Assembly (NCBI GenBank): GCA_039630545.1
Contig: JBCNUU010000001.1
Coordinates: forward strand, 64,001 to 128,000
Source of the DNA: Endomicrobiia bacterium
GTDB taxonomy: Bacteria; Elusimicrobiota; Endomicrobiia; DTEH01
Direction: 5' to 3'
Length of the DNA stretch: 64,000 nucleotides
The position numbers and the translations under genes were made by a program. The notes beneath the pieces were generated by a model that was given only the letters and a program-made list of their open reading frames with translations, made no database searches and was not told the DNA's origin. Positions 1 to 64,000 of the stretch are shown here, one piece after another (position 1 is the stretch's first letter; the number at the start of each line of letters is the position of its first letter).

Positions 1-15
1 AAATAGGATAAAAAA

Positions 16-504
16 ATGAGATTAGTTTTAATAACAATTTTATTATTTTTTTCCTGCAAAAAAGATACTAAAAAAGTAGAACCTTCACAGTTCAGACAGC
101 TTCCTGTAAAAATAGAAACAAAAGAAATTACTACTGTAACTGGTTTAGACACAATACCTTCAAAATATGTATATGAAGGTTTATCATATCGAGATCCATT
201 TGTGCCAATTTCTCCAGAAAAAATAGCAAAATCATCTCTTTTTTCGACTGGAGAGGCCAAAATTCCTTCCCTAGGAATTTTGCAATTAAAAGGTTTTATA
301 GTTGACAAAAAAGAACAATTGGCCTTATTTAGTAGTCCATATGGAAGATATATTCTTTATAATGGTAAACTTTATGATAACCAAAACAGGTTAGTTAGAG
401 GTTTTAGTGGAAAAATAATTTTTAATAAGAATACAAAACAACCTGAAGGTGTAATCTTAATAGATGAAAATGATGAATATAAAGAATATGTATTATCCAG
501 ATAA
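16..504 (+). CDS. pilP: PilP-like type IV pilus assembly lipoprotein
   Basis: Lipobox LFFSC and the YxYxxxxxRDPF motif typical of PilP; lies directly upstream of a secretin. Confidence 0.65.
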   Translation: MRLVLITILLFFSCKKDTKKVEPSQFRQLPVKIETKEITTVTGLDTIPSKYVYEGLSYRDPFVPISPEKIAKSSLFSTGEAKIPSLGILQLKGFIVDKKEQLALFSSPYGRYILYNGKLYDNQNRLVRGFSGKIIFNKNTKQPEGVILIDENDEYKEYVLSR

Positions 505-532
505 TTTTTTAAAAATAATTTTTGGAGGAAAT

Positions 533-2425
533 ATGAAGATATTACTTGTTTTTACATTGTTTTTTATTCTTACTGTATCTAAAGGAAATAGTCAAACTGA
601 TAACTTAACATTATCACAGAAGGAAGCGCTACAAGAAATAACAGAGGTAACAGATATAATTGTCTCTGAGCAATTAGTAACTGTGGTATGTAGTACTGTT
701 CCGAAATTTTCAAAATTCTACCTGGATTCTCCACCCAGGGTTGTTGTGGATATAAAAGGAATATTAAAATTTGAAAAAGAGGAAGTTTTAGTTACCAGCA
801 GTTATATTAAAAGGGTAAGAGTAAAACAATTTAAAACAGAACCAGAAAAAGTAGTAAGGGTTGTGTTAGATTTAATTAAAAAATATCCATATAAAGTGGA
901 AACTAAAAACTATAATATCCTTGTAAGTGTTATTCCGCCTGTAATGAAGGTAGTAAAGCAAGAATCTCCTTCACAGCAAAAATTTAAACAGGAAGTTCCT
1001 TCGGAAGAAGAAGAGGTGAGTAGCCAGGTTATAGAAGAGACTTCTTCAGTACAACCTTCTGTTTCTCAACAAGAAAAAATTTTACAACCGCAGCAGAAGA
1101 CAAAAGCTTTAACACAGAAAAAAAATTCTACAAAAAAAGAAGAAATATTAGAAAAAAAGCCATCTTTACCTAAGGTGATGGTCACTTTAGAATGTGTAGA
1201 TGCGGATATAACTGATGTTTTACAAATGCTGGCGATAAAAGCTGATGTGAATATAATCTATGGGCCAGATGTTACCGGAAAGATTACTATAAGTTTAAGA
1301 AACGTTCCATTTGATAAAGCTTTTGAAAATATATTAAGAATTAGTAAACTTGCTTATATTCAGGTAGCTGAAAATGTAATAAGAGTTGGAACTCCTCAGA
1401 CACTTGAACAAGAAAGAGCTATGCAAGTAGTGTATACTAAAATTTTCCCTTTAAACTATGCAGTAGCAGATGATGTTAAAATGTACCTTGAACAGATAAG
1501 ACAGGCAGAAGGAAGAACCAAAGGTATGATTGCTGTAGATAAAAGGACAAACTCTTTGATAGTTACAGAAAGCGAAGAGGGTCTGAAGTATATAGAGGAA
1601 TGGATAAAAAAATTAGATACTAAACCTTATCAGGTTTCTATTGAAGCTCAAGTGATAGATATCTCTATAGATGATCTGTCAGAACTTGGTGTTCAATGGG
1701 GTGTAAGAAGTGTTGAGACTCAGCCTGGTAGCGGAGTTAACTATACATTAGAACAAGTAGGTGGAGCAGGAGTTACAGTAAGTGAAGTAAATGCCACAGC
1801 AAGAGAAGTCCAGTCTTCTATGTTGGTTGCTCCAACAGGAGCTCCTATTGAAAGTGCTGTATTTTTATTTGGGAAATTTACAGATGCCCTAGCAATTTCA
1901 GGAAGGTTAGCTATGCTTATAACACAGGGGAAAGCAAAAGTTTTGTCAAATCCAAGAGTTACAACTATGAACAATAAAACAGCAGTTATTATTGCTGGAG
2001 AAAAAATTCCTTATAAGTCAGCTGTTACTCAAACTACAACTGGAGCAGGAACTGGAGTTGGTCAAACTGTTCAAGAAACCTGGGAATATATTAATGCTGG
2101 AATTCAGCTTACAGTTACTCCAACAGTAAGTCCTGATGGATGGATCACTCTTAATGTTAAGCCTCAAGTGGATATTCCTCAAATTTCAGCACCGGGTGTG
2201 CCTCCTACTGTTAAATCCAGACAAACAGAGGTAACAGTGATGGTAAAAAATAACGAACCTTTAATAATAGGTGGTCTTATTTCTGATTCAGATATAGACG
2301 CCATCAAAAAGATTCCACTATTAGGTGACTTACCTATATTAGGATATCTTTTTAAATATAAAACATCTACTAAAAGAAGAACAGAACTCATAATTCTCAT
2401 TACACCCAGAATTATAGAAAATTAA
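533..2425 (+). CDS. pilQ: Type IV pilus secretin PilQ (AMIN + N domains + secretin)
   Basis: AMIN-like PPRVVVDI/VRVVLDL, then N-domains and secretin motifs (AKVLSNPRVTT; KIPLLGDLPILGYLFK...ELIILITPRII). Start moved to ATG 533, which follows GGAGG and begins a signal peptide. Confidence 0.92.
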   Translation: MKILLVFTLFFILTVSKGNSQTDNLTLSQKEALQEITEVTDIIVSEQLVTVVCSTVPKFSKFYLDSPPRVVVDIKGILKFEKEEVLVTSSYIKRVRVKQFKTEPEKVVRVVLDLIKKYPYKVETKNYNILVSVIPPVMKVVKQESPSQQKFKQEVPSEEEEVSSQVIEETSSVQPSVSQQEKILQPQQKTKALTQKKNSTKKEEILEKKPSLPKVMVTLECVDADITDVLQMLAIKADVNIIYGPDVTGKITISLRNVPFDKAFENILRISKLAYIQVAENVIRVGTPQTLEQERAMQVVYTKIFPLNYAVADDVKMYLEQIRQAEGRTKGMIAVDKRTNSLIVTESEEGLKYIEEWIKKLDTKPYQVSIEAQVIDISIDDLSELGVQWGVRSVETQPGSGVNYTLEQVGGAGVTVSEVNATAREVQSSMLVAPTGAPIESAVFLFGKFTDALAISGRLAMLITQGKAKVLSNPRVTTMNNKTAVIIAGEKIPYKSAVTQTTTGAGTGVGQTVQETWEYINAGIQLTVTPTVSPDGWITLNVKPQVDIPQISAPGVPPTVKSRQTEVTVMVKNNEPLIIGGLISDSDIDAIKKIPLLGDLPILGYLFKYKTSTKRRTELIILITPRIIEN

Positions 2426-2476
2426 ATTTTTTCATATCTTTTTTTCAGAAATTTTATTTTTAAGTTCTTCTCTTAA

Positions 2477-3943
2477 ATGACAAATTTTAATTTCAAAGAT
2501 TGTGCTTCGAATTTGAAAAATCTGTTCATTATTTTATTTTTTATAGCTTCCGTATTTTTATTCAGTAGTGTATCTGCTATTTCTAAATTAATACTTTTTG
2601 TAGTTTTGATTTTTATATTTTTTATTAATATTTATATTAAAAAATTCAACTATACTTCATTTAACCCGACATTTCTAATTTTTTTAGTATATCTTTTTAT
2701 TAACACTTTTTTATTTTCAAAAATACCTTCTGAGAGCAAATTTGAACTTTTGAATTTCCTCTTGTATGGAGCAGTTTTTTATATTTTTTCTGATTTAGAA
2801 GATATCAATAAAGATGTTTTGCATTTTAGTTTTTTTTTAGTATTGTCTATTTTTTTGATGTTATACATTTTTTACAAAGAAAAAGCTATTTATTTTTTTG
2901 TATATAATCCTAATGTTTTTTCTGGATGGTGTATATTAGTATTTTTATTTTCGTTGGTTAATATTGTGTATAGTATTCCTTCAAAATTTGTAATTTTTTT
3001 GAAATTTAACTTAATAGCTTCATTTGTATTTTTAATTTTATTAAGAAACATTTCAGGAATATTTGTGTCTTTAATTTTTTTAAATTTTTTGTTTTTTAAG
3101 AAATGGAGTTTGTTTCTTTTAGTTTTGATTTTTGGTTTGTCTTTGGGTGTGGTTTTTAATTTTACAAGTATTCTGGATAGAATAATTTGGTTTGTGGTGG
3201 GTATAAAAATGTGGGTAGATAACCCAGTATTTGGTGCTGGATTAGGGAGTTTTAAATTTGGGTATCCTTATTATTCTTACAATCTACCTTTATCTTCTTC
3301 AGCTACTACGTTTGTTCACAGTTATTTTTTACATATTTTTGTAGAAACAGGAATTGTAGGTGGATTTTTTTTAATATTTTTTATTTTAAGTGTTTTTATA
3401 AAAAGTTTTAATTTTATAGAAAGTAGAATTTACCTTTTGCCTGCTTTAGGGATTCTACTTCAAAATTTAATAGATTATAATCTTTTGATACCACAAAATA
3501 GCATAATTTTTTTTTCGTTTTTGGGTTTATCACAAAGACAACATATTATTAAAGAAAATAAAGCTTTATTTATAAAGAAAATTTTTATGATTGTTTTTTT
3601 AATTTTGTTAGGAGTTTATAACTCTTTTTATTTTCATAAAATTATGATATTAATAAGAAAAAATGATTTTCAAAAGGTAGTTAACATAGATAAAACCTGC
3701 TGGTATGCTTATAGAAAGTTAGGTGAAAAAGAATTTCATATAAGAAGTTACAAAGAAGCAGAAAAGTATTTTTTAGCTAGTCTAAAATACAATCCGTTTG
3801 ATGCTGAAAGTTATTTTTACTTATCAGTTATAAGTTTGAAACTTGGACAAGTCGAGTGGGCTTATAAATATCTTAAAAAGGCAATTAGACTTAACCCTAA
3901 AGCATCTGTGAGATATAAAAAAGAGTTAGAAAAAGAAATTTAA
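2477..3943 (+). CDS. O-antigen ligase (Wzy_C) family membrane protein with C-terminal TPR
   Basis: Multi-TM protein with NPVFGAGLGSF...HSYFLHIFVETGIVG and C-terminal TPR-like helices. Confidence 0.8.
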   Translation: MTNFNFKDCASNLKNLFIILFFIASVFLFSSVSAISKLILFVVLIFIFFINIYIKKFNYTSFNPTFLIFLVYLFINTFLFSKIPSESKFELLNFLLYGAVFYIFSDLEDINKDVLHFSFFLVLSIFLMLYIFYKEKAIYFFVYNPNVFSGWCILVFLFSLVNIVYSIPSKFVIFLKFNLIASFVFLILLRNISGIFVSLIFLNFLFFKKWSLFLLVLIFGLSLGVVFNFTSILDRIIWFVVGIKMWVDNPVFGAGLGSFKFGYPYYSYNLPLSSSATTFVHSYFLHIFVETGIVGGFFLIFFILSVFIKSFNFIESRIYLLPALGILLQNLIDYNLLIPQNSIIFFSFLGLSQRQHIIKENKALFIKKIFMIVFLILLGVYNSFYFHKIMILIRKNDFQKVVNIDKTCWYAYRKLGEKEFHIRSYKEAEKYFLASLKYNPFDAESYFYLSVISLKLGQVEWAYKYLKKAIRLNPKASVRYKKELEKEI

Positions 3944-3946
3944 AAG

Positions 3947-4681
3947 ATGAACTATTTTTTACTTTGTGCATATAACGAGTCAAAAAATATAACTGAAGTC
4001 ATAAAAAGTATAAAAGAAAATTTTAAACATGAAAATAAAATAGTAATAGTAAACGATGGTTCCAGTGATGATACAGAAATACAAATAAGAAAATGCTTAC
4101 AGAAATACAAAGATATAATTTTGCTAACTCATAAAAAAAATCTTGGATTAGGTAAAGCTTTAAAGACAGGTTTTATGTTTATTTTAAAAAGTAGGATGAA
4201 AGACGAAGATACTATTATAACTTTAGATGCTGACAACACCCATCCTGTAGAAATTGCAAACTTAATGATGGAAAAATTTTTAATGGGCTACGATTTAGTT
4301 ATAGCATCAAGATTTGTTAAGAATGCAAAACAACAAGGGGTACCATTTTTTAGAAAGTTATTGTCTTTGATGGCAAGGTTTATTTTTAAATATTTCTTTT
4401 ATCACCCTTTAGTTAAAGATTATACATCAGGATATCGACTTTATGGAGGAAAAATTTTAAACAGAGCTTATGCTTATTATAGAGAAAATCTTATCAAAGA
4501 AAAAGATTTTGTGGTGCAGTTAGAAATTTTAATAAAACTTTTGAAATTTAAACCAAAAGTTTATGAAGTGCCTATTGATATTAAATACTTTTTAAAATAT
4601 GGAAAAAGTAAATTAAAAATAGTAAAAAACATTATCTCTTATTTAAATTTTATAATCACATATTTTGCCAAAAATTTATGA
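3947..4681 (+). CDS. GT2 glycosyltransferase, polyprenol-phosphate mannose synthase-like
   Basis: AYNE, VNDGSSD, LDAD, ASRF and DYTSGYR motifs of DPM1-like GT2 enzymes. Confidence 0.8.
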   Translation: MNYFLLCAYNESKNITEVIKSIKENFKHENKIVIVNDGSSDDTEIQIRKCLQKYKDIILLTHKKNLGLGKALKTGFMFILKSRMKDEDTIITLDADNTHPVEIANLMMEKFLMGYDLVIASRFVKNAKQQGVPFFRKLLSLMARFIFKYFFYHPLVKDYTSGYRLYGGKILNRAYAYYRENLIKEKDFVVQLEILIKLLKFKPKVYEVPIDIKYFLKYGKSKLKIVKNIISYLNFIITYFAKNL

Positions 4682-5676
4682 AAAACAGAAACTCTTATAC
4701 TGTTGGAATAGACATAGGTGGTACAACCACAAAAATCGGATTAGTTTTATACAAAAACAAAAATTTTATTTTAGAAAAATATAAAGAAATCACTACTTTA
4801 TGTGGAGAAAGAAATTTAGAAAAGATGCTAGAAATATTAGCTAATGAGATTAATAAATTCAAAAATGTTTCTGCTTGTGGAGTAGGTATGGCTGCATTAA
4901 TCAGAGTTAAAGATGGGATAATTATAAATGCTCCAAATGTTCTGTGGACAAAAGTAAATCTTAAGAAGAAACTTTATGAAAAAATAAAACTACCTGTGAT
5001 AATCGAAAATGATGCAAATGTAGCTACATTAGGTATATATAATGCTATAATAAAAAAGAAATACCCTGAAGTTAAAAACCTTGTGTGTTTTACTTTAGGT
5101 ACAGGTATAGGTGGAGGAATAATAATAAATGGAAAATTACTTGAAGGGACTTCAGCTACCGCTGCTGAAATTGGACACTGCATAATAGATATAAACGGTA
5201 AAAAATGTGGATGTGGAAGCTATGGCTGTGTTGAAAGATATATAGGAGCTAGGTGGTTTATAGAAGAAGTTATCCACCTACTTAAAAAAACAAAACCATC
5301 CACTATTTTGTATAAGATGGTGAATAATGATTTTACTTTGATTACTCCCAAAATATTATATGAAGCTGCACAAAAAAAAGATAAATTTTCTTTAGAACAA
5401 TGGAAGAAATTCGGAGAATATTTAGGAGTAGCAGTTAGTAACTTGATAAATATATTAAACCCAGAAATGATCGTTTTTACAGGTGGAGTTGCTAAAGCAA
5501 ATAAGTTTTTTTTACCTTACCTCAAAGAAAAAGTAAAATCGTCTTTTTGGCCTGTAATTTCTGGAAGCAAATATTCGCCTTTAAAGTATATAAAATATGT
5601 AACTGTAGCTGACAAAAAGATATATGGAGTTTTGGGTGCAGGAATTTTAGCTCATGAAAGTTTTCTCTCCTTATAA
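4678..5676 (+). CDS. ROK family sugar kinase (glucokinase-like)
   Basis: GIDIGGT, ENDAN, LGTGIGGG, EIGH and CGCGSYGCVE motifs. Confidence 0.9.
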   Translation: MKNRNSYTVGIDIGGTTTKIGLVLYKNKNFILEKYKEITTLCGERNLEKMLEILANEINKFKNVSACGVGMAALIRVKDGIIINAPNVLWTKVNLKKKLYEKIKLPVIIENDANVATLGIYNAIIKKKYPEVKNLVCFTLGTGIGGGIIINGKLLEGTSATAAEIGHCIIDINGKKCGCGSYGCVERYIGARWFIEEVIHLLKKTKPSTILYKMVNNDFTLITPKILYEAAQKKDKFSLEQWKKFGEYLGVAVSNLINILNPEMIVFTGGVAKANKFFLPYLKEKVKSSFWPVISGSKYSPLKYIKYVTVADKKIYGVLGAGILAHESFLSL

Positions 5677-7624
5677 ATTCTTCTTATGTGCGTTTTTGGG
5701 AGTTTCTTTTTTGTTTTGTTTTAATAATGATAATATGATGCTTACCGCAGAAAAAATTGTTTATGAAAAAGAAAAAAATATACTCACAGCAGAACAAAAT
5801 GTAGAAGTAAAATATAAAGATATTCATTTGCGAACAGAGTCCTTAATTTATGATGTAGAGAAAAATGTTATATACATTGACACTACTACCACACTTTTTT
5901 ATAAAGGAGATGAGATTTTTTTAAAAAAACTTTTATATGAAATAGACAACCAACTAATAAAAATACATGATTTTTATATTCATTACCATCCTTATTATAG
6001 CTACAGCAAAGAGTGTATTATTCAAAAAGAAAAGTTTTTTCTTACAGATTCGAAAGTTACACATTGTAGTTTAAGAAGACCTCATTATTATTTAGCATCT
6101 AAAAAAGTTATAATTTATCCTCACGATAAAATAATAATTTACAATCCTAAACTTATTATAAGAAATTTTCCAGTTTTCTGGCTTCCTTATTATAAAATTT
6201 CATTAAAGCCAACAAAAGATTATTTAGTGGTGGAGCCTGGTTATGAGAGTGAAAGAGGTTTAACGACAAGATTAAAATACGGAAGAAAATTAACAGAAGA
6301 TTTAGAATTAAGAGTAAACTGTGAGAATTACTCTAAAAGCAGTATTGGTTTATCTTCAGAGTTAAGATATGACTCTGATTTTTATAACGGCATTATTTAT
6401 TCCTGTTATATTTCTGAATTTGAAACTAAAACCAACCGTTGGAATATAAGAATAAATACCACAAATAGACTTCCATACAGATTTTCCTTCAGAACAAATT
6501 TAGAATTTATAAGTGATGAAAGTTTATATTACTATTATAATAAAGAAAGTTGGTTTTTATTAAAAAGAGAATTAAACTCTTCAGCGTCTTTGTCATGGGA
6601 TACACAAAAAATTTCAGCTAGAAGTTCTTATTTAAGGAAAGATATTTACTCTGATGAACACCAGAAATTTATCAACTCCGAAGTTAAAATGCCATCGGAA
6701 ATTACAGTCTATCCTTTTAACATAAGTAAGTTGAAAATATCAAACAGTTTGAAAATTGTACCATCTTTGATTGAAAACTCTACATTTTATAAGTTTAATA
6801 CAGAAAACAATTTTTCTTTAAGTATTCCTTTGGCAGTTTATTTTTTAAGTTTTACGCCTTCATTAAATATAGTTTCAAATTATATATATCATGTAAACGA
6901 TTTGTTTTATAATATCTACGGAGTAATTTTCCCCTTAAGAATAAATATTATAAAGAGGGGAGGATTGGATCTTGTATACAGCTATAAAATAAAAACTAAA
7001 GAAAACAGCTTTGAAGTCTTGGCCTCAACATCTGCTTTCAATAATAGTTTGCAGGTAAGGTTGGATTTTTATTATAAAAGGAATTTTTTTAGATGTTATA
7101 CTACATACGACTTTTTAAAGCAAAATAATGTTTGGTATTATAACTTTACTCCTGTAGTAACTAATATAGGATTTGGATATAAGTTTTTAGATTTTCAGAT
7201 ATATAAAGAATATCTTTTGCAAAAAAGAGTTATCTCTAATTTTCAATTTTCATTAACTGCAGCTATACCTAAATATAATAGAATATCTTTGGGATATGGA
7301 CAAAATTATTATCAGCCAGAGACTCATTATTTTTCTACTCAATTAGATCTATATTTTCCTGACAATTTTCAGTTTAAATTAAAAGCATCAACAAATTTTA
7401 CAAAAAATAAGTTTGAGTTTCCTAGTGTGAGATTTGATTTTTATAAAGATCTTCATTGCTGGGAAGCAATGATTTTTTGTGATTTAAGAAAATCGCTTTT
7501 GACATATGGTCCAGATTATATTTATGAAGTAGGAGGAAATATAGGTTTAAAATTTAAACCATATGTTGGAACGGGTGGTAAAGTTTCAGATATAGACAAA
7601 AGATATTATCCATGGAGAGAATAA
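5654..7624 (+). CDS. lptD: LptD-like LPS-assembly outer-membrane protein
   Basis: Signal peptide, OstA-like N-terminus, THCSLRRPHY and PVFWLPY motifs, beta-strand-rich body and C-terminal DLHCWE. Confidence 0.7.
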   Translation: MKVFSPYKFFLCAFLGVSFLFCFNNDNMMLTAEKIVYEKEKNILTAEQNVEVKYKDIHLRTESLIYDVEKNVIYIDTTTTLFYKGDEIFLKKLLYEIDNQLIKIHDFYIHYHPYYSYSKECIIQKEKFFLTDSKVTHCSLRRPHYYLASKKVIIYPHDKIIIYNPKLIIRNFPVFWLPYYKISLKPTKDYLVVEPGYESERGLTTRLKYGRKLTEDLELRVNCENYSKSSIGLSSELRYDSDFYNGIIYSCYISEFETKTNRWNIRINTTNRLPYRFSFRTNLEFISDESLYYYYNKESWFLLKRELNSSASLSWDTQKISARSSYLRKDIYSDEHQKFINSEVKMPSEITVYPFNISKLKISNSLKIVPSLIENSTFYKFNTENNFSLSIPLAVYFLSFTPSLNIVSNYIYHVNDLFYNIYGVIFPLRINIIKRGGLDLVYSYKIKTKENSFEVLASTSAFNNSLQVRLDFYYKRNFFRCYTTYDFLKQNNVWYYNFTPVVTNIGFGYKFLDFQIYKEYLLQKRVISNFQFSLTAAIPKYNRISLGYGQNYYQPETHYFSTQLDLYFPDNFQFKLKASTNFTKNKFEFPSVRFDFYKDLHCWEAMIFCDLRKSLLTYGPDYIYEVGGNIGLKFKPYVGTGGKVSDIDKRYYPWRE

Positions 7625-7648
7625 GGTTTATAATTTAAAATTTAAATA

Positions 7649-7677
7649 TTGACAAAATAAATTAAATTTTATATTTT
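7649..7677 (+). promoter_or_regulatory. Putative sigma70 promoter
   Basis: TTGACA (7649-7654), 17 bp spacer, TATTTT (7672-7677), upstream of the ABC operon. Confidence 0.5.
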
Positions 7678-7732
7678 TGAAATCTAATTTAAAACTCTTT
7701 TCCTTATTGTCTTTTTTAATTATTTTAACACC

Positions 7733-8653
7733 ATGATAGAAATTAAAAATGTCACAAAGACTTTTGGTAAAGTAGTTGCTTTAAATAATGTTTCATTTGA
7801 TATCAACGACAATGAAATTTTAGGACTTTTAGGTCCTAACGGAGCAGGCAAGACTACGTTGATGCGTATTATTACTGGCTTTTTAATTGCTGATAGTGGG
7901 GTGGTAAAAATTAATGGAAAATTAAATTCTGAAGAATCATTAGATCTAAAAATGTTAATAGGATACTTGCCTGAAAATAATCCTCTTTATGAAGATATGA
8001 ACGTATATGAGTATCTTGATTTTATAGCAGAAACTAGAAATATTAAAAATAATAAAAATAGGATAAAAGAAGTAGTTGAAATATGCAAGTTAAATGATGT
8101 TTTATTAAGAAATATTTCAGAACTTTCTAAAGGATATAGACAAAGAGTAGGATTTGCAGCAGCCATCCTACATGATCCCAAAATTTTAATTTTAGATGAA
8201 CCTACAGCAGGGTTAGATCCAAATCAAGCTCACGAAGTAAGGCAGTTAATAAAAGAGTTTAAAAAAGACAAAATAATAATTCTTTCTACTCATATACTTT
8301 CTGAAGTTGAAGAAGTAGCTGATAAAGTAGTAATAATAAATAAAGGAGAAATAATTGCTCAAGGTGATATTGAGGATCTTCACAGTTTGGTTATGAAGAA
8401 AAATGTAATAAAAATAGCTGGCAAATTTAATAAAGACCTAACAGAGTATCTACCAATTTTAATAAAAGGCATTTATCAAATAAAATTAACTTCTCAACAA
8501 GATGAGATAAAAGAATACGAAATAGAGACAGAAAAAGATGTGGATATAAGAGAAGAACTTTTTGAGATAGCTGTTAAGGAAAAATGGAAATTAGTTGAAC
8601 TTCATAGAGTATCTGTTTCTTTACAAGATATATTCATGGAGTTAACAAAATGA
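7733..8653 (+). CDS. ABC transporter ATP-binding protein, GldA-like
   Basis: Walker A GPNGAGKTT, signature LSKGYRQRVG, and LDEPTAGLDPNQ. Confidence 0.9.
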   Translation: MIEIKNVTKTFGKVVALNNVSFDINDNEILGLLGPNGAGKTTLMRIITGFLIADSGVVKINGKLNSEESLDLKMLIGYLPENNPLYEDMNVYEYLDFIAETRNIKNNKNRIKEVVEICKLNDVLLRNISELSKGYRQRVGFAAAILHDPKILILDEPTAGLDPNQAHEVRQLIKEFKKDKIIILSTHILSEVEEVADKVVIINKGEIIAQGDIEDLHSLVMKKNVIKIAGKFNKDLTEYLPILIKGIYQIKLTSQQDEIKEYEIETEKDVDIREELFEIAVKEKWKLVELHRVSVSLQDIFMELTK

Positions 8654-9360
8654 GAAGTCTAAGCAAAGAAAGGATATTAACAATATTCAAAAAAGAATTT
8701 AGATTATATTTTAATTCTCCTATTGCATACATTGTAATTTCTATATTTCTTGTAATATCCGGATTTTTTTATTCTAGACCATTATTTATTCAAAATTATG
8801 CTACAATGAGACATTACTTTGATGTGCTTCCACTTTTTTTGTTGTTTTTTGTACCTGCTATAAGCATGAAAATTTTTTCAGAAGAATATAAAACAGGAAC
8901 TATAGAAGTTATTTATACTTTACCATTTAGTAAATTAGATATCATACTAGGAAAATATCTTTCAGTATTAACATTAGTCTGTGGAGGAATAATATTGACC
9001 TTGATTTATCCTATTAGTTTGTTTTTGATTGGTAAACCAGATGTGGGAATGTTGTTTTCTAGTTACTTAGGAGTTATTTTTCTTTGTATATTTTTTTGTA
9101 GTATAGGTGTTTTTGCTTCTAGTGTTACAAAAAATCAGATAGTAAGTTATATTATAGCCTTTTTTATAATGTTTATATTTTTCATTATAGGCAAAATGGG
9201 AATGTTTTTACCTCAATGGTTATATTATGCAGGAATAGATTTTCATTATGATAACTTTGTCAGAGGAATAATAGATATAAGAGATATAATATTTTTCATT
9301 TCCTTAGCTGGATTTTTTATTTACCTTACTTATGTTTCTATGTCATATAGAATAAGATGA
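8650..9360 (+). CDS. ABC-2 type permease, GldF-like
   Basis: KEFRLYFNSPIAY, SEEYKTGTIE and GIIDIRDIIFF motifs; about 6 TM segments. Confidence 0.85.
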   Translation: MRSLSKERILTIFKKEFRLYFNSPIAYIVISIFLVISGFFYSRPLFIQNYATMRHYFDVLPLFLLFFVPAISMKIFSEEYKTGTIEVIYTLPFSKLDIILGKYLSVLTLVCGGIILTLIYPISLFLIGKPDVGMLFSSYLGVIFLCIFFCSIGVFASSVTKNQIVSYIIAFFIMFIFFIIGKMGMFLPQWLYYAGIDFHYDNFVRGIIDIRDIIFFISLAGFFIYLTYVSMSYRIR

Positions 9361-10910
9361 AAGACAAAAAGAATTTAATAATAAATGTAGCTTTTGCAGT
9401 GATAGTTATAATTTTATTAAATTTAATCTTTTACTTTGGTTTTTTTAGAGTGGATCTTACTTCAAACAAAATTTACTCCTTATCTAAAGCTTCAAAAAAA
9501 TTAGTCTCAAAATTTGATGACTACATAATCATCAGAGCAGTATTCAGCAAACTTCTTCCTGAACAGTTTAAGTTTATAAAACTTTATGTGGAGGATATAC
9601 TTAAAGAATACAGAATAGCATCTCGTGGTAAAATAAAATTTGAATTTATAGATCCTCAACAACCAAGATCCAAGTTTAATGAACAGGAAATTCAATCTAT
9701 GGGTATTGTCCCTGTAGAATTTACGGTGTTAGAGAAAGATAAATTTGAGGTTAAAAAAGGCTACATGGGGTTAGCAATGCTTTATAAAGACAAAAAAGAA
9801 GTAATACCAGTGGTAAACAATATAGAAACCTTAGAATATGATATTACATCGGCATTAAAGCGTCTTACAATGAAAGAAAAGAAAGTGCTAGGTGTTTTAA
9901 GCTCTCATAGAAGTAACACATTATCCGGAGATAATTACTTTAGGTTCAGACAACACATTGAAAAGACATATAGTTTAAAAGAAGTAGAAATTTCCTCTGA
10001 TAGTCTAAAAGATATAGAAGGTTTAGTAATAATATCTCCCAAAGAGAACTTTGATAATAAAGAGTTATTCTACCTAGATCAATATATTCTTTCAGGTAAA
10101 CCTGTAGCATTTTTATTAAGTAGATATAATATCAATCTTCAAACTTTTTGGGCATATAAGATTTACTCTAACATATTTGATTTATTGGCTCACTATGGAA
10201 TTGAATTTACAGAAGGATTAATTGCTGATTATAAGTGTCAAAGAGTTCAACTTACTTCAAGGCATGGTTTTTTCATAATGACAAATTTAATAGATTATCC
10301 CTATATGCCTATAGTAACAGATTTAAATAAAACTCATCCTTTAGTAAAAGACATTTCTCAAGTAGTTTTGCCATTCGTAGCTTCTATTAGTGTCAAGTCA
10401 GATCTAAAAGATGTTTCTTATACTATTCTAATGAAAACTTCAAAACATAGTTTTATTAAAAAAGATGTCTTTTCTATTAATCCATTGACAGTTGATTTCA
10501 AAATGCCTAAAGATGCGCAAAAGGGGCCGTTCATTGTAGGTGTAGAGTTAAGAGGTAAGCTAAAAAGTTTTTATGAAAAAGAAGAAAAATTTAAAGAATT
10601 GAAATTAAATTTAAGCTCATATCTAAAAGAAACCACTCAGAATAAGGAGTCAAGAATTTTAGTGATTTCTACAGGTGAATTTGTAGAGCAAGAATTAGGA
10701 TTGTTGTCAAATATATTTGACTATCTAGCTCAGGAGCAAGATCTGCTTTCTATAAGAGGCAAAGATGTGACTCCTTCGCCTTTAAGAGTTGTATCGCCTA
10801 CATTTAAAATAGTATATAGGTACTTTGTTATGATTGTACCTACTGTTTTGGTAATAGGCTTTGGTATGTTAAGATGGTATTATAGGAAAAATAGGTTGAT
10901 ACAGTTATGA
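9357..10910 (+). CDS. GldG-family ABC auxiliary protein
   Basis: RVDLTSNKIYSLS, EFIDP, LEYDITSA and LDQYILSG motifs; N- and C-terminal TM segments. Confidence 0.85.
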   Translation: MKDKKNLIINVAFAVIVIILLNLIFYFGFFRVDLTSNKIYSLSKASKKLVSKFDDYIIIRAVFSKLLPEQFKFIKLYVEDILKEYRIASRGKIKFEFIDPQQPRSKFNEQEIQSMGIVPVEFTVLEKDKFEVKKGYMGLAMLYKDKKEVIPVVNNIETLEYDITSALKRLTMKEKKVLGVLSSHRSNTLSGDNYFRFRQHIEKTYSLKEVEISSDSLKDIEGLVIISPKENFDNKELFYLDQYILSGKPVAFLLSRYNINLQTFWAYKIYSNIFDLLAHYGIEFTEGLIADYKCQRVQLTSRHGFFIMTNLIDYPYMPIVTDLNKTHPLVKDISQVVLPFVASISVKSDLKDVSYTILMKTSKHSFIKKDVFSINPLTVDFKMPKDAQKGPFIVGVELRGKLKSFYEKEEKFKELKLNLSSYLKETTQNKESRILVISTGEFVEQELGLLSNIFDYLAQEQDLLSIRGKDVTPSPLRVVSPTFKIVYRYFVMIVPTVLVIGFGMLRWYYRKNRLIQL

Positions 10911-11866
10911 AAAATTACATTAGATGGTTAATTTTGATAACTATTCTTTTAGGTATCTTTTTTGTAAGATTGTTTAAAAGAACTTATAGTTTTTCTAAAA
11001 AGATATTTAAAAATAAAGAAGTCGTTGAGATAGAGTTTACCAGTTTAGATAATAAGAATATAAATATAAAAAAAGAAGCGAATACCTGGAAAGTAAAAAC
11101 CTTGGCAAAGAGCTATCCTCCTAATGAAAATTTAATTAAAGAATTAGTGGAAAAAATAAATAAATTTGAACTTCTTGATGTGGTAACAGAGGATCCTAAA
11201 AGGTATGAAGAGTATCTAGTAAATGAAGCTTCGGCTACGGTTGTAAAAATATTTTTTAAAAAAGAAAAAAAACCAAAAATAGTGTATTTTGGTAAAACAG
11301 GTGGATTTTCTTTTAATGAAATTTATGTAAGGATAGAAAAAGATCCTAAAGTTTATCTTGCAAAAGGTATCAGTAGTTTCAATTTTAAAAACTACTTCTA
11401 TGAGTTTTGTGATAAAACAGTTTTAAAATCCAATGTGGATGAAATAGAGACTATAAGTATAGATTTTCAGAATAAGATTCTTTCTTTTAAAAAGGAGCTA
11501 AAAGATTCTACAACCAGCTGGATAAATTTAAAAACATCTAAATCAGTAGAGCTTCAAAAAATTGACAATTTTTTAAGATTATTTTCAATTTTTACTTCGG
11601 ATGTTATTTTAGAGGAAACAGATTTAGAAGATGTTAAAAAATTGAAAATAGATTTTAAAATAGCTATAGATTTTAAAGATAAATCAAAAATAGAGTTAAC
11701 TTTTTACAAAGAACAAAAAATAAGAGACATTCCTGTCTATCCTGTCAAGATAACCTATACTACAAAACCCTCTTCTGTAGAAGTAATAGGTGTTGAAGAT
11801 ATTATGTATGGCGTGTATAGATATAAATATGATGATTTCACCAACCGCATTACTCCGTTAAAATAG
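10907..11866 (+). CDS. DUF4340-like membrane-anchored protein
   Basis: N-terminal TM and a YVRxxxDPKVYL-type motif; usual position after gldG-like genes. Confidence 0.65.
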   Translation: MKNYIRWLILITILLGIFFVRLFKRTYSFSKKIFKNKEVVEIEFTSLDNKNINIKKEANTWKVKTLAKSYPPNENLIKELVEKINKFELLDVVTEDPKRYEEYLVNEASATVVKIFFKKEKKPKIVYFGKTGGFSFNEIYVRIEKDPKVYLAKGISSFNFKNYFYEFCDKTVLKSNVDEIETISIDFQNKILSFKKELKDSTTSWINLKTSKSVELQKIDNFLRLFSIFTSDVILEETDLEDVKKLKIDFKIAIDFKDKSKIELTFYKEQKIRDIPVYPVKITYTTKPSSVEVIGVEDIMYGVYRYKYDDFTNRITPLK

Positions 11867-11923
11867 TTTATTTAGATATTGTTTTCTACTTTTGTATTTT
11901 GTAAAAATAAAATCTTAAATTTT

Positions 11924-13501
11924 ATGAAAGAAAAAATTTATATTTTTGACACAACTCTAAGAGATGGGGAACAATCACCTGGTGCTTCGCTTACTGCTAA
12001 AGAAAAATTAGAAATTGCTTTTCAACTTGAAAAATTAAATGTAGATGTAATAGAAGCTGGTTTTCCAGTGGCATCTTCGGGAGACTATGAAGCGGTTTCA
12101 TTAATTGCTAAAAATATAAAAACTCCCGTAATAGCCGCTCTTGCTAGAGCAAAAAAGGCAGACATAGAGACAGCCGCCTCCTCATTAAAAAACGCAAAAC
12201 GTCCAAGAATTCACACCTTTATTGCCACTTCTGATATACACATTAAATATAAACTTAAAATGACAAGACAACAGGTACTAGATGCAGCTGTTGAGGCTGT
12301 AAAATATGCCAGAAAATTTACAGATGATGTTGAGTTTTCCTGTGAGGATGCTGCCAGGTCTGATTTAGATTTTATGTGTAAGGTTATAGAAGAAACTATT
12401 AAAGCAGGTGCTACTGTAATAAATATTCCTGATACAGTAGGTTATTCTGTTCCGGAAGAATTTGGAGAAATTATTAGAAAAGTAAAAAACAAAGTTCCAA
12501 ATATAGACAAATGTATAATTTCTGTTCATTGTCATAATGATTTAGGTTTAGCTGTTGCAAACTCAATCTCAGCTATAATAAATGGAGCAAGACAAGTTGA
12601 ATGTACTATTAATGGTATTGGAGAAAGAGCGGGAAATGCCTCTTTAGAAGAAATAGTAATGATTATAAAAACTAAAGGAAAACTTGGTCTAATGGAAAAT
12701 TTTTATACTGATATTAACACAAAAGAAATATATCCAACAAGTAAATTGGTATCAAACCTAACAGGTATAGTAGTTCAGCCAAATAAAGCAATAGTAGGAA
12801 AGAATGCTTTTAGGCATGAATCTGGTATTCATCAAGATGGTATAATTAAACAAAGATTGACCTATGAAATAATAAGTCCAAAAGATGTAGGTGTACCATC
12901 AAGTGAACTTGTTTTAGGGAAACATTCTGGAAGACACGCATTAGCTAAGAGGTTAAATGAATTAGGATATAAAGTAAGCAAAAAACTACTTGATAAAATT
13001 TTTGTTAAATTTAAAATATTAGCAGACAAAAAAAAGGATATTTTTGATGAAGATTTAATTGCTATATTAAATGAAGAGTTAGGAAAAGAAAATCAGCAGT
13101 TAGAATTAAAGTATTTTCATATAAACAGTGGAACAGGGATTATTCCTACAGCTACAGTTGAGTTAGTTGTTAAAGAAGGCTCAAATCAAAAGGTATTAAG
13201 AGAAGTAGAATATGGCGATGGGCCTGTTGATGCGGCATATAAGGCTATAGATAAAATTTTACTTAAATTGTTAAATTTAAAAAATCCACCAAAACTTGTT
13301 GACTATCAACTTAAAGCGATTTCTTCTGGAAAAGATGCTCAAGGAGAGGTAGTTGTGAAGCTAGAATATAAGGGTGATTTTTTTACTGGAAGGGGTGTTT
13401 CTACTGATATAATTGAAGCAAGTATTAAATCTTACATTTCTTGCTGGAATAATATGTTAATAAGAAAAAAATTTTCTAAGAAGGTAAAGATATCTTTATA
13501 A
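11924..13501 (+). CDS. leuA: 2-isopropylmalate synthase
   Basis: [40 protein letters not shown] and regulatory domain GDGPVDA. Start set at ATG 11924 (MKEKIYIFD). Confidence 0.95.
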
Positions 13502-13510
13502 TTACTATCA

Positions 13511-14791
13511 ATGAATATCAAACCTCAAACAATTACTCAGAAAATAATTGCTAAGCATTCTAACAAAAAATATGTAGAAGAAGATGAGTTTGTTTTAGCA
13601 AATGTGGATTTAGCCTTAAGCAATGATGTGACCACACCTTTAGCAATAAAGCAGTTCTATAAAATATTTGAAGGAATAAAAGAACCTGAACTTTTTAATA
13701 AAAACAAAATAGCTATTGTTATGGATCATTTTACTCCTAATAAGGATATAAACTCTGCACAACAGAACAAATTTACTCAAGAATTTGCCAGGAAGTTTAA
13801 AATAAAACATTTTTATTTTGGAGGATGTGCTGGTATAGAACATGCTTTGCTTCCTGAAGAGGGTTTAGTTTCTTCAGGAGATTTAGTAATAGGGGCAGAT
13901 TCTCATACTTGTACTTATGGTGCTTTAGGTGCGTTTGCTACAGGTGTTGGTTCTACTGATTTAGCTTTTGTGTGGGCGACGGGAAAGATATGGCTTAAAG
14001 TTCCAAAAAGTATCAAAGTTATTTATTATGGAAAACTTAATAAAAATGTAGTTGGCAAAGATTTAATTTTAGCAACTATTAAAAAATTAGGAGTTGATGG
14101 AGCAAACTATAGAGCTTTAGAGTTTAGCGGCGAGGTAGTTTCTAAATTAAGTATATATAGCAGATTCACAATGAGTAATATGGCAATAGAATGCGGAGCG
14201 AAAAATGGAATTTTTGAACCCGATGAAACAACATACAGATACTTAAAACAAACAAAAACGAAAATTCAAAAAGAAAAATTTTTAAAAAGTGACAAAGAAG
14301 CTAAGTATGAAAATATTATTGAGATAAACTGTAACGAGGTTTATCCTCAAGTAGCCTTACCACATTTACCTTCAAATTGTGTAAATGTTAGAGATCTAAA
14401 AGAAAAAATATATATTGATCAGGTTGTAATAGGTTCATGTACTAACGGCTGGTATGAAGATCTTTATTTGGCAGCAAAAATATTAAAAAATAAAAAAGTA
14501 AATCCTAACGTAAGATGTTTAATTTTTCCTGCCACACCTAAGATTTACAAACAAGCATTAAAAAATGGACTAATAGAGATTTTTCTTAATGCTGGTTGTG
14601 TGGTAAATCCTCCTACCTGTGGGCCATGTTTGGGAGGCCATTTAGGAATTCTGGCAGAAAATGAAAAAGCAGTTGCCACAACCAACAGAAATTTTATAGG
14701 CCGTATGGGCCATATTAAAAGTGAAGTTTATCTTACAAATCCAATAGTTGCAGCTTACTCTGCAATAAGAGGATACATAGCTGATTCTTAA
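13511..14791 (+). CDS. leuC: 3-isopropylmalate dehydratase large subunit (short type)
   Basis: GADSHTCTYG, IGSCTNG, CGPCLGGH and TTNRNF motifs; follows leuA. Confidence 0.92.
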   Translation: MNIKPQTITQKIIAKHSNKKYVEEDEFVLANVDLALSNDVTTPLAIKQFYKIFEGIKEPELFNKNKIAIVMDHFTPNKDINSAQQNKFTQEFARKFKIKHFYFGGCAGIEHALLPEEGLVSSGDLVIGADSHTCTYGALGAFATGVGSTDLAFVWATGKIWLKVPKSIKVIYYGKLNKNVVGKDLILATIKKLGVDGANYRALEFSGEVVSKLSIYSRFTMSNMAIECGAKNGIFEPDETTYRYLKQTKTKIQKEKFLKSDKEAKYENIIEINCNEVYPQVALPHLPSNCVNVRDLKEKIYIDQVVIGSCTNGWYEDLYLAAKILKNKKVNPNVRCLIFPATPKIYKQALKNGLIEIFLNAGCVVNPPTCGPCLGGHLGILAENEKAVATTNRNFIGRMGHIKSEVYLTNPIVAAYSAIRGYIADS

Positions 14792-15513
14792 ACTTTTTTA
14801 TTATATTTTCTTAGATATTTAATAAGTAGCTGCATATCTTTTGGCAATGGAGCAGTTAATTCTATTTGTTGTTTTTTTCTAAAATGGAAAAACTTAATCT
14901 TGTAAGAATGTAGTGCTTGTCTTTCTATTAATGGTTTTTCTGAATTTTTCTTTTTATAGTTTTTTTTAATTGAGGATAAATAAAAGCAGTTTTTACCACT
15001 GTAAAGTTGGTCAGCCACTACTGGATAGCCTATTGTAGTAAGATGAATTCTTATTTGATGGCGTCTTCCTGTTAGAGGTTTAAGTTCTAGTAATGTGTAG
15101 TCTTTAAATTCTTCTAACACTTTATAAAAAGTTATAGATTCTTTACCATCTTTAAAATCTATTTTCATTCTTTGAGGATTGTTTTTGTCTTGAGAAATAG
15201 GAAGTTCAATTTTTCCTTCCTTTGTAGGCAGGTTTCCGTATACTACTGCTAAATATGTTTTTTCAACTTCATGAAGAAAAAATCTTTTAGTTAATTCCTT
15301 ATGAGCTAAAGGATTTTTGGCAAAACATACTATTCCTGAAGTATCTTTGTCAATTCTATGAATAATATATACCCTGTTGTAGTATCCTTCAAGAATCTCA
15401 AGTAAGTTTTCTTTAAATATCTCAAATCTATCTGGTATTGTAAGTAATCCTGGCGGTTTGTTTATCACTATATAGTCGTCATCTTCATAAATTATCAATG
15501 TTTTTATTTCCAT
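14788..15513 (-). CDS. RluA-family pseudouridine synthase
   Basis: INKPPG, HRIDKDTSG (catalytic Asp), TGRRHQIR and QALHS motifs. Confidence 0.9.
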   Translation of the reverse strand: MEIKTLIIYEDDDYIVINKPPGLLTIPDRFEIFKENLLEILEGYYNRVYIIHRIDKDTSGIVCFAKNPLAHKELTKRFFLHEVEKTYLAVVYGNLPTKEGKIELPISQDKNNPQRMKIDFKDGKESITFYKVLEEFKDYTLLELKPLTGRRHQIRIHLTTIGYPVVADQLYSGKNCFYLSSIKKNYKKKNSEKPLIERQALHSYKIKFFHFRKKQQIELTAPLPKDMQLLIKYLRKYNKKV

Positions 15514-15582
15514 ATTGAAAAGTATAATAAATTTTTATAAAATAATTTTCAATAAAATCGTTGATAATAGGTAAATACAAAA

Positions 15583-16095
15583 ATGTTCTTTAAAAAATTT
15601 TTTAGAGTTTCTTTATATTTTTTAGTTGGTTTAATTTTGATTAATATTTTTTATCTTTTTATTCAGGAGATATACTACTTGCCTTTTACAATTCAAATAA
15701 TAAAGCTTAAAAAATGGAAAGATAAGTTTGAAGTGTTTTTAAAAGAAGAACAAAAGAGAGTAAATTCTGCAGTGTCAGAGTTAGAAGCTATAAATAAAAA
15801 AATAAGAAATTACTCAAGAAGAATAAGTCTTGGAGAATATCATCTTATAGATAAGTATAATAGTATGGTGAATGAGTATTATTATCTGGCTAAAAATTAT
15901 GAGACTTTATTTAAAAATCACAAAAAAAATTTAATGTTATTTGATGAAAATTCAAAAAGATTAAAACGACTTATAAATGACTATGGGAGAAGGAGATTTA
16001 TTTTATTTTTACCATTTAAATTTAAATATGAAGTCAAAAGAGGCGAAGTTTCCTATAAGATATCTAAGTTAGGTGCTCATGAAAATAATAGGTAA
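15583..16095 (+). CDS. Hypothetical protein (N-terminal TM plus coiled coil)
   Basis: 170-aa ORF with a hydrophobic N-terminus; no family recognised. Confidence 0.6.
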   Translation: MFFKKFFRVSLYFLVGLILINIFYLFIQEIYYLPFTIQIIKLKKWKDKFEVFLKEEQKRVNSAVSELEAINKKIRNYSRRISLGEYHLIDKYNSMVNEYYYLAKNYETLFKNHKKNLMLFDENSKRLKRLINDYGRRRFILFLPFKFKYEVKRGEVSYKISKLGAHENNR

Positions 16096-16585
16096 AGTAT
16101 ATAAATGTCCTGATAACATTGATACTGATGTAATCATTCCTGCTAAGTATCTAAATACTTCTGATGAAAAAGTATTAGCTTTACATTGTTTGGAACCTTT
16201 TGTAGAACAAACCGGGAAAAAAATTTCTGCTGAAAATATTATAGTTGCAGGAAAAAACTTTGGATGTGGGTCTTCAAGAGAACATGCTCCTTTGGCTATT
16301 AAAGCTTTGGGGATAAAATGTGTTATTGCTGAAAGTTTTGCAAGGATATTTTTTAGAAATGCGATCAATATTGGACTACCAGTTGTAGAGTTGAAAGACG
16401 CATCTAAATTTTTTGTTGATGGTGAAGAAATAGAGGTAGACTTATCTTGTGGGACTGTTAAAAAATTTTCCAGTGGAGAGTTATATAATTTCCCTCCTTT
16501 TCCTGAATTTTTACAAAAGTTAATTTTAGCTGGTGGTCTGGTTGAGTTTTTAAGAGAAAGTTTGATAAATGGCAAAGGAATATAG
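16079..16585 (+). CDS. leuD: 3-isopropylmalate dehydratase small subunit
   Basis: DNIDTDVIIPAKYL, NFGCGSSREHAP and SFARIFFRNAINIGLP motifs; ATG at 16079. Confidence 0.93.
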   Translation: MKIIGKVYKCPDNIDTDVIIPAKYLNTSDEKVLALHCLEPFVEQTGKKISAENIIVAGKNFGCGSSREHAPLAIKALGIKCVIAESFARIFFRNAINIGLPVVELKDASKFFVDGEEIEVDLSCGTVKKFSSGELYNFPPFPEFLQKLILAGGLVEFLRESLINGKGI

Positions 16586-17183
16586 AATATTTTATTTTAA
16601 ACTTTTTTTACTTTTAAATCTTAACCTTGTTGCATTTCATGATAACGAGTTGTTTATAAGTGATATACAAAAAGTAAAAGATGTAGAATATAATATAGTT
16701 TTAAACAATGTGATAGTTGTAAAAAATATAAAGTTGCACAAATTAAATATAGGCAAAAAAGAAGTTTTAGAATTAGAGCTACCTTCTTATACTGCTCCTG
16801 ATGGAAGAGAGTATCCCCAGATAAGAATTCTTTCAGAAGAATTTCAAGAAAGAATTTTAAAAGCTATACTTGAAAATAAAAAAGAAAATTTTGATTTTAA
16901 AAATAATTCTTTTCCCAGGTTTGAAATAAAAAAATTTCTTCCAGTTAAAAAAGAAGGAAAAGTTAAAGTTAACGCATCCTTGGTGTTTGAAGGAACTTTA
17001 GAAGTTATCTGTAAGATAGTTGAAGACGAAAATAATGTTTATGTATTATGGCCAGCTGAAAAATTGAAAACCACAGATAAGTGGATAAAGAAAATTGAAT
17101 TCTTATCGAAGCCTTATCAAAAAATAATAGAAAAACAACTCATAGAAAGATATAAGGTATATAAGTTAGAAAAAGGAATTTAA
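16569..17183 (+). CDS. Tandem SpoVG-like domain protein with putative signal peptide
   Basis: Two segments align by eye with SpoVG (IVLNNVIVVKNIK...LPSYTAPDG...EEFQERILKAIL and KEGKVKVNASLVF...KIVEDENNVYVLWP...KIIEKQLIERY); hydrophobic N-terminus. Confidence 0.65.
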   Translation: MAKEYRIFYFKLFLLLNLNLVAFHDNELFISDIQKVKDVEYNIVLNNVIVVKNIKLHKLNIGKKEVLELELPSYTAPDGREYPQIRILSEEFQERILKAILENKKENFDFKNNSFPRFEIKKFLPVKKEGKVKVNASLVFEGTLEVICKIVEDENNVYVLWPAEKLKTTDKWIKKIEFLSKPYQKIIEKQLIERYKVYKLEKGI

Positions 17184-17212
17184 TGTCTTATCTATTTTAA
17201 TCCGTCTGGTTT

Positions 17213-20200
17213 GTGATGATGAAAAAGCTTTTTTTTGATCAAAAAATTTTGACTGGAATTTCTGATTATATAATTTATAATGTTATCTCTTACAATAATT
17301 TGATGATTTTGTTCGATGATTCTTTAGATATGTTGTCTTTTAAAGACATTTTTGTGGAATACAAAGATTTAGTTTTGAAATATCAGCTTTTAAACTTAAA
17401 AGAAGATTTTGAAGTTTTCTTTATAGTCAAAGATAATGGAAATTTGAGTTATGAAAGTATAATTGATTTATATAATTTTAATAAGATGCCAAAGTATGAT
17501 AAAAAAATATGTATTTTTACAAACTCTTTTAGTTTAGATGTAGAAATACCTTTAGATTTAGAAACTATAGAAATAATCCACAATAATGAAATTGATTTAG
17601 AAAAGTTAATTTATATGTTGATTAAGTTTGGATATAAAAATGTGGAATATGTAGAGATGCTTGGAGAATTTGCAGTTAGAGGGAATATCCTGGATATATG
17701 GAGCAATAGTATTATCTACAAAAATGGTCTGAATGAAAAGTATTATAGACAACCCGTAAGAATAATTTTAGATGAGAATAGAGTTGAGAATATAAAATTT
17801 TTAAATCCATCGACTCAAAGAAGTATATCCGAAGATATCTTTAAAGTAGTAATTTTCCCGATAAACTTTATAAACTTATCTTCTAAGAAAATAAAATTAA
17901 AAGAAACTTTTAAAGAATATAAAAATTTTATTTTTTTTGGGTTAGAAAATTGTGATTACTTAGAAGGATATTATCCAAATAAGAAATATTATGGTAACAC
18001 CGAAATGTTTATAAGAGATATTAAAAATTTTATCTCAGAGGACTATAAAATTGTGATAGGATATACTAATGAATATCAAAAAGCACACATAGAAGAACTA
18101 CTTAAAAAAAATGGAATTTTTCCTATAAAATTAGCAAAAACCTCTCTTACAAGTGGATTTTATAATATAAATAGAAAATTTTTGTTTATTACCTTTAATG
18201 AAATTTTTTTAAAATTTCAACTTTCAACTCTTGTAAAATCTCCAAAGATATATGAAAGCTTAAGATTAGAAAATATCTGGGAAATACAACCTGGTGATTA
18301 TGTAGTCCATTTTGAATATGGAATTGCAAAATTTTTAGGAACAAAAAAAATTACGATAAGAGAAATAACTAAAGAATTTTTAGTTTTGGAGTTTAAAGAT
18401 AATGCTATTCTTTATGTATCTGTTGTAGATATAAACCAGGTAGAAAAATACATTTCTGTTAAAGGAAAACAACCCACTTTGTCTTCTTTAAGCAAAGAAA
18501 GCTGGGAAAAAACAAAAAAGAGAATAAAAGATTCTCTAAAAGAGTTTATTATAGAGTTATATAATGTGTATTCACAAAGGAAAAAACTTAAGGGATATAA
18601 ATTTACAACTGATCAGGAATTAGAAAAAGCATTAGCTGAAAGTTTTGAATATGAGGAAACAGAAGACCAACTTAAAGCGATAAATGATGTATATAAGGAT
18701 ATGTCAAGTGATTATCCCATGGACAGAATAATAGTAGGAGATGTAGGTTTTGGGAAAACGGAGGTTGCTTTAAGGGCAACTTTTAGAGCAGTAATTAACG
18801 CAAAACAGGTGGCGATGTTGTGTCCTACGACAGTTTTAGCACATCAGCACTATATAACATTTTCAAGAAGACTTGAACCATTTGGGGTAAAAGTAGAAGT
18901 GCTTTCTCGGTTAAAAACTAAAACTGAGATTAAAAAAATATTGGAAGATTTAAGAAGTGGTAAAATAGATGTAATTATAGGTACGCATCTTTTATTAAAA
19001 GATGATGTAGAGTTTTTTGATTTAGGAGTTTTAATAATAGATGAAGAACACAAATTTGGTGTTAAACAGAAAGAAAAAATTAGATTGAAATATAATTCAT
19101 TTAAAAATTCATCAGATAAAATTATACCAGATGTTTTGTACTTAACAGCAACACCTATACCTAGAACTTTAGCTTCTGGTCTTCAAGGGATAAAAGATAT
19201 TTCAATAATAGAGTCTCCTCCTCAGGGACGCAAGCCTATAGAGACCTTTGTGTTGCCTTATAATGAAGAAACTGTAATTTATGCTATAACCAAAGAACTT
19301 CAACGCAACGGGCAGGTATATTATATTTATAACGATATTAAAACAATTGAAAATAAAGTTGAAAAAATAAAAAAATATTTTGGTGAAACAAAAATAGAAT
19401 TTATCCACAGTAAACTGCCTGAAAAAAAAATAGAAGACATAATGATAAAATTTCTAAATAATCAAATACAAATCTTAGTGTCTACAACAATTATTGAATC
19501 AGGATTGGATATTCCTGAGGTCAACACAATAATAGTAGAAGAAGCCCACAAATTTGGTTTAGCACAGCTTTATCAACTTAGGGGACGAGTAGGGCGAAGA
19601 GATAAAAAGGCCTACTGTTATTTTTTTTATTCTAAAGATAATTTAACTTCAGATGCTAAAAAACGACTTTCAGCATTGATGGAATTTACATCTTTAGGTA
19701 GTGGTTATTATTTAGCTTTAAGAGATTTAGAAATAAGAGGAGCCGGAGAAATTCTCGGGACCAGACAACATGGTTTTATAAATGAAATTGGCTTAAATAT
19801 GTATTCAAAATTTATTCAAGAACTGTTATATGAAATAAAAACTAATGAAAAATATGAAGATTTTATTCCGTCTATTGATATGGAAATAAATGCTTATATT
19901 CCTAAAGAGTATATAAAAGATGAAACCACAAGAATAACTTTTTACAGAAAATTACTTTCCGCTGAAAGTTATAATGAGATAGACAATATAAAAGAAGAAA
20001 TATATGACAGATTTGGTAAAATTTCTCAACAGCAAAACCAACCTCTGGAAAATCTTTTTTATTTAAGCTATTTAAAGATATTAATGAAAAAATTTAAAAT
20101 AAGGAAAATTTATGAGGAAAATAATAAAGAATACAAAAACATATTTCTTATTTTCGGAAGTAATAATAAAATTTTAAAAAAATTCCATGAAAACCTAAAG

Positions 20201-20329
20201 GATATAGCTTGTTATATTGAGCCAGATAAGATATGTGTAAAGTTTAAAAAAGAAAGTTTTTCTGTTGAGTCTATTCTTGAAAAACTTTTAGAAGTTGAAA
20301 AAAAATTAACAAGTGAGATGAACACATAA
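17213..20329 (+). CDS. mfd: Transcription-repair coupling factor
   Basis: GEFAVRGNILDI, GDYVVHFEYG, GDVGFGKTEVA, DEEH, TATPIPRTL, QLRGRVGR and a TRCF C-terminus; N-terminus is divergent and short. Confidence 0.93.
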   Translation: MMMKKLFFDQKILTGISDYIIYNVISYNNLMILFDDSLDMLSFKDIFVEYKDLVLKYQLLNLKEDFEVFFIVKDNGNLSYESIIDLYNFNKMPKYDKKICIFTNSFSLDVEIPLDLETIEIIHNNEIDLEKLIYMLIKFGYKNVEYVEMLGEFAVRGNILDIWSNSIIYKNGLNEKYYRQPVRIILDENRVENIKFLNPSTQRSISEDIFKVVIFPINFINLSSKKIKLKETFKEYKNFIFFGLENCDYLEGYYPNKKYYGNTEMFIRDIKNFISEDYKIVIGYTNEYQKAHIEELLKKNGIFPIKLAKTSLTSGFYNINRKFLFITFNEIFLKFQLSTLVKSPKIYESLRLENIWEIQPGDYVVHFEYGIAKFLGTKKITIREITKEFLVLEFKDNAILYVSVVDINQVEKYISVKGKQPTLSSLSKESWEKTKKRIKDSLKEFIIELYNVYSQRKKLKGYKFTTDQELEKALAESFEYEETEDQLKAINDVYKDMSSDYPMDRIIVGDVGFGKTEVALRATFRAVINAKQVAMLCPTTVLAHQHYITFSRRLEPFGVKVEVLSRLKTKTEIKKILEDLRSGKIDVIIGTHLLLKDDVEFFDLGVLIIDEEHKFGVKQKEKIRLKYNSFKNSSDKIIPDVLYLTATPIPRTLASGLQGIKDISIIESPPQGRKPIETFVLPYNEETVIYAITKELQRNGQVYYIYNDIKTIENKVEKIKKYFGETKIEFIHSKLPEKKIEDIMIKFLNNQIQILVSTTIIESGLDIPEVNTIIVEEAHKFGLAQLYQLRGRVGRRDKKAYCYFFYSKDNLTSDAKKRLSALMEFTSLGSGYYLALRDLEIRGAGEILGTRQHGFINEIGLNMYSKFIQELLYEIKTNEKYEDFIPSIDMEINAYIPKEYIKDETTRITFYRKLLSAESYNEIDNIKEEIYDRFGKISQQQNQPLENLFYLSYLKILMKKFKIRKIYEENNKEYKNIFLIFGSNNKILKKFHENLKDIACYIEPDKICVKFKKESFSVESILEKLLEVEKKLTSEMNT

Positions 20330-20656
20330 TGCTGTTTTTTTTGGTGAGTTTGGATATAAGTTGTTAAAAAGTTTTACTGCTTCATAAGTATTTGCAATGT
20401 AAAATTTTATATTTTTTTGTTTGAGATACTCTTTTAACTCATCAGATACTTCTAAAACACAATTAGCACCACACCCTATAATTAATACCTCAGGTTCGCT
20501 TTCTAGGATGTCTTTTATATCTTCTTTATATAATTTATGACCTTCTTTACGCCACCAGTCTGAAATTATTTTTTCATTAAAAATTTTTATATCAGTAGTG
20601 TATGTTTTTCCATTAATTATTATTTTACCAAATTCATAGTGAGATATTTTTACCAT
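20306..20656 (-). CDS. Mth938-like (DUF498) protein
   Basis: YEFGKIIINGKTY, WWRKEGH, EVLIIGCG and C-terminal HLTC. Confidence 0.85.
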   Translation of the reverse strand: MVKISHYEFGKIIINGKTYTTDIKIFNEKIISDWWRKEGHKLYKEDIKDILESEPEVLIIGCGANCVLEVSDELKEYLKQKNIKFYIANTYEAVKLFNNLYPNSPKKTALCVHLTC

Positions 20657-21354
20657 ATATATCTCCAGTAGGTTTTAATTCTTCTTTTTTTTCTTGTTTT
20701 AAAAGCAATAACTACTCCGCACAGAAATCCCCCTATATGTGCCCAGTAAGCAACTCCTGGAAGATCCCTGCCTAAAGCAGCCTTTATCATTAGATTTTGT
20801 GTACCACTTAAAAACTGAAAAATTATCCACAGACCTAAAAATATTACCGCAGGTACAACCACTATTCTGCTAAAAATTCCAAAAGGTACTAATGTCAAAA
20901 TTCCTGCAGAAGGAAAAAATACAAAATAAGCACCAAGAACACCAGATATCGCACCTGAAGCTCCGATCATAGGAATTCTACTTGTTGGATTAAGAAGAAA
21001 CTGAAAAAGACTGCCAGTAAGTCCGCATGTTATGTATATTATTAAATATTTAAAATGGCCAAATCTATCTTCTACATTGTCACCAAATATATAAAGAAAC
21101 CACATGTTTCCTAAAAAATGCCAGAAACCACCATGAAGAAACATGGATGTAAATAAACTCCACCATGAAGAAGAGAAATCAGTAATGAATCTATAAGGTA
21201 TAAATCCGTAAGAATAAATAAAATTTTCAATTTCATAAAAACTTTTATTAGAGAAGATATACTGATAGATAAAAACCAAAGAGTTAACAGAAATTATCAC
21301 ATAGTTTACAATTGGAAATCTATAAGATGGTATGTTATCTTTTAAAGGTATCAT
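20650..21354 (-). CDS. Rhomboid family intramembrane serine protease
   Basis: MIPLKD, FTSMFLHGG, GNMWFLYIFGDNVED, GASGAISG (Ser) and AYWAHIGG (His). Confidence 0.93.
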   Translation of the reverse strand: MIPLKDNIPSYRFPIVNYVIISVNSLVFIYQYIFSNKSFYEIENFIYSYGFIPYRFITDFSSSWWSLFTSMFLHGGFWHFLGNMWFLYIFGDNVEDRFGHFKYLIIYITCGLTGSLFQFLLNPTSRIPMIGASGAISGVLGAYFVFFPSAGILTLVPFGIFSRIVVVPAVIFLGLWIIFQFLSGTQNLMIKAALGRDLPGVAYWAHIGGFLCGVVIAFKTRKKRRIKTYWRYIW

Positions 21355-22397
21355 TATTTTTTATTTTCTTGAATTTGGGGTCGTGTAATGTTAAGCTGGA
21401 CCAGAGGTGTATATCCTGTATTCCCAAAAATATCTCTTGCTACAAATCTTATCCAGAAATCTCCAGAAATTTCTTTAGGTATCATTTCAAGATTTAAATG
21501 AAAAGCATATGGTGGACAAAACATATATTTTGAAAATTTAGTAAAATTTTCTTTATCTGCGGATATTTCCATGTAAACACATTCAACATTTGGAGTTAGG
21601 GCTTGAATAAAAAATACTTTTTCATCATTTTCAGGTCTGCCATCTACTATCTTTGCAATTTTTATTTCAACAGGTAAGTTTTCTGCTCCCTCAGGAATAA
21701 GTTTTATTACTATTGCCGGATCAAAAACTCTAATTTGAGTTTTAAGAGAATTTTGTGGATTTATTGGTGGTGCTCCATTTATTTCATTGTTTAACCAGAT
21801 ATTGAATTCTTTTTGATTTTTTTCTCTCCAGGCACCTGCTATAATAGGTGAGGAAGAAGCAGAAGTTAAATAAGGTGTGTTTGAATATACACAAACCCAT
21901 ATGTCCTCTGAAAAATTAACTTTTTCTAAAGGAATTTCTGTAAAAAACCATCTAGCTTCTCCTGTGGTAGTAATTGCGTTTTCCCAGTCACCTTCTGTGG
22001 GAATATCTTTTACTTTACATAAAAAATACCTTTGATCTGATTTCCAGGCAGGGGTTGAAGAAACACCTATGTAGATGTTGCCATCTATGATTTCTTTTTC
22101 CCATGGTGGTGCAGATGGTTTTGGTTTTGTTTTTGCCCTTCCTAGTTTTGCTCCAACATACATTTTAGAAAACAAATTTTTTGGTGGCAATAAATCTTTT
22201 TTAAATTTTTTAATCCAGCACATGTTACTTCCTACATACCAGTTGCCGTCCCATCCACTATTTGCAAAAAGAGTGTATTCATTTATAGGAACACCGCCAG
22301 TAATATATGTGGGATAGTATTCTTGGTGTTGACTAAAAGCAAAATATATAACAAAAAAACAAAAAGAAAAACACTTTCTTTTTAGTTCTTTTTTCAT
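21354..22397 (-). CDS. Hypothetical exported protein
   Basis: 347-aa ORF with a signal-peptide-like N-terminus; Trp/Pro-rich; no family recognised. Confidence 0.7.
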   Translation of the reverse strand: MKKELKRKCFSFCFFVIYFAFSQHQEYYPTYITGGVPINEYTLFANSGWDGNWYVGSNMCWIKKFKKDLLPPKNLFSKMYVGAKLGRAKTKPKPSAPPWEKEIIDGNIYIGVSSTPAWKSDQRYFLCKVKDIPTEGDWENAITTTGEARWFFTEIPLEKVNFSEDIWVCVYSNTPYLTSASSSPIIAGAWREKNQKEFNIWLNNEINGAPPINPQNSLKTQIRVFDPAIVIKLIPEGAENLPVEIKIAKIVDGRPENDEKVFFIQALTPNVECVYMEISADKENFTKFSKYMFCPPYAFHLNLEMIPKEISGDFWIRFVARDIFGNTGYTPLVQLNITRPQIQENKK

Positions 22398-22399
22398 TT

Positions 22400-23281
22400 T
22401 TAAAGATTGTTTTTTTGTCTCTTAAATGTATTTGCTATTTTCTCAAAATCTTCTAAGGAATTATATGAAATTATAACTTTACCCTTTATATTACTTGTAG
22501 GTTTTATTTTTACTTTCAATCCTAAAGATTCTGATAACTCTTTTTCTATTTGTTTGATGTCCGCTGAAACAGTAAATATTTTTTTTGTTTTAGTTTTTTG
22601 CATCTTTAATGACTTGACAATGTTTTCAATATCTCTTACAGTAAGTTTATCCTGGATTATTTTGTTTGAAATCTCTAAAATTGTTTGTTTATCCTTTATA
22701 CTGGCTAATGCTCTGGCATGACCTGCAGATATTAAGCCGTCTTCAATATAACTTAAAACTTCAGATGGAAGATTTAATATTCTTAAAGTATTTGCTATTA
22801 CGCTTCTGTCTTTTCCTATAAGCTTAGCGAGTTCCTCTTGTGTTAAGTTATATTCTTCAGATAAACTTTTATATGCATAAGCTTCTTCTATAGGATTGAG
22901 TTCTTCTCTTTGAAGATTTTCTATTAAAGACAAGATTTTTTTCTGTTTTTCATCTAAAACTTTTACTATTACAGGCAGTTCTTTAAGATTTGCAAGTTGT
23001 GCTGCGCGCCATCTTCTTTCTCCACATATGATTTCGTAACTGTTTTCGTCAATTGGAGAAACAATGAGAGGTTCTATGATCCCTGAATTCTTTATAGAAT
23101 CAGCAAGTTGTTGTAGAGTTTCAATTTTAAAGTTTTTTCTTGGCTGCCATTTTGGAGGTTGAAGTTTTTGTATTTCAACTAATAATATGTTTTCTGCAGT
23201 TTTAGTTTTATGGTCTAGTTGTGAAATTGAACCAAATTCTGACAACAAAGCTTCTAAACCTTTTCCAAGGTGTTTTTTCAT
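22400..23281 (-). CDS. parB: Chromosome partitioning protein ParB/Spo0J
   Basis: LGKGLEALL, QPRKNF, GERRWRAA, ENLQREELNPIEEA and HTH with RSVIANTLR. Confidence 0.95.
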   Translation of the reverse strand: MKKHLGKGLEALLSEFGSISQLDHKTKTAENILLVEIQKLQPPKWQPRKNFKIETLQQLADSIKNSGIIEPLIVSPIDENSYEIICGERRWRAAQLANLKELPVIVKVLDEKQKKILSLIENLQREELNPIEEAYAYKSLSEEYNLTQEELAKLIGKDRSVIANTLRILNLPSEVLSYIEDGLISAGHARALASIKDKQTILEISNKIIQDKLTVRDIENIVKSLKMQKTKTKKIFTVSADIKQIEKELSESLGLKVKIKPTSNIKGKVIISYNSLEDFEKIANTFKRQKNNL

Positions 23282-23283
23282 AG

Positions 23284-24054
23284 TTAATTTTTGTTAATTT
23301 TTAAAATTTCTTGTGCTAGTTGTAAATATGCTATTGTTACTTTTGAATATCTATCATAGTAAAGCAAAGGTTTACCATAACTTGGAGCTTCCGCTGCACG
23401 AATTCCGCGAGGAATTATAGTATTGTAAACTTTATGTTGAAAGTATTTTTTAACATTCTGTGCTATTTCTTCACTAAGGGATGTACGTGTATCATACATG
23501 GTTAAAATTACGCCTTCTATAGATAGATTTTTATTTAAATGTGTCTGCACAAGATTTATTGTTTTTAAAAGTTGAGCCAGACCTTCTAAAGCAAAATATT
23601 CACATTGAATAGGAACCAGTACACTTTCACAACTTGCCAGTGCGTTTATTGTAAGAAGTCCAAGTGACGGTGGACAATCTATTAGAATATAATCATAAGT
23701 TGATTTTATTAACTCTAAAGCTTTATTTAATCTATACTCCCTGTTTAGCATACTTACAAGTTCAACCTCAGCTCCTGTCAGGTCTATATGTGAGGGAGCG
23801 ATATCTAACCAGTCTACAGAAGTGTGAATTATTATATTTCTTATATCTTCATCTCCGATTATCACATGATAGATATTTTTGTTTGCAACTTTGTCAATTC
23901 TTATACCCAGACCACTTGTAGCATTTGCCTGAGGGTCAATATCTACAATTAATACACTTTTTCCATAATATGCTAATGATGTTGCTAAGTTTATTACAGT
24001 TGTAGTTTTGCCAACACCACCTTTTTGATTTGCGACAGTTATGATTCTGTTCAT
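23284..24054 (-). CDS. parA: ParA/Soj ATPase
   Basis: NQKGGVGKTTT, DIDPQANAT, DCPPSLG, QCEYFALEG and AEAPSYG motifs. Confidence 0.95.
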   Translation of the reverse strand: MNRIITVANQKGGVGKTTTVINLATSLAYYGKSVLIVDIDPQANATSGLGIRIDKVANKNIYHVIIGDEDIRNIIIHTSVDWLDIAPSHIDLTGAEVELVSMLNREYRLNKALELIKSTYDYILIDCPPSLGLLTINALASCESVLVPIQCEYFALEGLAQLLKTINLVQTHLNKNLSIEGVILTMYDTRTSLSEEIAQNVKKYFQHKVYNTIIPRGIRAAEAPSYGKPLLYYDRYSKVTIAYLQLAQEILKINKN

Positions 24055-24318
24055 TTATTTTGAAAAAATAAAAATTATTCCGATAACTATAAATATAATA
24101 CCACTTATATATTTTAAGTAGTGATATGGAAAAATTTTACTAAAAACAGAACCTAAAATCACTGCTAAAAAATTAGTAATACAGAAAGCAAATGTAGCAC
24201 CGAGCCAAACATTTAAAGGTTTAAACGATTTTGTAGTAAATGAAATTGCAACAAGTTGTGTTTTATCAGCCATTTCTGCAAATAACATACTAAAAAACAC
24301 AATGATTATTTCTTTCAT
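24055..24318 (-). CDS. TMEM165/GDT1 (UPF0016) family single-domain membrane protein
   Basis: AEMADKTQ, a variant of the ExGDKT motif; three TM segments. Confidence 0.8.
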   Translation of the reverse strand: MKEIIIVFFSMLFAEMADKTQLVAISFTTKSFKPLNVWLGATFAFCITNFLAVILGSVFSKIFPYHYLKYISGIIFIVIGIIFIFSK

Positions 24319-25331
24319 TCTTTTTCCTCCTCAGGTTTAGTTTTTTTATTTTTTAAAAATAAAAGCAAAAATTTATCTTCGTATTCTTTATATACACCCC
24401 ATTTATCCAACTCTTCTTTTAGTTGTTTAGCATATTCTATGTTCTCAGATGCTAACTTAAACAGTTCATTGATTTTATTTTTTGCAGATTGTGGTAAAGA
24501 AAATTTTATTTGTTTTTTGAGTTCTTCAAAAGTGATACCTTCCTCAATTCCTAATAAATTTTGTTTTTTTGGTTTTAAAATAGGATTTTTAATTTCTGTG
24601 TTTAATTGTTTAAAAAACTTTTGTGTTTTTTTATCTATTTCTACAAATAAATCTTTTATTTTTTCATCAAATTTTTTTATGTCTTCATATATAGTGCTAA
24701 AACCTAAATCAAATGAAAATGTTTTTTTAAGCAACTCAATAATAGGAATAGCTGCTTGAGGATTAATCATATCTATTGTATAAAAAGGTATTTCGCAAAA
24801 TATACATACACCCTTTATAGCTAAATCCCTAGCTAAAGTAAGCAATACTGCATTGATTCCTTCTAATGTTCCAAATTTTAGATTTTTGACTTCATTAAAT
24901 ATTTTTATGTCAGGCATATTTTTTGCAATATATATTTGAGGATAATCTGTATGCAGAATATAAGATGGTAAAGCATGAAAGGTAATAATTAAAGATACCT
25001 CTAATTGCTCAAAAAAGTTTATAAGTTCATCTGCAAATTTTTTGTAATATATTATAGAAGGTTCTAAGTTGGCAGATATAAACAAAAAATCACCCTGTTT
25101 TTGTTTTGAATAATATATTTTATCATAAGATGAAGTATTAGAATAAATTATCCCGTTTTCTACTATAGTATTACTTACTATATATTCGTCAATTTCTATT
25201 TCTGCAAAAAGTGACGGTTTAAGTTGAGAAATTAAATGGTTTATCACATAATTACCTATCATTCCTATTGAAGGCCATGAAAAAAACACGATAGGTTGTT
25301 TTGTTTTTATTTTACTTTTTTGTATAATCAT
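24315..25331 (-). CDS. PAC2 family (proteasome assembly chaperone-like) protein
   Basis: N-terminal WPSIGMIG...HLISQL...FAEI pattern, GVCIFCEIPFY...NPQAA, and C-terminal ELDKWGVYKEYEDKFL. Confidence 0.65.
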   Translation of the reverse strand: MIIQKSKIKTKQPIVFFSWPSIGMIGNYVINHLISQLKPSLFAEIEIDEYIVSNTIVENGIIYSNTSSYDKIYYSKQKQGDFLFISANLEPSIIYYKKFADELINFFEQLEVSLIITFHALPSYILHTDYPQIYIAKNMPDIKIFNEVKNLKFGTLEGINAVLLTLARDLAIKGVCIFCEIPFYTIDMINPQAAIPIIELLKKTFSFDLGFSTIYEDIKKFDEKIKDLFVEIDKKTQKFFKQLNTEIKNPILKPKKQNLLGIEEGITFEELKKQIKFSLPQSAKNKINELFKLASENIEYAKQLKEELDKWGVYKEYEDKFLLLFLKNKKTKPEEEKE

Positions 25332-25957
25332 TTTTTTAAATTTAAAATACAGGCTAATCTTAGAAATTCTACTGTTAAGTCTATTTTAAGTATCTCTATA
25401 TTGTTTTTAGATGGAGTAATAACCACAGGAGTAAAGTTAAGAATACCTTTTACTCCGCATGATATTACATAGTTTATAGTATCTTTAGCTACTTCCTGTG
25501 GAACCGTAATTACAGCAATATCAATTTTGTGTTTTTTAGCAAAAGTTTTTAGGTGGTCAATGTGATATATTTTTATTCCATTAATTTTTTTATTTATGAT
25601 ACTTTTTGAAACATCAAAACCAGCAATTATATTTAGTTTATGTTTTTTAAAGCCCGGATATTTTATTAAAGCAGAACCAAGTTTTCCACAGCCTACTATT
25701 ATTACATTCCAGGTTTTATTTAATCCTAAAACATTTGATATTTTTTTGAGTAAATTTTTTATTTTATAGCCCTTTTTAGGAATACCTAATTGTCCAAGTA
25801 AAGCTAAATCTTTTCTTATTATTTCTGGTGTAAATCCAAGTTGATCAGCAATTTCCTTAGAAGATATAAATTCTTTGCTATAAGGTTTTAATAAAAGTTG
25901 ATAATACAAAGAAAGTCGTGTGATGGTTCTATTGGGTAACATAACGTTTTTAGTCAT
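25328..25957 (-). CDS. rex: Redox-sensing transcriptional repressor Rex
   Basis: TITRLSLY, ISSKEIA, IRKDLA, Rossmann IVGCGKLGSAL and GILNFTP. Start is uncertain (25993, 25957 or 25942). Confidence 0.9.
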   Translation of the reverse strand: MTKNVMLPNRTITRLSLYYQLLLKPYSKEFISSKEIADQLGFTPEIIRKDLALLGQLGIPKKGYKIKNLLKKISNVLGLNKTWNVIIVGCGKLGSALIKYPGFKKHKLNIIAGFDVSKSIINKKINGIKIYHIDHLKTFAKKHKIDIAVITVPQEVAKDTINYVISCGVKGILNFTPVVITPSKNNIEILKIDLTVEFLRLACILNLKK

Positions 25958-26020
25958 AGTTTTTGATATACTAATTATTTTTTTTAAAAACAAGTGATAA
26001 TGATAAAAAATTGTGATTTA

Positions 26021-26049
26021 TTGACAAAATTAAATTTTTATTATAAAAT
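26021..26049 (+). promoter_or_regulatory. Putative sigma70 promoter for the 26084 operon
   Basis: TTGACA (26021-26026), 17 bp spacer, TAAAAT (26044-26049). Confidence 0.6.
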
Positions 26050-26083
26050 ATAAAAAACTTAATAAGGGGGGTAGTTATTAATT

Positions 26084-26842
26084 ATGGAAAAATTAAAAAA
26101 TTTAATGATTTTATTAATGGTCAATGTTTCTTTATATGCTGTTGATATATTTGAAGAATTTAAAAATAGAGTTCAACAGCAATATATAGATCCTTTCACT
26201 AAAGATCTCACAGGTATTGTATGTAGTAACTCCATAAATACCGCAGATAGTTTGGGTCTATTTAAGGCTGTTCCACCATCAATAGGTTTGGATCTTAGTG
26301 CATCTTTTGTGTTAAAAGAAATCTCTTCAGAGAATATAATTTTAAATGAAGCATTTAAAGAACAAGATTTTAAGTATATTCCATTTTTTAGTTTACAAAT
26401 AAGTAAAGGATTACCATTAAATATAGATTTGATTGGAAGAATTTTTAGTTATTCAAATGTTATCTTTTATGGTGCAGGAGTGAAATATAGGTTTTTATCT
26501 TTTCCACCGATTGTTCCTGTAGTAAACTGTGCTGTAGGTTTATTCTATAATGTGATAGATGCCAAAGATATTCTTAAACATAACTCCTATTCCATAAACG
26601 CTGTAATTTCTGTGGATAAACTACCTTTTATAAGGCCATATATGGTAGTTGGTTTGGATAATGGAGAACTAACAGTGTACGAAGCAATAGGAATAGGTGA
26701 GATAAAAAGTAGATTTAAAAACGGGTTAAGATATGAAGTAGGTTTCAGGTTATCTTTTGTTCCTTTTGTTTATATTAGTTTAGGATATTTAAATGTATAT
26801 TCTGTGAATGGTTATACTTTAAATCTTGGATTAAAATTTTAA
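26084..26842 (+). CDS. Hypothetical outer-membrane beta-barrel protein
   Basis: Signal peptide, alternating beta-strands and a C-terminal YTLNLGLKF beta-signal. Confidence 0.6.
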   Translation: MEKLKNLMILLMVNVSLYAVDIFEEFKNRVQQQYIDPFTKDLTGIVCSNSINTADSLGLFKAVPPSIGLDLSASFVLKEISSENIILNEAFKEQDFKYIPFFSLQISKGLPLNIDLIGRIFSYSNVIFYGAGVKYRFLSFPPIVPVVNCAVGLFYNVIDAKDILKHNSYSINAVISVDKLPFIRPYMVVGLDNGELTVYEAIGIGEIKSRFKNGLRYEVGFRLSFVPFVYISLGYLNVYSVNGYTLNLGLKF

Positions 26843-26843
26843 C

Positions 26844-27440
26844 ATGTCAGAAGTATTAGTACTTAATAAACATTTTGTAGCAGTATCTTTAACATCATGG
26901 CGTAAAGCAATAAAACTGGTGTATCTTGAGCGTGCGGATGTGGTGGATGAAGATTATAAGACATATTCGTTTAAAGATTGGTTTGAACTTTCTCAATGTA
27001 TGAAGGAACATCCAGCAGGATTTGTATATACACCAAAATTTAAAATAGCAATTCCAGAAGTGATAGCACTTAAATTTTATGATAAAGTTCATTTTGAAGA
27101 ACCGAGATTAACACGAAAAAATATATATGAACATTACGGCTATAGATGTTGTTACTGTGGTAAAAAATTCAGTGTTGATAAACTTAACATAGACCATATA
27201 CTGCCTAAATCTCGAGGAGGAAAAACTGAGTGGAATAATATTATCACTTCATGTATAGAATGTAATCTGAAAAAAGGAAATAAAACTCCACAAGAAGCTG
27301 GTATGAAACTAGCTATATCTCCGTCTAAACCACAGAGAAGATTAAAACTTACTTTTATATTCAAGCCAAATATAAAAATTCCGACTTCCTGGCAAAAGTT
27401 TATAGATACTATGTACTGGAATGTTGAGCTTGAAGAATAA
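26844..27440 (+). CDS. HNH endonuclease
   Basis: VLVLN N-terminus, CCYCG...NIDHILPKSRGGKTEWNNIITSCIECNLKKG and TPQEAGM. Confidence 0.92.
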   Translation: MSEVLVLNKHFVAVSLTSWRKAIKLVYLERADVVDEDYKTYSFKDWFELSQCMKEHPAGFVYTPKFKIAIPEVIALKFYDKVHFEEPRLTRKNIYEHYGYRCCYCGKKFSVDKLNIDHILPKSRGGKTEWNNIITSCIECNLKKGNKTPQEAGMKLAISPSKPQRRLKLTFIFKPNIKIPTSWQKFIDTMYWNVELEE

Positions 27441-27606
27441 TTTTTTATTTTGAATTTTTGATGACCCATAGATACAACAAATTATAATCTTCTCTTTTTA
27501 AAAAATTTTTAAATCTGTTGCGAAATTTTAAAAATTATAGTAAATATAAAACTAAAAACAAAGTTTTTTTGTTAATTTATTTTTTAATACAGGAGGAAAA
27601 AGAAAT

Positions 27607-28497
27607 ATGTTATCTTCTTCGTTTTTGTTAGTTTTAATTATAATACTTGGAATTATTTATGTATATAATGCAGTAAAAATAATAAGACAACATGAAAGAG
27701 GACTTATAGAAACATTGGGCCGTTTTACTAAAATGGTGGAGCCTGGATTAGTAGTAATATTTCCCTTAATTCAAAAAATAAGAGTTGTAGATATGAGAGA
27801 ACAGGTCATAGATGTCCCTCCACAGGATGTGATAACGAAAGATAATGTTGTGGTTACTGTTGATGCTGTAATATATTTTCAGGTTATAGATCCAGTAAAG
27901 GTTGTATATGAAGTATCTAATTTCTCTTTAGCAGCTTTGAAATTAGCTCAAACGAACCTAAGAAATGTTATAGGTGATCTTGAGTTAGATCAAACTTTAA
28001 CTTCAAGAGAAAAAATAAACTTGCAATTAAGACAAGTCCTTGATGAAGCAACTGACAGATGGGGAGTAAAAATCACAAGGGTGGAAATTCAGAAAATAGA
28101 ACCACCAAAAGACATTACTGATGCGATGAGTAAACAGATGAAAGCCGAAAGAGAAAAAAGAGCAATGATATTAGAAGCAGAAGGTATAAGACAAGCAGCT
28201 ATATTAAAAGCAGAAGGAGAAAAACAAGCTGCAATACTTACCGCTGAAGGTAGGGCTGAAGCTATTAAAAAAGTGGCTGACGCTGAAAAATATCAAATAG
28301 AAATAGTATACGATGCTATTCATAAGGGTAAACCTACTAATGACCTAATAGCAATTAAATATCTTGAAACATTACAAAAAATAGCAGACGGAAAAGCTAC
28401 AAAAATTTTTCTTCCAGTAGAAGCGACGGGAATTTTAGGATCTATTGGAGGAATAAAAGAACTTTTTGTAGAATCTGAAAAAAAAGAAGAAAAATAA
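27607..28497 (+). CDS. SPFH/band 7 (QmcA-like) membrane protein
   Basis: N-terminal TM, VDMREQVIDVPPQDVITKDNV and QMKAEREKRA; GGAGG RBS. Confidence 0.92.
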   Translation: MLSSSFLLVLIIILGIIYVYNAVKIIRQHERGLIETLGRFTKMVEPGLVVIFPLIQKIRVVDMREQVIDVPPQDVITKDNVVVTVDAVIYFQVIDPVKVVYEVSNFSLAALKLAQTNLRNVIGDLELDQTLTSREKINLQLRQVLDEATDRWGVKITRVEIQKIEPPKDITDAMSKQMKAEREKRAMILEAEGIRQAAILKAEGEKQAAILTAEGRAEAIKKVADAEKYQIEIVYDAIHKGKPTNDLIAIKYLETLQKIADGKATKIFLPVEATGILGSIGGIKELFVESEKKEEK

Positions 28498-28536
28498 AAC
28501 TTTCAATTATATTTAAAAGAAAGGAGAGGGTTTAAT

Positions 28537-29925
28537 ATGCAAGAAATTATAAATAACATCAAAGAAGCTGTAGATTACAAAGACGGAAAAGTAGAGATAA
28601 AAAATTTAACTCTTTTAAGAGAAAAAATAATAGATGAACTTGTATGGAAAGCTGTATTTGGTACTTCAGAACAAGAAAAAATTTTTTGTAGAAAACTAAT
28701 TCGACTCATAGCTCAGAGGCTGAATTTAGGACCGGCTAGTATTTATGATCTATATGTTGCTATAGGAAGAAATGAAGTGAGTGGTTTTACAGTTCCAGCT
28801 GTGAATATTCGTGGTTTAACTTATGATACTGCCAAAGCACTATTTAGAGCTGCAAAAAAATTAGATGTTGGAGCTGTTATTCTTGAGATTGCTAGATCTG
28901 AAATGGGATATACTAATCAATCACCTGATGAGTATGCAGCAGTAATTCTTGGAGCTGCTATTAAGGAAGGTTACGATGTAGTTGTGTTTTTACAGGGAGA
29001 TCATTTTCAAGTTAATGCTAAGAGATATAAAGAAAATTCTCAGAAAGAAATAGAAGGCATAAAAAACCTTATACAAAATTCTATAGATGCTGGTTTTTAC
29101 AATATAGATTTAGATACCTCAACTTTAGTAGATGAGTCAAAACCGACACTTGATGAACAACAGAAAGAAAACTATAAAGTTGCCTCAGAGTTAACTGAAT
29201 TTGTAAGGAGTATTCAACCTAAAGGCATAGAGGTGAACCTTGGTGGAGAAATTGGGGAAATAGGAAGCAAAAATTCTACAGAAGAAGAACTTATAGCTTA
29301 TATGGAGGGTTATAAAAAAGAATTAAAAAGCGGTTTAAAAGGTATTACAAAACTTGCTATTCAAACAGGGACAACTCACGGTGGGATTCCTTTACCTGAC
29401 GGGTCAATTGCGAAAGTAAAGTTAGACTTTGATGTGATAGAGAGATTAACAAAAGTTGCAAAAGAGAAATACAATCTTGCAGGTTGTGTTCAACATGGAG
29501 CTTCTACTTTACCTGCAGAACTTTTTGATAAATTTCCAAAAGTTGGCACTTTGGAGATACATCTTGCTACAGAATTTCAAAATATAATTTTTGATCATCC
29601 TTTATTCCCTTCAGAGTTAAAACAACATATATACAAATATTTAGATGAAAACTGTAAAGATGAAAGAAAACCTTCAGATACAGATCAACAGTTTTATTAT
29701 AAAACAAGAAAAAAAGCATGGGGACCATTTAAGAAAGAAGTTTGGAGTTTATCACAACACATAAAAGACAGCATATCTTTAGATCTTCAGAAGAAATTTG
29801 AGTTTTTGTTTGATAAGTTAAATGTAAAAAATACCAAAGATATAGTTAAAAAATACATAAAGCCTGTAGAAGTTGAGATAAAAGATGTTATAAGCAAAAA
29901 AGAGAAATTTGAAGGTGCAGACTAA
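28537..29925 (+). CDS. Class II fructose-bisphosphate aldolase-like protein
   Basis: FTVPAVN, GDHF, GEIGEIG, GTTHGG, VQHGAS and EIHLATEFQ metal-binding pattern. Confidence 0.8.
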   Translation: MQEIINNIKEAVDYKDGKVEIKNLTLLREKIIDELVWKAVFGTSEQEKIFCRKLIRLIAQRLNLGPASIYDLYVAIGRNEVSGFTVPAVNIRGLTYDTAKALFRAAKKLDVGAVILEIARSEMGYTNQSPDEYAAVILGAAIKEGYDVVVFLQGDHFQVNAKRYKENSQKEIEGIKNLIQNSIDAGFYNIDLDTSTLVDESKPTLDEQQKENYKVASELTEFVRSIQPKGIEVNLGGEIGEIGSKNSTEEELIAYMEGYKKELKSGLKGITKLAIQTGTTHGGIPLPDGSIAKVKLDFDVIERLTKVAKEKYNLAGCVQHGASTLPAELFDKFPKVGTLEIHLATEFQNIIFDHPLFPSELKQHIYKYLDENCKDERKPSDTDQQFYYKTRKKAWGPFKKEVWSLSQHIKDSISLDLQKKFEFLFDKLNVKNTKDIVKKYIKPVEVEIKDVISKKEKFEGAD

Positions 29926-29945
29926 ATTATTAAAAATTTGAAAAA

Positions 29946-30164
29946 ATGAGTGAAATAGGAAAATTTTTAGTTTTTATTGGTGTGATAATTATTTTGGTTG
30001 GAATATTTTTGTTGTTTTTTGAAAAAATACCCTATTTAGGTAAACTTCCAGGAGACATTCTTATAAGAAAGAAAAACTTTGTGTTCTATTTTCCCCTAGC
30101 TACTTCAGTACTTTTAAGTATTTTGTTAACTTTATTGTTAAATCTTATCATTAGGAGAAAATAG
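29946..30164 (+). CDS. DUF2905 family membrane protein
   Basis: LGKLPGDI...FYFPLATSVLLS motif. Confidence 0.9.
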   Translation: MSEIGKFLVFIGVIIILVGIFLLFFEKIPYLGKLPGDILIRKKNFVFYFPLATSVLLSILLTLLLNLIIRRK

Positions 30165-30166
30165 TC

Positions 30167-31303
30167 TTGCTAAAACAAAGGCTTATCTTTGTGATATTTA
30201 TATTTTTGTGTATAAGTTTGCTATTTTCTTATGAGCTTTTTGTTAGAGTAGGAATTAAAGATAATGTTAAAAGTTTTCAAGTTTTTTGTGATGAGAAAAA
30301 TTATGTAATAGTTAGATCTTACAATGATAAAATTTTAAAAAAGATAATAAACCCTTTTTATGTCGTATTAAGCAGAGATGGTAAAAAAGTTAAGATCTTA
30401 AATGAAAGTTATTTTTTGCCTTTAAAACTTTATTCAAAAAGTAACATATCAATTGATGGTAAATTTTATCCAGGAACAATAGAAATTTTTTCAAAAAATA
30501 AAAGTTTAATTCTTGTAAATGTTTTAGACATAGAGAATTATTTATATGGAGTGATTCCTTATGAAGTAGTAAGCAGCTGGCCTGATGAGATGTTGAAAGT
30601 TCAAGCAATAATAGCAAGAACCTATACGATTTCTCACTTAGGAAGACATAAATATGATGGATATGATGTATGTTCAACTTTTCACTGTCAGGTTTATAAT
30701 GGAATTTCTGAAAAAATGCATCAAAGAGTAAAAGAAGCAGTTGATGCAACTCGTGGTCTTGTGATAGTGGATAAAATAAAAAACACCCCTATACAGGCCT
30801 ACTACCATGCAGCCTGTGGAGGAGCTACTGATAATGTGGTTGAAATATGGGGTGATGTGTGTAGTTTTAGATATCTTTGTGGTGTAAAGTGTGATTTTTG
30901 TAAAAATTCACCTTATTATCAATGGGAATATGAAATTAAAATAGAGGAGTTTATAAAAACATTAAATAAAAATGGTTTTTCTTTGAAAAATATAAAAAAA
31001 TTGCAGATACTTTCTTATACAAAAAATGGTAGGGCAAAAGAGATAAAAATTATAACTGAAAATTTACCATTAATAGTCAAAGCAGAAGATTTAAGAAAAA
31101 TGTTTGGTTACACCAGTATAAAAAGTACAAAAATTAATGATATAGAAATAAGGAATAAAAATATAATATTTTCAGGGAAAGGATGGGGACATGGTGTTGG
31201 TTTATGTCAGTGGGGAGCTGCTACTTTAGCTTTCAAAGGAAAAAGTTTTAAAGAGATAATAAGTTATTACTATCCTTTTACTACTGTTAAAAAATATCGT
31301 TAG
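30167..31303 (+). CDS. SpoIID/LytB domain protein
   Basis: ENYLYGVIPYE, KVQAIIARTY, CQVY and GWGHGVGLCQWGA motifs. Confidence 0.92.
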   Translation: MLKQRLIFVIFIFLCISLLFSYELFVRVGIKDNVKSFQVFCDEKNYVIVRSYNDKILKKIINPFYVVLSRDGKKVKILNESYFLPLKLYSKSNISIDGKFYPGTIEIFSKNKSLILVNVLDIENYLYGVIPYEVVSSWPDEMLKVQAIIARTYTISHLGRHKYDGYDVCSTFHCQVYNGISEKMHQRVKEAVDATRGLVIVDKIKNTPIQAYYHAACGGATDNVVEIWGDVCSFRYLCGVKCDFCKNSPYYQWEYEIKIEEFIKTLNKNGFSLKNIKKLQILSYTKNGRAKEIKIITENLPLIVKAEDLRKMFGYTSIKSTKINDIEIRNKNIIFSGKGWGHGVGLCQWGAATLAFKGKSFKEIISYYYPFTTVKKYR

Positions 31304-31311
31304 AAATTTCT

Positions 31312-32361
31312 ATGAATGAAAAGCAATTTGATATTCAGAGTTATGATTTTTATTTACCTAAAGAACTTATAGCTCAAGTTCCATCTGAAAAAAGAAGTAA
31401 TTCCAGACTTTTGGTATACTTTAAAGATAAAGATGTTGTAGAACATTTAAATTTTTCTGATATAATAAATTTATTAGATGAAAACTGGTGTATAATTTTA
31501 AATAATACCAAAGTAGAAAATAGAAAGATAGAATGTAAAAAGATCACTGGAGGTGTAGTTTATATTCTTATTACTTATTATTCTGAAAATTTAATAAAAT
31601 TCATTCCTTATAAGAAAGTAAAAATAAATCAAAAATTGATACTTCCAACAGGCAAATTGGGTACAGTTGTAAGTAAACAACAAGATACTCCAGAGTATGA
31701 AATGCAAGGAAATTTTGGTGTAGATGAAATAAAAGAAATGATTGAAAAATATGGTAGAGCACCTCTACCACCTTATATAAAAAGGAAGCCTCAAGATCCT
31801 TTATGTGAATTAGATAAAGAAAGATACCAGACAGTTTTTGCTAAAAATCCAGCTTCTTTAGCTGCTCCTACAGCTGGTTTTCATTTTGATGAGGAATTGT
31901 TAAAAAAACTACAAGAAAAAAAAATCAAAATATTTTATATAACACTTAACATAGGTTTGTCTACATTTATACCTGTAAAAACATATGACATAAGAAAACA
32001 TAAACTTCAACCTGAAGAGTTAATCATAAATAAAGACACAGCATATGAAATTAACAGATGTATAGAAGAAGGTAAAAATTTATTGTGTGTTGGCACAACA
32101 GTAGTAAGATCAATAGAGTTTATGGCTACAAATTTTGGAAAAATAAAACCGTATAATGGAGCTGTTGATATTTATATTTATCCTGGATATAAGTTTAAAA
32201 TAGTAAAAAGTCTCCTTACTAACTTTCATCTCCCAAAATCAACAAATTTGCTGTTAGTAGCTTCTCTTATAGGAAGAGAAAAACTTTTAGAACTTTACAA
32301 GATTGCTATTGAGCAAAAATATAGGTTTTATTCTTATGGGGATGCTATGTTGATAATATGA
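31312..32361 (+). CDS. queA: S-adenosylmethionine:tRNA ribosyltransferase-isomerase
   Basis: YDFYLPKELIAQ, PLPPYIKR, RYQTVFA, AAPTAG, TNFHLPKST and YRFYSYGDAM. Confidence 0.95.
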   Translation: MNEKQFDIQSYDFYLPKELIAQVPSEKRSNSRLLVYFKDKDVVEHLNFSDIINLLDENWCIILNNTKVENRKIECKKITGGVVYILITYYSENLIKFIPYKKVKINQKLILPTGKLGTVVSKQQDTPEYEMQGNFGVDEIKEMIEKYGRAPLPPYIKRKPQDPLCELDKERYQTVFAKNPASLAAPTAGFHFDEELLKKLQEKKIKIFYITLNIGLSTFIPVKTYDIRKHKLQPEELIINKDTAYEINRCIEEGKNLLCVGTTVVRSIEFMATNFGKIKPYNGAVDIYIYPGYKFKIVKSLLTNFHLPKSTNLLLVASLIGREKLLELYKIAIEQKYRFYSYGDAMLII

Positions 32362-33023
32362 AAATATTTGAACAACTCAAAAATAATCCAGAAGTTTTGG
32401 TATATCTTAAACAAGCAGATGAAAACTTTAAAGCACTAGGCTATACAGAACAGGGTATTTTACACGCAAAGTTTACAGCACAACAGGTTTATAATATTCT
32501 TTCCAAACTTAGTTTTTCTAAACAGGATATAGATATAGGAATGTCTGCAGGTTTCCTTCACGATATCGGTTGTTGTATTTCTTATAAGGGACATACACAG
32601 AATAGCACATTTATAGCAAATAGAATTTTATCTAAAATGAATGTGGATTGCGAAAGTAAAATTAAAATTTTAAGTATAATAGGCTCACATGAAGATACAG
32701 AGCCAGATTTTTTTCCTATTTCTGAAGTGGCTGCTTCTGTTACTATTGCTGATAAAACAGATGTAAGAAGGCAGAGAGTAATAAAGACAGATTTTAAATA
32801 TTTTGATGAGTACGACAGAGTTCATTATGCAGTTATAGACAATAATTTAGAAGTATTTAATTTGGAAAAAATTATTAGATTAAATATTACAATTGATGAA
32901 AATATATGTAGCGTACTTGAATATTTTGAAATATTTCTTTCAAGAATTAATTTCTGCAAAAAGGCGGCAGGAAAGTTAGGAATGAATTTTGAGTTGTATA
33001 TAAATGGTTTAAAATACCTTTAA
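32358..33023 (+). CDS. HD-domain phosphohydrolase
   Basis: FLHDIG, IGSHE, IADKTDVRRQRV and DRVHYAV motifs. Confidence 0.8.
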   Translation: MKIFEQLKNNPEVLVYLKQADENFKALGYTEQGILHAKFTAQQVYNILSKLSFSKQDIDIGMSAGFLHDIGCCISYKGHTQNSTFIANRILSKMNVDCESKIKILSIIGSHEDTEPDFFPISEVAASVTIADKTDVRRQRVIKTDFKYFDEYDRVHYAVIDNNLEVFNLEKIIRLNITIDENICSVLEYFEIFLSRINFCKKAAGKLGMNFELYINGLKYL

Positions 33024-33028
33024 ACCAT

Positions 33029-34171
33029 ATGCAGATTTTTAAAGTTTTTCATAAAGACCCTCATTCACAAGCACGTACAGGTGTTCTAAGTTTTAAAGAC
33101 TTTCAAATTACTACACCAATTTTTCTTCCGGTGGGGACTTTAGGTGTAGTAAAAACTTTAAGTTATCAAGATCTCAAAGAAATAAAAGTAGAAGCTTTTA
33201 TTGCTAACACATATCATTTATATTTTAGACCCGGTGAGGAAATTCTTAAGAAATTTGGAGGATTAAAAAATTTTATAAACTGGGATAAGATAATATTTAC
33301 GGATTCAGGTGGTTTTCAGGTATATAGTCTAAGAGAACTTAAAAAAATTTCCGAAGAAGGTGTGGAATTTAAGTCACATATTGATGGATCGTTGCATTTT
33401 TTTACTCCGGAAAAGGTGATAGAATTGCAGTCGGTTATAGGATCGGATGTAGCTGTGTGTTTGGATGAATGTGTTGAGTATCCAGTAGAATATAACTACG
33501 CAAAAAGGGCAGTTGAAATTACTACTTTGTGGGCTAAGAGAAGTAAAAAAAGGTTTGAAGAACTAAAGAAAAGTAATTTAAATGTTACTCATCAAAAACT
33601 TTTTGGTGTGATACAAGGTTCAGTTTATAAAGATTTAAGAAAACAAAGTATTGAAGAAATTTTAAATTTGTCTTTTGATGGATACGCAATAGGTGGGTTA
33701 GCTGTAGGAGAGCCTAGAAGTTTAATGTGGGAAGTTGTTGAATTTATCAGTGAAAATTTGCCTGAAGATTTGGTTAGATATATAATGGGAATAGGTGAAA
33801 TTGAGGATATTTTTTTCTGTATAGAAAAGGGATATGACATAATGGATTGTGTTTTACCTACAAGAAATGGAAGAAATGGTCAAGCATTGACTTCTTTCGG
33901 AAAACTTAATATAAAAAACTCCAAATACTCCAAAGATGAAAATCCGTTGGATTTAGAGTGTAATTGTTTTGTTTGCAAAAATTATAGTAGAGCTTTACTT
34001 CATCACTATTATAAATCACAGGAACTGTTGGTGTTGAGGTTAATGTCTTATCATAATGTATATTTTATGATAAACTTATTTAAAAAAATTCAAGAAAAAA
34101 TAAATACTGACAGATTTTTAGAGTTTAAAAAAGAGTTCTTAAAAAAATTTTCTAACTCTGAAAATGAATAG
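33029..34171 (+). CDS. tgt: tRNA-guanine(34) transglycosylase
   Basis: TPIFLPVGT, NTYHL, TDSGGFQ, GGLAVGE, DCVLPTRNGRNG and the CxCxxC zinc site. Confidence 0.95.
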   Translation: MQIFKVFHKDPHSQARTGVLSFKDFQITTPIFLPVGTLGVVKTLSYQDLKEIKVEAFIANTYHLYFRPGEEILKKFGGLKNFINWDKIIFTDSGGFQVYSLRELKKISEEGVEFKSHIDGSLHFFTPEKVIELQSVIGSDVAVCLDECVEYPVEYNYAKRAVEITTLWAKRSKKRFEELKKSNLNVTHQKLFGVIQGSVYKDLRKQSIEEILNLSFDGYAIGGLAVGEPRSLMWEVVEFISENLPEDLVRYIMGIGEIEDIFFCIEKGYDIMDCVLPTRNGRNGQALTSFGKLNIKNSKYSKDENPLDLECNCFVCKNYSRALLHHYYKSQELLVLRLMSYHNVYFMINLFKKIQEKINTDRFLEFKKEFLKKFSNSENE

Positions 34172-35309
34172 TTTTAAACTGTCAATTTTATTAGCGTTTT
34201 TACTTTTTTTTAATAAATATTCAAATTGTGAAATTACCAAAGAAAAATGTGAAGAATGGATTATTAGCACTTTGAATACTGCAGATGATGCGAGTGTTAA
34301 AATTTATATTTTAGATAGTATTCACTACATTCCATCTAATAGATTCTTACCGGAGATCAAAAAACTTTCTTTATTAAGTAGTAAAACAAACCAGAATATA
34401 TACCTTAAATCCCTGTATGTTCTTTACAAGGTATATAAAAGTACCCCTTCTTTAGAAAAAATAGTTGACTTTTTGCTTCAAAAACCACAGAGATCTCTTA
34501 AAGACAATCCTGTAATAAAGGCAAAAATATATATTAAGAATCAACTCAGAGCAGAAGCAGCAAAAATGCTTGGAGAACTTGGAGATGAAAGACATTTGGA
34601 GGTTTTGTCTAAAATAATAAAAGAAGATGATGAAGGAATGGTTTCCGATGCTTGTTATTTTGCTTTAGCTATGTTATCAAAAAGAGGGAAAATTAAAAAA
34701 TTAGATGAATTAAAAGAATTTTTTTATTCAGGGCTTAAAGATACAGATCCAAAAGTAAGATTAAAAGCTGTCAAATACTTAGGAGAACTTTCTTACCCAG
34801 ATGCTTTAGGACCCTTGAGTCTTCGTTTAAAAGACGTCAATAAAGAAGTAGTTACAGAAACAATTTTAAGTTTAGGTAAAATAGGAGACCCATCTATATT
34901 TCAAGAACTGCTGCAGTTTAAAACTCACCAAGATGTAGCCTTAAGAGTTGCTTTGGCAGAAGCTTTAGGTAATATTGGAAGAAGTATTTTAAATTCTGGT
35001 AATTTTTCTACATTAGAAAAAATAAAAAGTGTAATTAGTAGTTTGATGAATGATACTCATGGGATGGTAAAAGTTACATCTGCGGTAGCATTGTTAAAAA
35101 TTTCTGATAAAAGTGGCCTTGAAGTTATAAAAAAAGGACTTAACAGCACAGATACAGATGTGGTGTTGTATTGTTTAGAAAACTTGGGTAACTATGGAAG
35201 TTTAGAAGACATAAAACTTCTTGAAAATTTTACTCAACATCAAGAACTTATATTTAGAGCTTATTCATATGTGAATATTTTAAAAATTTATTATAGAGAA
35301 GGAAAGTAA
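34164..35309 (+). CDS. HEAT-repeat protein with putative signal peptide
   Basis: Repeated VRxxAxxxLG helices. Confidence 0.75.
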   Translation: MNSFKLSILLAFLLFFNKYSNCEITKEKCEEWIISTLNTADDASVKIYILDSIHYIPSNRFLPEIKKLSLLSSKTNQNIYLKSLYVLYKVYKSTPSLEKIVDFLLQKPQRSLKDNPVIKAKIYIKNQLRAEAAKMLGELGDERHLEVLSKIIKEDDEGMVSDACYFALAMLSKRGKIKKLDELKEFFYSGLKDTDPKVRLKAVKYLGELSYPDALGPLSLRLKDVNKEVVTETILSLGKIGDPSIFQELLQFKTHQDVALRVALAEALGNIGRSILNSGNFSTLEKIKSVISSLMNDTHGMVKVTSAVALLKISDKSGLEVIKKGLNSTDTDVVLYCLENLGNYGSLEDIKLLENFTQHQELIFRAYSYVNILKIYYREGK

Positions 35310-35313
35310 TTAT

Positions 35314-36309
35314 ATGAAAATAAATAAACAAAAGCTAATAGCAGTTATTAAAAAATTTCATGGTAAAAAAATCTTAGTAGTAGGAGATATAATGCTGGAT
35401 AAATATATATGGGGTGAAGTAGAAAGAATTTCTCCAGAAGCACCAGTTCCTGTTGTAGATGTAAAAAAGGAAACACAGAATTTAGGAGCAAGTGGCAATG
35501 TGGCTGATAATATAGTTTCAGCTGGAGCACAGGCATATTTAGTCACTGTTGTTGGTAATGATTCCTATGCTGAAGAGTTAAAAAGCATGCTTCTTAAAAA
35601 GGGAATAAACATAGATGGCGTATTTTCTGACAGTTCAAGACCGACTACTGTAAAAACAAGAATTATAGCTCAAAATCAACAAGTTGTAAGAGTTGATAAA
35701 GAAAGCAGAATTCAGATAACCCCAGTTCTTTTTGAAAAAATTAAAAAATATATAGAGAGTATAAAAACAGATCTTGATGGTATTCTTATTTCTGATTATG
35801 GTAAAGGAGTAATAACGCATTCTCTGTTATCTTTTTTAATAAACCTGGCTAAAAAGCTTGATATTCCAATCTGTGTAGACCCAAAAATTGAACATTTTAT
35901 GGAATATAAAAAAGTTACAGTTTTAACTCCAAATTTAAATGAAGCTACCCAAGGTATGAAATTAACCAAAAAACCTCAAAAAGAGCAAGAAATACATGAA
36001 TTAGGAAAAAAAATCTTAAAAAAACTAAATCCAGATGCATTGGTTATAACGAGAGGTCCTGATGGAATGACACTTTTTGAAAAACAAAAAATTTATCATA
36101 TTCCTACAAGAGCAAAAGAAGTTTATGATGTAACAGGAGCAGGGGATACTGTGATATCAATATTAACTTTATGTTTAGCAGCTGGTTCAGATTTTGTGTC
36201 TGGGTGTGAGATTTCTAATTTCGCTGCAGGAATAGTTGTAGGAAAAGTTGGAACGGCTGCTGTATCTTTAAAAGAATTAGAAGAAAGCATTTTAAAATAT
36301 GAACCTTAA
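35314..36309 (+). CDS. rfaE1: D-glycero-beta-D-manno-heptose-7-phosphate kinase
   Basis: GDIMLDKY, RISPEAPVPV, SDYGKG and DVTGAGDTV motifs. Confidence 0.92.
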   Translation: MKINKQKLIAVIKKFHGKKILVVGDIMLDKYIWGEVERISPEAPVPVVDVKKETQNLGASGNVADNIVSAGAQAYLVTVVGNDSYAEELKSMLLKKGINIDGVFSDSSRPTTVKTRIIAQNQQVVRVDKESRIQITPVLFEKIKKYIESIKTDLDGILISDYGKGVITHSLLSFLINLAKKLDIPICVDPKIEHFMEYKKVTVLTPNLNEATQGMKLTKKPQKEQEIHELGKKILKKLNPDALVITRGPDGMTLFEKQKIYHIPTRAKEVYDVTGAGDTVISILTLCLAAGSDFVSGCEISNFAAGIVVGKVGTAAVSLKELEESILKYEP

Positions 36310-37072
36310 GGAATCAAAAGTTAGATATTTTTTTGACCTTATTTCAGAGCTCACAAAAAAAGAGATAAAAGTAAGATATAAAAATAGCTTTTTAGGTTAT
36401 TTATGGTCTGTGTTAAGTCCGTTATTTACAGCTTTAGTTTTTTTTGTGGCTTTTAAAGTTGTGATTAAACTAAAAATTGAAAACTATGTGTTATTTTTAA
36501 TTTCAGGACTTTTTTGCTGGCAGTGGTATACTAACTCTATTTTTGCTTCCTCAACGCTTTTTTTGAATAATTCTTCATTGATAAAAAAGGTAAACTTTCC
36601 AAGAGAAACACTTGTGTATTCAATGGTTTTAAGCGATATGTTTCATTTTTTGCTGTCAATACCTGTAATTCTTTTGTTTGTTTTTATATATCGTCAAAAA
36701 TTTCCATATTTTATTTTTTTATTACCTTTTGTGGTTTTTTTTCAGTTTGTTTTTATTTCAGGAATAAGTTTAATAATAAGTTCAATAAATTTATTTTTTA
36801 GAGATTTAGAAAGATTAGTAATAGTTTTCACTAATTTACTTTTTTATATTACTCCCATAATTTATTCTGAAAATATGGTTCCAGAAAAATATAAAATTTT
36901 TTTATATATCAACCCTATGGCGTATTTTGTGATTTTATACAGAAACATATTTTTATTTAATAAAATAAACTTAGATTTACTATTAGTAGCAGCTGCTTAC
37001 AGTCTGGTTGCATATTTTGTAGGATATAAAATTTATAGCTTTCTTAGATGGAAGTTCGCAGAGGTAGTATGA
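36299..37072 (+). CDS. wzm: Polysaccharide ABC exporter permease
   Basis: KVRYKNSFLGYLWSVLSP, LIKKVNFP, FFRDL and YITPIIY motifs. Confidence 0.9.
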   Translation: MNLKESKVRYFFDLISELTKKEIKVRYKNSFLGYLWSVLSPLFTALVFFVAFKVVIKLKIENYVLFLISGLFCWQWYTNSIFASSTLFLNNSSLIKKVNFPRETLVYSMVLSDMFHFLLSIPVILLFVFIYRQKFPYFIFLLPFVVFFQFVFISGISLIISSINLFFRDLERLVIVFTNLLFYITPIIYSENMVPEKYKIFLYINPMAYFVILYRNIFLFNKINLDLLLVAAAYSLVAYFVGYKIYSFLRWKFAEVV

Positions 37073-37809
37073 AAGAAACTGTTGTTATTTTTAAAGATGT
37101 TACAAAGTATTATCCACTTTATCATAGCTTTATAGGGATTAAAAATTTTTTGTTTAATTTACCTTTAGCTATCAAGGAGTTAAAAAGAAATAAATTATGT
37201 GCTTTAAGAAATATTAGTTTTGAAATTTATAAAGGAGAAACGGTTGGGATTATTGGCCATAATGGAGCAGGGAAAAGTACAATTTTAGGACTTATTGCTG
37301 GAGTTTTAAAACCAACAAATGGTGAAATTATAGTAAAAAGTAAAGTTGTAGGACTTTTAGAACTTTCCGCTGGTTTTCATCCAGATTTGACAGGTTATGA
37401 GAATATAATTTTAAATGGTATACTTTTAGGAATGACAAAAAAAGAGATTTTGTCTAAAGTTGATGAAATTGTGGGTTTTTCTGAGTTAGATGAGTTTGTT
37501 TTTCAACCTATCAGGACCTACTCAACTGGCATGCTTGCAAGATTAGGTTTTTCTGTCGCAATAAATGCTCCTGCGGATATTCTGCTGATAGATGAGGTTT
37601 TAGCTGTAGGAGATATTAACTTTCAAAAAAAATGTTATAAAAAAATTGAAGAGATTAAAAGTCAAAATAAAACTATAATTTTTGTTAGCCATGATCTTGA
37701 AAATGTTTTAAGATTATGTAATAGAGTAATTCTTTTGCATCATGGAGAAGTTATAAAAGATGGAGATACTTACGAAGTTATTGATTATTATAAAAAAGTT
37801 TTTTCTTAA
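37069..37809 (+). CDS. wzt: Polysaccharide ABC exporter ATPase, no C-terminal carbohydrate-binding domain
   Basis: GHNGAGKST, YSTGMLARLGF and DEVLAVGD; ATG 37069 follows GAGG and overlaps the wzm stop. Confidence 0.9.
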   Translation: MKETVVIFKDVTKYYPLYHSFIGIKNFLFNLPLAIKELKRNKLCALRNISFEIYKGETVGIIGHNGAGKSTILGLIAGVLKPTNGEIIVKSKVVGLLELSAGFHPDLTGYENIILNGILLGMTKKEILSKVDEIVGFSELDEFVFQPIRTYSTGMLARLGFSVAINAPADILLIDEVLAVGDINFQKKCYKKIEEIKSQNKTIIFVSHDLENVLRLCNRVILLHHGEVIKDGDTYEVIDYYKKVFS

Positions 37810-38568
37810 ATTATTTTAAAAAACAAAACATATAAGGATCAATGTTTAAAATTGCAGGAAAGTTTCTTACTTAAAAGTTTAAAACAGACTGCTGAAGAGA
37901 TATCTGACTTTGAATATGAGAAATGGAAAAAGAAATATTAGGATGAACTTTTTTATTTTTTATTTGAACAGATATTTAGAGGTAAAACTCAAGAAATTAA
38001 AAATTGGCAAAGAATCTACACAGAATATGTAAAGCAAGCATATGCTGAAAATAAATTTCTACCCTGGCTGGATGTAGGTTGTGGAAGAGGTGAGTTTCTT
38101 GAGGTTTTAAATGAAGAACAAATTAGTTATATAGGTGTTGATAACAATGTTGTGAATGTGGAGATTTGTTTAAAAAAGAATTAAAGGTTGTTAAGGATGA
38201 TGCTATAAGATATTTAGAAAAAATTGGAAATAATTCCTTATGTGGAATTTCTGTTTTCCAGTTAAATAGAACATCTAAGCAGAAATGAACTACAAAGACT
38301 TTTAAAATTATGTTATGATAAAATTTCCTATAAAGGTAAAATTATTATTGAAACTGTAAACATAAGAAATGAAATAGTTTTAAAGAATTACTTCCTGGAT
38401 CCGACACATGGGCTTCTTTTGATGCCGGAGTTTTTAGTTATGTATTTAGAGTTTATTGGTTTTAAAGATATTTTTGTATTATATATGATACATTCCTACA
38501 ACTGCTTGCAAGATAAAAATGATATTTCAATTTATCCTGATGATTATGCAGTTGTTGGAACAAAATAA
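37810..38568 (+). pseudogene. Class I SAM-dependent methyltransferase pseudogene (O-antigen chain-terminating type)
   Basis: Manual translation gives FEQIFRG...WQRIY, WLDVGCGRGEFL, DAIRYL, FQLIEHL, IETVN, FLDPTH and DYAVVGTK*. Disrupted by TAG 37939-37941, a -1 frameshift near 38181 and a +1 frameshift near 38265. The 5' boundary is uncertain. Confidence 0.85.
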
Positions 38569-38588
38569 AAATAAGAAAAATATAAAAA

Positions 38589-39776
38589 GTGAACAATCTA
38601 CCACATGTTTCATATAACTCACTTAAAGGAAATATTAAATCTTCATTTATAGTTTTGTTCTTGTATAGTTTTTTTATTTTTTTAAGATTAAATAATTTTG
38701 AATATAAACCATCTTATTTTATTAATGCTGGTGAAATTTTCTGTGATACTAAAAGAATACCAAAAAATCTTGTTGTCGTTAAAAAAAGTGGTTATGATGG
38801 ACAGTTTTACTATAGGTTTAGTTTAAATCCATTTACTTCAAAACTTACAGAATTTGGTATAACACTAGATGCTCCTCCTTATAGACATCAGCGTATAGTT
38901 TATCCATTTTTAGTGTGGCTGTTGTCTTTTGGTGGTAATTTTGAGTTAGTTCCTGCAGTAATGATAATAGTAAATCTTTTTTTTATTTTTGGTTTTTCGT
39001 TTATGGTAGCAGAATATTTAAAATTTCTTGGTTACAGCTGGATAGAGGTTGTTTTATTTTCTTTACAACCAGGATTTATTTTGTCTCTATCAAGAAACCT
39101 AACAGAAATAGTTGGAAGTTTTTTTCTCGTTTCATTTTTTGTCTTTTTTAAAAAAAATAAATTTTTTTTGGCAAAAGTTTTTTTAATACTGGGTTTATTA
39201 AGTAAAGAGACATTGTTAGTTGTTCCTGTAGTTGGTATTTTAATAAGTATTTACTTTTATTTTAGAAAAAAAATAAATAAGAATTATTTTTTGGCTGTAG
39301 TTAGAGTGTTTATTATAAGCAGTATTGTTTGGTTTTTATGGCAGATAATTTTATTTTTTAACTGGGGTAAATTTTCTTTTTATTATGGCAGAGATAATTT
39401 CGGTATGCCATTTAGTGGAATATATACATATCTGACTAATTTGTCTATATTTAAAGATACATATTTTTTGGGTTTTGCTTTGATATTAGTATTTGTATTT
39501 TTTGTTTCTTTAGGAGTAATTTTTTCTTTCAGATTTGTTAAAAAAAACTTTGTGGATAGTTTAATAAAGTTTGTTTGGGTCGGTTATCTGTTAGAATTAA
39601 TATTTGCATCCCATAAACTGTGGGACAATGTTAATCCTTTAAGGGTATTTTTGGAATTTTTTATATTAAGTTTTATGATTTTATATATTACAAGAAATAA
39701 ATTTAGAATTTCGTTTAATATAATTTATATTTTTATGTGGTTAGGAATTTTTTATATAAGAATTAAAATGTTATAA
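38589..39776 (+). CDS. Multi-TM membrane protein, probable GT-C-type glycosyltransferase
   Basis: GYDGQFYYR, YRHQRIVYP and SKET motifs; many TM segments; polysaccharide-locus context. Confidence 0.55.
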   Translation: MNNLPHVSYNSLKGNIKSSFIVLFLYSFFIFLRLNNFEYKPSYFINAGEIFCDTKRIPKNLVVVKKSGYDGQFYYRFSLNPFTSKLTEFGITLDAPPYRHQRIVYPFLVWLLSFGGNFELVPAVMIIVNLFFIFGFSFMVAEYLKFLGYSWIEVVLFSLQPGFILSLSRNLTEIVGSFFLVSFFVFFKKNKFFLAKVFLILGLLSKETLLVVPVVGILISIYFYFRKKINKNYFLAVVRVFIISSIVWFLWQIILFFNWGKFSFYYGRDNFGMPFSGIYTYLTNLSIFKDTYFLGFALILVFVFFVSLGVIFSFRFVKKNFVDSLIKFVWVGYLLELIFASHKLWDNVNPLRVFLEFFILSFMILYITRNKFRISFNIIYIFMWLGIFYIRIKML

Positions 39777-39781
39777 TTGTC

Positions 39782-40999
39782 ATGAAAAAAATAGTAGTCA
39801 ACTCAGTTCCTCTTCTATCTCCCTTAACCGGTGTAGGAAGATACTTATTTAGCATTCTTGAAAATATAGAACAACTTGACAAAGTAAATAAATATTACTT
39901 CTACTACGGAATAGGAAATACTGATAAATTTTTTAAAAGGAAACCTAATTTTTGGGAAATTAGTCCATGGAGTAAGTTTTCAATTATTGTTAAATATTCT
40001 ATTCCTGGGGTAAAATCTATCTTTAATTTTTTTATGATAAATAAGTTTCTTCACACTTCGTTTGGATATAAAACCGAACGTTTTGTGAAGCGTTTCATAA
40101 AATTTTACTTAAGACTACTGTTTCACTATGATAAAAACCATTACGACATATATTTTGAACCAAACTTTATCCCATTAGATGAGATTAAAGCAAAAAAGAT
40201 TGTCACTACAGTGCATGATTTTTCTTTTCATTTATATCCCCAATGGCATCCTGAAGATCGTGTTTTGTTCTTTAGAAAAAATTTTTGGAGAAATATTTAT
40301 AAATCAGATATAATAGTTACAGTTTCCAATTATGTAAAAGAAGAAGCTAAAAGATTGCTTAAAGGATATAAAGGAGAAATAGTTACAATCTACAATGGAT
40401 ATGATAAAAACAAGTTTTGTTTAATAGAAAAAAGTGTTTTACAAGAATATAGAAATAAAAAAAATCTTCCTGAAAATTTTCTTTTATTTGTTGGAAGTGT
40501 AGAACCAAGAAAAAATCTTTTAGGACTTCTTAAAGCATATAGTTTGTTGCCAGAATACATAAGAAAGGACATAAAACTTTTAATTGTTGGTTTTCGTGGA
40601 TGGAAAAATAAAGAAGTGATGCAGATTATTTCTAAACTTAAAAATGATATTTTTTATATAGGATATGTTGATGATTTTGAGCTTCCTTTGCTTTATAACT
40701 TAGCTTTGGCAAGTATTTATCCATCTTTCTATGAGGGATTCGGTTTGCCTAATATAGAAGCGATGGCATGTGGCTGTCCTGTTGTCACTTCTGATATACC
40801 TTCAATTAAAGAGATATGCCATGATGCTGTATATTATGTAAATCCACATGATATTGAAAGCATAAAAGATGGTATAATAAAGATAGTTGAAGATGAAAAA
40901 ATAAGAGAGACTTTAAAGGCAAAAGGGCTTAAACATGTAGAGAAATACTCTTGGAAAGAATCAGCCAAAAAACATATCGAATTATTTAACAAGCTATAG
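39782..40999 (+). CDS. GT4 glycosyltransferase (mannosyltransferase-like)
   Basis: TGVGRY, TVHD, GSVEPRKN and PSFYEGFGLPNIEAMACG motifs. Confidence 0.9.
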   Translation: MKKIVVNSVPLLSPLTGVGRYLFSILENIEQLDKVNKYYFYYGIGNTDKFFKRKPNFWEISPWSKFSIIVKYSIPGVKSIFNFFMINKFLHTSFGYKTERFVKRFIKFYLRLLFHYDKNHYDIYFEPNFIPLDEIKAKKIVTTVHDFSFHLYPQWHPEDRVLFFRKNFWRNIYKSDIIVTVSNYVKEEAKRLLKGYKGEIVTIYNGYDKNKFCLIEKSVLQEYRNKKNLPENFLLFVGSVEPRKNLLGLLKAYSLLPEYIRKDIKLLIVGFRGWKNKEVMQIISKLKNDIFYIGYVDDFELPLLYNLALASIYPSFYEGFGLPNIEAMACGCPVVTSDIPSIKEICHDAVYYVNPHDIESIKDGIIKIVEDEKIRETLKAKGLKHVEKYSWKESAKKHIELFNKL

Positions 41000-41001
41000 T
41001 A

Positions 41002-42963
41002 ATGAAAGAAAATATAAATGATAAAATAACCTTCAACAAAGAAGCCTTGGAGTATAAAATTCTTAAAACAACCAAAACACTAAAGAATTTTAAAATTGGT
41101 TTTGTTTTGTTTATAATAGGTGTTATTGTATTTTTTTTAGAAGTATGTCCACCACCGGGTAGATTAAGTTTTAACTGGTGGCTTTTGTTTTTTTGTGTTG
41201 TTAGTTTTTTTTGGGGGTTTTTATGTAAAGATTATAGCATAGCTGGGCTTATATTGCCAACAGCTAATGGACTTTCAACATTTTTGTCTTCTTACTATTA
41301 TCCTGTAGTATCACTTTTGATTTTATTTTTAGTTTTGGGTTTTGTTTTATCTAATAAATTTAGTGGGAATATTTTTTATAATTATAATAAAAATAAAGCT
41401 ATAATACTTTTAGTGTTTTTATTCTTTATAATAAATATAATTTCAGCATTCTGGAGTTTCTTTTATCTTATATACCCTGGGATAGTTTATCCTGTTAATT
41501 ATAAAGGTGAAGATAGTTTTAATATGGTAGTGCATGTGGTAGGATATTTTTTTGTTCCTTTTGTGGTTAGTATCTTGTTGTTTATTTTGAACTTGCTTTT
41601 TAAAAGTGAGATCGAAATTGAAAAGTTTTTTAAATTTTTAATAATAGGTTTTATAATTGCTTGCATTGGTGGAATTTTTCAGCATTTTGGAGTTATAACA
41701 ACTAATTTTGGTTACGGAGTTCCATGGGAAAAAAGGATAAATAGTTCCTTTTCTAATGTTAATTCTTTTGCTTTAAGTTCTTCGTTAGTTGTTTTTATTT
41801 TTGCTTATTATTTACTTGTTTTTAGAAAACTTGAATATAAAATAGTAACTTTTATTGCTATAGGACTTATTGTCAGTACAAATTTGTTACTTACAGGTTC
41901 TAGAAGTGCTTTAGTTCTTATGATTTTAGTTGCTGTTTTCAGTGTTTTATATGTAATAAGTAACCGAAAAGTTTTTTTTTCTGTTAAATTAGTTTTTTTT
42001 ATTTTAATACTTATTTTTATTTTTTGCTTTTTGATATTAAAAATAAATACTTTCGGGTTAACTAGAATTTTGAAAACCAATTTAAAAGAAGAAATACAAG
42101 GTAGAAGTATTTTTTGGAAAGTTGGATGGAGACTTTTTAAAAACAATATATTAGTTGGGAATGGAATAAAAAGTGTTTATATAAATTTTTACAATATTAT
42201 TCAATCAGGATATTTATCAGATAATGCTTGTAATACTTATGTACATTTTCTTGCGGAGATAGGAGTGTTAGGTTTGTGTTTGTTTGGTTTAATTGTTGTT
42301 TTTATTTTAAAGTCCTTTTTTTATTCAGTAAAAAATAAAAACCATTTTGAAGTAATAATAAGCATAATTCTGGTTTGTTTTTTAATTGTAAGTTTTTTTG
42401 GTCACCACTTAGATGCAGAAGAAGTTTCTATTTTGTTTTGGATGCTGCTTTCTTTTGTCTCTCATGATAAAATTTTTGAAAAAAATTTTTATATAACAAA
42501 GTGGATAGTTTTTGGATTAGTAAGTTTATTTTTTTTAATATCTTCTTATGTAAACATTAAAAAATTGAAAAACTTTAATGTTTTAATGTATAAACCTTAT
42601 GCAGGTATATATGGCAAAGAAAAATTTCAAGACAAAAAAAATGTATTTTTTACAGATAAATACGCTATATTTAGCACTAAATATTTTAAAAGTAATAAAG
42701 TTATTCTAGAATTTTACAACAAGCACATAAAAGATCAAGAAGTAACTGTGTTTTTAGATATGCAAAAATATTCTACTTTAAAACTAGAACCAGACAGATG
42801 GTGTCGGTTAGAGGTAGCTTTAGATAAACCTGAGATTTCAACTATAAAGATTATAGTAAAAAAAACTTATTACGAAGCAGGAATGTTAAGATACATCTTT
42901 CCATTTATCGGTAAAGATTACAGGCGCTTAGGAGTACTTGTTAGTTTTTATGAACTTAACTAA
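41002..42963 (+). CDS. O-antigen ligase family protein
   Basis: RINSSFSNVNSF, LTGSRSA, RSIFWK...LVGNG...NACNTYVHFLAEIGVLG; multi-TM. Confidence 0.8.
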   Translation: MKENINDKITFNKEALEYKILKTTKTLKNFKIGFVLFIIGVIVFFLEVCPPPGRLSFNWWLLFFCVVSFFWGFLCKDYSIAGLILPTANGLSTFLSSYYYPVVSLLILFLVLGFVLSNKFSGNIFYNYNKNKAIILLVFLFFIINIISAFWSFFYLIYPGIVYPVNYKGEDSFNMVVHVVGYFFVPFVVSILLFILNLLFKSEIEIEKFFKFLIIGFIIACIGGIFQHFGVITTNFGYGVPWEKRINSSFSNVNSFALSSSLVVFIFAYYLLVFRKLEYKIVTFIAIGLIVSTNLLLTGSRSALVLMILVAVFSVLYVISNRKVFFSVKLVFFILILIFIFCFLILKINTFGLTRILKTNLKEEIQGRSIFWKVGWRLFKNNILVGNGIKSVYINFYNIIQSGYLSDNACNTYVHFLAEIGVLGLCLFGLIVVFILKSFFYSVKNKNHFEVIISIILVCFLIVSFFGHHLDAEEVSILFWMLLSFVSHDKIFEKNFYITKWIVFGLVSLFFLISSYVNIKKLKNFNVLMYKPYAGIYGKEKFQDKKNVFFTDKYAIFSTKYFKSNKVILEFYNKHIKDQEVTVFLDMQKYSTLKLEPDRWCRLEVALDKPEISTIKIIVKKTYYEAGMLRYIFPFIGKDYRRLGVLVSFYELN

Positions 42964-44080
42964 CATAAAAGTAGCTTTAGTTCATGATTGGCTTACTGGG
43001 ATGCGAGGAGGAGAAAAGGTGCTTGAGGCGTTGTGTGAAATTTTTCCGTCAGCGGATATTTATACTTTAGTTTATATTCCAGGTAGTACTTCAAAAATTA
43101 TAGAAGACAGAAAAATTCATACATCATTTATTCAGAAATTTCCTAATATTGAAAAAAATTATAGATATTATCTGCCAGTTATGCCGTTAGCAATATCTCA
43201 ATTTGATCTTTCTGGTTATGATTTAGTTATAAGTTCAAGCCATTGTGTAGCTAAAGGAGTAAAAATTGGAGATAAAACACTTCATATATGTTATTGTCAT
43301 ACTCCTATGAGATATATCTGGGATATGTATGATTTATATTTTGGTAAAAACTCCAATTCCTCTTTTTTTGCAAAATTAGCTATGAGAGTAATTAGAAAAC
43401 ATCTTCAACACTGGGATGTTAAAACCTCACAAAATGTAGACTTTTTTGTTGCTAACTCCAACAATGTAAAAGAAAGAATAAAAAGAATTTATAATCGTGA
43501 TTCTTTTGTTATTTATCCACCGGTGAATACAGATTTTTTTGTCCCTGCCAGTTTTAAAAATAATCCAGACTTAAAGAAAGATAGTTATTATCTTGTTGTA
43601 TCTGCATTTGCTCCTTATAAAAAAATTGATATCGTAATAGAAGCATTTAAAATGTTAAAAAGAAATTTAAAAATAATTGGTTCTGGTCAGCAGGAATTCT
43701 ATTTGAAGAAATTAGCTAAAAAACATAACAATATAGAATTTTTAGGATGGGTTGATGATGAAAAGTTAAAATATTACTATCAAAATGCAAAAGCTTTGAT
43801 ATTTCCTGCAGAAGAAGATTTTGGGATAGTACCTGTTGAAGCCCAAGCGTGTGGTATTCCTGTTGTGGCTTATCGCAAAGGTGGGGTTTTGGAGACGGTT
43901 ATTGAAAATCACACGGGTATTTTTTTTGATACCCAAACACCTCAAGCTGTAAAAGAAGCAGTTTTAAAGTTTGAGAAAATGGTATTTGAACCTCAGAAAA
44001 TAAGGCAACAAGCATTGAAATTTAGCAAAGAAAGATTTATAAAAGAAATAAAAGAATTTATAAAAGAAAAGTTGATTTAA
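42950..44080 (+). CDS. GT4 glycosyltransferase (WbaZ-like)
   Basis: VALVHDWLTGMRGGEKV, YCHTPMRYIWD and EEDFGIVPVEAQACG; ATG at 42950. Confidence 0.9.
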   Translation: MNLTNIKVALVHDWLTGMRGGEKVLEALCEIFPSADIYTLVYIPGSTSKIIEDRKIHTSFIQKFPNIEKNYRYYLPVMPLAISQFDLSGYDLVISSSHCVAKGVKIGDKTLHICYCHTPMRYIWDMYDLYFGKNSNSSFFAKLAMRVIRKHLQHWDVKTSQNVDFFVANSNNVKERIKRIYNRDSFVIYPPVNTDFFVPASFKNNPDLKKDSYYLVVSAFAPYKKIDIVIEAFKMLKRNLKIIGSGQQEFYLKKLAKKHNNIEFLGWVDDEKLKYYYQNAKALIFPAEEDFGIVPVEAQACGIPVVAYRKGGVLETVIENHTGIFFDTQTPQAVKEAVLKFEKMVFEPQKIRQQALKFSKERFIKEIKEFIKEKLI

Positions 44081-44081
44081 T

Positions 44082-45461
44082 ATGAACTCTATAATTTTAG
44101 CTGGAGGAGCAGGTACTCGTCTGTGGCCATTATCAAGAAAATTTTCACCTAAATTTTTGTTAAAAATTGGTTCTTCCAGGTATTCTTTGTTTCAACAAAC
44201 ATTTCTTAGGGTAAAAAAATTTACTGCTTTAGAGAAAATTTTTGTTGTGGTAAATAGAGAATATAAGTTCTTAATAAAAGAGAATCTTCAAGATTTAAAT
44301 ATAGATTTCCCACTGGAAAATATAATTGCCGAACCCGAGGTAAGAAATACTCTTGTTGCTGTTGGTTTAGGTTGTTGGTTTATAAAAAATAAATTTTGTG
44401 ATGAAGAAATAGTAGGAGTTTTCCCTTCAGACCATATTATTAAACCATCAGGTGAACTTGTCTCATATGTTAAAAAAGCAGAAAAACTGGCAGAAGATGA
44501 AAACATAGTGTTATTCGGAATAAAACCCAATAGAGTTGAGCCAGATTATGGTCATATAAAGGTAAAAAATAAAAGTAAAAATAATGTTTGCTATAATGTT
44601 GAAGAATTTATAGAAAAGCCTGAGTATAACTTGGCTAAAAAACTGATGAAAAATCAAAATATATACTGGAATAGTGGAATTTTTGTTTTTAAAATAAAAA
44701 CCTTTTTTGAAGAATTAAAAAAATTTCAAAATGATTTATATAAAAATTTTGAAAAATTTAACTATGATGAAGTTGATAAATTGTATGAAAAGCTAAAACC
44801 TATATCAATTGATAAAGGATTGATTGAAAAAACAAATAAGTTAAAACTCATCCCTATTCAAAAAGTTTTCTGGGATGATGTTGGCAGCTGGATATCTTTT
44901 GAAAGAATTTACAAAAAGGATAAAAATAATAATGTTATTCTTTCAAAAAATTTTGATTTAGAGAGTACAAATTCAATAATAGTAGGAGACCAGAGTCGAA
45001 TAATAGTTACAGCTGGATTAAAAGACACAATTGTAGTTGATACAGAAGATGCTTTATTAGTTTTAAATAAAAGTTATATCTCCAAAATCAAACAGATAAT
45101 TGAAAAAATAAAAGATGAAACAACAAAATACCACAAAACCACAAAAAGACCGTGGGGATTTTATACAGTTTTAACAAAAAAAGACAACTACAAGGTAAAA
45201 CTCATAAATGTACAACCTAACAAAAAAATAAGCTTACAAAAACACTTAAAGCGCAGTGAGATGTGGTTTGTAGTATCAGGTGTGGCTAAAATTACCTGTA
45301 ATGGAAAAACAAAGTATGTCAAAAATGGAGAAACTTTTAAAGTAAATAAGGGTGTTCCTCACAGAATAGAAAATCCTTCCTCTACAGATATTCTTGAGAT
45401 AATAGAAGTAAGCAGAGGTAAGTATCTGGATGAAGATGATATAGTAAGGTTAGAAAAATAG
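44082..45461 (+). CDS. manC: Mannose-1-phosphate guanylyltransferase / mannose-6-phosphate isomerase
   Basis: LAGGAGTRLWPLSR, PSDH, FIEKP, WNSG, WDDVGSW and a cupin C-terminus RPWG...HRIEN. Confidence 0.93.
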   Translation: MNSIILAGGAGTRLWPLSRKFSPKFLLKIGSSRYSLFQQTFLRVKKFTALEKIFVVVNREYKFLIKENLQDLNIDFPLENIIAEPEVRNTLVAVGLGCWFIKNKFCDEEIVGVFPSDHIIKPSGELVSYVKKAEKLAEDENIVLFGIKPNRVEPDYGHIKVKNKSKNNVCYNVEEFIEKPEYNLAKKLMKNQNIYWNSGIFVFKIKTFFEELKKFQNDLYKNFEKFNYDEVDKLYEKLKPISIDKGLIEKTNKLKLIPIQKVFWDDVGSWISFERIYKKDKNNNVILSKNFDLESTNSIIVGDQSRIIVTAGLKDTIVVDTEDALLVLNKSYISKIKQIIEKIKDETTKYHKTTKRPWGFYTVLTKKDNYKVKLINVQPNKKISLQKHLKRSEMWFVVSGVAKITCNGKTKYVKNGETFKVNKGVPHRIENPSSTDILEIIEVSRGKYLDEDDIVRLEK

Positions 45462-45499
45462 CTAATAAAATTTTTAAAATTTTACTGGATGGGTTTAAT

Positions 45500-47116
45500 A
45501 TGACTATATATATACTGGTTGTAATTTGTATTTTTGTTCTAGCTTACTTTATATATGCTAATTTTTTAGAAAGAAACTTAGAAATAAAAGAAACCGAAGA
45601 AGTTCCTTCACAAGTTAAAAAAGATGGAGTTGATTTTGTTCCTACAAATAGACTTGTACTTCTTGGCCATCACTTTTCTTCTATTGCTGGAGCAGGCCCC
45701 ATAGTTGGACCAATTTTTGCTGGTTTTAGTTTTGGTTGGGTACCAACTTTGTTGTGGATTGTTATTGGCGCAATTTTTATAGGAGGGGTACATGATTTTT
45801 GTTCTCTTGTAATTTCTGTTCGACACCAAGGAAAATCAATTGCAGAAATAGCAAACAAATACATAGACAAAACTACATATAAGGTACTGCTTGTTTTTAT
45901 ATGGTTTTCTTTGATGTATGTGGTAGCAGTATTTGCAGACATAGCAGCTGATACTTTTTCATCTAATGCCTCGGTAGCGCAGGTGAGTATGTGGTATGTT
46001 GGTGTGGCTGTTTTATTTGGAGTTTTAGTTTATAGAGTTAAATTTGATTTAGTAACTTCAACTGTTATTGCTTTAATTTTGATACTTCTGGGTATAGTTT
46101 TTAACTTAAATTTTAAAATAATTTTTTTGTCAAAAAATATATGGATTTGGATTTTGCTTCTTTATTGTATATTTGCTTCTGTGTTGCCTGTTTGGTTTTT
46201 ACTTCAACCACGGGATTACCTTTCAAGTTATTTTTTGTATTTTAGTGTGTTAATAGGAATTTTAGGACTTATCTTTGGAAAAAACAAAATTTTATATCCC
46301 GGGTTTGTAAGTTTTTATTCTGGTTCAGTTGGACCTCTTTTTCCTTTTATTTTTATAACAGTAGCTTGTGGTGCAATATCTGGGTTTCATTCACTGGTTG
46401 CTTCTGGAACAACTTCTAAACAGCTTGACAATATTAAAAATGCTAAATTTGTAAGTTATGGTGGAATGATCCTTGAAGGAATAGTAGCAGCTGTATCTTT
46501 AAGTACTTTAATGATGTTGCCCTTTAATACAGATTTAAAAAATCCTCAACAGATTTATGCTTCAGGCCTTTCTAAGTTTATAAACGTTTTTGGGATAGAG
46601 CCAGAAATTGGCAAAACCATCGGGTTTCTTACAATATCAGCTTTTATTCTTACTACACTTGACACCGCTACAAGAATCTCAAGATATATTTTTCAGGAAC
46701 TCATAGAAAAACATACAAGTTCTTTAATAGATAGAATAGTTGCTACTCTGGTGTCGCTTTTGTTGCCTTTTATTCTTTTAAGTGTAAAAATAAAAGATGC
46801 TTCTGGAAATATAGTACCTTGCTGGAGAATAATCTGGCCGTTGTTTGGTGCTACTAACCAGCTTCTTGCTGCTTTAGTTTTACTTGTAGTTTTTGTCTGG
46901 TTTAAAAAACAAAACTATAAAGGTGGTTACAGTATATCTTTGCCGATGATATTTATGGTTATTACTACTTTGAGTGCTTTAGTTTATACCATATATGTAA
47001 AAATTTTCCATAGAATTATTGACATATCTATAATTATGGCATCAATTTTAACAATTCTGGCAATATTTGTGATAATAAAATCAATTGAAAAATTAAGTAT
47101 TTATAAAAAAGTGTAA
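45500..47116 (+). CDS. cstA: Carbon starvation protein A family transporter
   Basis: GHHFSSIAGAGPIVGP, LLQPRDY, ACGAISGFHSL and WPLFGATNQL motifs. Confidence 0.93.
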   Translation: MTIYILVVICIFVLAYFIYANFLERNLEIKETEEVPSQVKKDGVDFVPTNRLVLLGHHFSSIAGAGPIVGPIFAGFSFGWVPTLLWIVIGAIFIGGVHDFCSLVISVRHQGKSIAEIANKYIDKTTYKVLLVFIWFSLMYVVAVFADIAADTFSSNASVAQVSMWYVGVAVLFGVLVYRVKFDLVTSTVIALILILLGIVFNLNFKIIFLSKNIWIWILLLYCIFASVLPVWFLLQPRDYLSSYFLYFSVLIGILGLIFGKNKILYPGFVSFYSGSVGPLFPFIFITVACGAISGFHSLVASGTTSKQLDNIKNAKFVSYGGMILEGIVAAVSLSTLMMLPFNTDLKNPQQIYASGLSKFINVFGIEPEIGKTIGFLTISAFILTTLDTATRISRYIFQELIEKHTSSLIDRIVATLVSLLLPFILLSVKIKDASGNIVPCWRIIWPLFGATNQLLAALVLLVVFVWFKKQNYKGGYSISLPMIFMVITTLSALVYTIYVKIFHRIIDISIIMASILTILAIFVIIKSIEKLSIYKKV

Positions 47117-47208
47117 AAAATTTGACATAATGTAAAAAATTTTTGTTAAAAAAGTTTAATTTTTAAATTTATTTTTAGCAAAAAAATTGCATCCTCCACC
47201 ACTATGGG

Positions 47209-47922
47209 ATGGGAAAAACAAAATTTTTAATATTTTTTCTGCCACTGTTTATTAGTATTATATATGGTGGAATTATATGTGACAGATGTGGGATTGAAAA
47301 TCCTGATGAGAATATGTTCTGTCAAGATTGTGGTGCGAGGTTAGTCAAATCTAAATCAACAATCTTTCATGATGAAAAGCCAGCTTCTCAAAATCAAGAA
47401 AAAATTTGTCTCTCCTGTAAAACAAAAAATTTAATTTCTGCTAAATTCTGTCAAAATTGTGGTGTAAAATTATCAGAAATTTCATATAAAAAAGAGCAGT
47501 CTTTAAAGTTCACAAATATAGATGCTTCAAAAAAAACAGGGGCTATTGTTTTTTCTATGCTGTTCCCAGGAGCAGGACACATCTATTTAGGTCATAAGCA
47601 AGAAAAAATAAAAGGGATAATTCTTGCCTCTGCATCTGGGGGTTTGATTTTAAGTAGCATCTTAATGTGGAGTTATGCCGAAGCAAGATATAAAGAATAT
47701 GAAGACACCAAAGATGAGTTTGCCTATGAAGATTATTCATCAAGTATAGATATTGTAAACTTTTTGCTTGTGACACTTGCTGGTGTATGGGTTTATAATG
47801 TAGTAGACATCTTCATTACTACTTCAAAAGTTGGCAAATTTTCACATTTTGGTAAGGATTTTGAAATTTCAATAAATTTTTCGTCTAAGAAGTTTGAAGT
47901 ATGTTTTGCTAAAAAATTTTAA
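47209..47922 (+). CDS. Double zinc-ribbon membrane protein
   Basis: Signal-like N-terminus, two CxxC...FCxxCG units, SMLFPGAGHIYLG and TM segments. Confidence 0.7.
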   Translation: MGKTKFLIFFLPLFISIIYGGIICDRCGIENPDENMFCQDCGARLVKSKSTIFHDEKPASQNQEKICLSCKTKNLISAKFCQNCGVKLSEISYKKEQSLKFTNIDASKKTGAIVFSMLFPGAGHIYLGHKQEKIKGIILASASGGLILSSILMWSYAEARYKEYEDTKDEFAYEDYSSSIDIVNFLLVTLAGVWVYNVVDIFITTSKVGKFSHFGKDFEISINFSSKKFEVCFAKKF

Positions 47923-47949
47923 ATTCTAATTAAAAAGGAGGTACAAAAT

Positions 47950-49188
47950 ATGAAGCATAAAATAATAAAAATAGCTACAGCAATACTGGTTGTTGTGTTG
48001 TTTTTTAGCTGTAGCCAAAGAAAAACTGCTCCATCGAGTGCACAAACCCAAACATACTCATTAAATGTGATTATTAACCCTCCCGGTGCAGGAACAGTTA
48101 CACTTAATCCTTCCGGACCCACATACAACGCAGGAACAGTTGTAACACTTACAGCCACCCCACACAGTGGATATGTGTTTTCTAGTTGGGCTGGAGATTT
48201 AACCGGGACAACAAATCCTGCTACTATTACTATGAACTCAAACAAAACTGTAGTAGCTAACTTTACTCAAACCGGAAGTGGCGGTGGTGGCAGTGGTGGT
48301 GGCAGTGGTGGTGGCAGCGGTGGTGGCGGCGGTACTACTACTACTTATACTCTTAATGTATTAATTTCTCCACAAGGAGCGGGAGCAGTTACCTTAAATC
48401 CTGCAGGGGGGACGTATCCTGCTGGGACTCAAGTTACACTTACAGCAACTCCTTATTCAGGTTATATATTTTCATCTTGGTCAGGTGACCTAACAGGAAC
48501 TTCAAATCCTGTAACAATTATTATGAACTCTAATAAATCTGTAACAGCTGTTTTCACTGCCTCTGGTGGTGGCAGTGGCGGTGGCGGTGGTGGTGGCGGC
48601 GGTGGTGGTGCTGATACTGCAAAATATAATTTTGAGACTACTGCTCAAGGTTGGCAGGCACAAACTTGGAGGGATTCTCAAGGAATTACTGCTGTAGCAA
48701 GAGATACATCAAAAGCAAAAAATGGAGTGGCAAGCTTAAGGTGTACGGTAAATATACAGGGAGGAGATGAAACAGTTTTACCTAACACAAAAGGTGAAGC
48801 ATGGGTAGATATGCAAAATAATCGCCCTTCTGGAGTTACTACTGTGCCTGTAAATTTATCTAATGCAACTGTTTCTGTATGGGTATTCTTACCAGATGAA
48901 GCAGCAGGAGATCCACAAAAACCAAATGGTATTCAGATTTTCTTTAAAGATAGCAATTGGAAAAATAGATATAGTTCTTGGAAAAACATAGGTAATCCAC
49001 CTTATGGACTTGAAACGAATACTTGGGTGCAGATTACGATTGATTGTGCTACTGAACAGTGGGCATATGATGAAGCAGGATTTGATATGACTAAAGTTAG
49101 AGCAGTTGGTGTAAAAATTGGAACTGGTGGTGGCTCAACAGCTACATTTAATGGCTACATCTGGATTGATTCTTTTGATTGGCAGTAA
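47950..49188 (+). CDS. Lipoprotein: 2 divergent InlB B-type repeats plus C-terminal CBM-like domain
   Basis: Lipobox LFFSC; two repeats (TYxLxVxxxP...GYVFxxWxGD...MNSNKxVxAxF); Gly-rich linkers; Trp-rich YNFE...GW...WIDS beta-sandwich. Confidence 0.8.
   Translation: MKHKIIKIATAILVVVLFFSCSQRKTAPSSAQTQTYSLNVIINPPGAGTVTLNPSGPTYNAGTVVTLTATPHSGYVFSSWAGDLTGTTNPATITMNSNKTVVANFTQTGSGGGGSGGGSGGGSGGGGGTTTTYTLNVLISPQGAGAVTLNPAGGTYPAGTQVTLTATPYSGYIFSSWSGDLTGTSNPVTIIMNSNKSVTAVFTASGGGSGGGGGGGGGGGADTAKYNFETTAQGWQAQTWRDSQGITAVARDTSKAKNGVASLRCTVNIQGGDETVLPNTKGEAWVDMQNNRPSGVTTVPVNLSNATVSVWVFLPDEAAGDPQKPNGIQIFFKDSNWKNRYSSWKNIGNPPYGLETNTWVQITIDCATEQWAYDEAGFDMTKVRAVGVKIGTGGGSTATFNGYIWIDSFDWQ
48274..48333 (+). 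repeat. GC-rich tandem repeat encoding a (GGGS)n linker
   Basis: About 3-4 copies of GGTGGTGGCAGY; a second poly-Gly tract lies at 48565-48609. Confidence 0.85.
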
Positions 49189-49202
49189 TTTTTGTGTTGA
49201 AA

Positions 49203-49246
49203 AGAGGGGGTACTCTTTTAATGAAGCGAGAGTGCCCCCTCTCTTT
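49203..49246 (+). terminator. GC-rich stem-loop (terminator or stabilising hairpin)
   Basis: AGAGGGGGTACTCT (49203-49216) pairs with AGAGTGCCCCCTCT (49229-49242) with one G-U pair; only a short U tract follows. Confidence 0.7.
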
Positions 49247-49266
49247 AAATTGTATAAATTTTAATT

Positions 49267-49345
49267 TCAGTTTCATCTTTTAAAAAGGAGAGCTATTTTA
49301 AATCTTATATTAGAAAGATAGCTCCTTTTTAATAGATGAAATTGA
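49267..49345 (+). promoter_or_regulatory. Long imperfect inverted repeat in the 5' leader of the 49390 gene
   Basis: TCAGTTTCATCTTTTAAAAAGGAG(AG)CTATTTT pairs with AAGATAGCTCCTTTTTAATAGATGAAATTGA, arms of about 31-33 nt. Confidence 0.7.
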
Positions 49346-49389
49346 TATAAATTTAAAATTTTAATGATCAAAAAAGGAGAAGCAAATTT

Positions 49390-51399
49390 ATGAAGAAATT
49401 GTTTATTTTCTTTCTAACTGTAAATTTTATATTATTTAATTTCTTAAGTTGTGCTAAAAAATCAAAATCACCAGTAACTACATCTACAACCACTTACACG
49501 TTAGTTGTGGTATGTAATCCTCAGACTGGCGGTGAGGTAGTATTAAATCCTCCAGGTGGAACATATAATGCTGGTACAGTTGTTACTATTGCTGCTTCTG
49601 CAAAAAGTGGCTATGTTTTTAGCGGATGGAGTGGTGATTTGACAGGTACACAAAATCCTGTTACTGTTTTGATGGATAGAAACAAAACAATAGTAGCTAA
49701 TTTTACACAACAAAGTACAACTGCTTATTATACACTTACAGTTAATATCTCTCCAGCTGCAGCAGGAGTAGTTGTACCTTCAAGTGGTACATATGCTGCT
49801 GGGACACAACTTACTTTAACAGCCACTGCTTCAAGCGGGTATGTGTTTAGTCACTGGAGTGGAGATTTAACAGGCACAACAAATCCTGCACAAATCACTA
49901 TGGATTCAAACAAAGTAATTACAGCTAATTTTACACAGCAGCAAGTAAGCACCTACACTCTTACTGTAAACATAAATCCTTTAGGTGGTGGTACTGTACT
50001 ATTTAATCCTCCTGGTGGTACATATCCTGCTGGAACACAAGTGACACTTACAGCTAAGGCAAATCCTGGTTATGTGTTTAATAACTGGAGTGGTGATGCA
50101 AGTGGGAATTCTGCCTCTGTGAGTATCGTGATGGATTCGAATAAAACTGTTACGGCAAACTTTACTCAGACAGGTGGTGGAGGTGGAACGACTTATACTC
50201 TTCTTGTTAGTATAGAGCCCTCTGAAGCAGGAACGGTTTCTTTGAATCCAGCTGGTGGAGTGTATACGGCTGGAACTGTGGTGACACTTCAGGCACACCC
50301 TGAAAGTGGTTGGGTATTTGAAGGATGGAGTGGTAATCTTTCTGGCAACCAAAATCCAACTACTATTACAATGAATTCAAACAAAGTAGTTACAGCTAAT
50401 TTTACCAAACAGCAGACCACCTATACGCTTACTGTTAACATAAATCCAGATGGTGGTGGAAATGTTACGTTGAATCCTGCTGGTGGCACATATACTGCTG
50501 GAACGCAGGTGACCTTAACAGCTACTGCTTCAAGTGGGTATGTATTTAGCCACTGGAGTGGAGATTTAACAGGAACAACAAACCATGCAACGATAACAAT
50601 GAACTCAAACAAAGTAGTTACAGCTAATTTTACCCAACAGCAACAGCCCACCTATACACTTACTGTTAACATAAATCCAGCTGGTGGTGGAAATGTTACA
50701 CTGGATCCTGCTGGTGGTACATATACTGCTGGACAGGTAGTAATATTAACGGCTACTCCTTCAAGTGGATATCAGTTTTTAAACTGGACAATAGGACAAA
50801 ATACAGTAACCTCAAACCCAACTACAGTTACAATGGATTCTAACAAAACAGTAACAGCTAATTTTGAACAAGTAGGTTCTGATACAGCAAGGTATAATTT
50901 TGAAACATCTGTTCAGGGTTGGGTCCATCAGACATATACTGATTCTCAAGCAATTACAGCGGTATCAAGAGATACATCAAAAGCAAGATATGGTCAGGCA
51001 AGTTTAAGATGTACAGTTAACCTTCAAGGAGGACATGCTAACTATTCTAAAGGTGAGACATTTGTAGACCTTCAAACGCCGACTGATTTAAGTAATAAAA
51101 TAGTTACAGTATGGGTATGGGTCCCTTCTGAAACAGTTGCTACACCATCTAACGGTATCCAGGTATTTTTTAAAGACTCAAATTGGAATAGTAAATATAG
51201 TAGCTGGCGCAATATAGGTGGTGATATTACTCCTGGAGTATGGAATCAGATCTCAGTAAATACAGCTAATGAAGTATGGGGTTGGGATAATGGTTGTAAT
51301 TTGTCCCAGGTAAGGTTGGTTGGAGTGAAGATAGGGACCGGAGATGGTTCAACTTTTACATTTAATGGTTATATTTGGATTGATTCTGTAAACTGGTAA
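49390..51399 (+). CDS. Lipoprotein: 6 divergent InlB B-type repeats plus C-terminal CBM-like domain
   Basis: Lipobox NFLSC; six ~75-aa repeats; C-terminal domain clearly paralogous to that of 47950..49188. Confidence 0.8.
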   Translation: MKKLFIFFLTVNFILFNFLSCAKKSKSPVTTSTTTYTLVVVCNPQTGGEVVLNPPGGTYNAGTVVTIAASAKSGYVFSGWSGDLTGTQNPVTVLMDRNKTIVANFTQQSTTAYYTLTVNISPAAAGVVVPSSGTYAAGTQLTLTATASSGYVFSHWSGDLTGTTNPAQITMDSNKVITANFTQQQVSTYTLTVNINPLGGGTVLFNPPGGTYPAGTQVTLTAKANPGYVFNNWSGDASGNSASVSIVMDSNKTVTANFTQTGGGGGTTYTLLVSIEPSEAGTVSLNPAGGVYTAGTVVTLQAHPESGWVFEGWSGNLSGNQNPTTITMNSNKVVTANFTKQQTTYTLTVNINPDGGGNVTLNPAGGTYTAGTQVTLTATASSGYVFSHWSGDLTGTTNHATITMNSNKVVTANFTQQQQPTYTLTVNINPAGGGNVTLDPAGGTYTAGQVVILTATPSSGYQFLNWTIGQNTVTSNPTTVTMDSNKTVTANFEQVGSDTARYNFETSVQGWVHQTYTDSQAITAVSRDTSKARYGQASLRCTVNLQGGHANYSKGETFVDLQTPTDLSNKIVTVWVWVPSETVATPSNGIQVFFKDSNWNSKYSSWRNIGGDITPGVWNQISVNTANEVWGWDNGCNLSQVRLVGVKIGTGDGSTFTFNGYIWIDSVNW

Positions 51400-51448
51400 T
51401 ATCGTTTTTCTTAGAACAAATTAATTTAGAAAGGAGCCCACCTTATCA

Positions 51449-52354
51449 ATGAGAGGTTATTGCAGATTTAAGCCCTTGTTGCTTTATATTTTTTTATTGT
51501 CATTATCTTTTTATGTTTTTTGTAGCGGATTTAGTGGATTAAAACTGTTTTTTGGAGCAAGAACCACTGGGTTAGGTGAAAATTTATGTGGTTTATCAGA
51601 GGAAGTAGAAAATATTTACCACAATCCTGCCGGTCTTGTGGGAATAAATCCTTTTGAATTTAAAATTATGTATTCAAATTGGGTAGCAGATATAAATAGA
51701 AGTGATTTGATTTTAGCAAAATCTTTTAAAAATAAATCCGTGGTTGCTTTTTCTTTTAACTATATGTGGACAAGACTTGAAAGTGAATATAATAGTAGTG
51801 ATTATTTTTCTTTAATACACACTATAGCATACGCAAGAAAATTAAATAAAATTTATTTTGGATTAGGCACAACAATAGTATATGAATCTTTTTCTTTAGA
51901 AGAGGGTTATAATCTAGCTGGAGGTTTAGATTTAGGTGTACTTATCAGAAAACAAAGAGCTGCTTTAGGCTTTAGTGTAAAACAAATAGGAAAAAGTTTT
52001 GTTTATATGGGAGAAGACTCAGAGATTTTGCCTTTTAATTTAAACTGTGGAGTAAGTTATATAATGCCTAACAATTTTGTTGTAGTTGGTAACATAAAAT
52101 ACAATTTGGATGGTTTAATTTCATTCCATACAGGATTAGAAGTTCCTCTATATAGAGGAATAAAAGAAGAAATAGCTATAAGAGCAGGCAATGTATTAAA
52201 ATTACCATCCCTTAGTGATTTGCCTATAATTTCAAATTTTAGATTAGGTTTTGGATTTAGAAAAGAAGGTTTAAAGATAGATTATTGTTTGGTGCCTCTT
52301 GGAGAAAATATAGGTTTTTTTCATTATATATCTTTAGGATTTATTTTTTATTAA
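51449..52354 (+). CDS. PorV/PorQ-family outer-membrane beta-barrel
   Basis: GARTTGLGE...IYHNPAGL N-terminal motif (FadL/PorV fold), DLGVL, P..LNCG and IDY...LG...HYISLG C-terminus. Confidence 0.75.
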   Translation: MRGYCRFKPLLLYIFLLSLSFYVFCSGFSGLKLFFGARTTGLGENLCGLSEEVENIYHNPAGLVGINPFEFKIMYSNWVADINRSDLILAKSFKNKSVVAFSFNYMWTRLESEYNSSDYFSLIHTIAYARKLNKIYFGLGTTIVYESFSLEEGYNLAGGLDLGVLIRKQRAALGFSVKQIGKSFVYMGEDSEILPFNLNCGVSYIMPNNFVVVGNIKYNLDGLISFHTGLEVPLYRGIKEEIAIRAGNVLKLPSLSDLPIISNFRLGFGFRKEGLKIDYCLVPLGENIGFFHYISLGFIFY

Positions 52355-52358
52355 AGTT

Positions 52359-54569
52359 ATGAAGAAAATATTTTTTATAACAACCTTAATAATACTTAAT
52401 TCCAACATTTTTTTGTTTTCTCAACTTAAACCTAACCAGCTTAGAGTAAATGGAAGAAATTTATTAGATGGAAATGGACAAGTGATTCGTTTGGTTGGAA
52501 TAAATCATGGGCATGCATGGTATAGAGGATATTTAGGTTCTGCTCTTCAGGGTATAAAAAGTTGGGGTGCAAATTCTGTAAGAGTAGTTCTTTCTTGCGG
52601 TTATAGATGGACAAAAATTCCAGCTCATGAAGTTTCTGCAATAATAAGTGAAGCAAGAAATTTAGGTTTTAAAGCAATAGTTTTAGAAGTACATGATACA
52701 ACAGGTTATGGAGAAGACAGTGCTGCATGTGATCTACAAACAGCAGTCAACTACTGGATTGAGATAAAGAATGTTTTAATTGGACACGAGGATTTTGTAA
52801 TAATAAATATAGGCAATGAACCATGGGGTAACCTCAACACCAGCGGCTGGGTGAATGCTACCAAAAATGCAATATCTGCTTTAAGAAATGCCGGGTTTAC
52901 TCATGTTATAATGGTAGACGCACCTTGTTGGGGTCAGGATTGGAATAACACTATGAGATATAATGCCACAAATGTGTTGAGTGCTGATACTTTGAATAAT
53001 ACAATTCTTTCGGTTCATATGTATGGTGTCTACAATACAGCTTCAAAAGTTCAGTATTATTTAAGTTATTACTATAATAATAATTTACCACTATGCATAG
53101 GCGAATTTGGACATTATCACTCTGATGGAGATCCTGATGAACAAGCAATAGTTAATTATGCAAGACAGTACGGAATGAGTATATTTGGATGGTCCTGGTG
53201 TGGAAACAGCGGAGGAGTCGAGTATTTAGATATGGTATATAATTGGAATCCGAATAGTCCTACTAATTGGGGAAGCTGGTATAAAAATAATGCATTAAGT
53301 GATCTTCCTCAAACTTATACTATTTCTATCAACATAAATCCTCAGAACTCAGGAAGTGTCACTTTATCTCCACCAGGTGGAACATATACAGCAGGCACTC
53401 AAGTTACACTTACAGCGCAGGCTAACAGTGGATATGTATTTAGCAGCTGGTCAGGAGATATAACTGGCAGTCAAAACCCGGCCACTGTTGTTATGAACTC
53501 AAATAAAAATATAACTGCTAATTTTATTCAATCAACTGTTAACACTTACAGGTTATCTTTAAGTATTTCTCCTTCCGGTTCAGGTGTGGTTTATCTAAAC
53601 CCTTCAGGTGGGTTATATATAGCAGGAACTCAGGTGACTCTTACAGCACAACCTAACAGTGGTTATGTATTTAACAGCTGGAGTGGGGATCTCTCTGGTA
53701 GTCAGAATCCCGCAAGTATTGTTATGGACTCCAACAAAAGTATTACAGCAAACTTTGTACAATCAGGTTCAACCAGTATTACTTATACTTTAAATATAAC
53801 TATTTCACCACAACAAGCCGGAAAAGTAAGTGTGAATCCGGTTGGAGGTGTGTATCAAGAAAATACACAGGTTGAAATTACTGCCTTTTCAAACAATGGA
53901 TATGTGTTTTCTGGATGGAGTGGTGATATAACAACTAATGAAAATCCTTTAAAAATCACTATGAATTCTAACAAAAACATAACAGCTAATTTTTCCTCTA
54001 TAAGTAGCACAACTTACACAGTTACAGTTATAATTTCACCTCAAAATGCTGGATTTGTGTACTTGAATCCAATAGGGGGTGTATATACAGCCGGGACTTT
54101 ACTTACACTTGTTGCCTATCCTCAAGATGAGTATGAATTTTTAAACTGGTCAGGAGATATTTTCTCAGAGGCCCAAACTGTAAGTATTGTGGTTGATTCT
54201 AATAAAGTAATACAAGCAAATTTTATTTTAAAATCTTCAACAGCTCCTTTTTCAGATCAAAAAGAATTTTTAGATTCTATAATTATTCTTCCTCCTTCTG
54301 AAAACCCTTTTTATTTAAACAAAACCAACAGCTATGTTAAACTAAAATATTATCTTAAACAGTCAATGTCTGTAAGGCTGAAAGTATATGATGTGTCTCT
54401 AAATTTAGTAAGGATCACAGAATACCAACACAATCAAGCTGGAGAAAATTATTTCATATTTGATGCTAAAGATGACGAAGGATATCTTTTGCCAGCAGGA
54501 CTTTATTTGTATCAAATTGAATCTCATAGTTCAAAAAGTAGTTTTGGTAAAATTTTTATAGTAAGGTGA
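52359..54569 (+). CDS. GH5 (subfamily 8-like) endo-beta-1,4-mannanase with 4 InlB-type repeats and a T9SS/FlgD-like C-terminal domain
   Basis: GINHGHAWY, GANSVRVVLS, LEVHDTTGYGE, NIGNEP (acid/base), SVHMY, IGEFG (nucleophile) and WSWCGN, as in Thermobifida/Caldicellulosiruptor-type mannanases. Confidence 0.88.
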   Translation: MKKIFFITTLIILNSNIFLFSQLKPNQLRVNGRNLLDGNGQVIRLVGINHGHAWYRGYLGSALQGIKSWGANSVRVVLSCGYRWTKIPAHEVSAIISEARNLGFKAIVLEVHDTTGYGEDSAACDLQTAVNYWIEIKNVLIGHEDFVIINIGNEPWGNLNTSGWVNATKNAISALRNAGFTHVIMVDAPCWGQDWNNTMRYNATNVLSADTLNNTILSVHMYGVYNTASKVQYYLSYYYNNNLPLCIGEFGHYHSDGDPDEQAIVNYARQYGMSIFGWSWCGNSGGVEYLDMVYNWNPNSPTNWGSWYKNNALSDLPQTYTISININPQNSGSVTLSPPGGTYTAGTQVTLTAQANSGYVFSSWSGDITGSQNPATVVMNSNKNITANFIQSTVNTYRLSLSISPSGSGVVYLNPSGGLYIAGTQVTLTAQPNSGYVFNSWSGDLSGSQNPASIVMDSNKSITANFVQSGSTSITYTLNITISPQQAGKVSVNPVGGVYQENTQVEITAFSNNGYVFSGWSGDITTNENPLKITMNSNKNITANFSSISSTTYTVTVIISPQNAGFVYLNPIGGVYTAGTLLTLVAYPQDEYEFLNWSGDIFSEAQTVSIVVDSNKVIQANFILKSSTAPFSDQKEFLDSIIILPPSENPFYLNKTNSYVKLKYYLKQSMSVRLKVYDVSLNLVRITEYQHNQAGENYFIFDAKDDEGYLLPAGLYLYQIESHSSKSSFGKIFIVR

Positions 54570-56260
54570 AAATTCTTTTTGTTATATTTTTATCTTTTCT
54601 TGTTTATTTAAACACATTAAAAAATGATTTTGTTTGGGATGATACATCAATTATTGTAAATAACAAATGGATTAGAACTCCCTCAAATTTTTTTAAATTT
54701 TTTATATTGAAAGAAACTATTTCCGAAGATACAAGAACAAAGCCATACATATATAGACCACTTGTAACCTTTAGTTATTCTTTAGATTATTCAGTCTGGA
54801 GACTTTCTTCGTTTGGTTATCATTTAAGCAATATAATTTTTCATACAGTTACGGTTATATTTTTATACATACTTACAGATTTGATTTTAAATAACAAAAA
54901 AATTTCTTTATTTAGTAGTGTAATTTTTGCAGTGCATCCTGTGCATACAGAGGCAGTAAGCTGGATAAAAGGCAGAGCTGATATTTTGGCTTGTATGTTT
55001 TGTATGTTATCTTTTATATTCTACATATTGTATTTCATTAGAAATGAAAGATTTATTTATTACTTTTTGTCCTTATTGTTCTTTATTTTTGGATTATTTT
55101 CAAAAGAATCAGCAGTTGCTTTAGTTGGTATTATAATTGCATATGATATAATTTTTAAAAAGAAATTTCTCTTTAAGAGTTATATTTTGTTTATAATAGT
55201 TTTATTTCTTTACATTATTTTAAGAAAAAGTGTATTAGGAAGCAATCTACCTTATAGATGGTGGGCAGGAAGTCAGTATTATACTTTTTTAACTGCTATG
55301 AAAGTTCTAGTTGAGTATTTCAGGTTGTTGGTTTTTCCTATAAATTTATGTGCTGATTATGTCGTTGAGATTTCGTTTAATGTATTTGACTTAAAAGTAA
55401 TTTTTTCAATTCTATTTTTAATTTTTTTAATTACTATTTCATTTATTTCTATTAAAAGATTTTCAATTTTTTCTTTTTGCATTTTTTTTATCTTGATTTC
55501 ATTACTACCAGTTGCAAATATTATTTTCCCGATTGAAGTATTACTGGCAGAAAGATTTTTATATATGCCTTCTGTTGGCATGTGTTTATTTTTTGGCTGG
55601 TTAGTGTATAGAATTTTAACAAGAAACAAAACATTGGGATATATAGTTTTTGTTTTAATTGTGCTTCCTTATTCAATTTTAACCTGTAATCGCAACAAAG
55701 ACTGGAAAGATGAATTTAACCTGTGGTCTAAGACAGCAAAACAATTTCCTGATAACTTTAGAGCACACAACAACTTAGGTATGGAGTATGAAAAATCAGG
55801 AAATTTAGAAAAAGCTCTTTACCACTACAAAATAGCATCAAACCTCACACCTAATCTGTCATGGTTACACAATGATAAGAACCAGACATATGCAAGAGTA
55901 TATAATAATATTGGAAATGTTTATTTCAAACAAAAAAATTTTAACACAGCAATTGAATATTATAAAAAAGCTATTGATTTAGATCCTTTATATTCTTCAC
56001 CTTACTTTAACTTAGGCTTATTATATAGAAATAAAGGTTTACTGGATTTAGCTATCTATTACTACAAAAAAGCAATAGAACTTAATCCGTATGTTGCAGA
56101 CTACTATAACAATCTTGGAGTGGTGTATGCATTAAAGGATGATTTTAAAGAAGCTATTATTCAATATGAAAAAGCAGTGGAGTTGTCTTCAGATGAAGAT
56201 TTTAAAAAACAAGTGCTTAAAAATATAGAGATAGCAAAAAATTTTTTGAGGAGAAAATGA
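54566..56260 (+). CDS. TMTC-like protein O-mannosyltransferase (GT-C plus TPR)
   Basis: FVWDD, YRPL, GYHLSNIIFH, FAVHPVHTEAVSWIKGRADIL, SKES, AERFLYMPSVG and RNKDW, followed by TPRs; GTG start overlaps the upstream stop. Confidence 0.8.
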   Translation: MKILFVIFLSFLVYLNTLKNDFVWDDTSIIVNNKWIRTPSNFFKFFILKETISEDTRTKPYIYRPLVTFSYSLDYSVWRLSSFGYHLSNIIFHTVTVIFLYILTDLILNNKKISLFSSVIFAVHPVHTEAVSWIKGRADILACMFCMLSFIFYILYFIRNERFIYYFLSLLFFIFGLFSKESAVALVGIIIAYDIIFKKKFLFKSYILFIIVLFLYIILRKSVLGSNLPYRWWAGSQYYTFLTAMKVLVEYFRLLVFPINLCADYVVEISFNVFDLKVIFSILFLIFLITISFISIKRFSIFSFCIFFILISLLPVANIIFPIEVLLAERFLYMPSVGMCLFFGWLVYRILTRNKTLGYIVFVLIVLPYSILTCNRNKDWKDEFNLWSKTAKQFPDNFRAHNNLGMEYEKSGNLEKALYHYKIASNLTPNLSWLHNDKNQTYARVYNNIGNVYFKQKNFNTAIEYYKKAIDLDPLYSSPYFNLGLLYRNKGLLDLAIYYYKKAIELNPYVADYYNNLGVVYALKDDFKEAIIQYEKAVELSSDEDFKKQVLKNIEIAKNFLRRK

Positions 56261-58230
56261 GAGGTTTTTTAATAAGTTTTATTTTTTATACAAATGTATG
56301 TTTTTGTTTACCTACTATTAATACAGTGCTGCCTGAAAAAAACAGAGTAGGTAAATATGAAAAATTTGAATTAGTGGTTGAAATTTCGGCAACATACACA
56401 AATCCATATGATCCTCACCAAGTAGACCTATCGTGTGTGTTTTTTTCTCCAAGTAATAAAGAATGGAGAATATTTGGTTTTTATGACGGGACAAAGTGGA
56501 AAATAAGATTTACTCCAAATGAAACTGGAGTTTGGAGCTACAGAGTTTTTTTAAAAGATCAAACAGGACAAACTGAATCTAATCTTTTAAGCTTTGAATG
56601 CATGGAGTCTGATTCCCATGGTTGGATTAAAGTAGCACCTAACAAAAGATATCTAATGTATGACGATAATACTCCGTTTTATGGAGTTGGATTTTGTAGA
56701 GCGTGGAATTCTCTAAGTGTCCCGTTTGAAACATTAAAAGAGTTTGGAGTTAACATGATATTAATCTGGGTTGGTCCTCCATGGGTTGGGATGATTGAAA
56801 ATACTTCAAAAGGTATTGGTATTTATGATCAACAGATATGTTATACAATAGAAAACTATATTCAGCAAGCAGAAAAAAATAATATCCATATAATACTCTG
56901 TTTGTGGCCTCACGATGCTTTAAGAATTCCAGGACAGCCATGGCCATCAGGAAACTGGGCGAAAAATGCCTACAGTCTTATTACAACTCCAGAAGGTTTT
57001 TATTCAGATACATCTACAGTATGGGATTATCAACAAAAACTTTATAGATACATTATTGCCAGATGGGGATATAGCACATCTTTAGCTATATGGAATATAA
57101 TAGTGGAGATCAATGGAACCACAGGCTACTCTATAAATCCTTCTGCTGCTGAAGAATGGTGTAAAAGAGTGCATAATTTTTTCAAACAAAACGATCCTTA
57201 CAAAAAACCTACATGTGGTTCTAAATCAGGCGATCAGTTTTGGAATAACGGATACAATATTTTTGATATTGCAGAGATTCATACATATAAGGATAAAAAT
57301 AATGCTTCAGAAGTAGCAGATACTATTATAACCTATACAAGACAAATGTGGGCAGGTTTTTTAAAACCAAACTTCGTTGGAGAATTTGGGACAGATGATC
57401 AAAATTTACAGCCATTTCATTTACACAATGCTATCTGGGCAGGTTTGTCTGCAGGAGCAGCTATAACTCCGTTAGATTGGAATGACGGTGGTAGTTGGGG
57501 AGATATTACTGATGATATGCTTCAACATATGAAAATTTTTTCAAACTTTATAAAAGAAATTGATTTTGTGAATGATGATTTTATACCTGCTAATGTTTCT
57601 GTTGTTCCTTCTGGTGAGGTTTTTGGAATGAAAGGGAATAAGTGTTGTTTTGGCTGGATAAGGAAAACAGATGACACTATTGAGAGAGTATTAACCATTT
57701 CAGGAATGACAGATGGCGTATATGAAATGAAGTTTTATGATACATATACAGGAGATTTTTTTTATATTACTTTAGCAACTTCAACTTATGGATTTTTATC
57801 AACAAAAATCCCAGCTATTTCTAAAACTGATTTTGCTTTTAAAGGGTATCTTAAATTTTCTAATAATCAATCTTCGGGTAACAAAGAATTCACCGTGGAA
57901 GGAGAATTACTTAAAATTTTACCATTAGAGAAAAATCCTGTAAAATTTTATAAAGATAAAGAAGTAAAAATAAGATTTCTTGTTAATATTCAGATTCCTT
58001 CTAAAGTGAAAGTTACTATTTATGATATAAACATGAATTTAGTCAAAATTCTTACAAGTTCTTCGGATGGTTGGTTAAAAGTTTTTTCTCCATATCAGGA
58101 ATTTACATGGGATTTAAAAGACGAAAATGGTAGAGAAGTTGACGGTGGTCTTTATATTTACAAAATAGAAGCAATAAATGATTATAAAGTTAAAAGTAGT
58201 AAATTAAATAAAATTATGGTAATAAAATAA
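56257..58230 (+). CDS. DUF5060 plus GH-A clan (GH5-like) glycoside hydrolase with T9SS/FlgD-like C-terminal domain
   Basis: KYEKFEL...NPYDP...WKIRFTP, RYIIARWGYS, WNIIVEING, FVGEFG, and C-terminal WDLKDENG...GLYIYKI. Confidence 0.75.
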   Translation: MRGFLISFIFYTNVCFCLPTINTVLPEKNRVGKYEKFELVVEISATYTNPYDPHQVDLSCVFFSPSNKEWRIFGFYDGTKWKIRFTPNETGVWSYRVFLKDQTGQTESNLLSFECMESDSHGWIKVAPNKRYLMYDDNTPFYGVGFCRAWNSLSVPFETLKEFGVNMILIWVGPPWVGMIENTSKGIGIYDQQICYTIENYIQQAEKNNIHIILCLWPHDALRIPGQPWPSGNWAKNAYSLITTPEGFYSDTSTVWDYQQKLYRYIIARWGYSTSLAIWNIIVEINGTTGYSINPSAAEEWCKRVHNFFKQNDPYKKPTCGSKSGDQFWNNGYNIFDIAEIHTYKDKNNASEVADTIITYTRQMWAGFLKPNFVGEFGTDDQNLQPFHLHNAIWAGLSAGAAITPLDWNDGGSWGDITDDMLQHMKIFSNFIKEIDFVNDDFIPANVSVVPSGEVFGMKGNKCCFGWIRKTDDTIERVLTISGMTDGVYEMKFYDTYTGDFFYITLATSTYGFLSTKIPAISKTDFAFKGYLKFSNNQSSGNKEFTVEGELLKILPLEKNPVKFYKDKEVKIRFLVNIQIPSKVKVTIYDINMNLVKILTSSSDGWLKVFSPYQEFTWDLKDENGREVDGGLYIYKIEAINDYKVKSSKLNKIMVIK

Positions 58231-58248
58231 GCTAAAAAGGAGGATGTT

Positions 58249-61200
58249 ATGAAAAGTAAAATATTAGTTTTTATAAATACAGTTTTATTTGCTTTTTTTT
58301 GTTCTGGTTATTCTAAAGATTGGTATGTGCTGGAAGATTTTGAAGGTGTAAACTACTGGTCAATAGTAAGCTGGAAAACAGCTACTAAAGCTGTAAGTAT
58401 TTCAAAAGAAATTTTCTCTGAAGGAGAAAAGGCACTTAAAGTTGATTTTGAAAATTCCGATTGGTCTGAAAAAGCACAGGTTATGATAGAGCAGTTTTTT
58501 GATTTCTCAGGAGTAGAAAAAATTTCCATGGATATTTATAATCCAAATAAAGAAACACTTCTTACTACAATGGCTTTATGTACCGGTGATAAATGGGAGT
58601 GGTATGAATCACCTGAACAAAGGTTAGTTTCTGGATGGAATAAAGAAGTCACTTTTAATTTGCGTTCTCCTAACTGGAAAGCAGAAAGAAGCGGATGGAG
58701 AAACATAATTAAAGTTGAGAACCTCAAAGATGTAAGAAGAATTACTTTAACTTTTGTTGGTGGAAGAGGTCCTGTATATATAGATAATATTAAAGTTTAT
58801 GGGGAAAAGAAAATTGATAAAATTTCACCCACAATAAAACAGATAGGTGATAAGATATTGTTTGAATCGTTTGAAGAAGATAAGACACAATGGAGTATAG
58901 CAGGATGGCGCACTCAAGCAGTGGAAGTAAAATTTAACGAAAAATGGGCTACCGATGGTAAAAAAAGTTTAGAACTTATTTTTGAAGATGTTACTGACTC
59001 TAACAAAGCATCCTACTGTATAGAGGGAGACTTCAATTGGGAGAAAGTCAACAGATTTTATATAGATGTGTTTAATCCTCTTAAAAAAAACATAAAAATA
59101 AACTTAGCTCTTTCCACAGGTGGTGGTTGGATATGGTATGAATCTCCTGACAAAGTGTTAACTCCAGGAGAAAATAAAGATATAGAATTTGACCTCAATG
59201 CGAAAAATTTTAAATGTGAAGCAACAAATTGGACTTACTCAAGTTATGTAAAACATAAGGAGAAAGTAAAAAGAATAGCAATACAGGTTATCGCGCCTCA
59301 GGGAGAGACACTTAGTGGCTCAGTAAGTATTGACAACTTAAGAATCACAGAAGGAGAACCTTTAGTGATACCTGTAGAAATAAAACCACCTAAATATCCT
59401 GAGGTAGTAAATCCTTCCAGATACAGTATACCCAAAATCAAATCGATTACTTCAAATTTAGAAATGGTGGGTCAATATGAAAAGTTTGAACTTACATTAG
59501 AAATTGATTCTTATTTTGAAAATCCATATAATCCTAATGAAGTGCTATTAACTGGGATTTTTATTTCTCCGGATGGAAAAACATATAGAGTTCCTGGATT
59601 TTATTACGAAGATTTTAGAGAAGAAACTGGTCTTTTAAAACCAACTGGTAAGAAGTACTGGAAGATTCGTTTTTCACCGAATAAAATTGGTAGCTGGGAC
59701 TATTATGTGGAATTTAAAAATCCAGCAGGAAAAATTGAAAGTAAAAGACAAAGTTTTGAGTGCGTAAGTTCAAGAAATAAAGGAATAATCGTAGTTTCTG
59801 AAAGTAAAAATTACTTTAAATTTATCACTGGAGGAACATATTTCCCTTTAGGACAGAATGTTTGCTGGGTGACAGCTTCTGATAATTGGAAATACTCTGA
59901 TTATTTGAGAAAACTTTCGGAAACAGGCCAGAACTGGACTAGACTATGGAACTGTCCGTGGGGTTTTATAATAGAATGGGGAGAACCAAGAGGACAGGGG
60001 CTTGGAAGATATAATCAAAAAGATAGTTTTGAGTTTGACAGAATAATAGAACTTGCAGAAAAATTAGGAATTTATATCCAGTTTTGTTTGGATTATCATG
60101 GAGCTTTTGATGAAGAAATAACATGGGAGCAAAATGCTTATAACTTTGTAAATGGAGGACCATGTAAAAAACCAATTGATTTCTTTAAAGATGAAACAGC
60201 AAAAGAGTATTATAAAAGGAGGTTAAGATATGTAGTAGCAAGATGGGGATATAGCTGTGCTATCATGGCGTGGGAATTTTTAAATGAAGCAGACCTAATT
60301 TCTGATTATGATGAAAATATATTAAGAGAATGGCACAAAGAGATGGCTACATACCTTAAAGAAATAGATTACAATGGCCATTTAATTACGACTTCTTTTG
60401 CAAGAGCTTTTGCCGGAGATACTATTTTTAAACTTCCTGAAATAAGCTATACACAAACACATATGTATACAGATGAGGTAATAAATGGAATCTATAGTAT
60501 CGCCATAGAAAAAAGAAACAGATACAAAAAACCTCATTTCTTTGGTGAAATAGGAGGAGCAATTACAGATGCCTCAGTTGAAGCAAAAGATAAAAAAGGT
60601 ATACTTCTGCATGATACTCTCTGGGCTTCTGTGATGAGTTTAAACTCAGGTACAGCTATGTACTGGTGGTGGGACGGTCATATAAAACCAAATAATCTTT
60701 ATTATCATTATGCTGCTGTTTCAAAGTTTTTAAAAGGTATAGATTACGATTCTAAAAACTTCTCTTTAGTAGAAGCAGAATCTATTGGAGAAGCCGACTA
60801 TACAGATTTAGTTTATTCTCCGCCATTAGATTGGGAAAAATCAATTATGTTTTCTGATATGCTTTTAATAGATAAAAGCGGTTTAGTTAAAGGGGGACTT
60901 TTATCAAGATATTTCCAGAGTCCTAAATGGCACAAAGATATGTATGTGGTTCCAACTTTTAGTGTGGAGTATCCTACAGATGGAAGTTTTTCTATTTATG
61001 TTCTTCAGTCAGCAAAAATAGGTGCTAATTTGAAAATCTATATTGATGATAAACTTATGCTTTCAGAAGAATTTCCTAAAGGAAGAAGTGATTTTAAAAT
61101 ACAAAAATCATTTTCAGTACCAGTTTCAAAAGGAAAACATATAATAAAGATAATAAATGACGGAGATGACTGGTTTAATGTTGGAAATCTTACATTTACA

Positions 61201-61500
61201 AATCTTATAAACAAATGTCAGGTAGTTGGTATAAAATCAGCTTCTGGAGATTTTATCCTTTTGTGGCTTAAAAATCCAAGATATAATGTAAAAAACTATC
61301 TTTCAGGGATTCAGCCTCCAAAAGTAAAAAATGCTAGAATCCAAATAAAAGATGTAAATGACGGAGATTATAATGTAGAGTTCTGGGATACATGGAATGG
61401 GAATATAGTTTCAAAGAAAAATTTTACAGCAACAAATAAAACATTAGTTATTCTTGTGCCGGAGTTTGACAGCGATATAGCATGTAAAATTTATAAATAA
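58249..61500 (+). CDS. Multidomain glycoside hydrolase: 2 CBM-like domains, DUF5060 and GH5-like catalytic domain
   Basis: Duplicated EDFE/ESFE...TGxxWxWYESP...IDN domains, then QYEKFEL, RYVVARWGYS, WEFLNE, FFGEIG and YWWWD. Confidence 0.78.
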   Translation: MKSKILVFINTVLFAFFCSGYSKDWYVLEDFEGVNYWSIVSWKTATKAVSISKEIFSEGEKALKVDFENSDWSEKAQVMIEQFFDFSGVEKISMDIYNPNKETLLTTMALCTGDKWEWYESPEQRLVSGWNKEVTFNLRSPNWKAERSGWRNIIKVENLKDVRRITLTFVGGRGPVYIDNIKVYGEKKIDKISPTIKQIGDKILFESFEEDKTQWSIAGWRTQAVEVKFNEKWATDGKKSLELIFEDVTDSNKASYCIEGDFNWEKVNRFYIDVFNPLKKNIKINLALSTGGGWIWYESPDKVLTPGENKDIEFDLNAKNFKCEATNWTYSSYVKHKEKVKRIAIQVIAPQGETLSGSVSIDNLRITEGEPLVIPVEIKPPKYPEVVNPSRYSIPKIKSITSNLEMVGQYEKFELTLEIDSYFENPYNPNEVLLTGIFISPDGKTYRVPGFYYEDFREETGLLKPTGKKYWKIRFSPNKIGSWDYYVEFKNPAGKIESKRQSFECVSSRNKGIIVVSESKNYFKFITGGTYFPLGQNVCWVTASDNWKYSDYLRKLSETGQNWTRLWNCPWGFIIEWGEPRGQGLGRYNQKDSFEFDRIIELAEKLGIYIQFCLDYHGAFDEEITWEQNAYNFVNGGPCKKPIDFFKDETAKEYYKRRLRYVVARWGYSCAIMAWEFLNEADLISDYDENILREWHKEMATYLKEIDYNGHLITTSFARAFAGDTIFKLPEISYTQTHMYTDEVINGIYSIAIEKRNRYKKPHFFGEIGGAITDASVEAKDKKGILLHDTLWASVMSLNSGTAMYWWWDGHIKPNNLYYHYAAVSKFLKGIDYDSKNFSLVEAESIGEADYTDLVYSPPLDWEKSIMFSDMLLIDKSGLVKGGLLSRYFQSPKWHKDMYVVPTFSVEYPTDGSFSIYVLQSAKIGANLKIYIDDKLMLSEEFPKGRSDFKIQKSFSVPVSKGKHIIKIINDGDDWFNVGNLTFTNLINKCQVVGIKSASGDFILLWLKNPRYNVKNYLSGIQPPKVKNARIQIKDVNDGDYNVEFWDTWNGNIVSKKNFTATNKTLVILVPEFDSDIACKIYK

Positions 61501-61525
61501 AACTTTAAAAAAGGAGGATAAAAAA

Positions 61526-63136
61526 ATGGACGTAACCAAAAAAATAATAAGTGTAATAGTTATATTGGTAAGTGTAACAAGCATAATGTATGCCCCTATA
61601 AGGTCTTTTGAATTTATAGGTGAAGTAAGAGCTTGGTGGTCACGTACAAACAACGCCTGGGATAAAACAGAAACTATTCTTCGTCCAGATGGTTCTGCGG
61701 AATTTGATGATGTAAATGACTTTATGTTTTCTGATACAAAATTAGGAGTAAGAGGAAGTATCTTAAGAGATGTGTTTGGAGTAATAGAAGTTGAAAAAAG
61801 AGATACTTTATGGGCAACACATAATAATTCTTTTAACGCAGAGCATTATGGGACAATCGGGGGGTATCTTGGTGATCCTAATATTCAGAATCCTACAAAC
61901 TATACTGGTTATAAAATTACGAAATCCTATATAGTATGGGATAAAATTTATGATTTGTTTTCAGTTGTTGTTGGAAGACAGTTTATTTCAGGAACAGAGT
62001 ATCCTGATCCAGAAAGAATGGATTTAGTTTTGTGTATGACAATGGATGGCTTCAGAGCTGATATTTTTTCAGAATATGGGAAAATTATGCTATTTAAGGC
62101 GAAACTAAACGAATCTACTGCTCCTCTCTATGCTCCACACGGTGGATTAGCCTGGGAGACAAAATATGAAGACAAAGATTTTGATGCTCAGGGAGTTATG
62201 GTAAAATCAGCATCTTTACTTCCAGGACATAGATTAAAAATGTACCTTTTAAATTCCATAATAAATGATCCTGCAGAAACTAATCCTGTTGGAAAAATTT
62301 TTAGTCAATACGATTTAAGGAATATTTTAGGTTTTAGAGTAGATGGAGGACTATCTTTTGGTTTGGACTACGGAGTTGAATTTGCTTATCTTTTTGGAGA
62401 GAAGTATGTTACTACTTACAGAGCACTTGATCCTGTTACATTAAATTATGTAACTAAAGATTATTATGGTTTAGCTTCAAGAAAAGCTTTTGCTTTTCAT
62501 ATTATGGCACAATACAAACGTTCAATGGGTGCACCTATTATGGAGTCGCCTACATTGCTTAAAGTATACACTAATATCCTTGGAGGTTCAGGAGATGATT
62601 CAACCACACCTGATGATGAAGGATTTATTGGTCTAAATGACGATTGGTGGACAAGAGCAAGAGGTTATGATCATCAGGGTTATGGAGAAATTTATAAAGC
62701 TAATCCCTACCAGCATAATAGATTTACTTCAGGTGATAACCCGACAGAGGTATATGATGGAAGGTATGTAGAAAAAAGTATATGTTTATATCCAGCAAGG
62801 ATAATTAATTTAGGAGCAAGATATGAATTTAGTGAAGGAGGAAAACTTCAGGGACTATATGCCGGGTTTGATTTTTATCTTTATAACCACTTAAGTCCTG
62901 ATGGAGTTATAATAACAAACGAAGATAATCAAAAAGAGCAAACGGACGATTTAGGTAAAGAAATAAATCTCCAGATTGGTTATACCTATAAATACTCTAC
63001 TTCATTCAGGTTAGTTTTAGGATGGTTTTTCCCTGGCAGAGCTTACATAAACGGAAAAGATGCTCAGACGGGCGCTGTAATTGGTGCAGATCCTGTCTCT
63101 TTAATAAAATTAGAAACAGCTGTATACTTTTATTAA
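61526..63136 (+). CDS. Outer-membrane beta-barrel (alginate-export-like), putative oligosaccharide porin
   Basis: Signal peptide, FIGEVR, VGRQ, DYGVEFAY, DLGKEINL and an aromatic C-terminus (VYFY). Confidence 0.6.
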   Translation: MDVTKKIISVIVILVSVTSIMYAPIRSFEFIGEVRAWWSRTNNAWDKTETILRPDGSAEFDDVNDFMFSDTKLGVRGSILRDVFGVIEVEKRDTLWATHNNSFNAEHYGTIGGYLGDPNIQNPTNYTGYKITKSYIVWDKIYDLFSVVVGRQFISGTEYPDPERMDLVLCMTMDGFRADIFSEYGKIMLFKAKLNESTAPLYAPHGGLAWETKYEDKDFDAQGVMVKSASLLPGHRLKMYLLNSIINDPAETNPVGKIFSQYDLRNILGFRVDGGLSFGLDYGVEFAYLFGEKYVTTYRALDPVTLNYVTKDYYGLASRKAFAFHIMAQYKRSMGAPIMESPTLLKVYTNILGGSGDDSTTPDDEGFIGLNDDWWTRARGYDHQGYGEIYKANPYQHNRFTSGDNPTEVYDGRYVEKSICLYPARIINLGARYEFSEGGKLQGLYAGFDFYLYNHLSPDGVIITNEDNQKEQTDDLGKEINLQIGYTYKYSTSFRLVLGWFFPGRAYINGKDAQTGAVIGADPVSLIKLETAVYFY

Positions 63137-63162
63137 AATTGTGTTGATTAAAGGAGGAGTTT

Positions 63163-64000
63163 ATGAAAAAACTATTTAGGCTGTTTTTTATTTTTCCATT
63201 GATATTGAGTTGTGCCAAAAAAGAACAAAAAAATGTTTTGACATTGTGGCATGTTGGTTCTGAAGAAGAAGCACAAATTATAAAAAATCTTGCTGATAAA
63301 TACTTCACACCAGAAAGTGGTATTTCTGTTGTGTGTGAGTCTGTTTCCTGGTCTGAAGCACATACAAAATATCTTACTGCCATAGCAGGAGAAGTTTTGC
63401 CTGATTTAGGAACCATGGGTTTAACCTGGGCTTCTGAATTCGGGTATAAAGGAGCAATGGTAGAACTATATGAGAGATTTCCTGCTGATGTAGAAACTCT
63501 AAAGAAAAACATATTTAAATCTATCTGGGAGTCTGCAGAACTAAAAGGTAAAGTTTATGGTATCCCTTTTGATTTAACAGTTCAACTTTTATACTATCGC
63601 TCTGATATAATTTCTAAGCCACCTCAGACATGGCAGCAGCTGACGGAAGTTTTAAAAAATCTTAATGCTCAAAATAAATCTATGATGATAGCCTGGGGTT
63701 CGCTTGATTGGATTGGTTTTTCTCCATTTTTGTGGCAGGCTGGTGGAGATTATTATAATAAGGAGGGAACAAAAAGTATAATAAACAGTGAAGAAGCAAA
63801 AACAGCTTTAAAGTTTTTTGCAGATTTATATAAAAAATATAATGTTCCACGTTCAGCAGAGAACTTCGGTGCAGGATTTCGATCAGGTGAGTATCCATTA
63901 GGAATGTGTGGTAACTGGTTAATAAATAGTTTTCCATATGAGATGCCAGAGCTTGAAGGAAAATGGTCTATAGGACTTCTGCCAAAAGGGCCTTCCGGAA
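63163..64000 (+). CDS. Sugar ABC transporter substrate-binding lipoprotein (partial, runs off the window)
   Basis: Not in the ORF track. GGAGG RBS, then MKKLFRLFFIFPLILSC lipobox, LTLWH, SWSEAHTKYLTAIAG..PD, VYGIPF, LLYYRSD and PPQTW. Confidence 0.88.
   Translation, partial: MKKLFRLFFIFPLILSCAKKEQKNVLTLWHVGSEEEAQIIKNLADKYFTPESGISVVCESVSWSEAHTKYLTAIAGEVLPDLGTMGLTWASEFGYKGAMVELYERFPADVETLKKNIFKSIWESAELKGKVYGIPFDLTVQLLYYRSDIISKPPQTWQQLTEVLKNLNAQNKSMMIAWGSLDWIGFSPFLWQAGGDYYNKEGTKSIINSEEAKTALKFFADLYKKYNVPRSAENFGAGFRSGEYPLGMCGNWLINSFPYEMPELEGKWSIGLLPKGPSG

Follow-up and report, generated by a model that had tools for sequence, protein, structure and literature searches.

A candidate beta-mannan uptake cluster without SusC/SusD in an Elusimicrobiota genome

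How a bacterium with two membranes could take up beta-mannan without the SusC/SusD pair is the question raised by a gene cluster at the end of the DNA analysed here, a stretch of 64,000 nucleotides (the window) from contig C1 of a hot-spring Elusimicrobiota genome that is 95.5% complete. The sequences point to a probable answer, which is that 14 genes together encode a beta-mannan uptake pathway in which the enzymes would be exported by a tail- and SprA-type route. An earlier note on this DNA had described nine co-directional genes and proposed that the locus continues past the window. All nine + strand open reading frames (47950..64000) are real, with their domain calls upheld by the list of reading frames and by Pfam, and the cluster runs on for 4.5 kb into the next sequence (L001, positions 124001-144000 of the contig, G000:C1:124001-144000, G000 being the genome under study), where two permeases, a GH130, a cupin and a MalK-type ATPase are found.

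Co-direction by itself carries no weight, given that the main open reading frames from 39782 onward, on through L001, all lie on the + strand. Tight packing and conservation are the features of the cluster that stand above chance. Gaps between its genes are of at most 49 bp in 12 of 13 cases, the remaining one (49189..49389, +) being of 201 bp. This gap holds two long hairpins (-67.3 kcal/mol, z -8.6), possibly a terminator or an mRNA stabiliser judging from sequence; a search of Rfam gave no match for it, and a G+C inverted repeat of different sequence follows the equivalent lipoprotein 1 gene in genomes G002 and G003. Downstream of the cluster follow kinase, receiver, GGDEF and ECF genes, as possible regulators.

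The description as a system without SusC/SusD has held. SusD (PF07980) gave no match at E<=0.1 in this genome, with a positive control, and none in four others (0/4, G122-G125) versus nine matches in the Bacteroidota control. The search for TonB-dependent receptors (PF00593; control positive, 3/14) found two in the genome, on contigs C12 and C23, and none on contig C1, so that none lies just downstream of the cluster. Clustered glycosidases and glycan-binding lipoproteins, as polysaccharide utilisation loci (PULs) have, are present.

In the first step of the proposed pathway, binding modules on the B-repeat stalks of two lipoproteins would tether the polymer at the cell surface. Lipoprotein 1 (47950..49188, +, 412 aa; PF18998 x2, PF21253 weak) has a Cys-containing signal, two InlB-type B-repeats, Gly/Ser linkers and a C-terminal carbohydrate-binding-module (CBM) fold, and its model (pLDDT 93.6) matches several CBM folds, among them 2C26, 1WKY, CBM22 and CBM27-1 with mannohexaose. 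Lipoprotein 2 (49390..51399, +, 669 aa) has six B-repeats and the same tip, the two tips being 61% identical. Pfam gives a weak Mann_GBD_bact match at both, in line with the two CBM-tipped lipoproteins of the earlier reading. The ligand and the surface location of lipoprotein 1 are inferred. The same binding-module domain bears a PEP-CTERM anchor in Omnitrophota loci, which counts for a surface role of the module. Nonetheless, the lipoproteins themselves show no direct sign of a surface location, since both lack the export tail and lipoprotein 2 shares the start of its mature chain, C-A-K-K, with the ABC binding protein.

The GH5 endo-beta-mannanase (52359..54569, +, 736 aa), which we take to belong to subfamily 8, carries four B-repeats and a type IX-like C-terminal tail. 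It matches the beta-mannanase PDB 1BQC at E 6e-89 and keeps both catalytic-motif glutamates (E154 and E249), and its sequence gives good support to an endo-beta-mannanase homologue. Beside two DUF5060/GH5-like hydrolases, the earlier note had named the mannanase as the one enzyme with a C-terminal domain, and had proposed periplasmic hydrolysis. This is right for the mannanase tail and for the tail-less hydrolase B, but not for hydrolase A (56257..58230, +, 657 aa; PDB 9GMJ, E 2e-32), which also ends in an export tail and is predicted to be exported; in its acid/base motif VE replaces NE, with both glutamates retained. Hydrolase B (58249..61500, +, 1,083 aa; 9GMJ, E 1e-92, with weaker PDB matches to GH5 mannanases) has two N-terminal binding-module-like domains and both E680 and E767, and is predicted to be periplasmic. 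The literature search on the DUF5060 family returned no activity data; a GH130 gene lies within the fetched flank at 21 of 80 DUF5060 loci.

In the second step, the C-terminal tails of the mannanase and hydrolase A would direct both enzymes across the outer membrane, by way of a SprA homologue encoded on contig C12, and the two would likely ride PorV-like barrels. The genome encodes 17 such barrels and 32 tail-bearing proteins. A profile of 18 SprA-like homologues from one Elusimicrobiota class has SprA as its sole PDB match (E 5e-33, three stretches). The homologue itself is shorter, with 1,733 aa versus 2,403, and its similarity is confined to three stretches; it is found in 83 of the 122 genomes of the class and falls below the TIGR04189 family cut-off in all 122. 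The PorV/PorQ-family barrel of the cluster (51449..52354, +, 301 aa) scores 83 bits versus a cut-off of 90 with NF033709 (E 2.5e-23), and the PorV-like profile A4 finds PorV (6H3I_F, E 1.4e-12) as its best PDB match. For the tails, the profile places the PorU C-terminal domain first in the PDB (E 3.5e-7), with FlgD just behind. These matches bear out the proposed homology of tail and barrel to type IX parts. The further proposal, that the locus carries its own secretion adaptor, is not supported in this form: its PorV-like gene has to be counted among 17 in the genome, SprA is encoded on a different contig, and the locus is not self-sufficient for secretion.

The adjacent barrel is predicted from sequence to be the carrier of a tail-bearing enzyme, likely the mannanase. 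Of the 13 pairs of tail and PorV-like genes, 11 have the tail gene in the upstream position; here the upstream neighbour is the tail-less lipoprotein 2, and for this reason the pairing is less sure. The exported enzymes would remain bound to the carrier or leave uncut, given that a PorU-type sortase was not found. Release of SprA cargo in Flavobacterium is reported to need power from GldLM (PMC10994853). Beside PorV-like genes in this genome lie an ExbB/ExbD-TPR set and a FliG-domain fusion.

The association of tails and barrels bears directly on a different account, which sees in the tail no more than a common Ig-like domain and keeps enzymes and lipoproteins periplasmic; the cell would then only scavenge, through a porin and an ABC transporter, manno-oligosaccharides set free by other organisms. 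PorV-like genes adjoin one of the 32 tail genes in 13 of 17 cases, far above the mean of 0.65 and maximum of 5 obtained in 10,000 shuffles. The two tails of the window do score in Pfam as FlgD_ig and not as Por_Secre_tail; elsewhere in the genome, however, two of the 27 tails scanned pass the cut-off of Por_Secre_tail and two that of CHU_C. Endo-acting enzymes of families GH9, GH8 and GH5 bear tails as well, and so do proteins as long as 6,690 aa, which with the presence of SprA and PorV homologues argues for export. A C-terminal K or R is found in 30 of 32 tails versus a background of 27%. PorV-family genes occur in all ten picked SprA-positive genomes and are missing in 11 of 14 picked SprA-negative members of the class; against export by SprA, they are also found without a SprA match, 12 in G044 and 48 in G124. 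The periplasmic account gains from the search for motor parts, in which GldM was found in 0/26 non-Bacteroidota genomes versus 5/5 Bacteroidota controls (remote homologues may escape) and GldN in 0/26 versus 5/5 controls, four of these over cut-off. GldK and the PorU sortase gave no match in the genome under study, the only one searched, with no true positive control, and a C25 peptidase was not found in this genome. It gains also from hot-spring Elusimicrobia enriched on cellulose, which one study proposes to bind cellulose and not degrade it (PMC7031533). On balance this account appears unlikely, and export by tails is preferred.

The manno-oligosaccharides would then diffuse through an outer-membrane beta-barrel (61526..63136, +, 536 aa), a porin by prediction. 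Its low-confidence model (pLDDT 52) agrees with the barrel described before, showing about 18 long strands that begin at the mature N-terminus and no plug, and a fold search leaves LamB, Occ and other barrels tied (Z 13-15.5, rmsd 5-10). The subfamily is rare, as a search of 1.84 billion proteins gave six clusters at E<=1e-30. In the periplasm, hydrolase B would trim the oligomers, and the short products would be imported by the ABC transporter. The proposed ABC uptake is completed beyond the window, where the sugar-binding lipoprotein (63163..64000, in full L001:3163-4377, +, 404 aa; SBP_bac_1, E 1e-37) is followed by two permeases (L001:4374-5276 and 5266-6117, +; BPD_transp_1) and a MalK-type ATPase (L001:7445-8551, +; ABC_tran/OB_MalK). 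Alongside, a GH130 phosphorylase (L001:6146-7072, +; Glyco_hydro_130), presumably of subgroup 2, would free mannose-1-phosphate, which a phosphomannomutase, a ROK kinase and an isomerase would pass on, whether or not their genes belong to the cluster. The genome does encode phosphomannomutase, ROK kinase and GMP/PMI, and the cupin (L001:7089-7415, +, 108 aa; PF01050, E 1.5e-8) may act like the C-terminal domain of mannose-6-phosphate isomerase. Permeases and GH130, which the earlier note had suggested to seek downstream, are thus there; a mannobiose epimerase, suggested likewise, was not found in the genome, nor was a second GH130. 

With the PDB entries of TM1225, UhgbMP and 5AYD, the GH130 has E values of 4e-112 to 2.5e-108, versus 5e-29 or weaker with mannosylglucose phosphorylases and 9e-45 or weaker with mannosylglucose or beta-1,2 enzymes, and is likely a manno-oligosaccharide phosphorylase. 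Together with the match of the mannanase and its replacement by a GH113 in other phyla, this makes beta-mannan, the substrate named earlier, well supported. The substrate might instead be a different beta-glycan or a broader range of them (glucomannan, mixed beta-glucan or N-glycan core), or the cell might remodel a mannose-rich surface polymer of its own with the barrel as export pore. The GH130 resembles UhgbMP, which prefers the N-glycan core, just as closely as it does the manno-oligosaccharide phosphorylase, the binding-module fold resembles CBMs of many specificities, and the weak nearest named family of the barrel (Pfam, below cut-off) is Alginate_exp, an export pore. Against this, two unrelated mannanase families occupy one slot, an ABC importer with its binding protein lies in the same gene run, and cellodextrin-like and xylose-like ABC loci lie elsewhere in the genome. 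Glycosyltransferase-like genes and GMP/PMI are found just upstream of the cluster, but the upstream neighbours are not the same in G002. A different substrate or purpose is, for us, a little less likely again than periplasmic retention, and uptake of beta-mannan is kept as the reading.

The cluster also encodes a TMTC-like membrane glycosyltransferase with TPRs (54566..56260, +, 564 aa; PMT_2 above cut-off, TMTC_DUF1736 weak), likely to glycosylate the Ser/Thr-rich stalks in an accessory role. As in the eukaryotic TMTC protein O-mannosyltransferases, a DD motif stands early in the membrane domain, here in its first loop, and TPRs follow; unlike them the protein is bacterial, with only the weak TMTC_DUF1736 match. 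The gene is single-copy, and close orthologues are found only in three cluster-bearing relatives. The protein-glycosylation enzyme claimed for the locus hence tracks the cluster within the genus, but is accessory and unmatched in loci L012-L015.

The search for the same architecture in other genomes was positive: three of seven genomes of the genus have the cluster, and parts of it occur in other phyla. In L013, a Spirochaetes record, and in L014, a tail-bearing GH113 fills the slot of the GH5 mannanase, and PorV-like genes, the binding module, the barrel and hydrolase B are present too; L015 has binding module, barrel and hydrolase B together. All eight genomes found with the barrel subfamily carry the hydrolase B clade (about 1,080 residues; one branch in a quick tree, SH-aLRT 98), adjoining the barrel in seven, the MalK ATPase being its neighbour in the eighth. 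The binding protein has no close match in G123-G125 (0/3), so that the inner-membrane step may differ there. The joint presence of the binding-module lipoprotein with a tail-bearing mannanase, PorV-like genes, the barrel and hydrolase B in both L013 and L014, and of three of these in L015, makes it very improbable that lipoproteins, PorV-like gene and glycosyltransferase serve general adhesion and were placed in this genus beside an ordinary ABC-GH130 operon as a loose mosaic, even though strong hairpins part lipoprotein 1 from the rest, gene order differs in G001, hydrolase B is matched in only 5 of 401 genomes of the phylum, and TMTC-like genes in relatives also sit in unrelated contexts.

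More tentatively, Elusimicrobiota and some Spirochaetota might possess a third design of polysaccharide uptake, with a SprA-PorV-tail export core that runs without GldKLMN, a dedicated PorV-like carrier for each enzyme that is also its anchor, and a new porin family passing oligomers to a partner hydrolase and an ABC transporter. If so, the known motor would be younger or less mobile than the type IX core, and something else would energise the core; the ExbB/ExbD-TPR set and the FliG-domain fusion are candidates. A SprA homologue with PorV-like carriers and tail-bearing glycosidases, where GldM and GldN were not found, would let a translocon with another motor be tested. The cluster also offers a candidate family of oligosaccharide porins, a substrate hypothesis for DUF5060 and thermophilic mannanases. 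It suggests a polymer-degrading role in Elusimicrobiota, a phylum said to largely lack such machinery (PMC7031533), and predictors keyed to susC/susD would overlook it.

Compared with known systems, the cluster is like the SusC/SusD PULs of Bacteroidota in that genes for binding lipoproteins, a putative surface endo-enzyme, a predicted periplasmic trimming enzyme and a GH130 lie together, and a Bacteroidota mannan PUL (L045) also has a DUF5060-family enzyme with a C-terminal tail and a GH130. Unlike these PULs, it has a barrel predicted to be plug-less in place of the TonB-dependent receptor, and ABC import; mannobiose epimerase and mannosylglucose phosphorylase were not found. Type IX genes are absent outside the FCB group according to a 2024 paper (PMC11285876), and cognate PorP/SprF shuttles serve cargo in Bacteroidota according to another (PMC12618676). 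The SprA, PorV and tail homologues resemble the Bacteroidota type IX system, and the linkage of carrier genes to cargo resembles its type B; they differ in lying outside the FCB group, in a SprA about 670 aa shorter and in that GldM, GldN, GldK and PorU were not found. Type A cargo passes through one PorV, whereas 17 PorV-family paralogues are present here. Bacillota and Thermotoga have ABC and GH130 mannan pathways with phosphorolysis in the cytoplasm; the import of manno-oligosaccharides and their cytoplasmic phosphorolysis are alike, but those pathways are not known to have PorV/tail export, and Bacillota are without an outer membrane. The claim of a new type of utilisation system stands for the lack of SusC/SusD, but not for the porin and ABC half, given that this is the known maltose design of a two-membrane cell, as described in PMC13543919. 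Like the maltoporin-MalE-MalFGK2 system of E. coli, the cluster has a MalK-type ATPase with two permeases and a binding protein, next to a predicted porin; in contrast to that system, the barrel is of a rare, separate subfamily, a lipoprotein serves as the binding protein, and polymer capture and the putatively exported enzymes belong to the cluster itself.

It is clear that the cluster is real. The nine open reading frames described in the earlier note are all present in the window, their domain assignments are upheld by family searches, and the locus runs beyond the window end as had been predicted, with two ABC permeases, a GH130 enzyme, a 108-aa cupin and a MalK-type ATPase encoded there. 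In total, it comprises 14 genes on the forward strand, from window position 47950 to L001:8551 (L001 being positions 124001-144000 of the same contig, C1, of the source genome, G000), with gaps of 49 bp or less at 12 of the 13 junctions. The nine genes do lie on one strand, but this co-direction is uninformative because the flanking genes on either side lie on it as well. Kinase, receiver, GGDEF, sigma-54-like and ECF genes continue downstream in an unbroken run and, therefore, the 3' limit of the cluster is defined by function rather than by sequence. The same architecture occurs elsewhere, with the full gene order kept in two relatives of the same genus (G002 and G003); in a third (G001), the cluster is rearranged and interrupted by a contig end.

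DNA of this genome (1.6 Mb, 95.5% complete) was found in the hot-spring metagenome runs of one study (three DNA rows, two of them flagged as a possible source), and no RNA run was listed with it. The source record of one orthologue of the PorV-like protein gives Elusimicrobiota as its phylum. A recent foreign origin of the cluster is not supported, given that, at third codon positions, the 14 genes have a G+C of 0.16-0.26 versus 0.19 +/- 0.03 genome-wide; the higher G+C at window 48-54 kb tracks Gly/Thr-rich repeats. A promoter scan gave no signal (68 sites versus 74.5 expected), its top-scoring site (47770-47799) falling within the upstream gene, and the sole Rfam match was a downstream tRNA. 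Between the two lipoprotein genes (window 49189-49389) there are two long hairpins (z -8.6), and G002 and G003 carry a G+C inverted repeat of different sequence 3' of the same lipoprotein gene; these structures may govern how much lipoprotein 1 is made relative to the other products. Upstream of the cluster, G000 (window 45500-47922), G002 and G003 all encode a CstA-family transporter and a zinc-ribbon membrane protein. Farther downstream, L001:12731-16832 encodes an ECF sigma factor, a TPR protein with a barrel-like end, a zinc-finger anti-sigma factor and an acidic proline-rich protein; we take the layout of the TPR protein to be reminiscent of surface-lipoprotein translocators.

The cluster very likely serves mannan, as had been proposed. 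The 736-aa GH5 protein, presumably of subfamily GH5_8, matches solved beta-mannanases (1BQC, E 6e-89, PDB search) and retains both catalytic-motif glutamates. In the PDB search, the GH130, which we take to be GH130_2, has its nearest matches (E 2.5e-108 or better) in a beta-1,4-mannooligosaccharide phosphorylase, TM1225 and UhgbMP and is distant from mannosylglucose phosphorylases, and a tail-bearing GH113 occupies the place of the mannanase in two other loci (L013, a Spirochaetes record, and L014). Of the genes that had been expected downstream, the permeases and the GH130 are there and regulatory-type genes follow, but an epimerase was not found: searches of G000 with single queries taken from fetched loci gave no mannobiose epimerase, second GH130, GH113 or GH2. 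A phosphomannomutase, a ROK kinase and a GMP/PMI enzyme are encoded elsewhere on C1.

Both DUF5060 hydrolases match PDB 9GMJ, the 1,083-aa hydrolase B with E 1e-92 and the 657-aa hydrolase A with E 2e-32. The glutamate of an NE pair shared by 9GMJ and hydrolase B is a Q in a second deposited sequence of the 9GMJ series, which fits an acid/base role for that residue; hydrolase A has VE at this position. No paper on this series was found in the literature searched. A GH130 gene lies within the flank of 21 of 80 fetched DUF5060 loci, these being the best 80 of 576 confirmed in a search of 27 of the 64 parts of the collection. The lipoprotein tip was modelled with high confidence (pLDDT 93.6), and its fold matches carbohydrate-binding modules, including a Bacillus mannanase module and CBM27-1 with mannohexaose, and also xylan and glucan binders, so that the fold leaves the ligand unfixed.

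Parallel sugar sets occur in the same genome (L158, L159 and L115-L117), with an ABC transporter and GH94, a binding protein with GH52-like, FGGY kinase and isomerase-like genes, and several tail-bearing GH9, GH8 and GH5 enzymes, one GH9 being apparently divided between two open reading frames (L159:1936-5082). GGDEF genes come after the mannan ABC cluster (L001:10494-11582) and the ABC/GH94 cluster (L158:12522-13937), a hint that attachment linked to sugars is under the control of c-di-GMP.

The absence of SusC/SusD is borne out. SusD gave no match in G000 with a control that responded, and G000 has two TonB-dependent receptors, neither of them on C1; a SusC/SusD pair right after the cluster is ruled out by the downstream genes together with these genome-wide searches. 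SusD was also missing from the four other barrel-bearing genomes (G122-G125), with nine matches in a Bacteroidota control genome. The outer-membrane protein of the cluster (536 aa) was modelled with low confidence (pLDDT 52) as a barrel of about 18 long strands starting at the mature N-terminus, with no plug, its fold matches being tied between LamB, Occ porins and other barrels (Z 13-15.5, rmsd 5-10). Alginate-export-like porins are among its distant relatives. One search returned four homologues, and when 1.84 billion proteins were searched, the subfamily gave six clusters at E<=1e-30. It is carried by G000-G003 (4 of 61 genomes) and G122-G125 (4 of 26 others searched), four of these eight belonging to one genus. 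Hydrolase B adjoins the barrel in seven of the eight, and in G122 the barrel precedes a MalK ATPase; G122-G125 were reached via the hydrolase and, therefore, this sample is not blind. In a quick tree of 43 of 91 matching rows, chosen by locus, the hydrolase B copies of the eight genomes form a single branch (SH-aLRT 98). Within the phylum, hydrolase B occurs in 5 of 401 genomes, four of this genus; that of G122 was found separately in a scan of 27 of the 64 collection parts. Weak barrel matches in six genomes (Omnitrophota and others) were discounted, as the five neighbourhoods examined had no matches to cluster genes.

The mannanase and hydrolase A end in a type IX-like C-terminal export tail. 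With local profiles seeded by independent family searches, G000 has 17 PorV-like genes and 32 proteins sharing this tail, leaving out a weak 33rd match that is itself PorV-like; the last residue is K or R in 30 of the 32. Thirteen of the 17 PorV-like genes adjoin a tail gene (10,000 shuffles: mean 0.65, maximum 5), and the tail gene is upstream of the carrier in 11 of the 13 pairs, while the tail-less lipoprotein 2 is upstream of the PorV-like gene of the cluster. Type B cargo rely on gene-linked carriers, according to the accessible text of PMC12618676. Aligned with relatives, the PorV-like barrel of the cluster matches PorV (E 1.4e-12, PDB profile search) and the tails match that of PorU (E 3.5e-7), with FlgD a close second. 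Among 27 tail proteins scanned, taking the best five families per protein, eight have glycosidase domains and four pass the Pfam type IX tail cut-offs.

A 1,733-aa protein on contig C12 (L092:5846-11047; G000:C12:74846-80047) is a weak match to the SprA family, which is matched in 83 of 122 genomes of the class, below cut-off every time. A profile from 18 of the class homologues had SprA as its only PDB match (E 5e-33, three stretches); single-sequence PDB searches were empty for this protein and for the binding module, which required profiles and a model. In a hand-picked set, all 10 SprA-positive genomes have PorV-family genes, which are missing from 11 of 14 SprA-negative class members, the exceptions to co-occurrence being G018, G044, G064 and also G124. 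GldM and GldN were found in none of 26 non-Bacteroidota genomes and in all five Bacteroidota controls, and neither GldK nor a C25 peptidase was found in G000 by a search without a true positive control. As judged from sequence, PorV, tail and SprA homologues are available for the PorV-dependent display put forward earlier, but the motor components GldM and GldN were not found. In Flavobacterium, loading of cargo on SprA-PorV is energy-free but exit requires the motor, as stated in the accessible part of PMC10994853.

In most class loci examined (L092, L095-L114), the sprA-like gene lies beside genes that appear lptF/lptG-like; farther out there is often a PorV-like gene together with one for a tail-bearing, M6-peptidase-like protein. 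On contig C6 (L093, L094), a 945-aa TPR protein, MotA/ExbB and two ExbD-like open reading frames are flanked by tail proteins and four PorV-like genes; this set is a candidate energiser for export. On C12, in L152:365-9117, genes for a small tail protein and a PorV-TPR barrel come ahead of those for a 1,603-aa protein and a protein that has the middle and C-terminal domains of FliG, and G000:C34:121050-141122 encodes a 6,690-aa protein ending in the same tail. PorV-family matches are greatly expanded in G123 (47) and G124 (48).

Four Omnitrophota loci (L026, L027, L032 and L051) contain GH130, a ROK-like kinase, DUF5060, GH113 and PEP-CTERM-anchored copies of the binding module, with SprA and PorV not found, and their gene content suggests a second mannan design without Sus. 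The PEP-CTERM anchor on the same binding module favours a surface role for it. Neither SprA nor PorV was found in seven genomes with DUF5060 loci of this type.

The TMTC-like gene is single-copy in G000. Its orthologues (48-62% identity) occur only in the three cluster-bearing relatives, paralogues of about 30% identity occur in four other relatives, and it was not seen in L012-L015. The Ser+Thr content of the lipoproteins is 22-25%, and that their stalks are glycosylated by the TMTC-like protein is a guess.

Gene content, homologies and conserved neighbourhoods are established here. The proposed pathway is one in which the lipoproteins would capture mannan at the surface, the mannanase and hydrolase A would leave the cell by tail-dependent export, oligomers would diffuse in through the 536-aa barrel, hydrolase B would trim them in the periplasm, and the ABC transporter would import the products for phosphorolysis. 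This pathway is weakened by the gene order at the PorV-like gene, where the upstream neighbour is tail-less, and by the ABC binding protein, for which G123-G125 gave no close match.

The literature searched, with few subscription journals and partly among the matches listed, gave no account of the cluster, the barrel or an Elusimicrobiota export system. Type IX genes were stated in 2024 to be absent outside the FCB group (accessible text of PMC11285876), and the available portion of PMC8857248 mentions the phylum and T9SS, not together. Given that a broad PorV/PorQ model is already in family databases, public genomes probably carry annotations of single PorV-like genes. The cluster is made of known parts in a combination for which no earlier description was found; what merits testing is the barrel subfamily and the export core without its known motor. 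The joining of a porin to an ABC importer, which the earlier note had made part of a candidate new type, is rejected as new, since the maltose design already has both, as far as the accessible text of PMC13543919 describes it. With regard to the type IX system, membership fails in G000 on the motor, GldM and GldN not being found; the SprA, PorV and tail homologues therefore constitute a type IX-like outer-membrane core, and it is in this core that the genome is like the known system.
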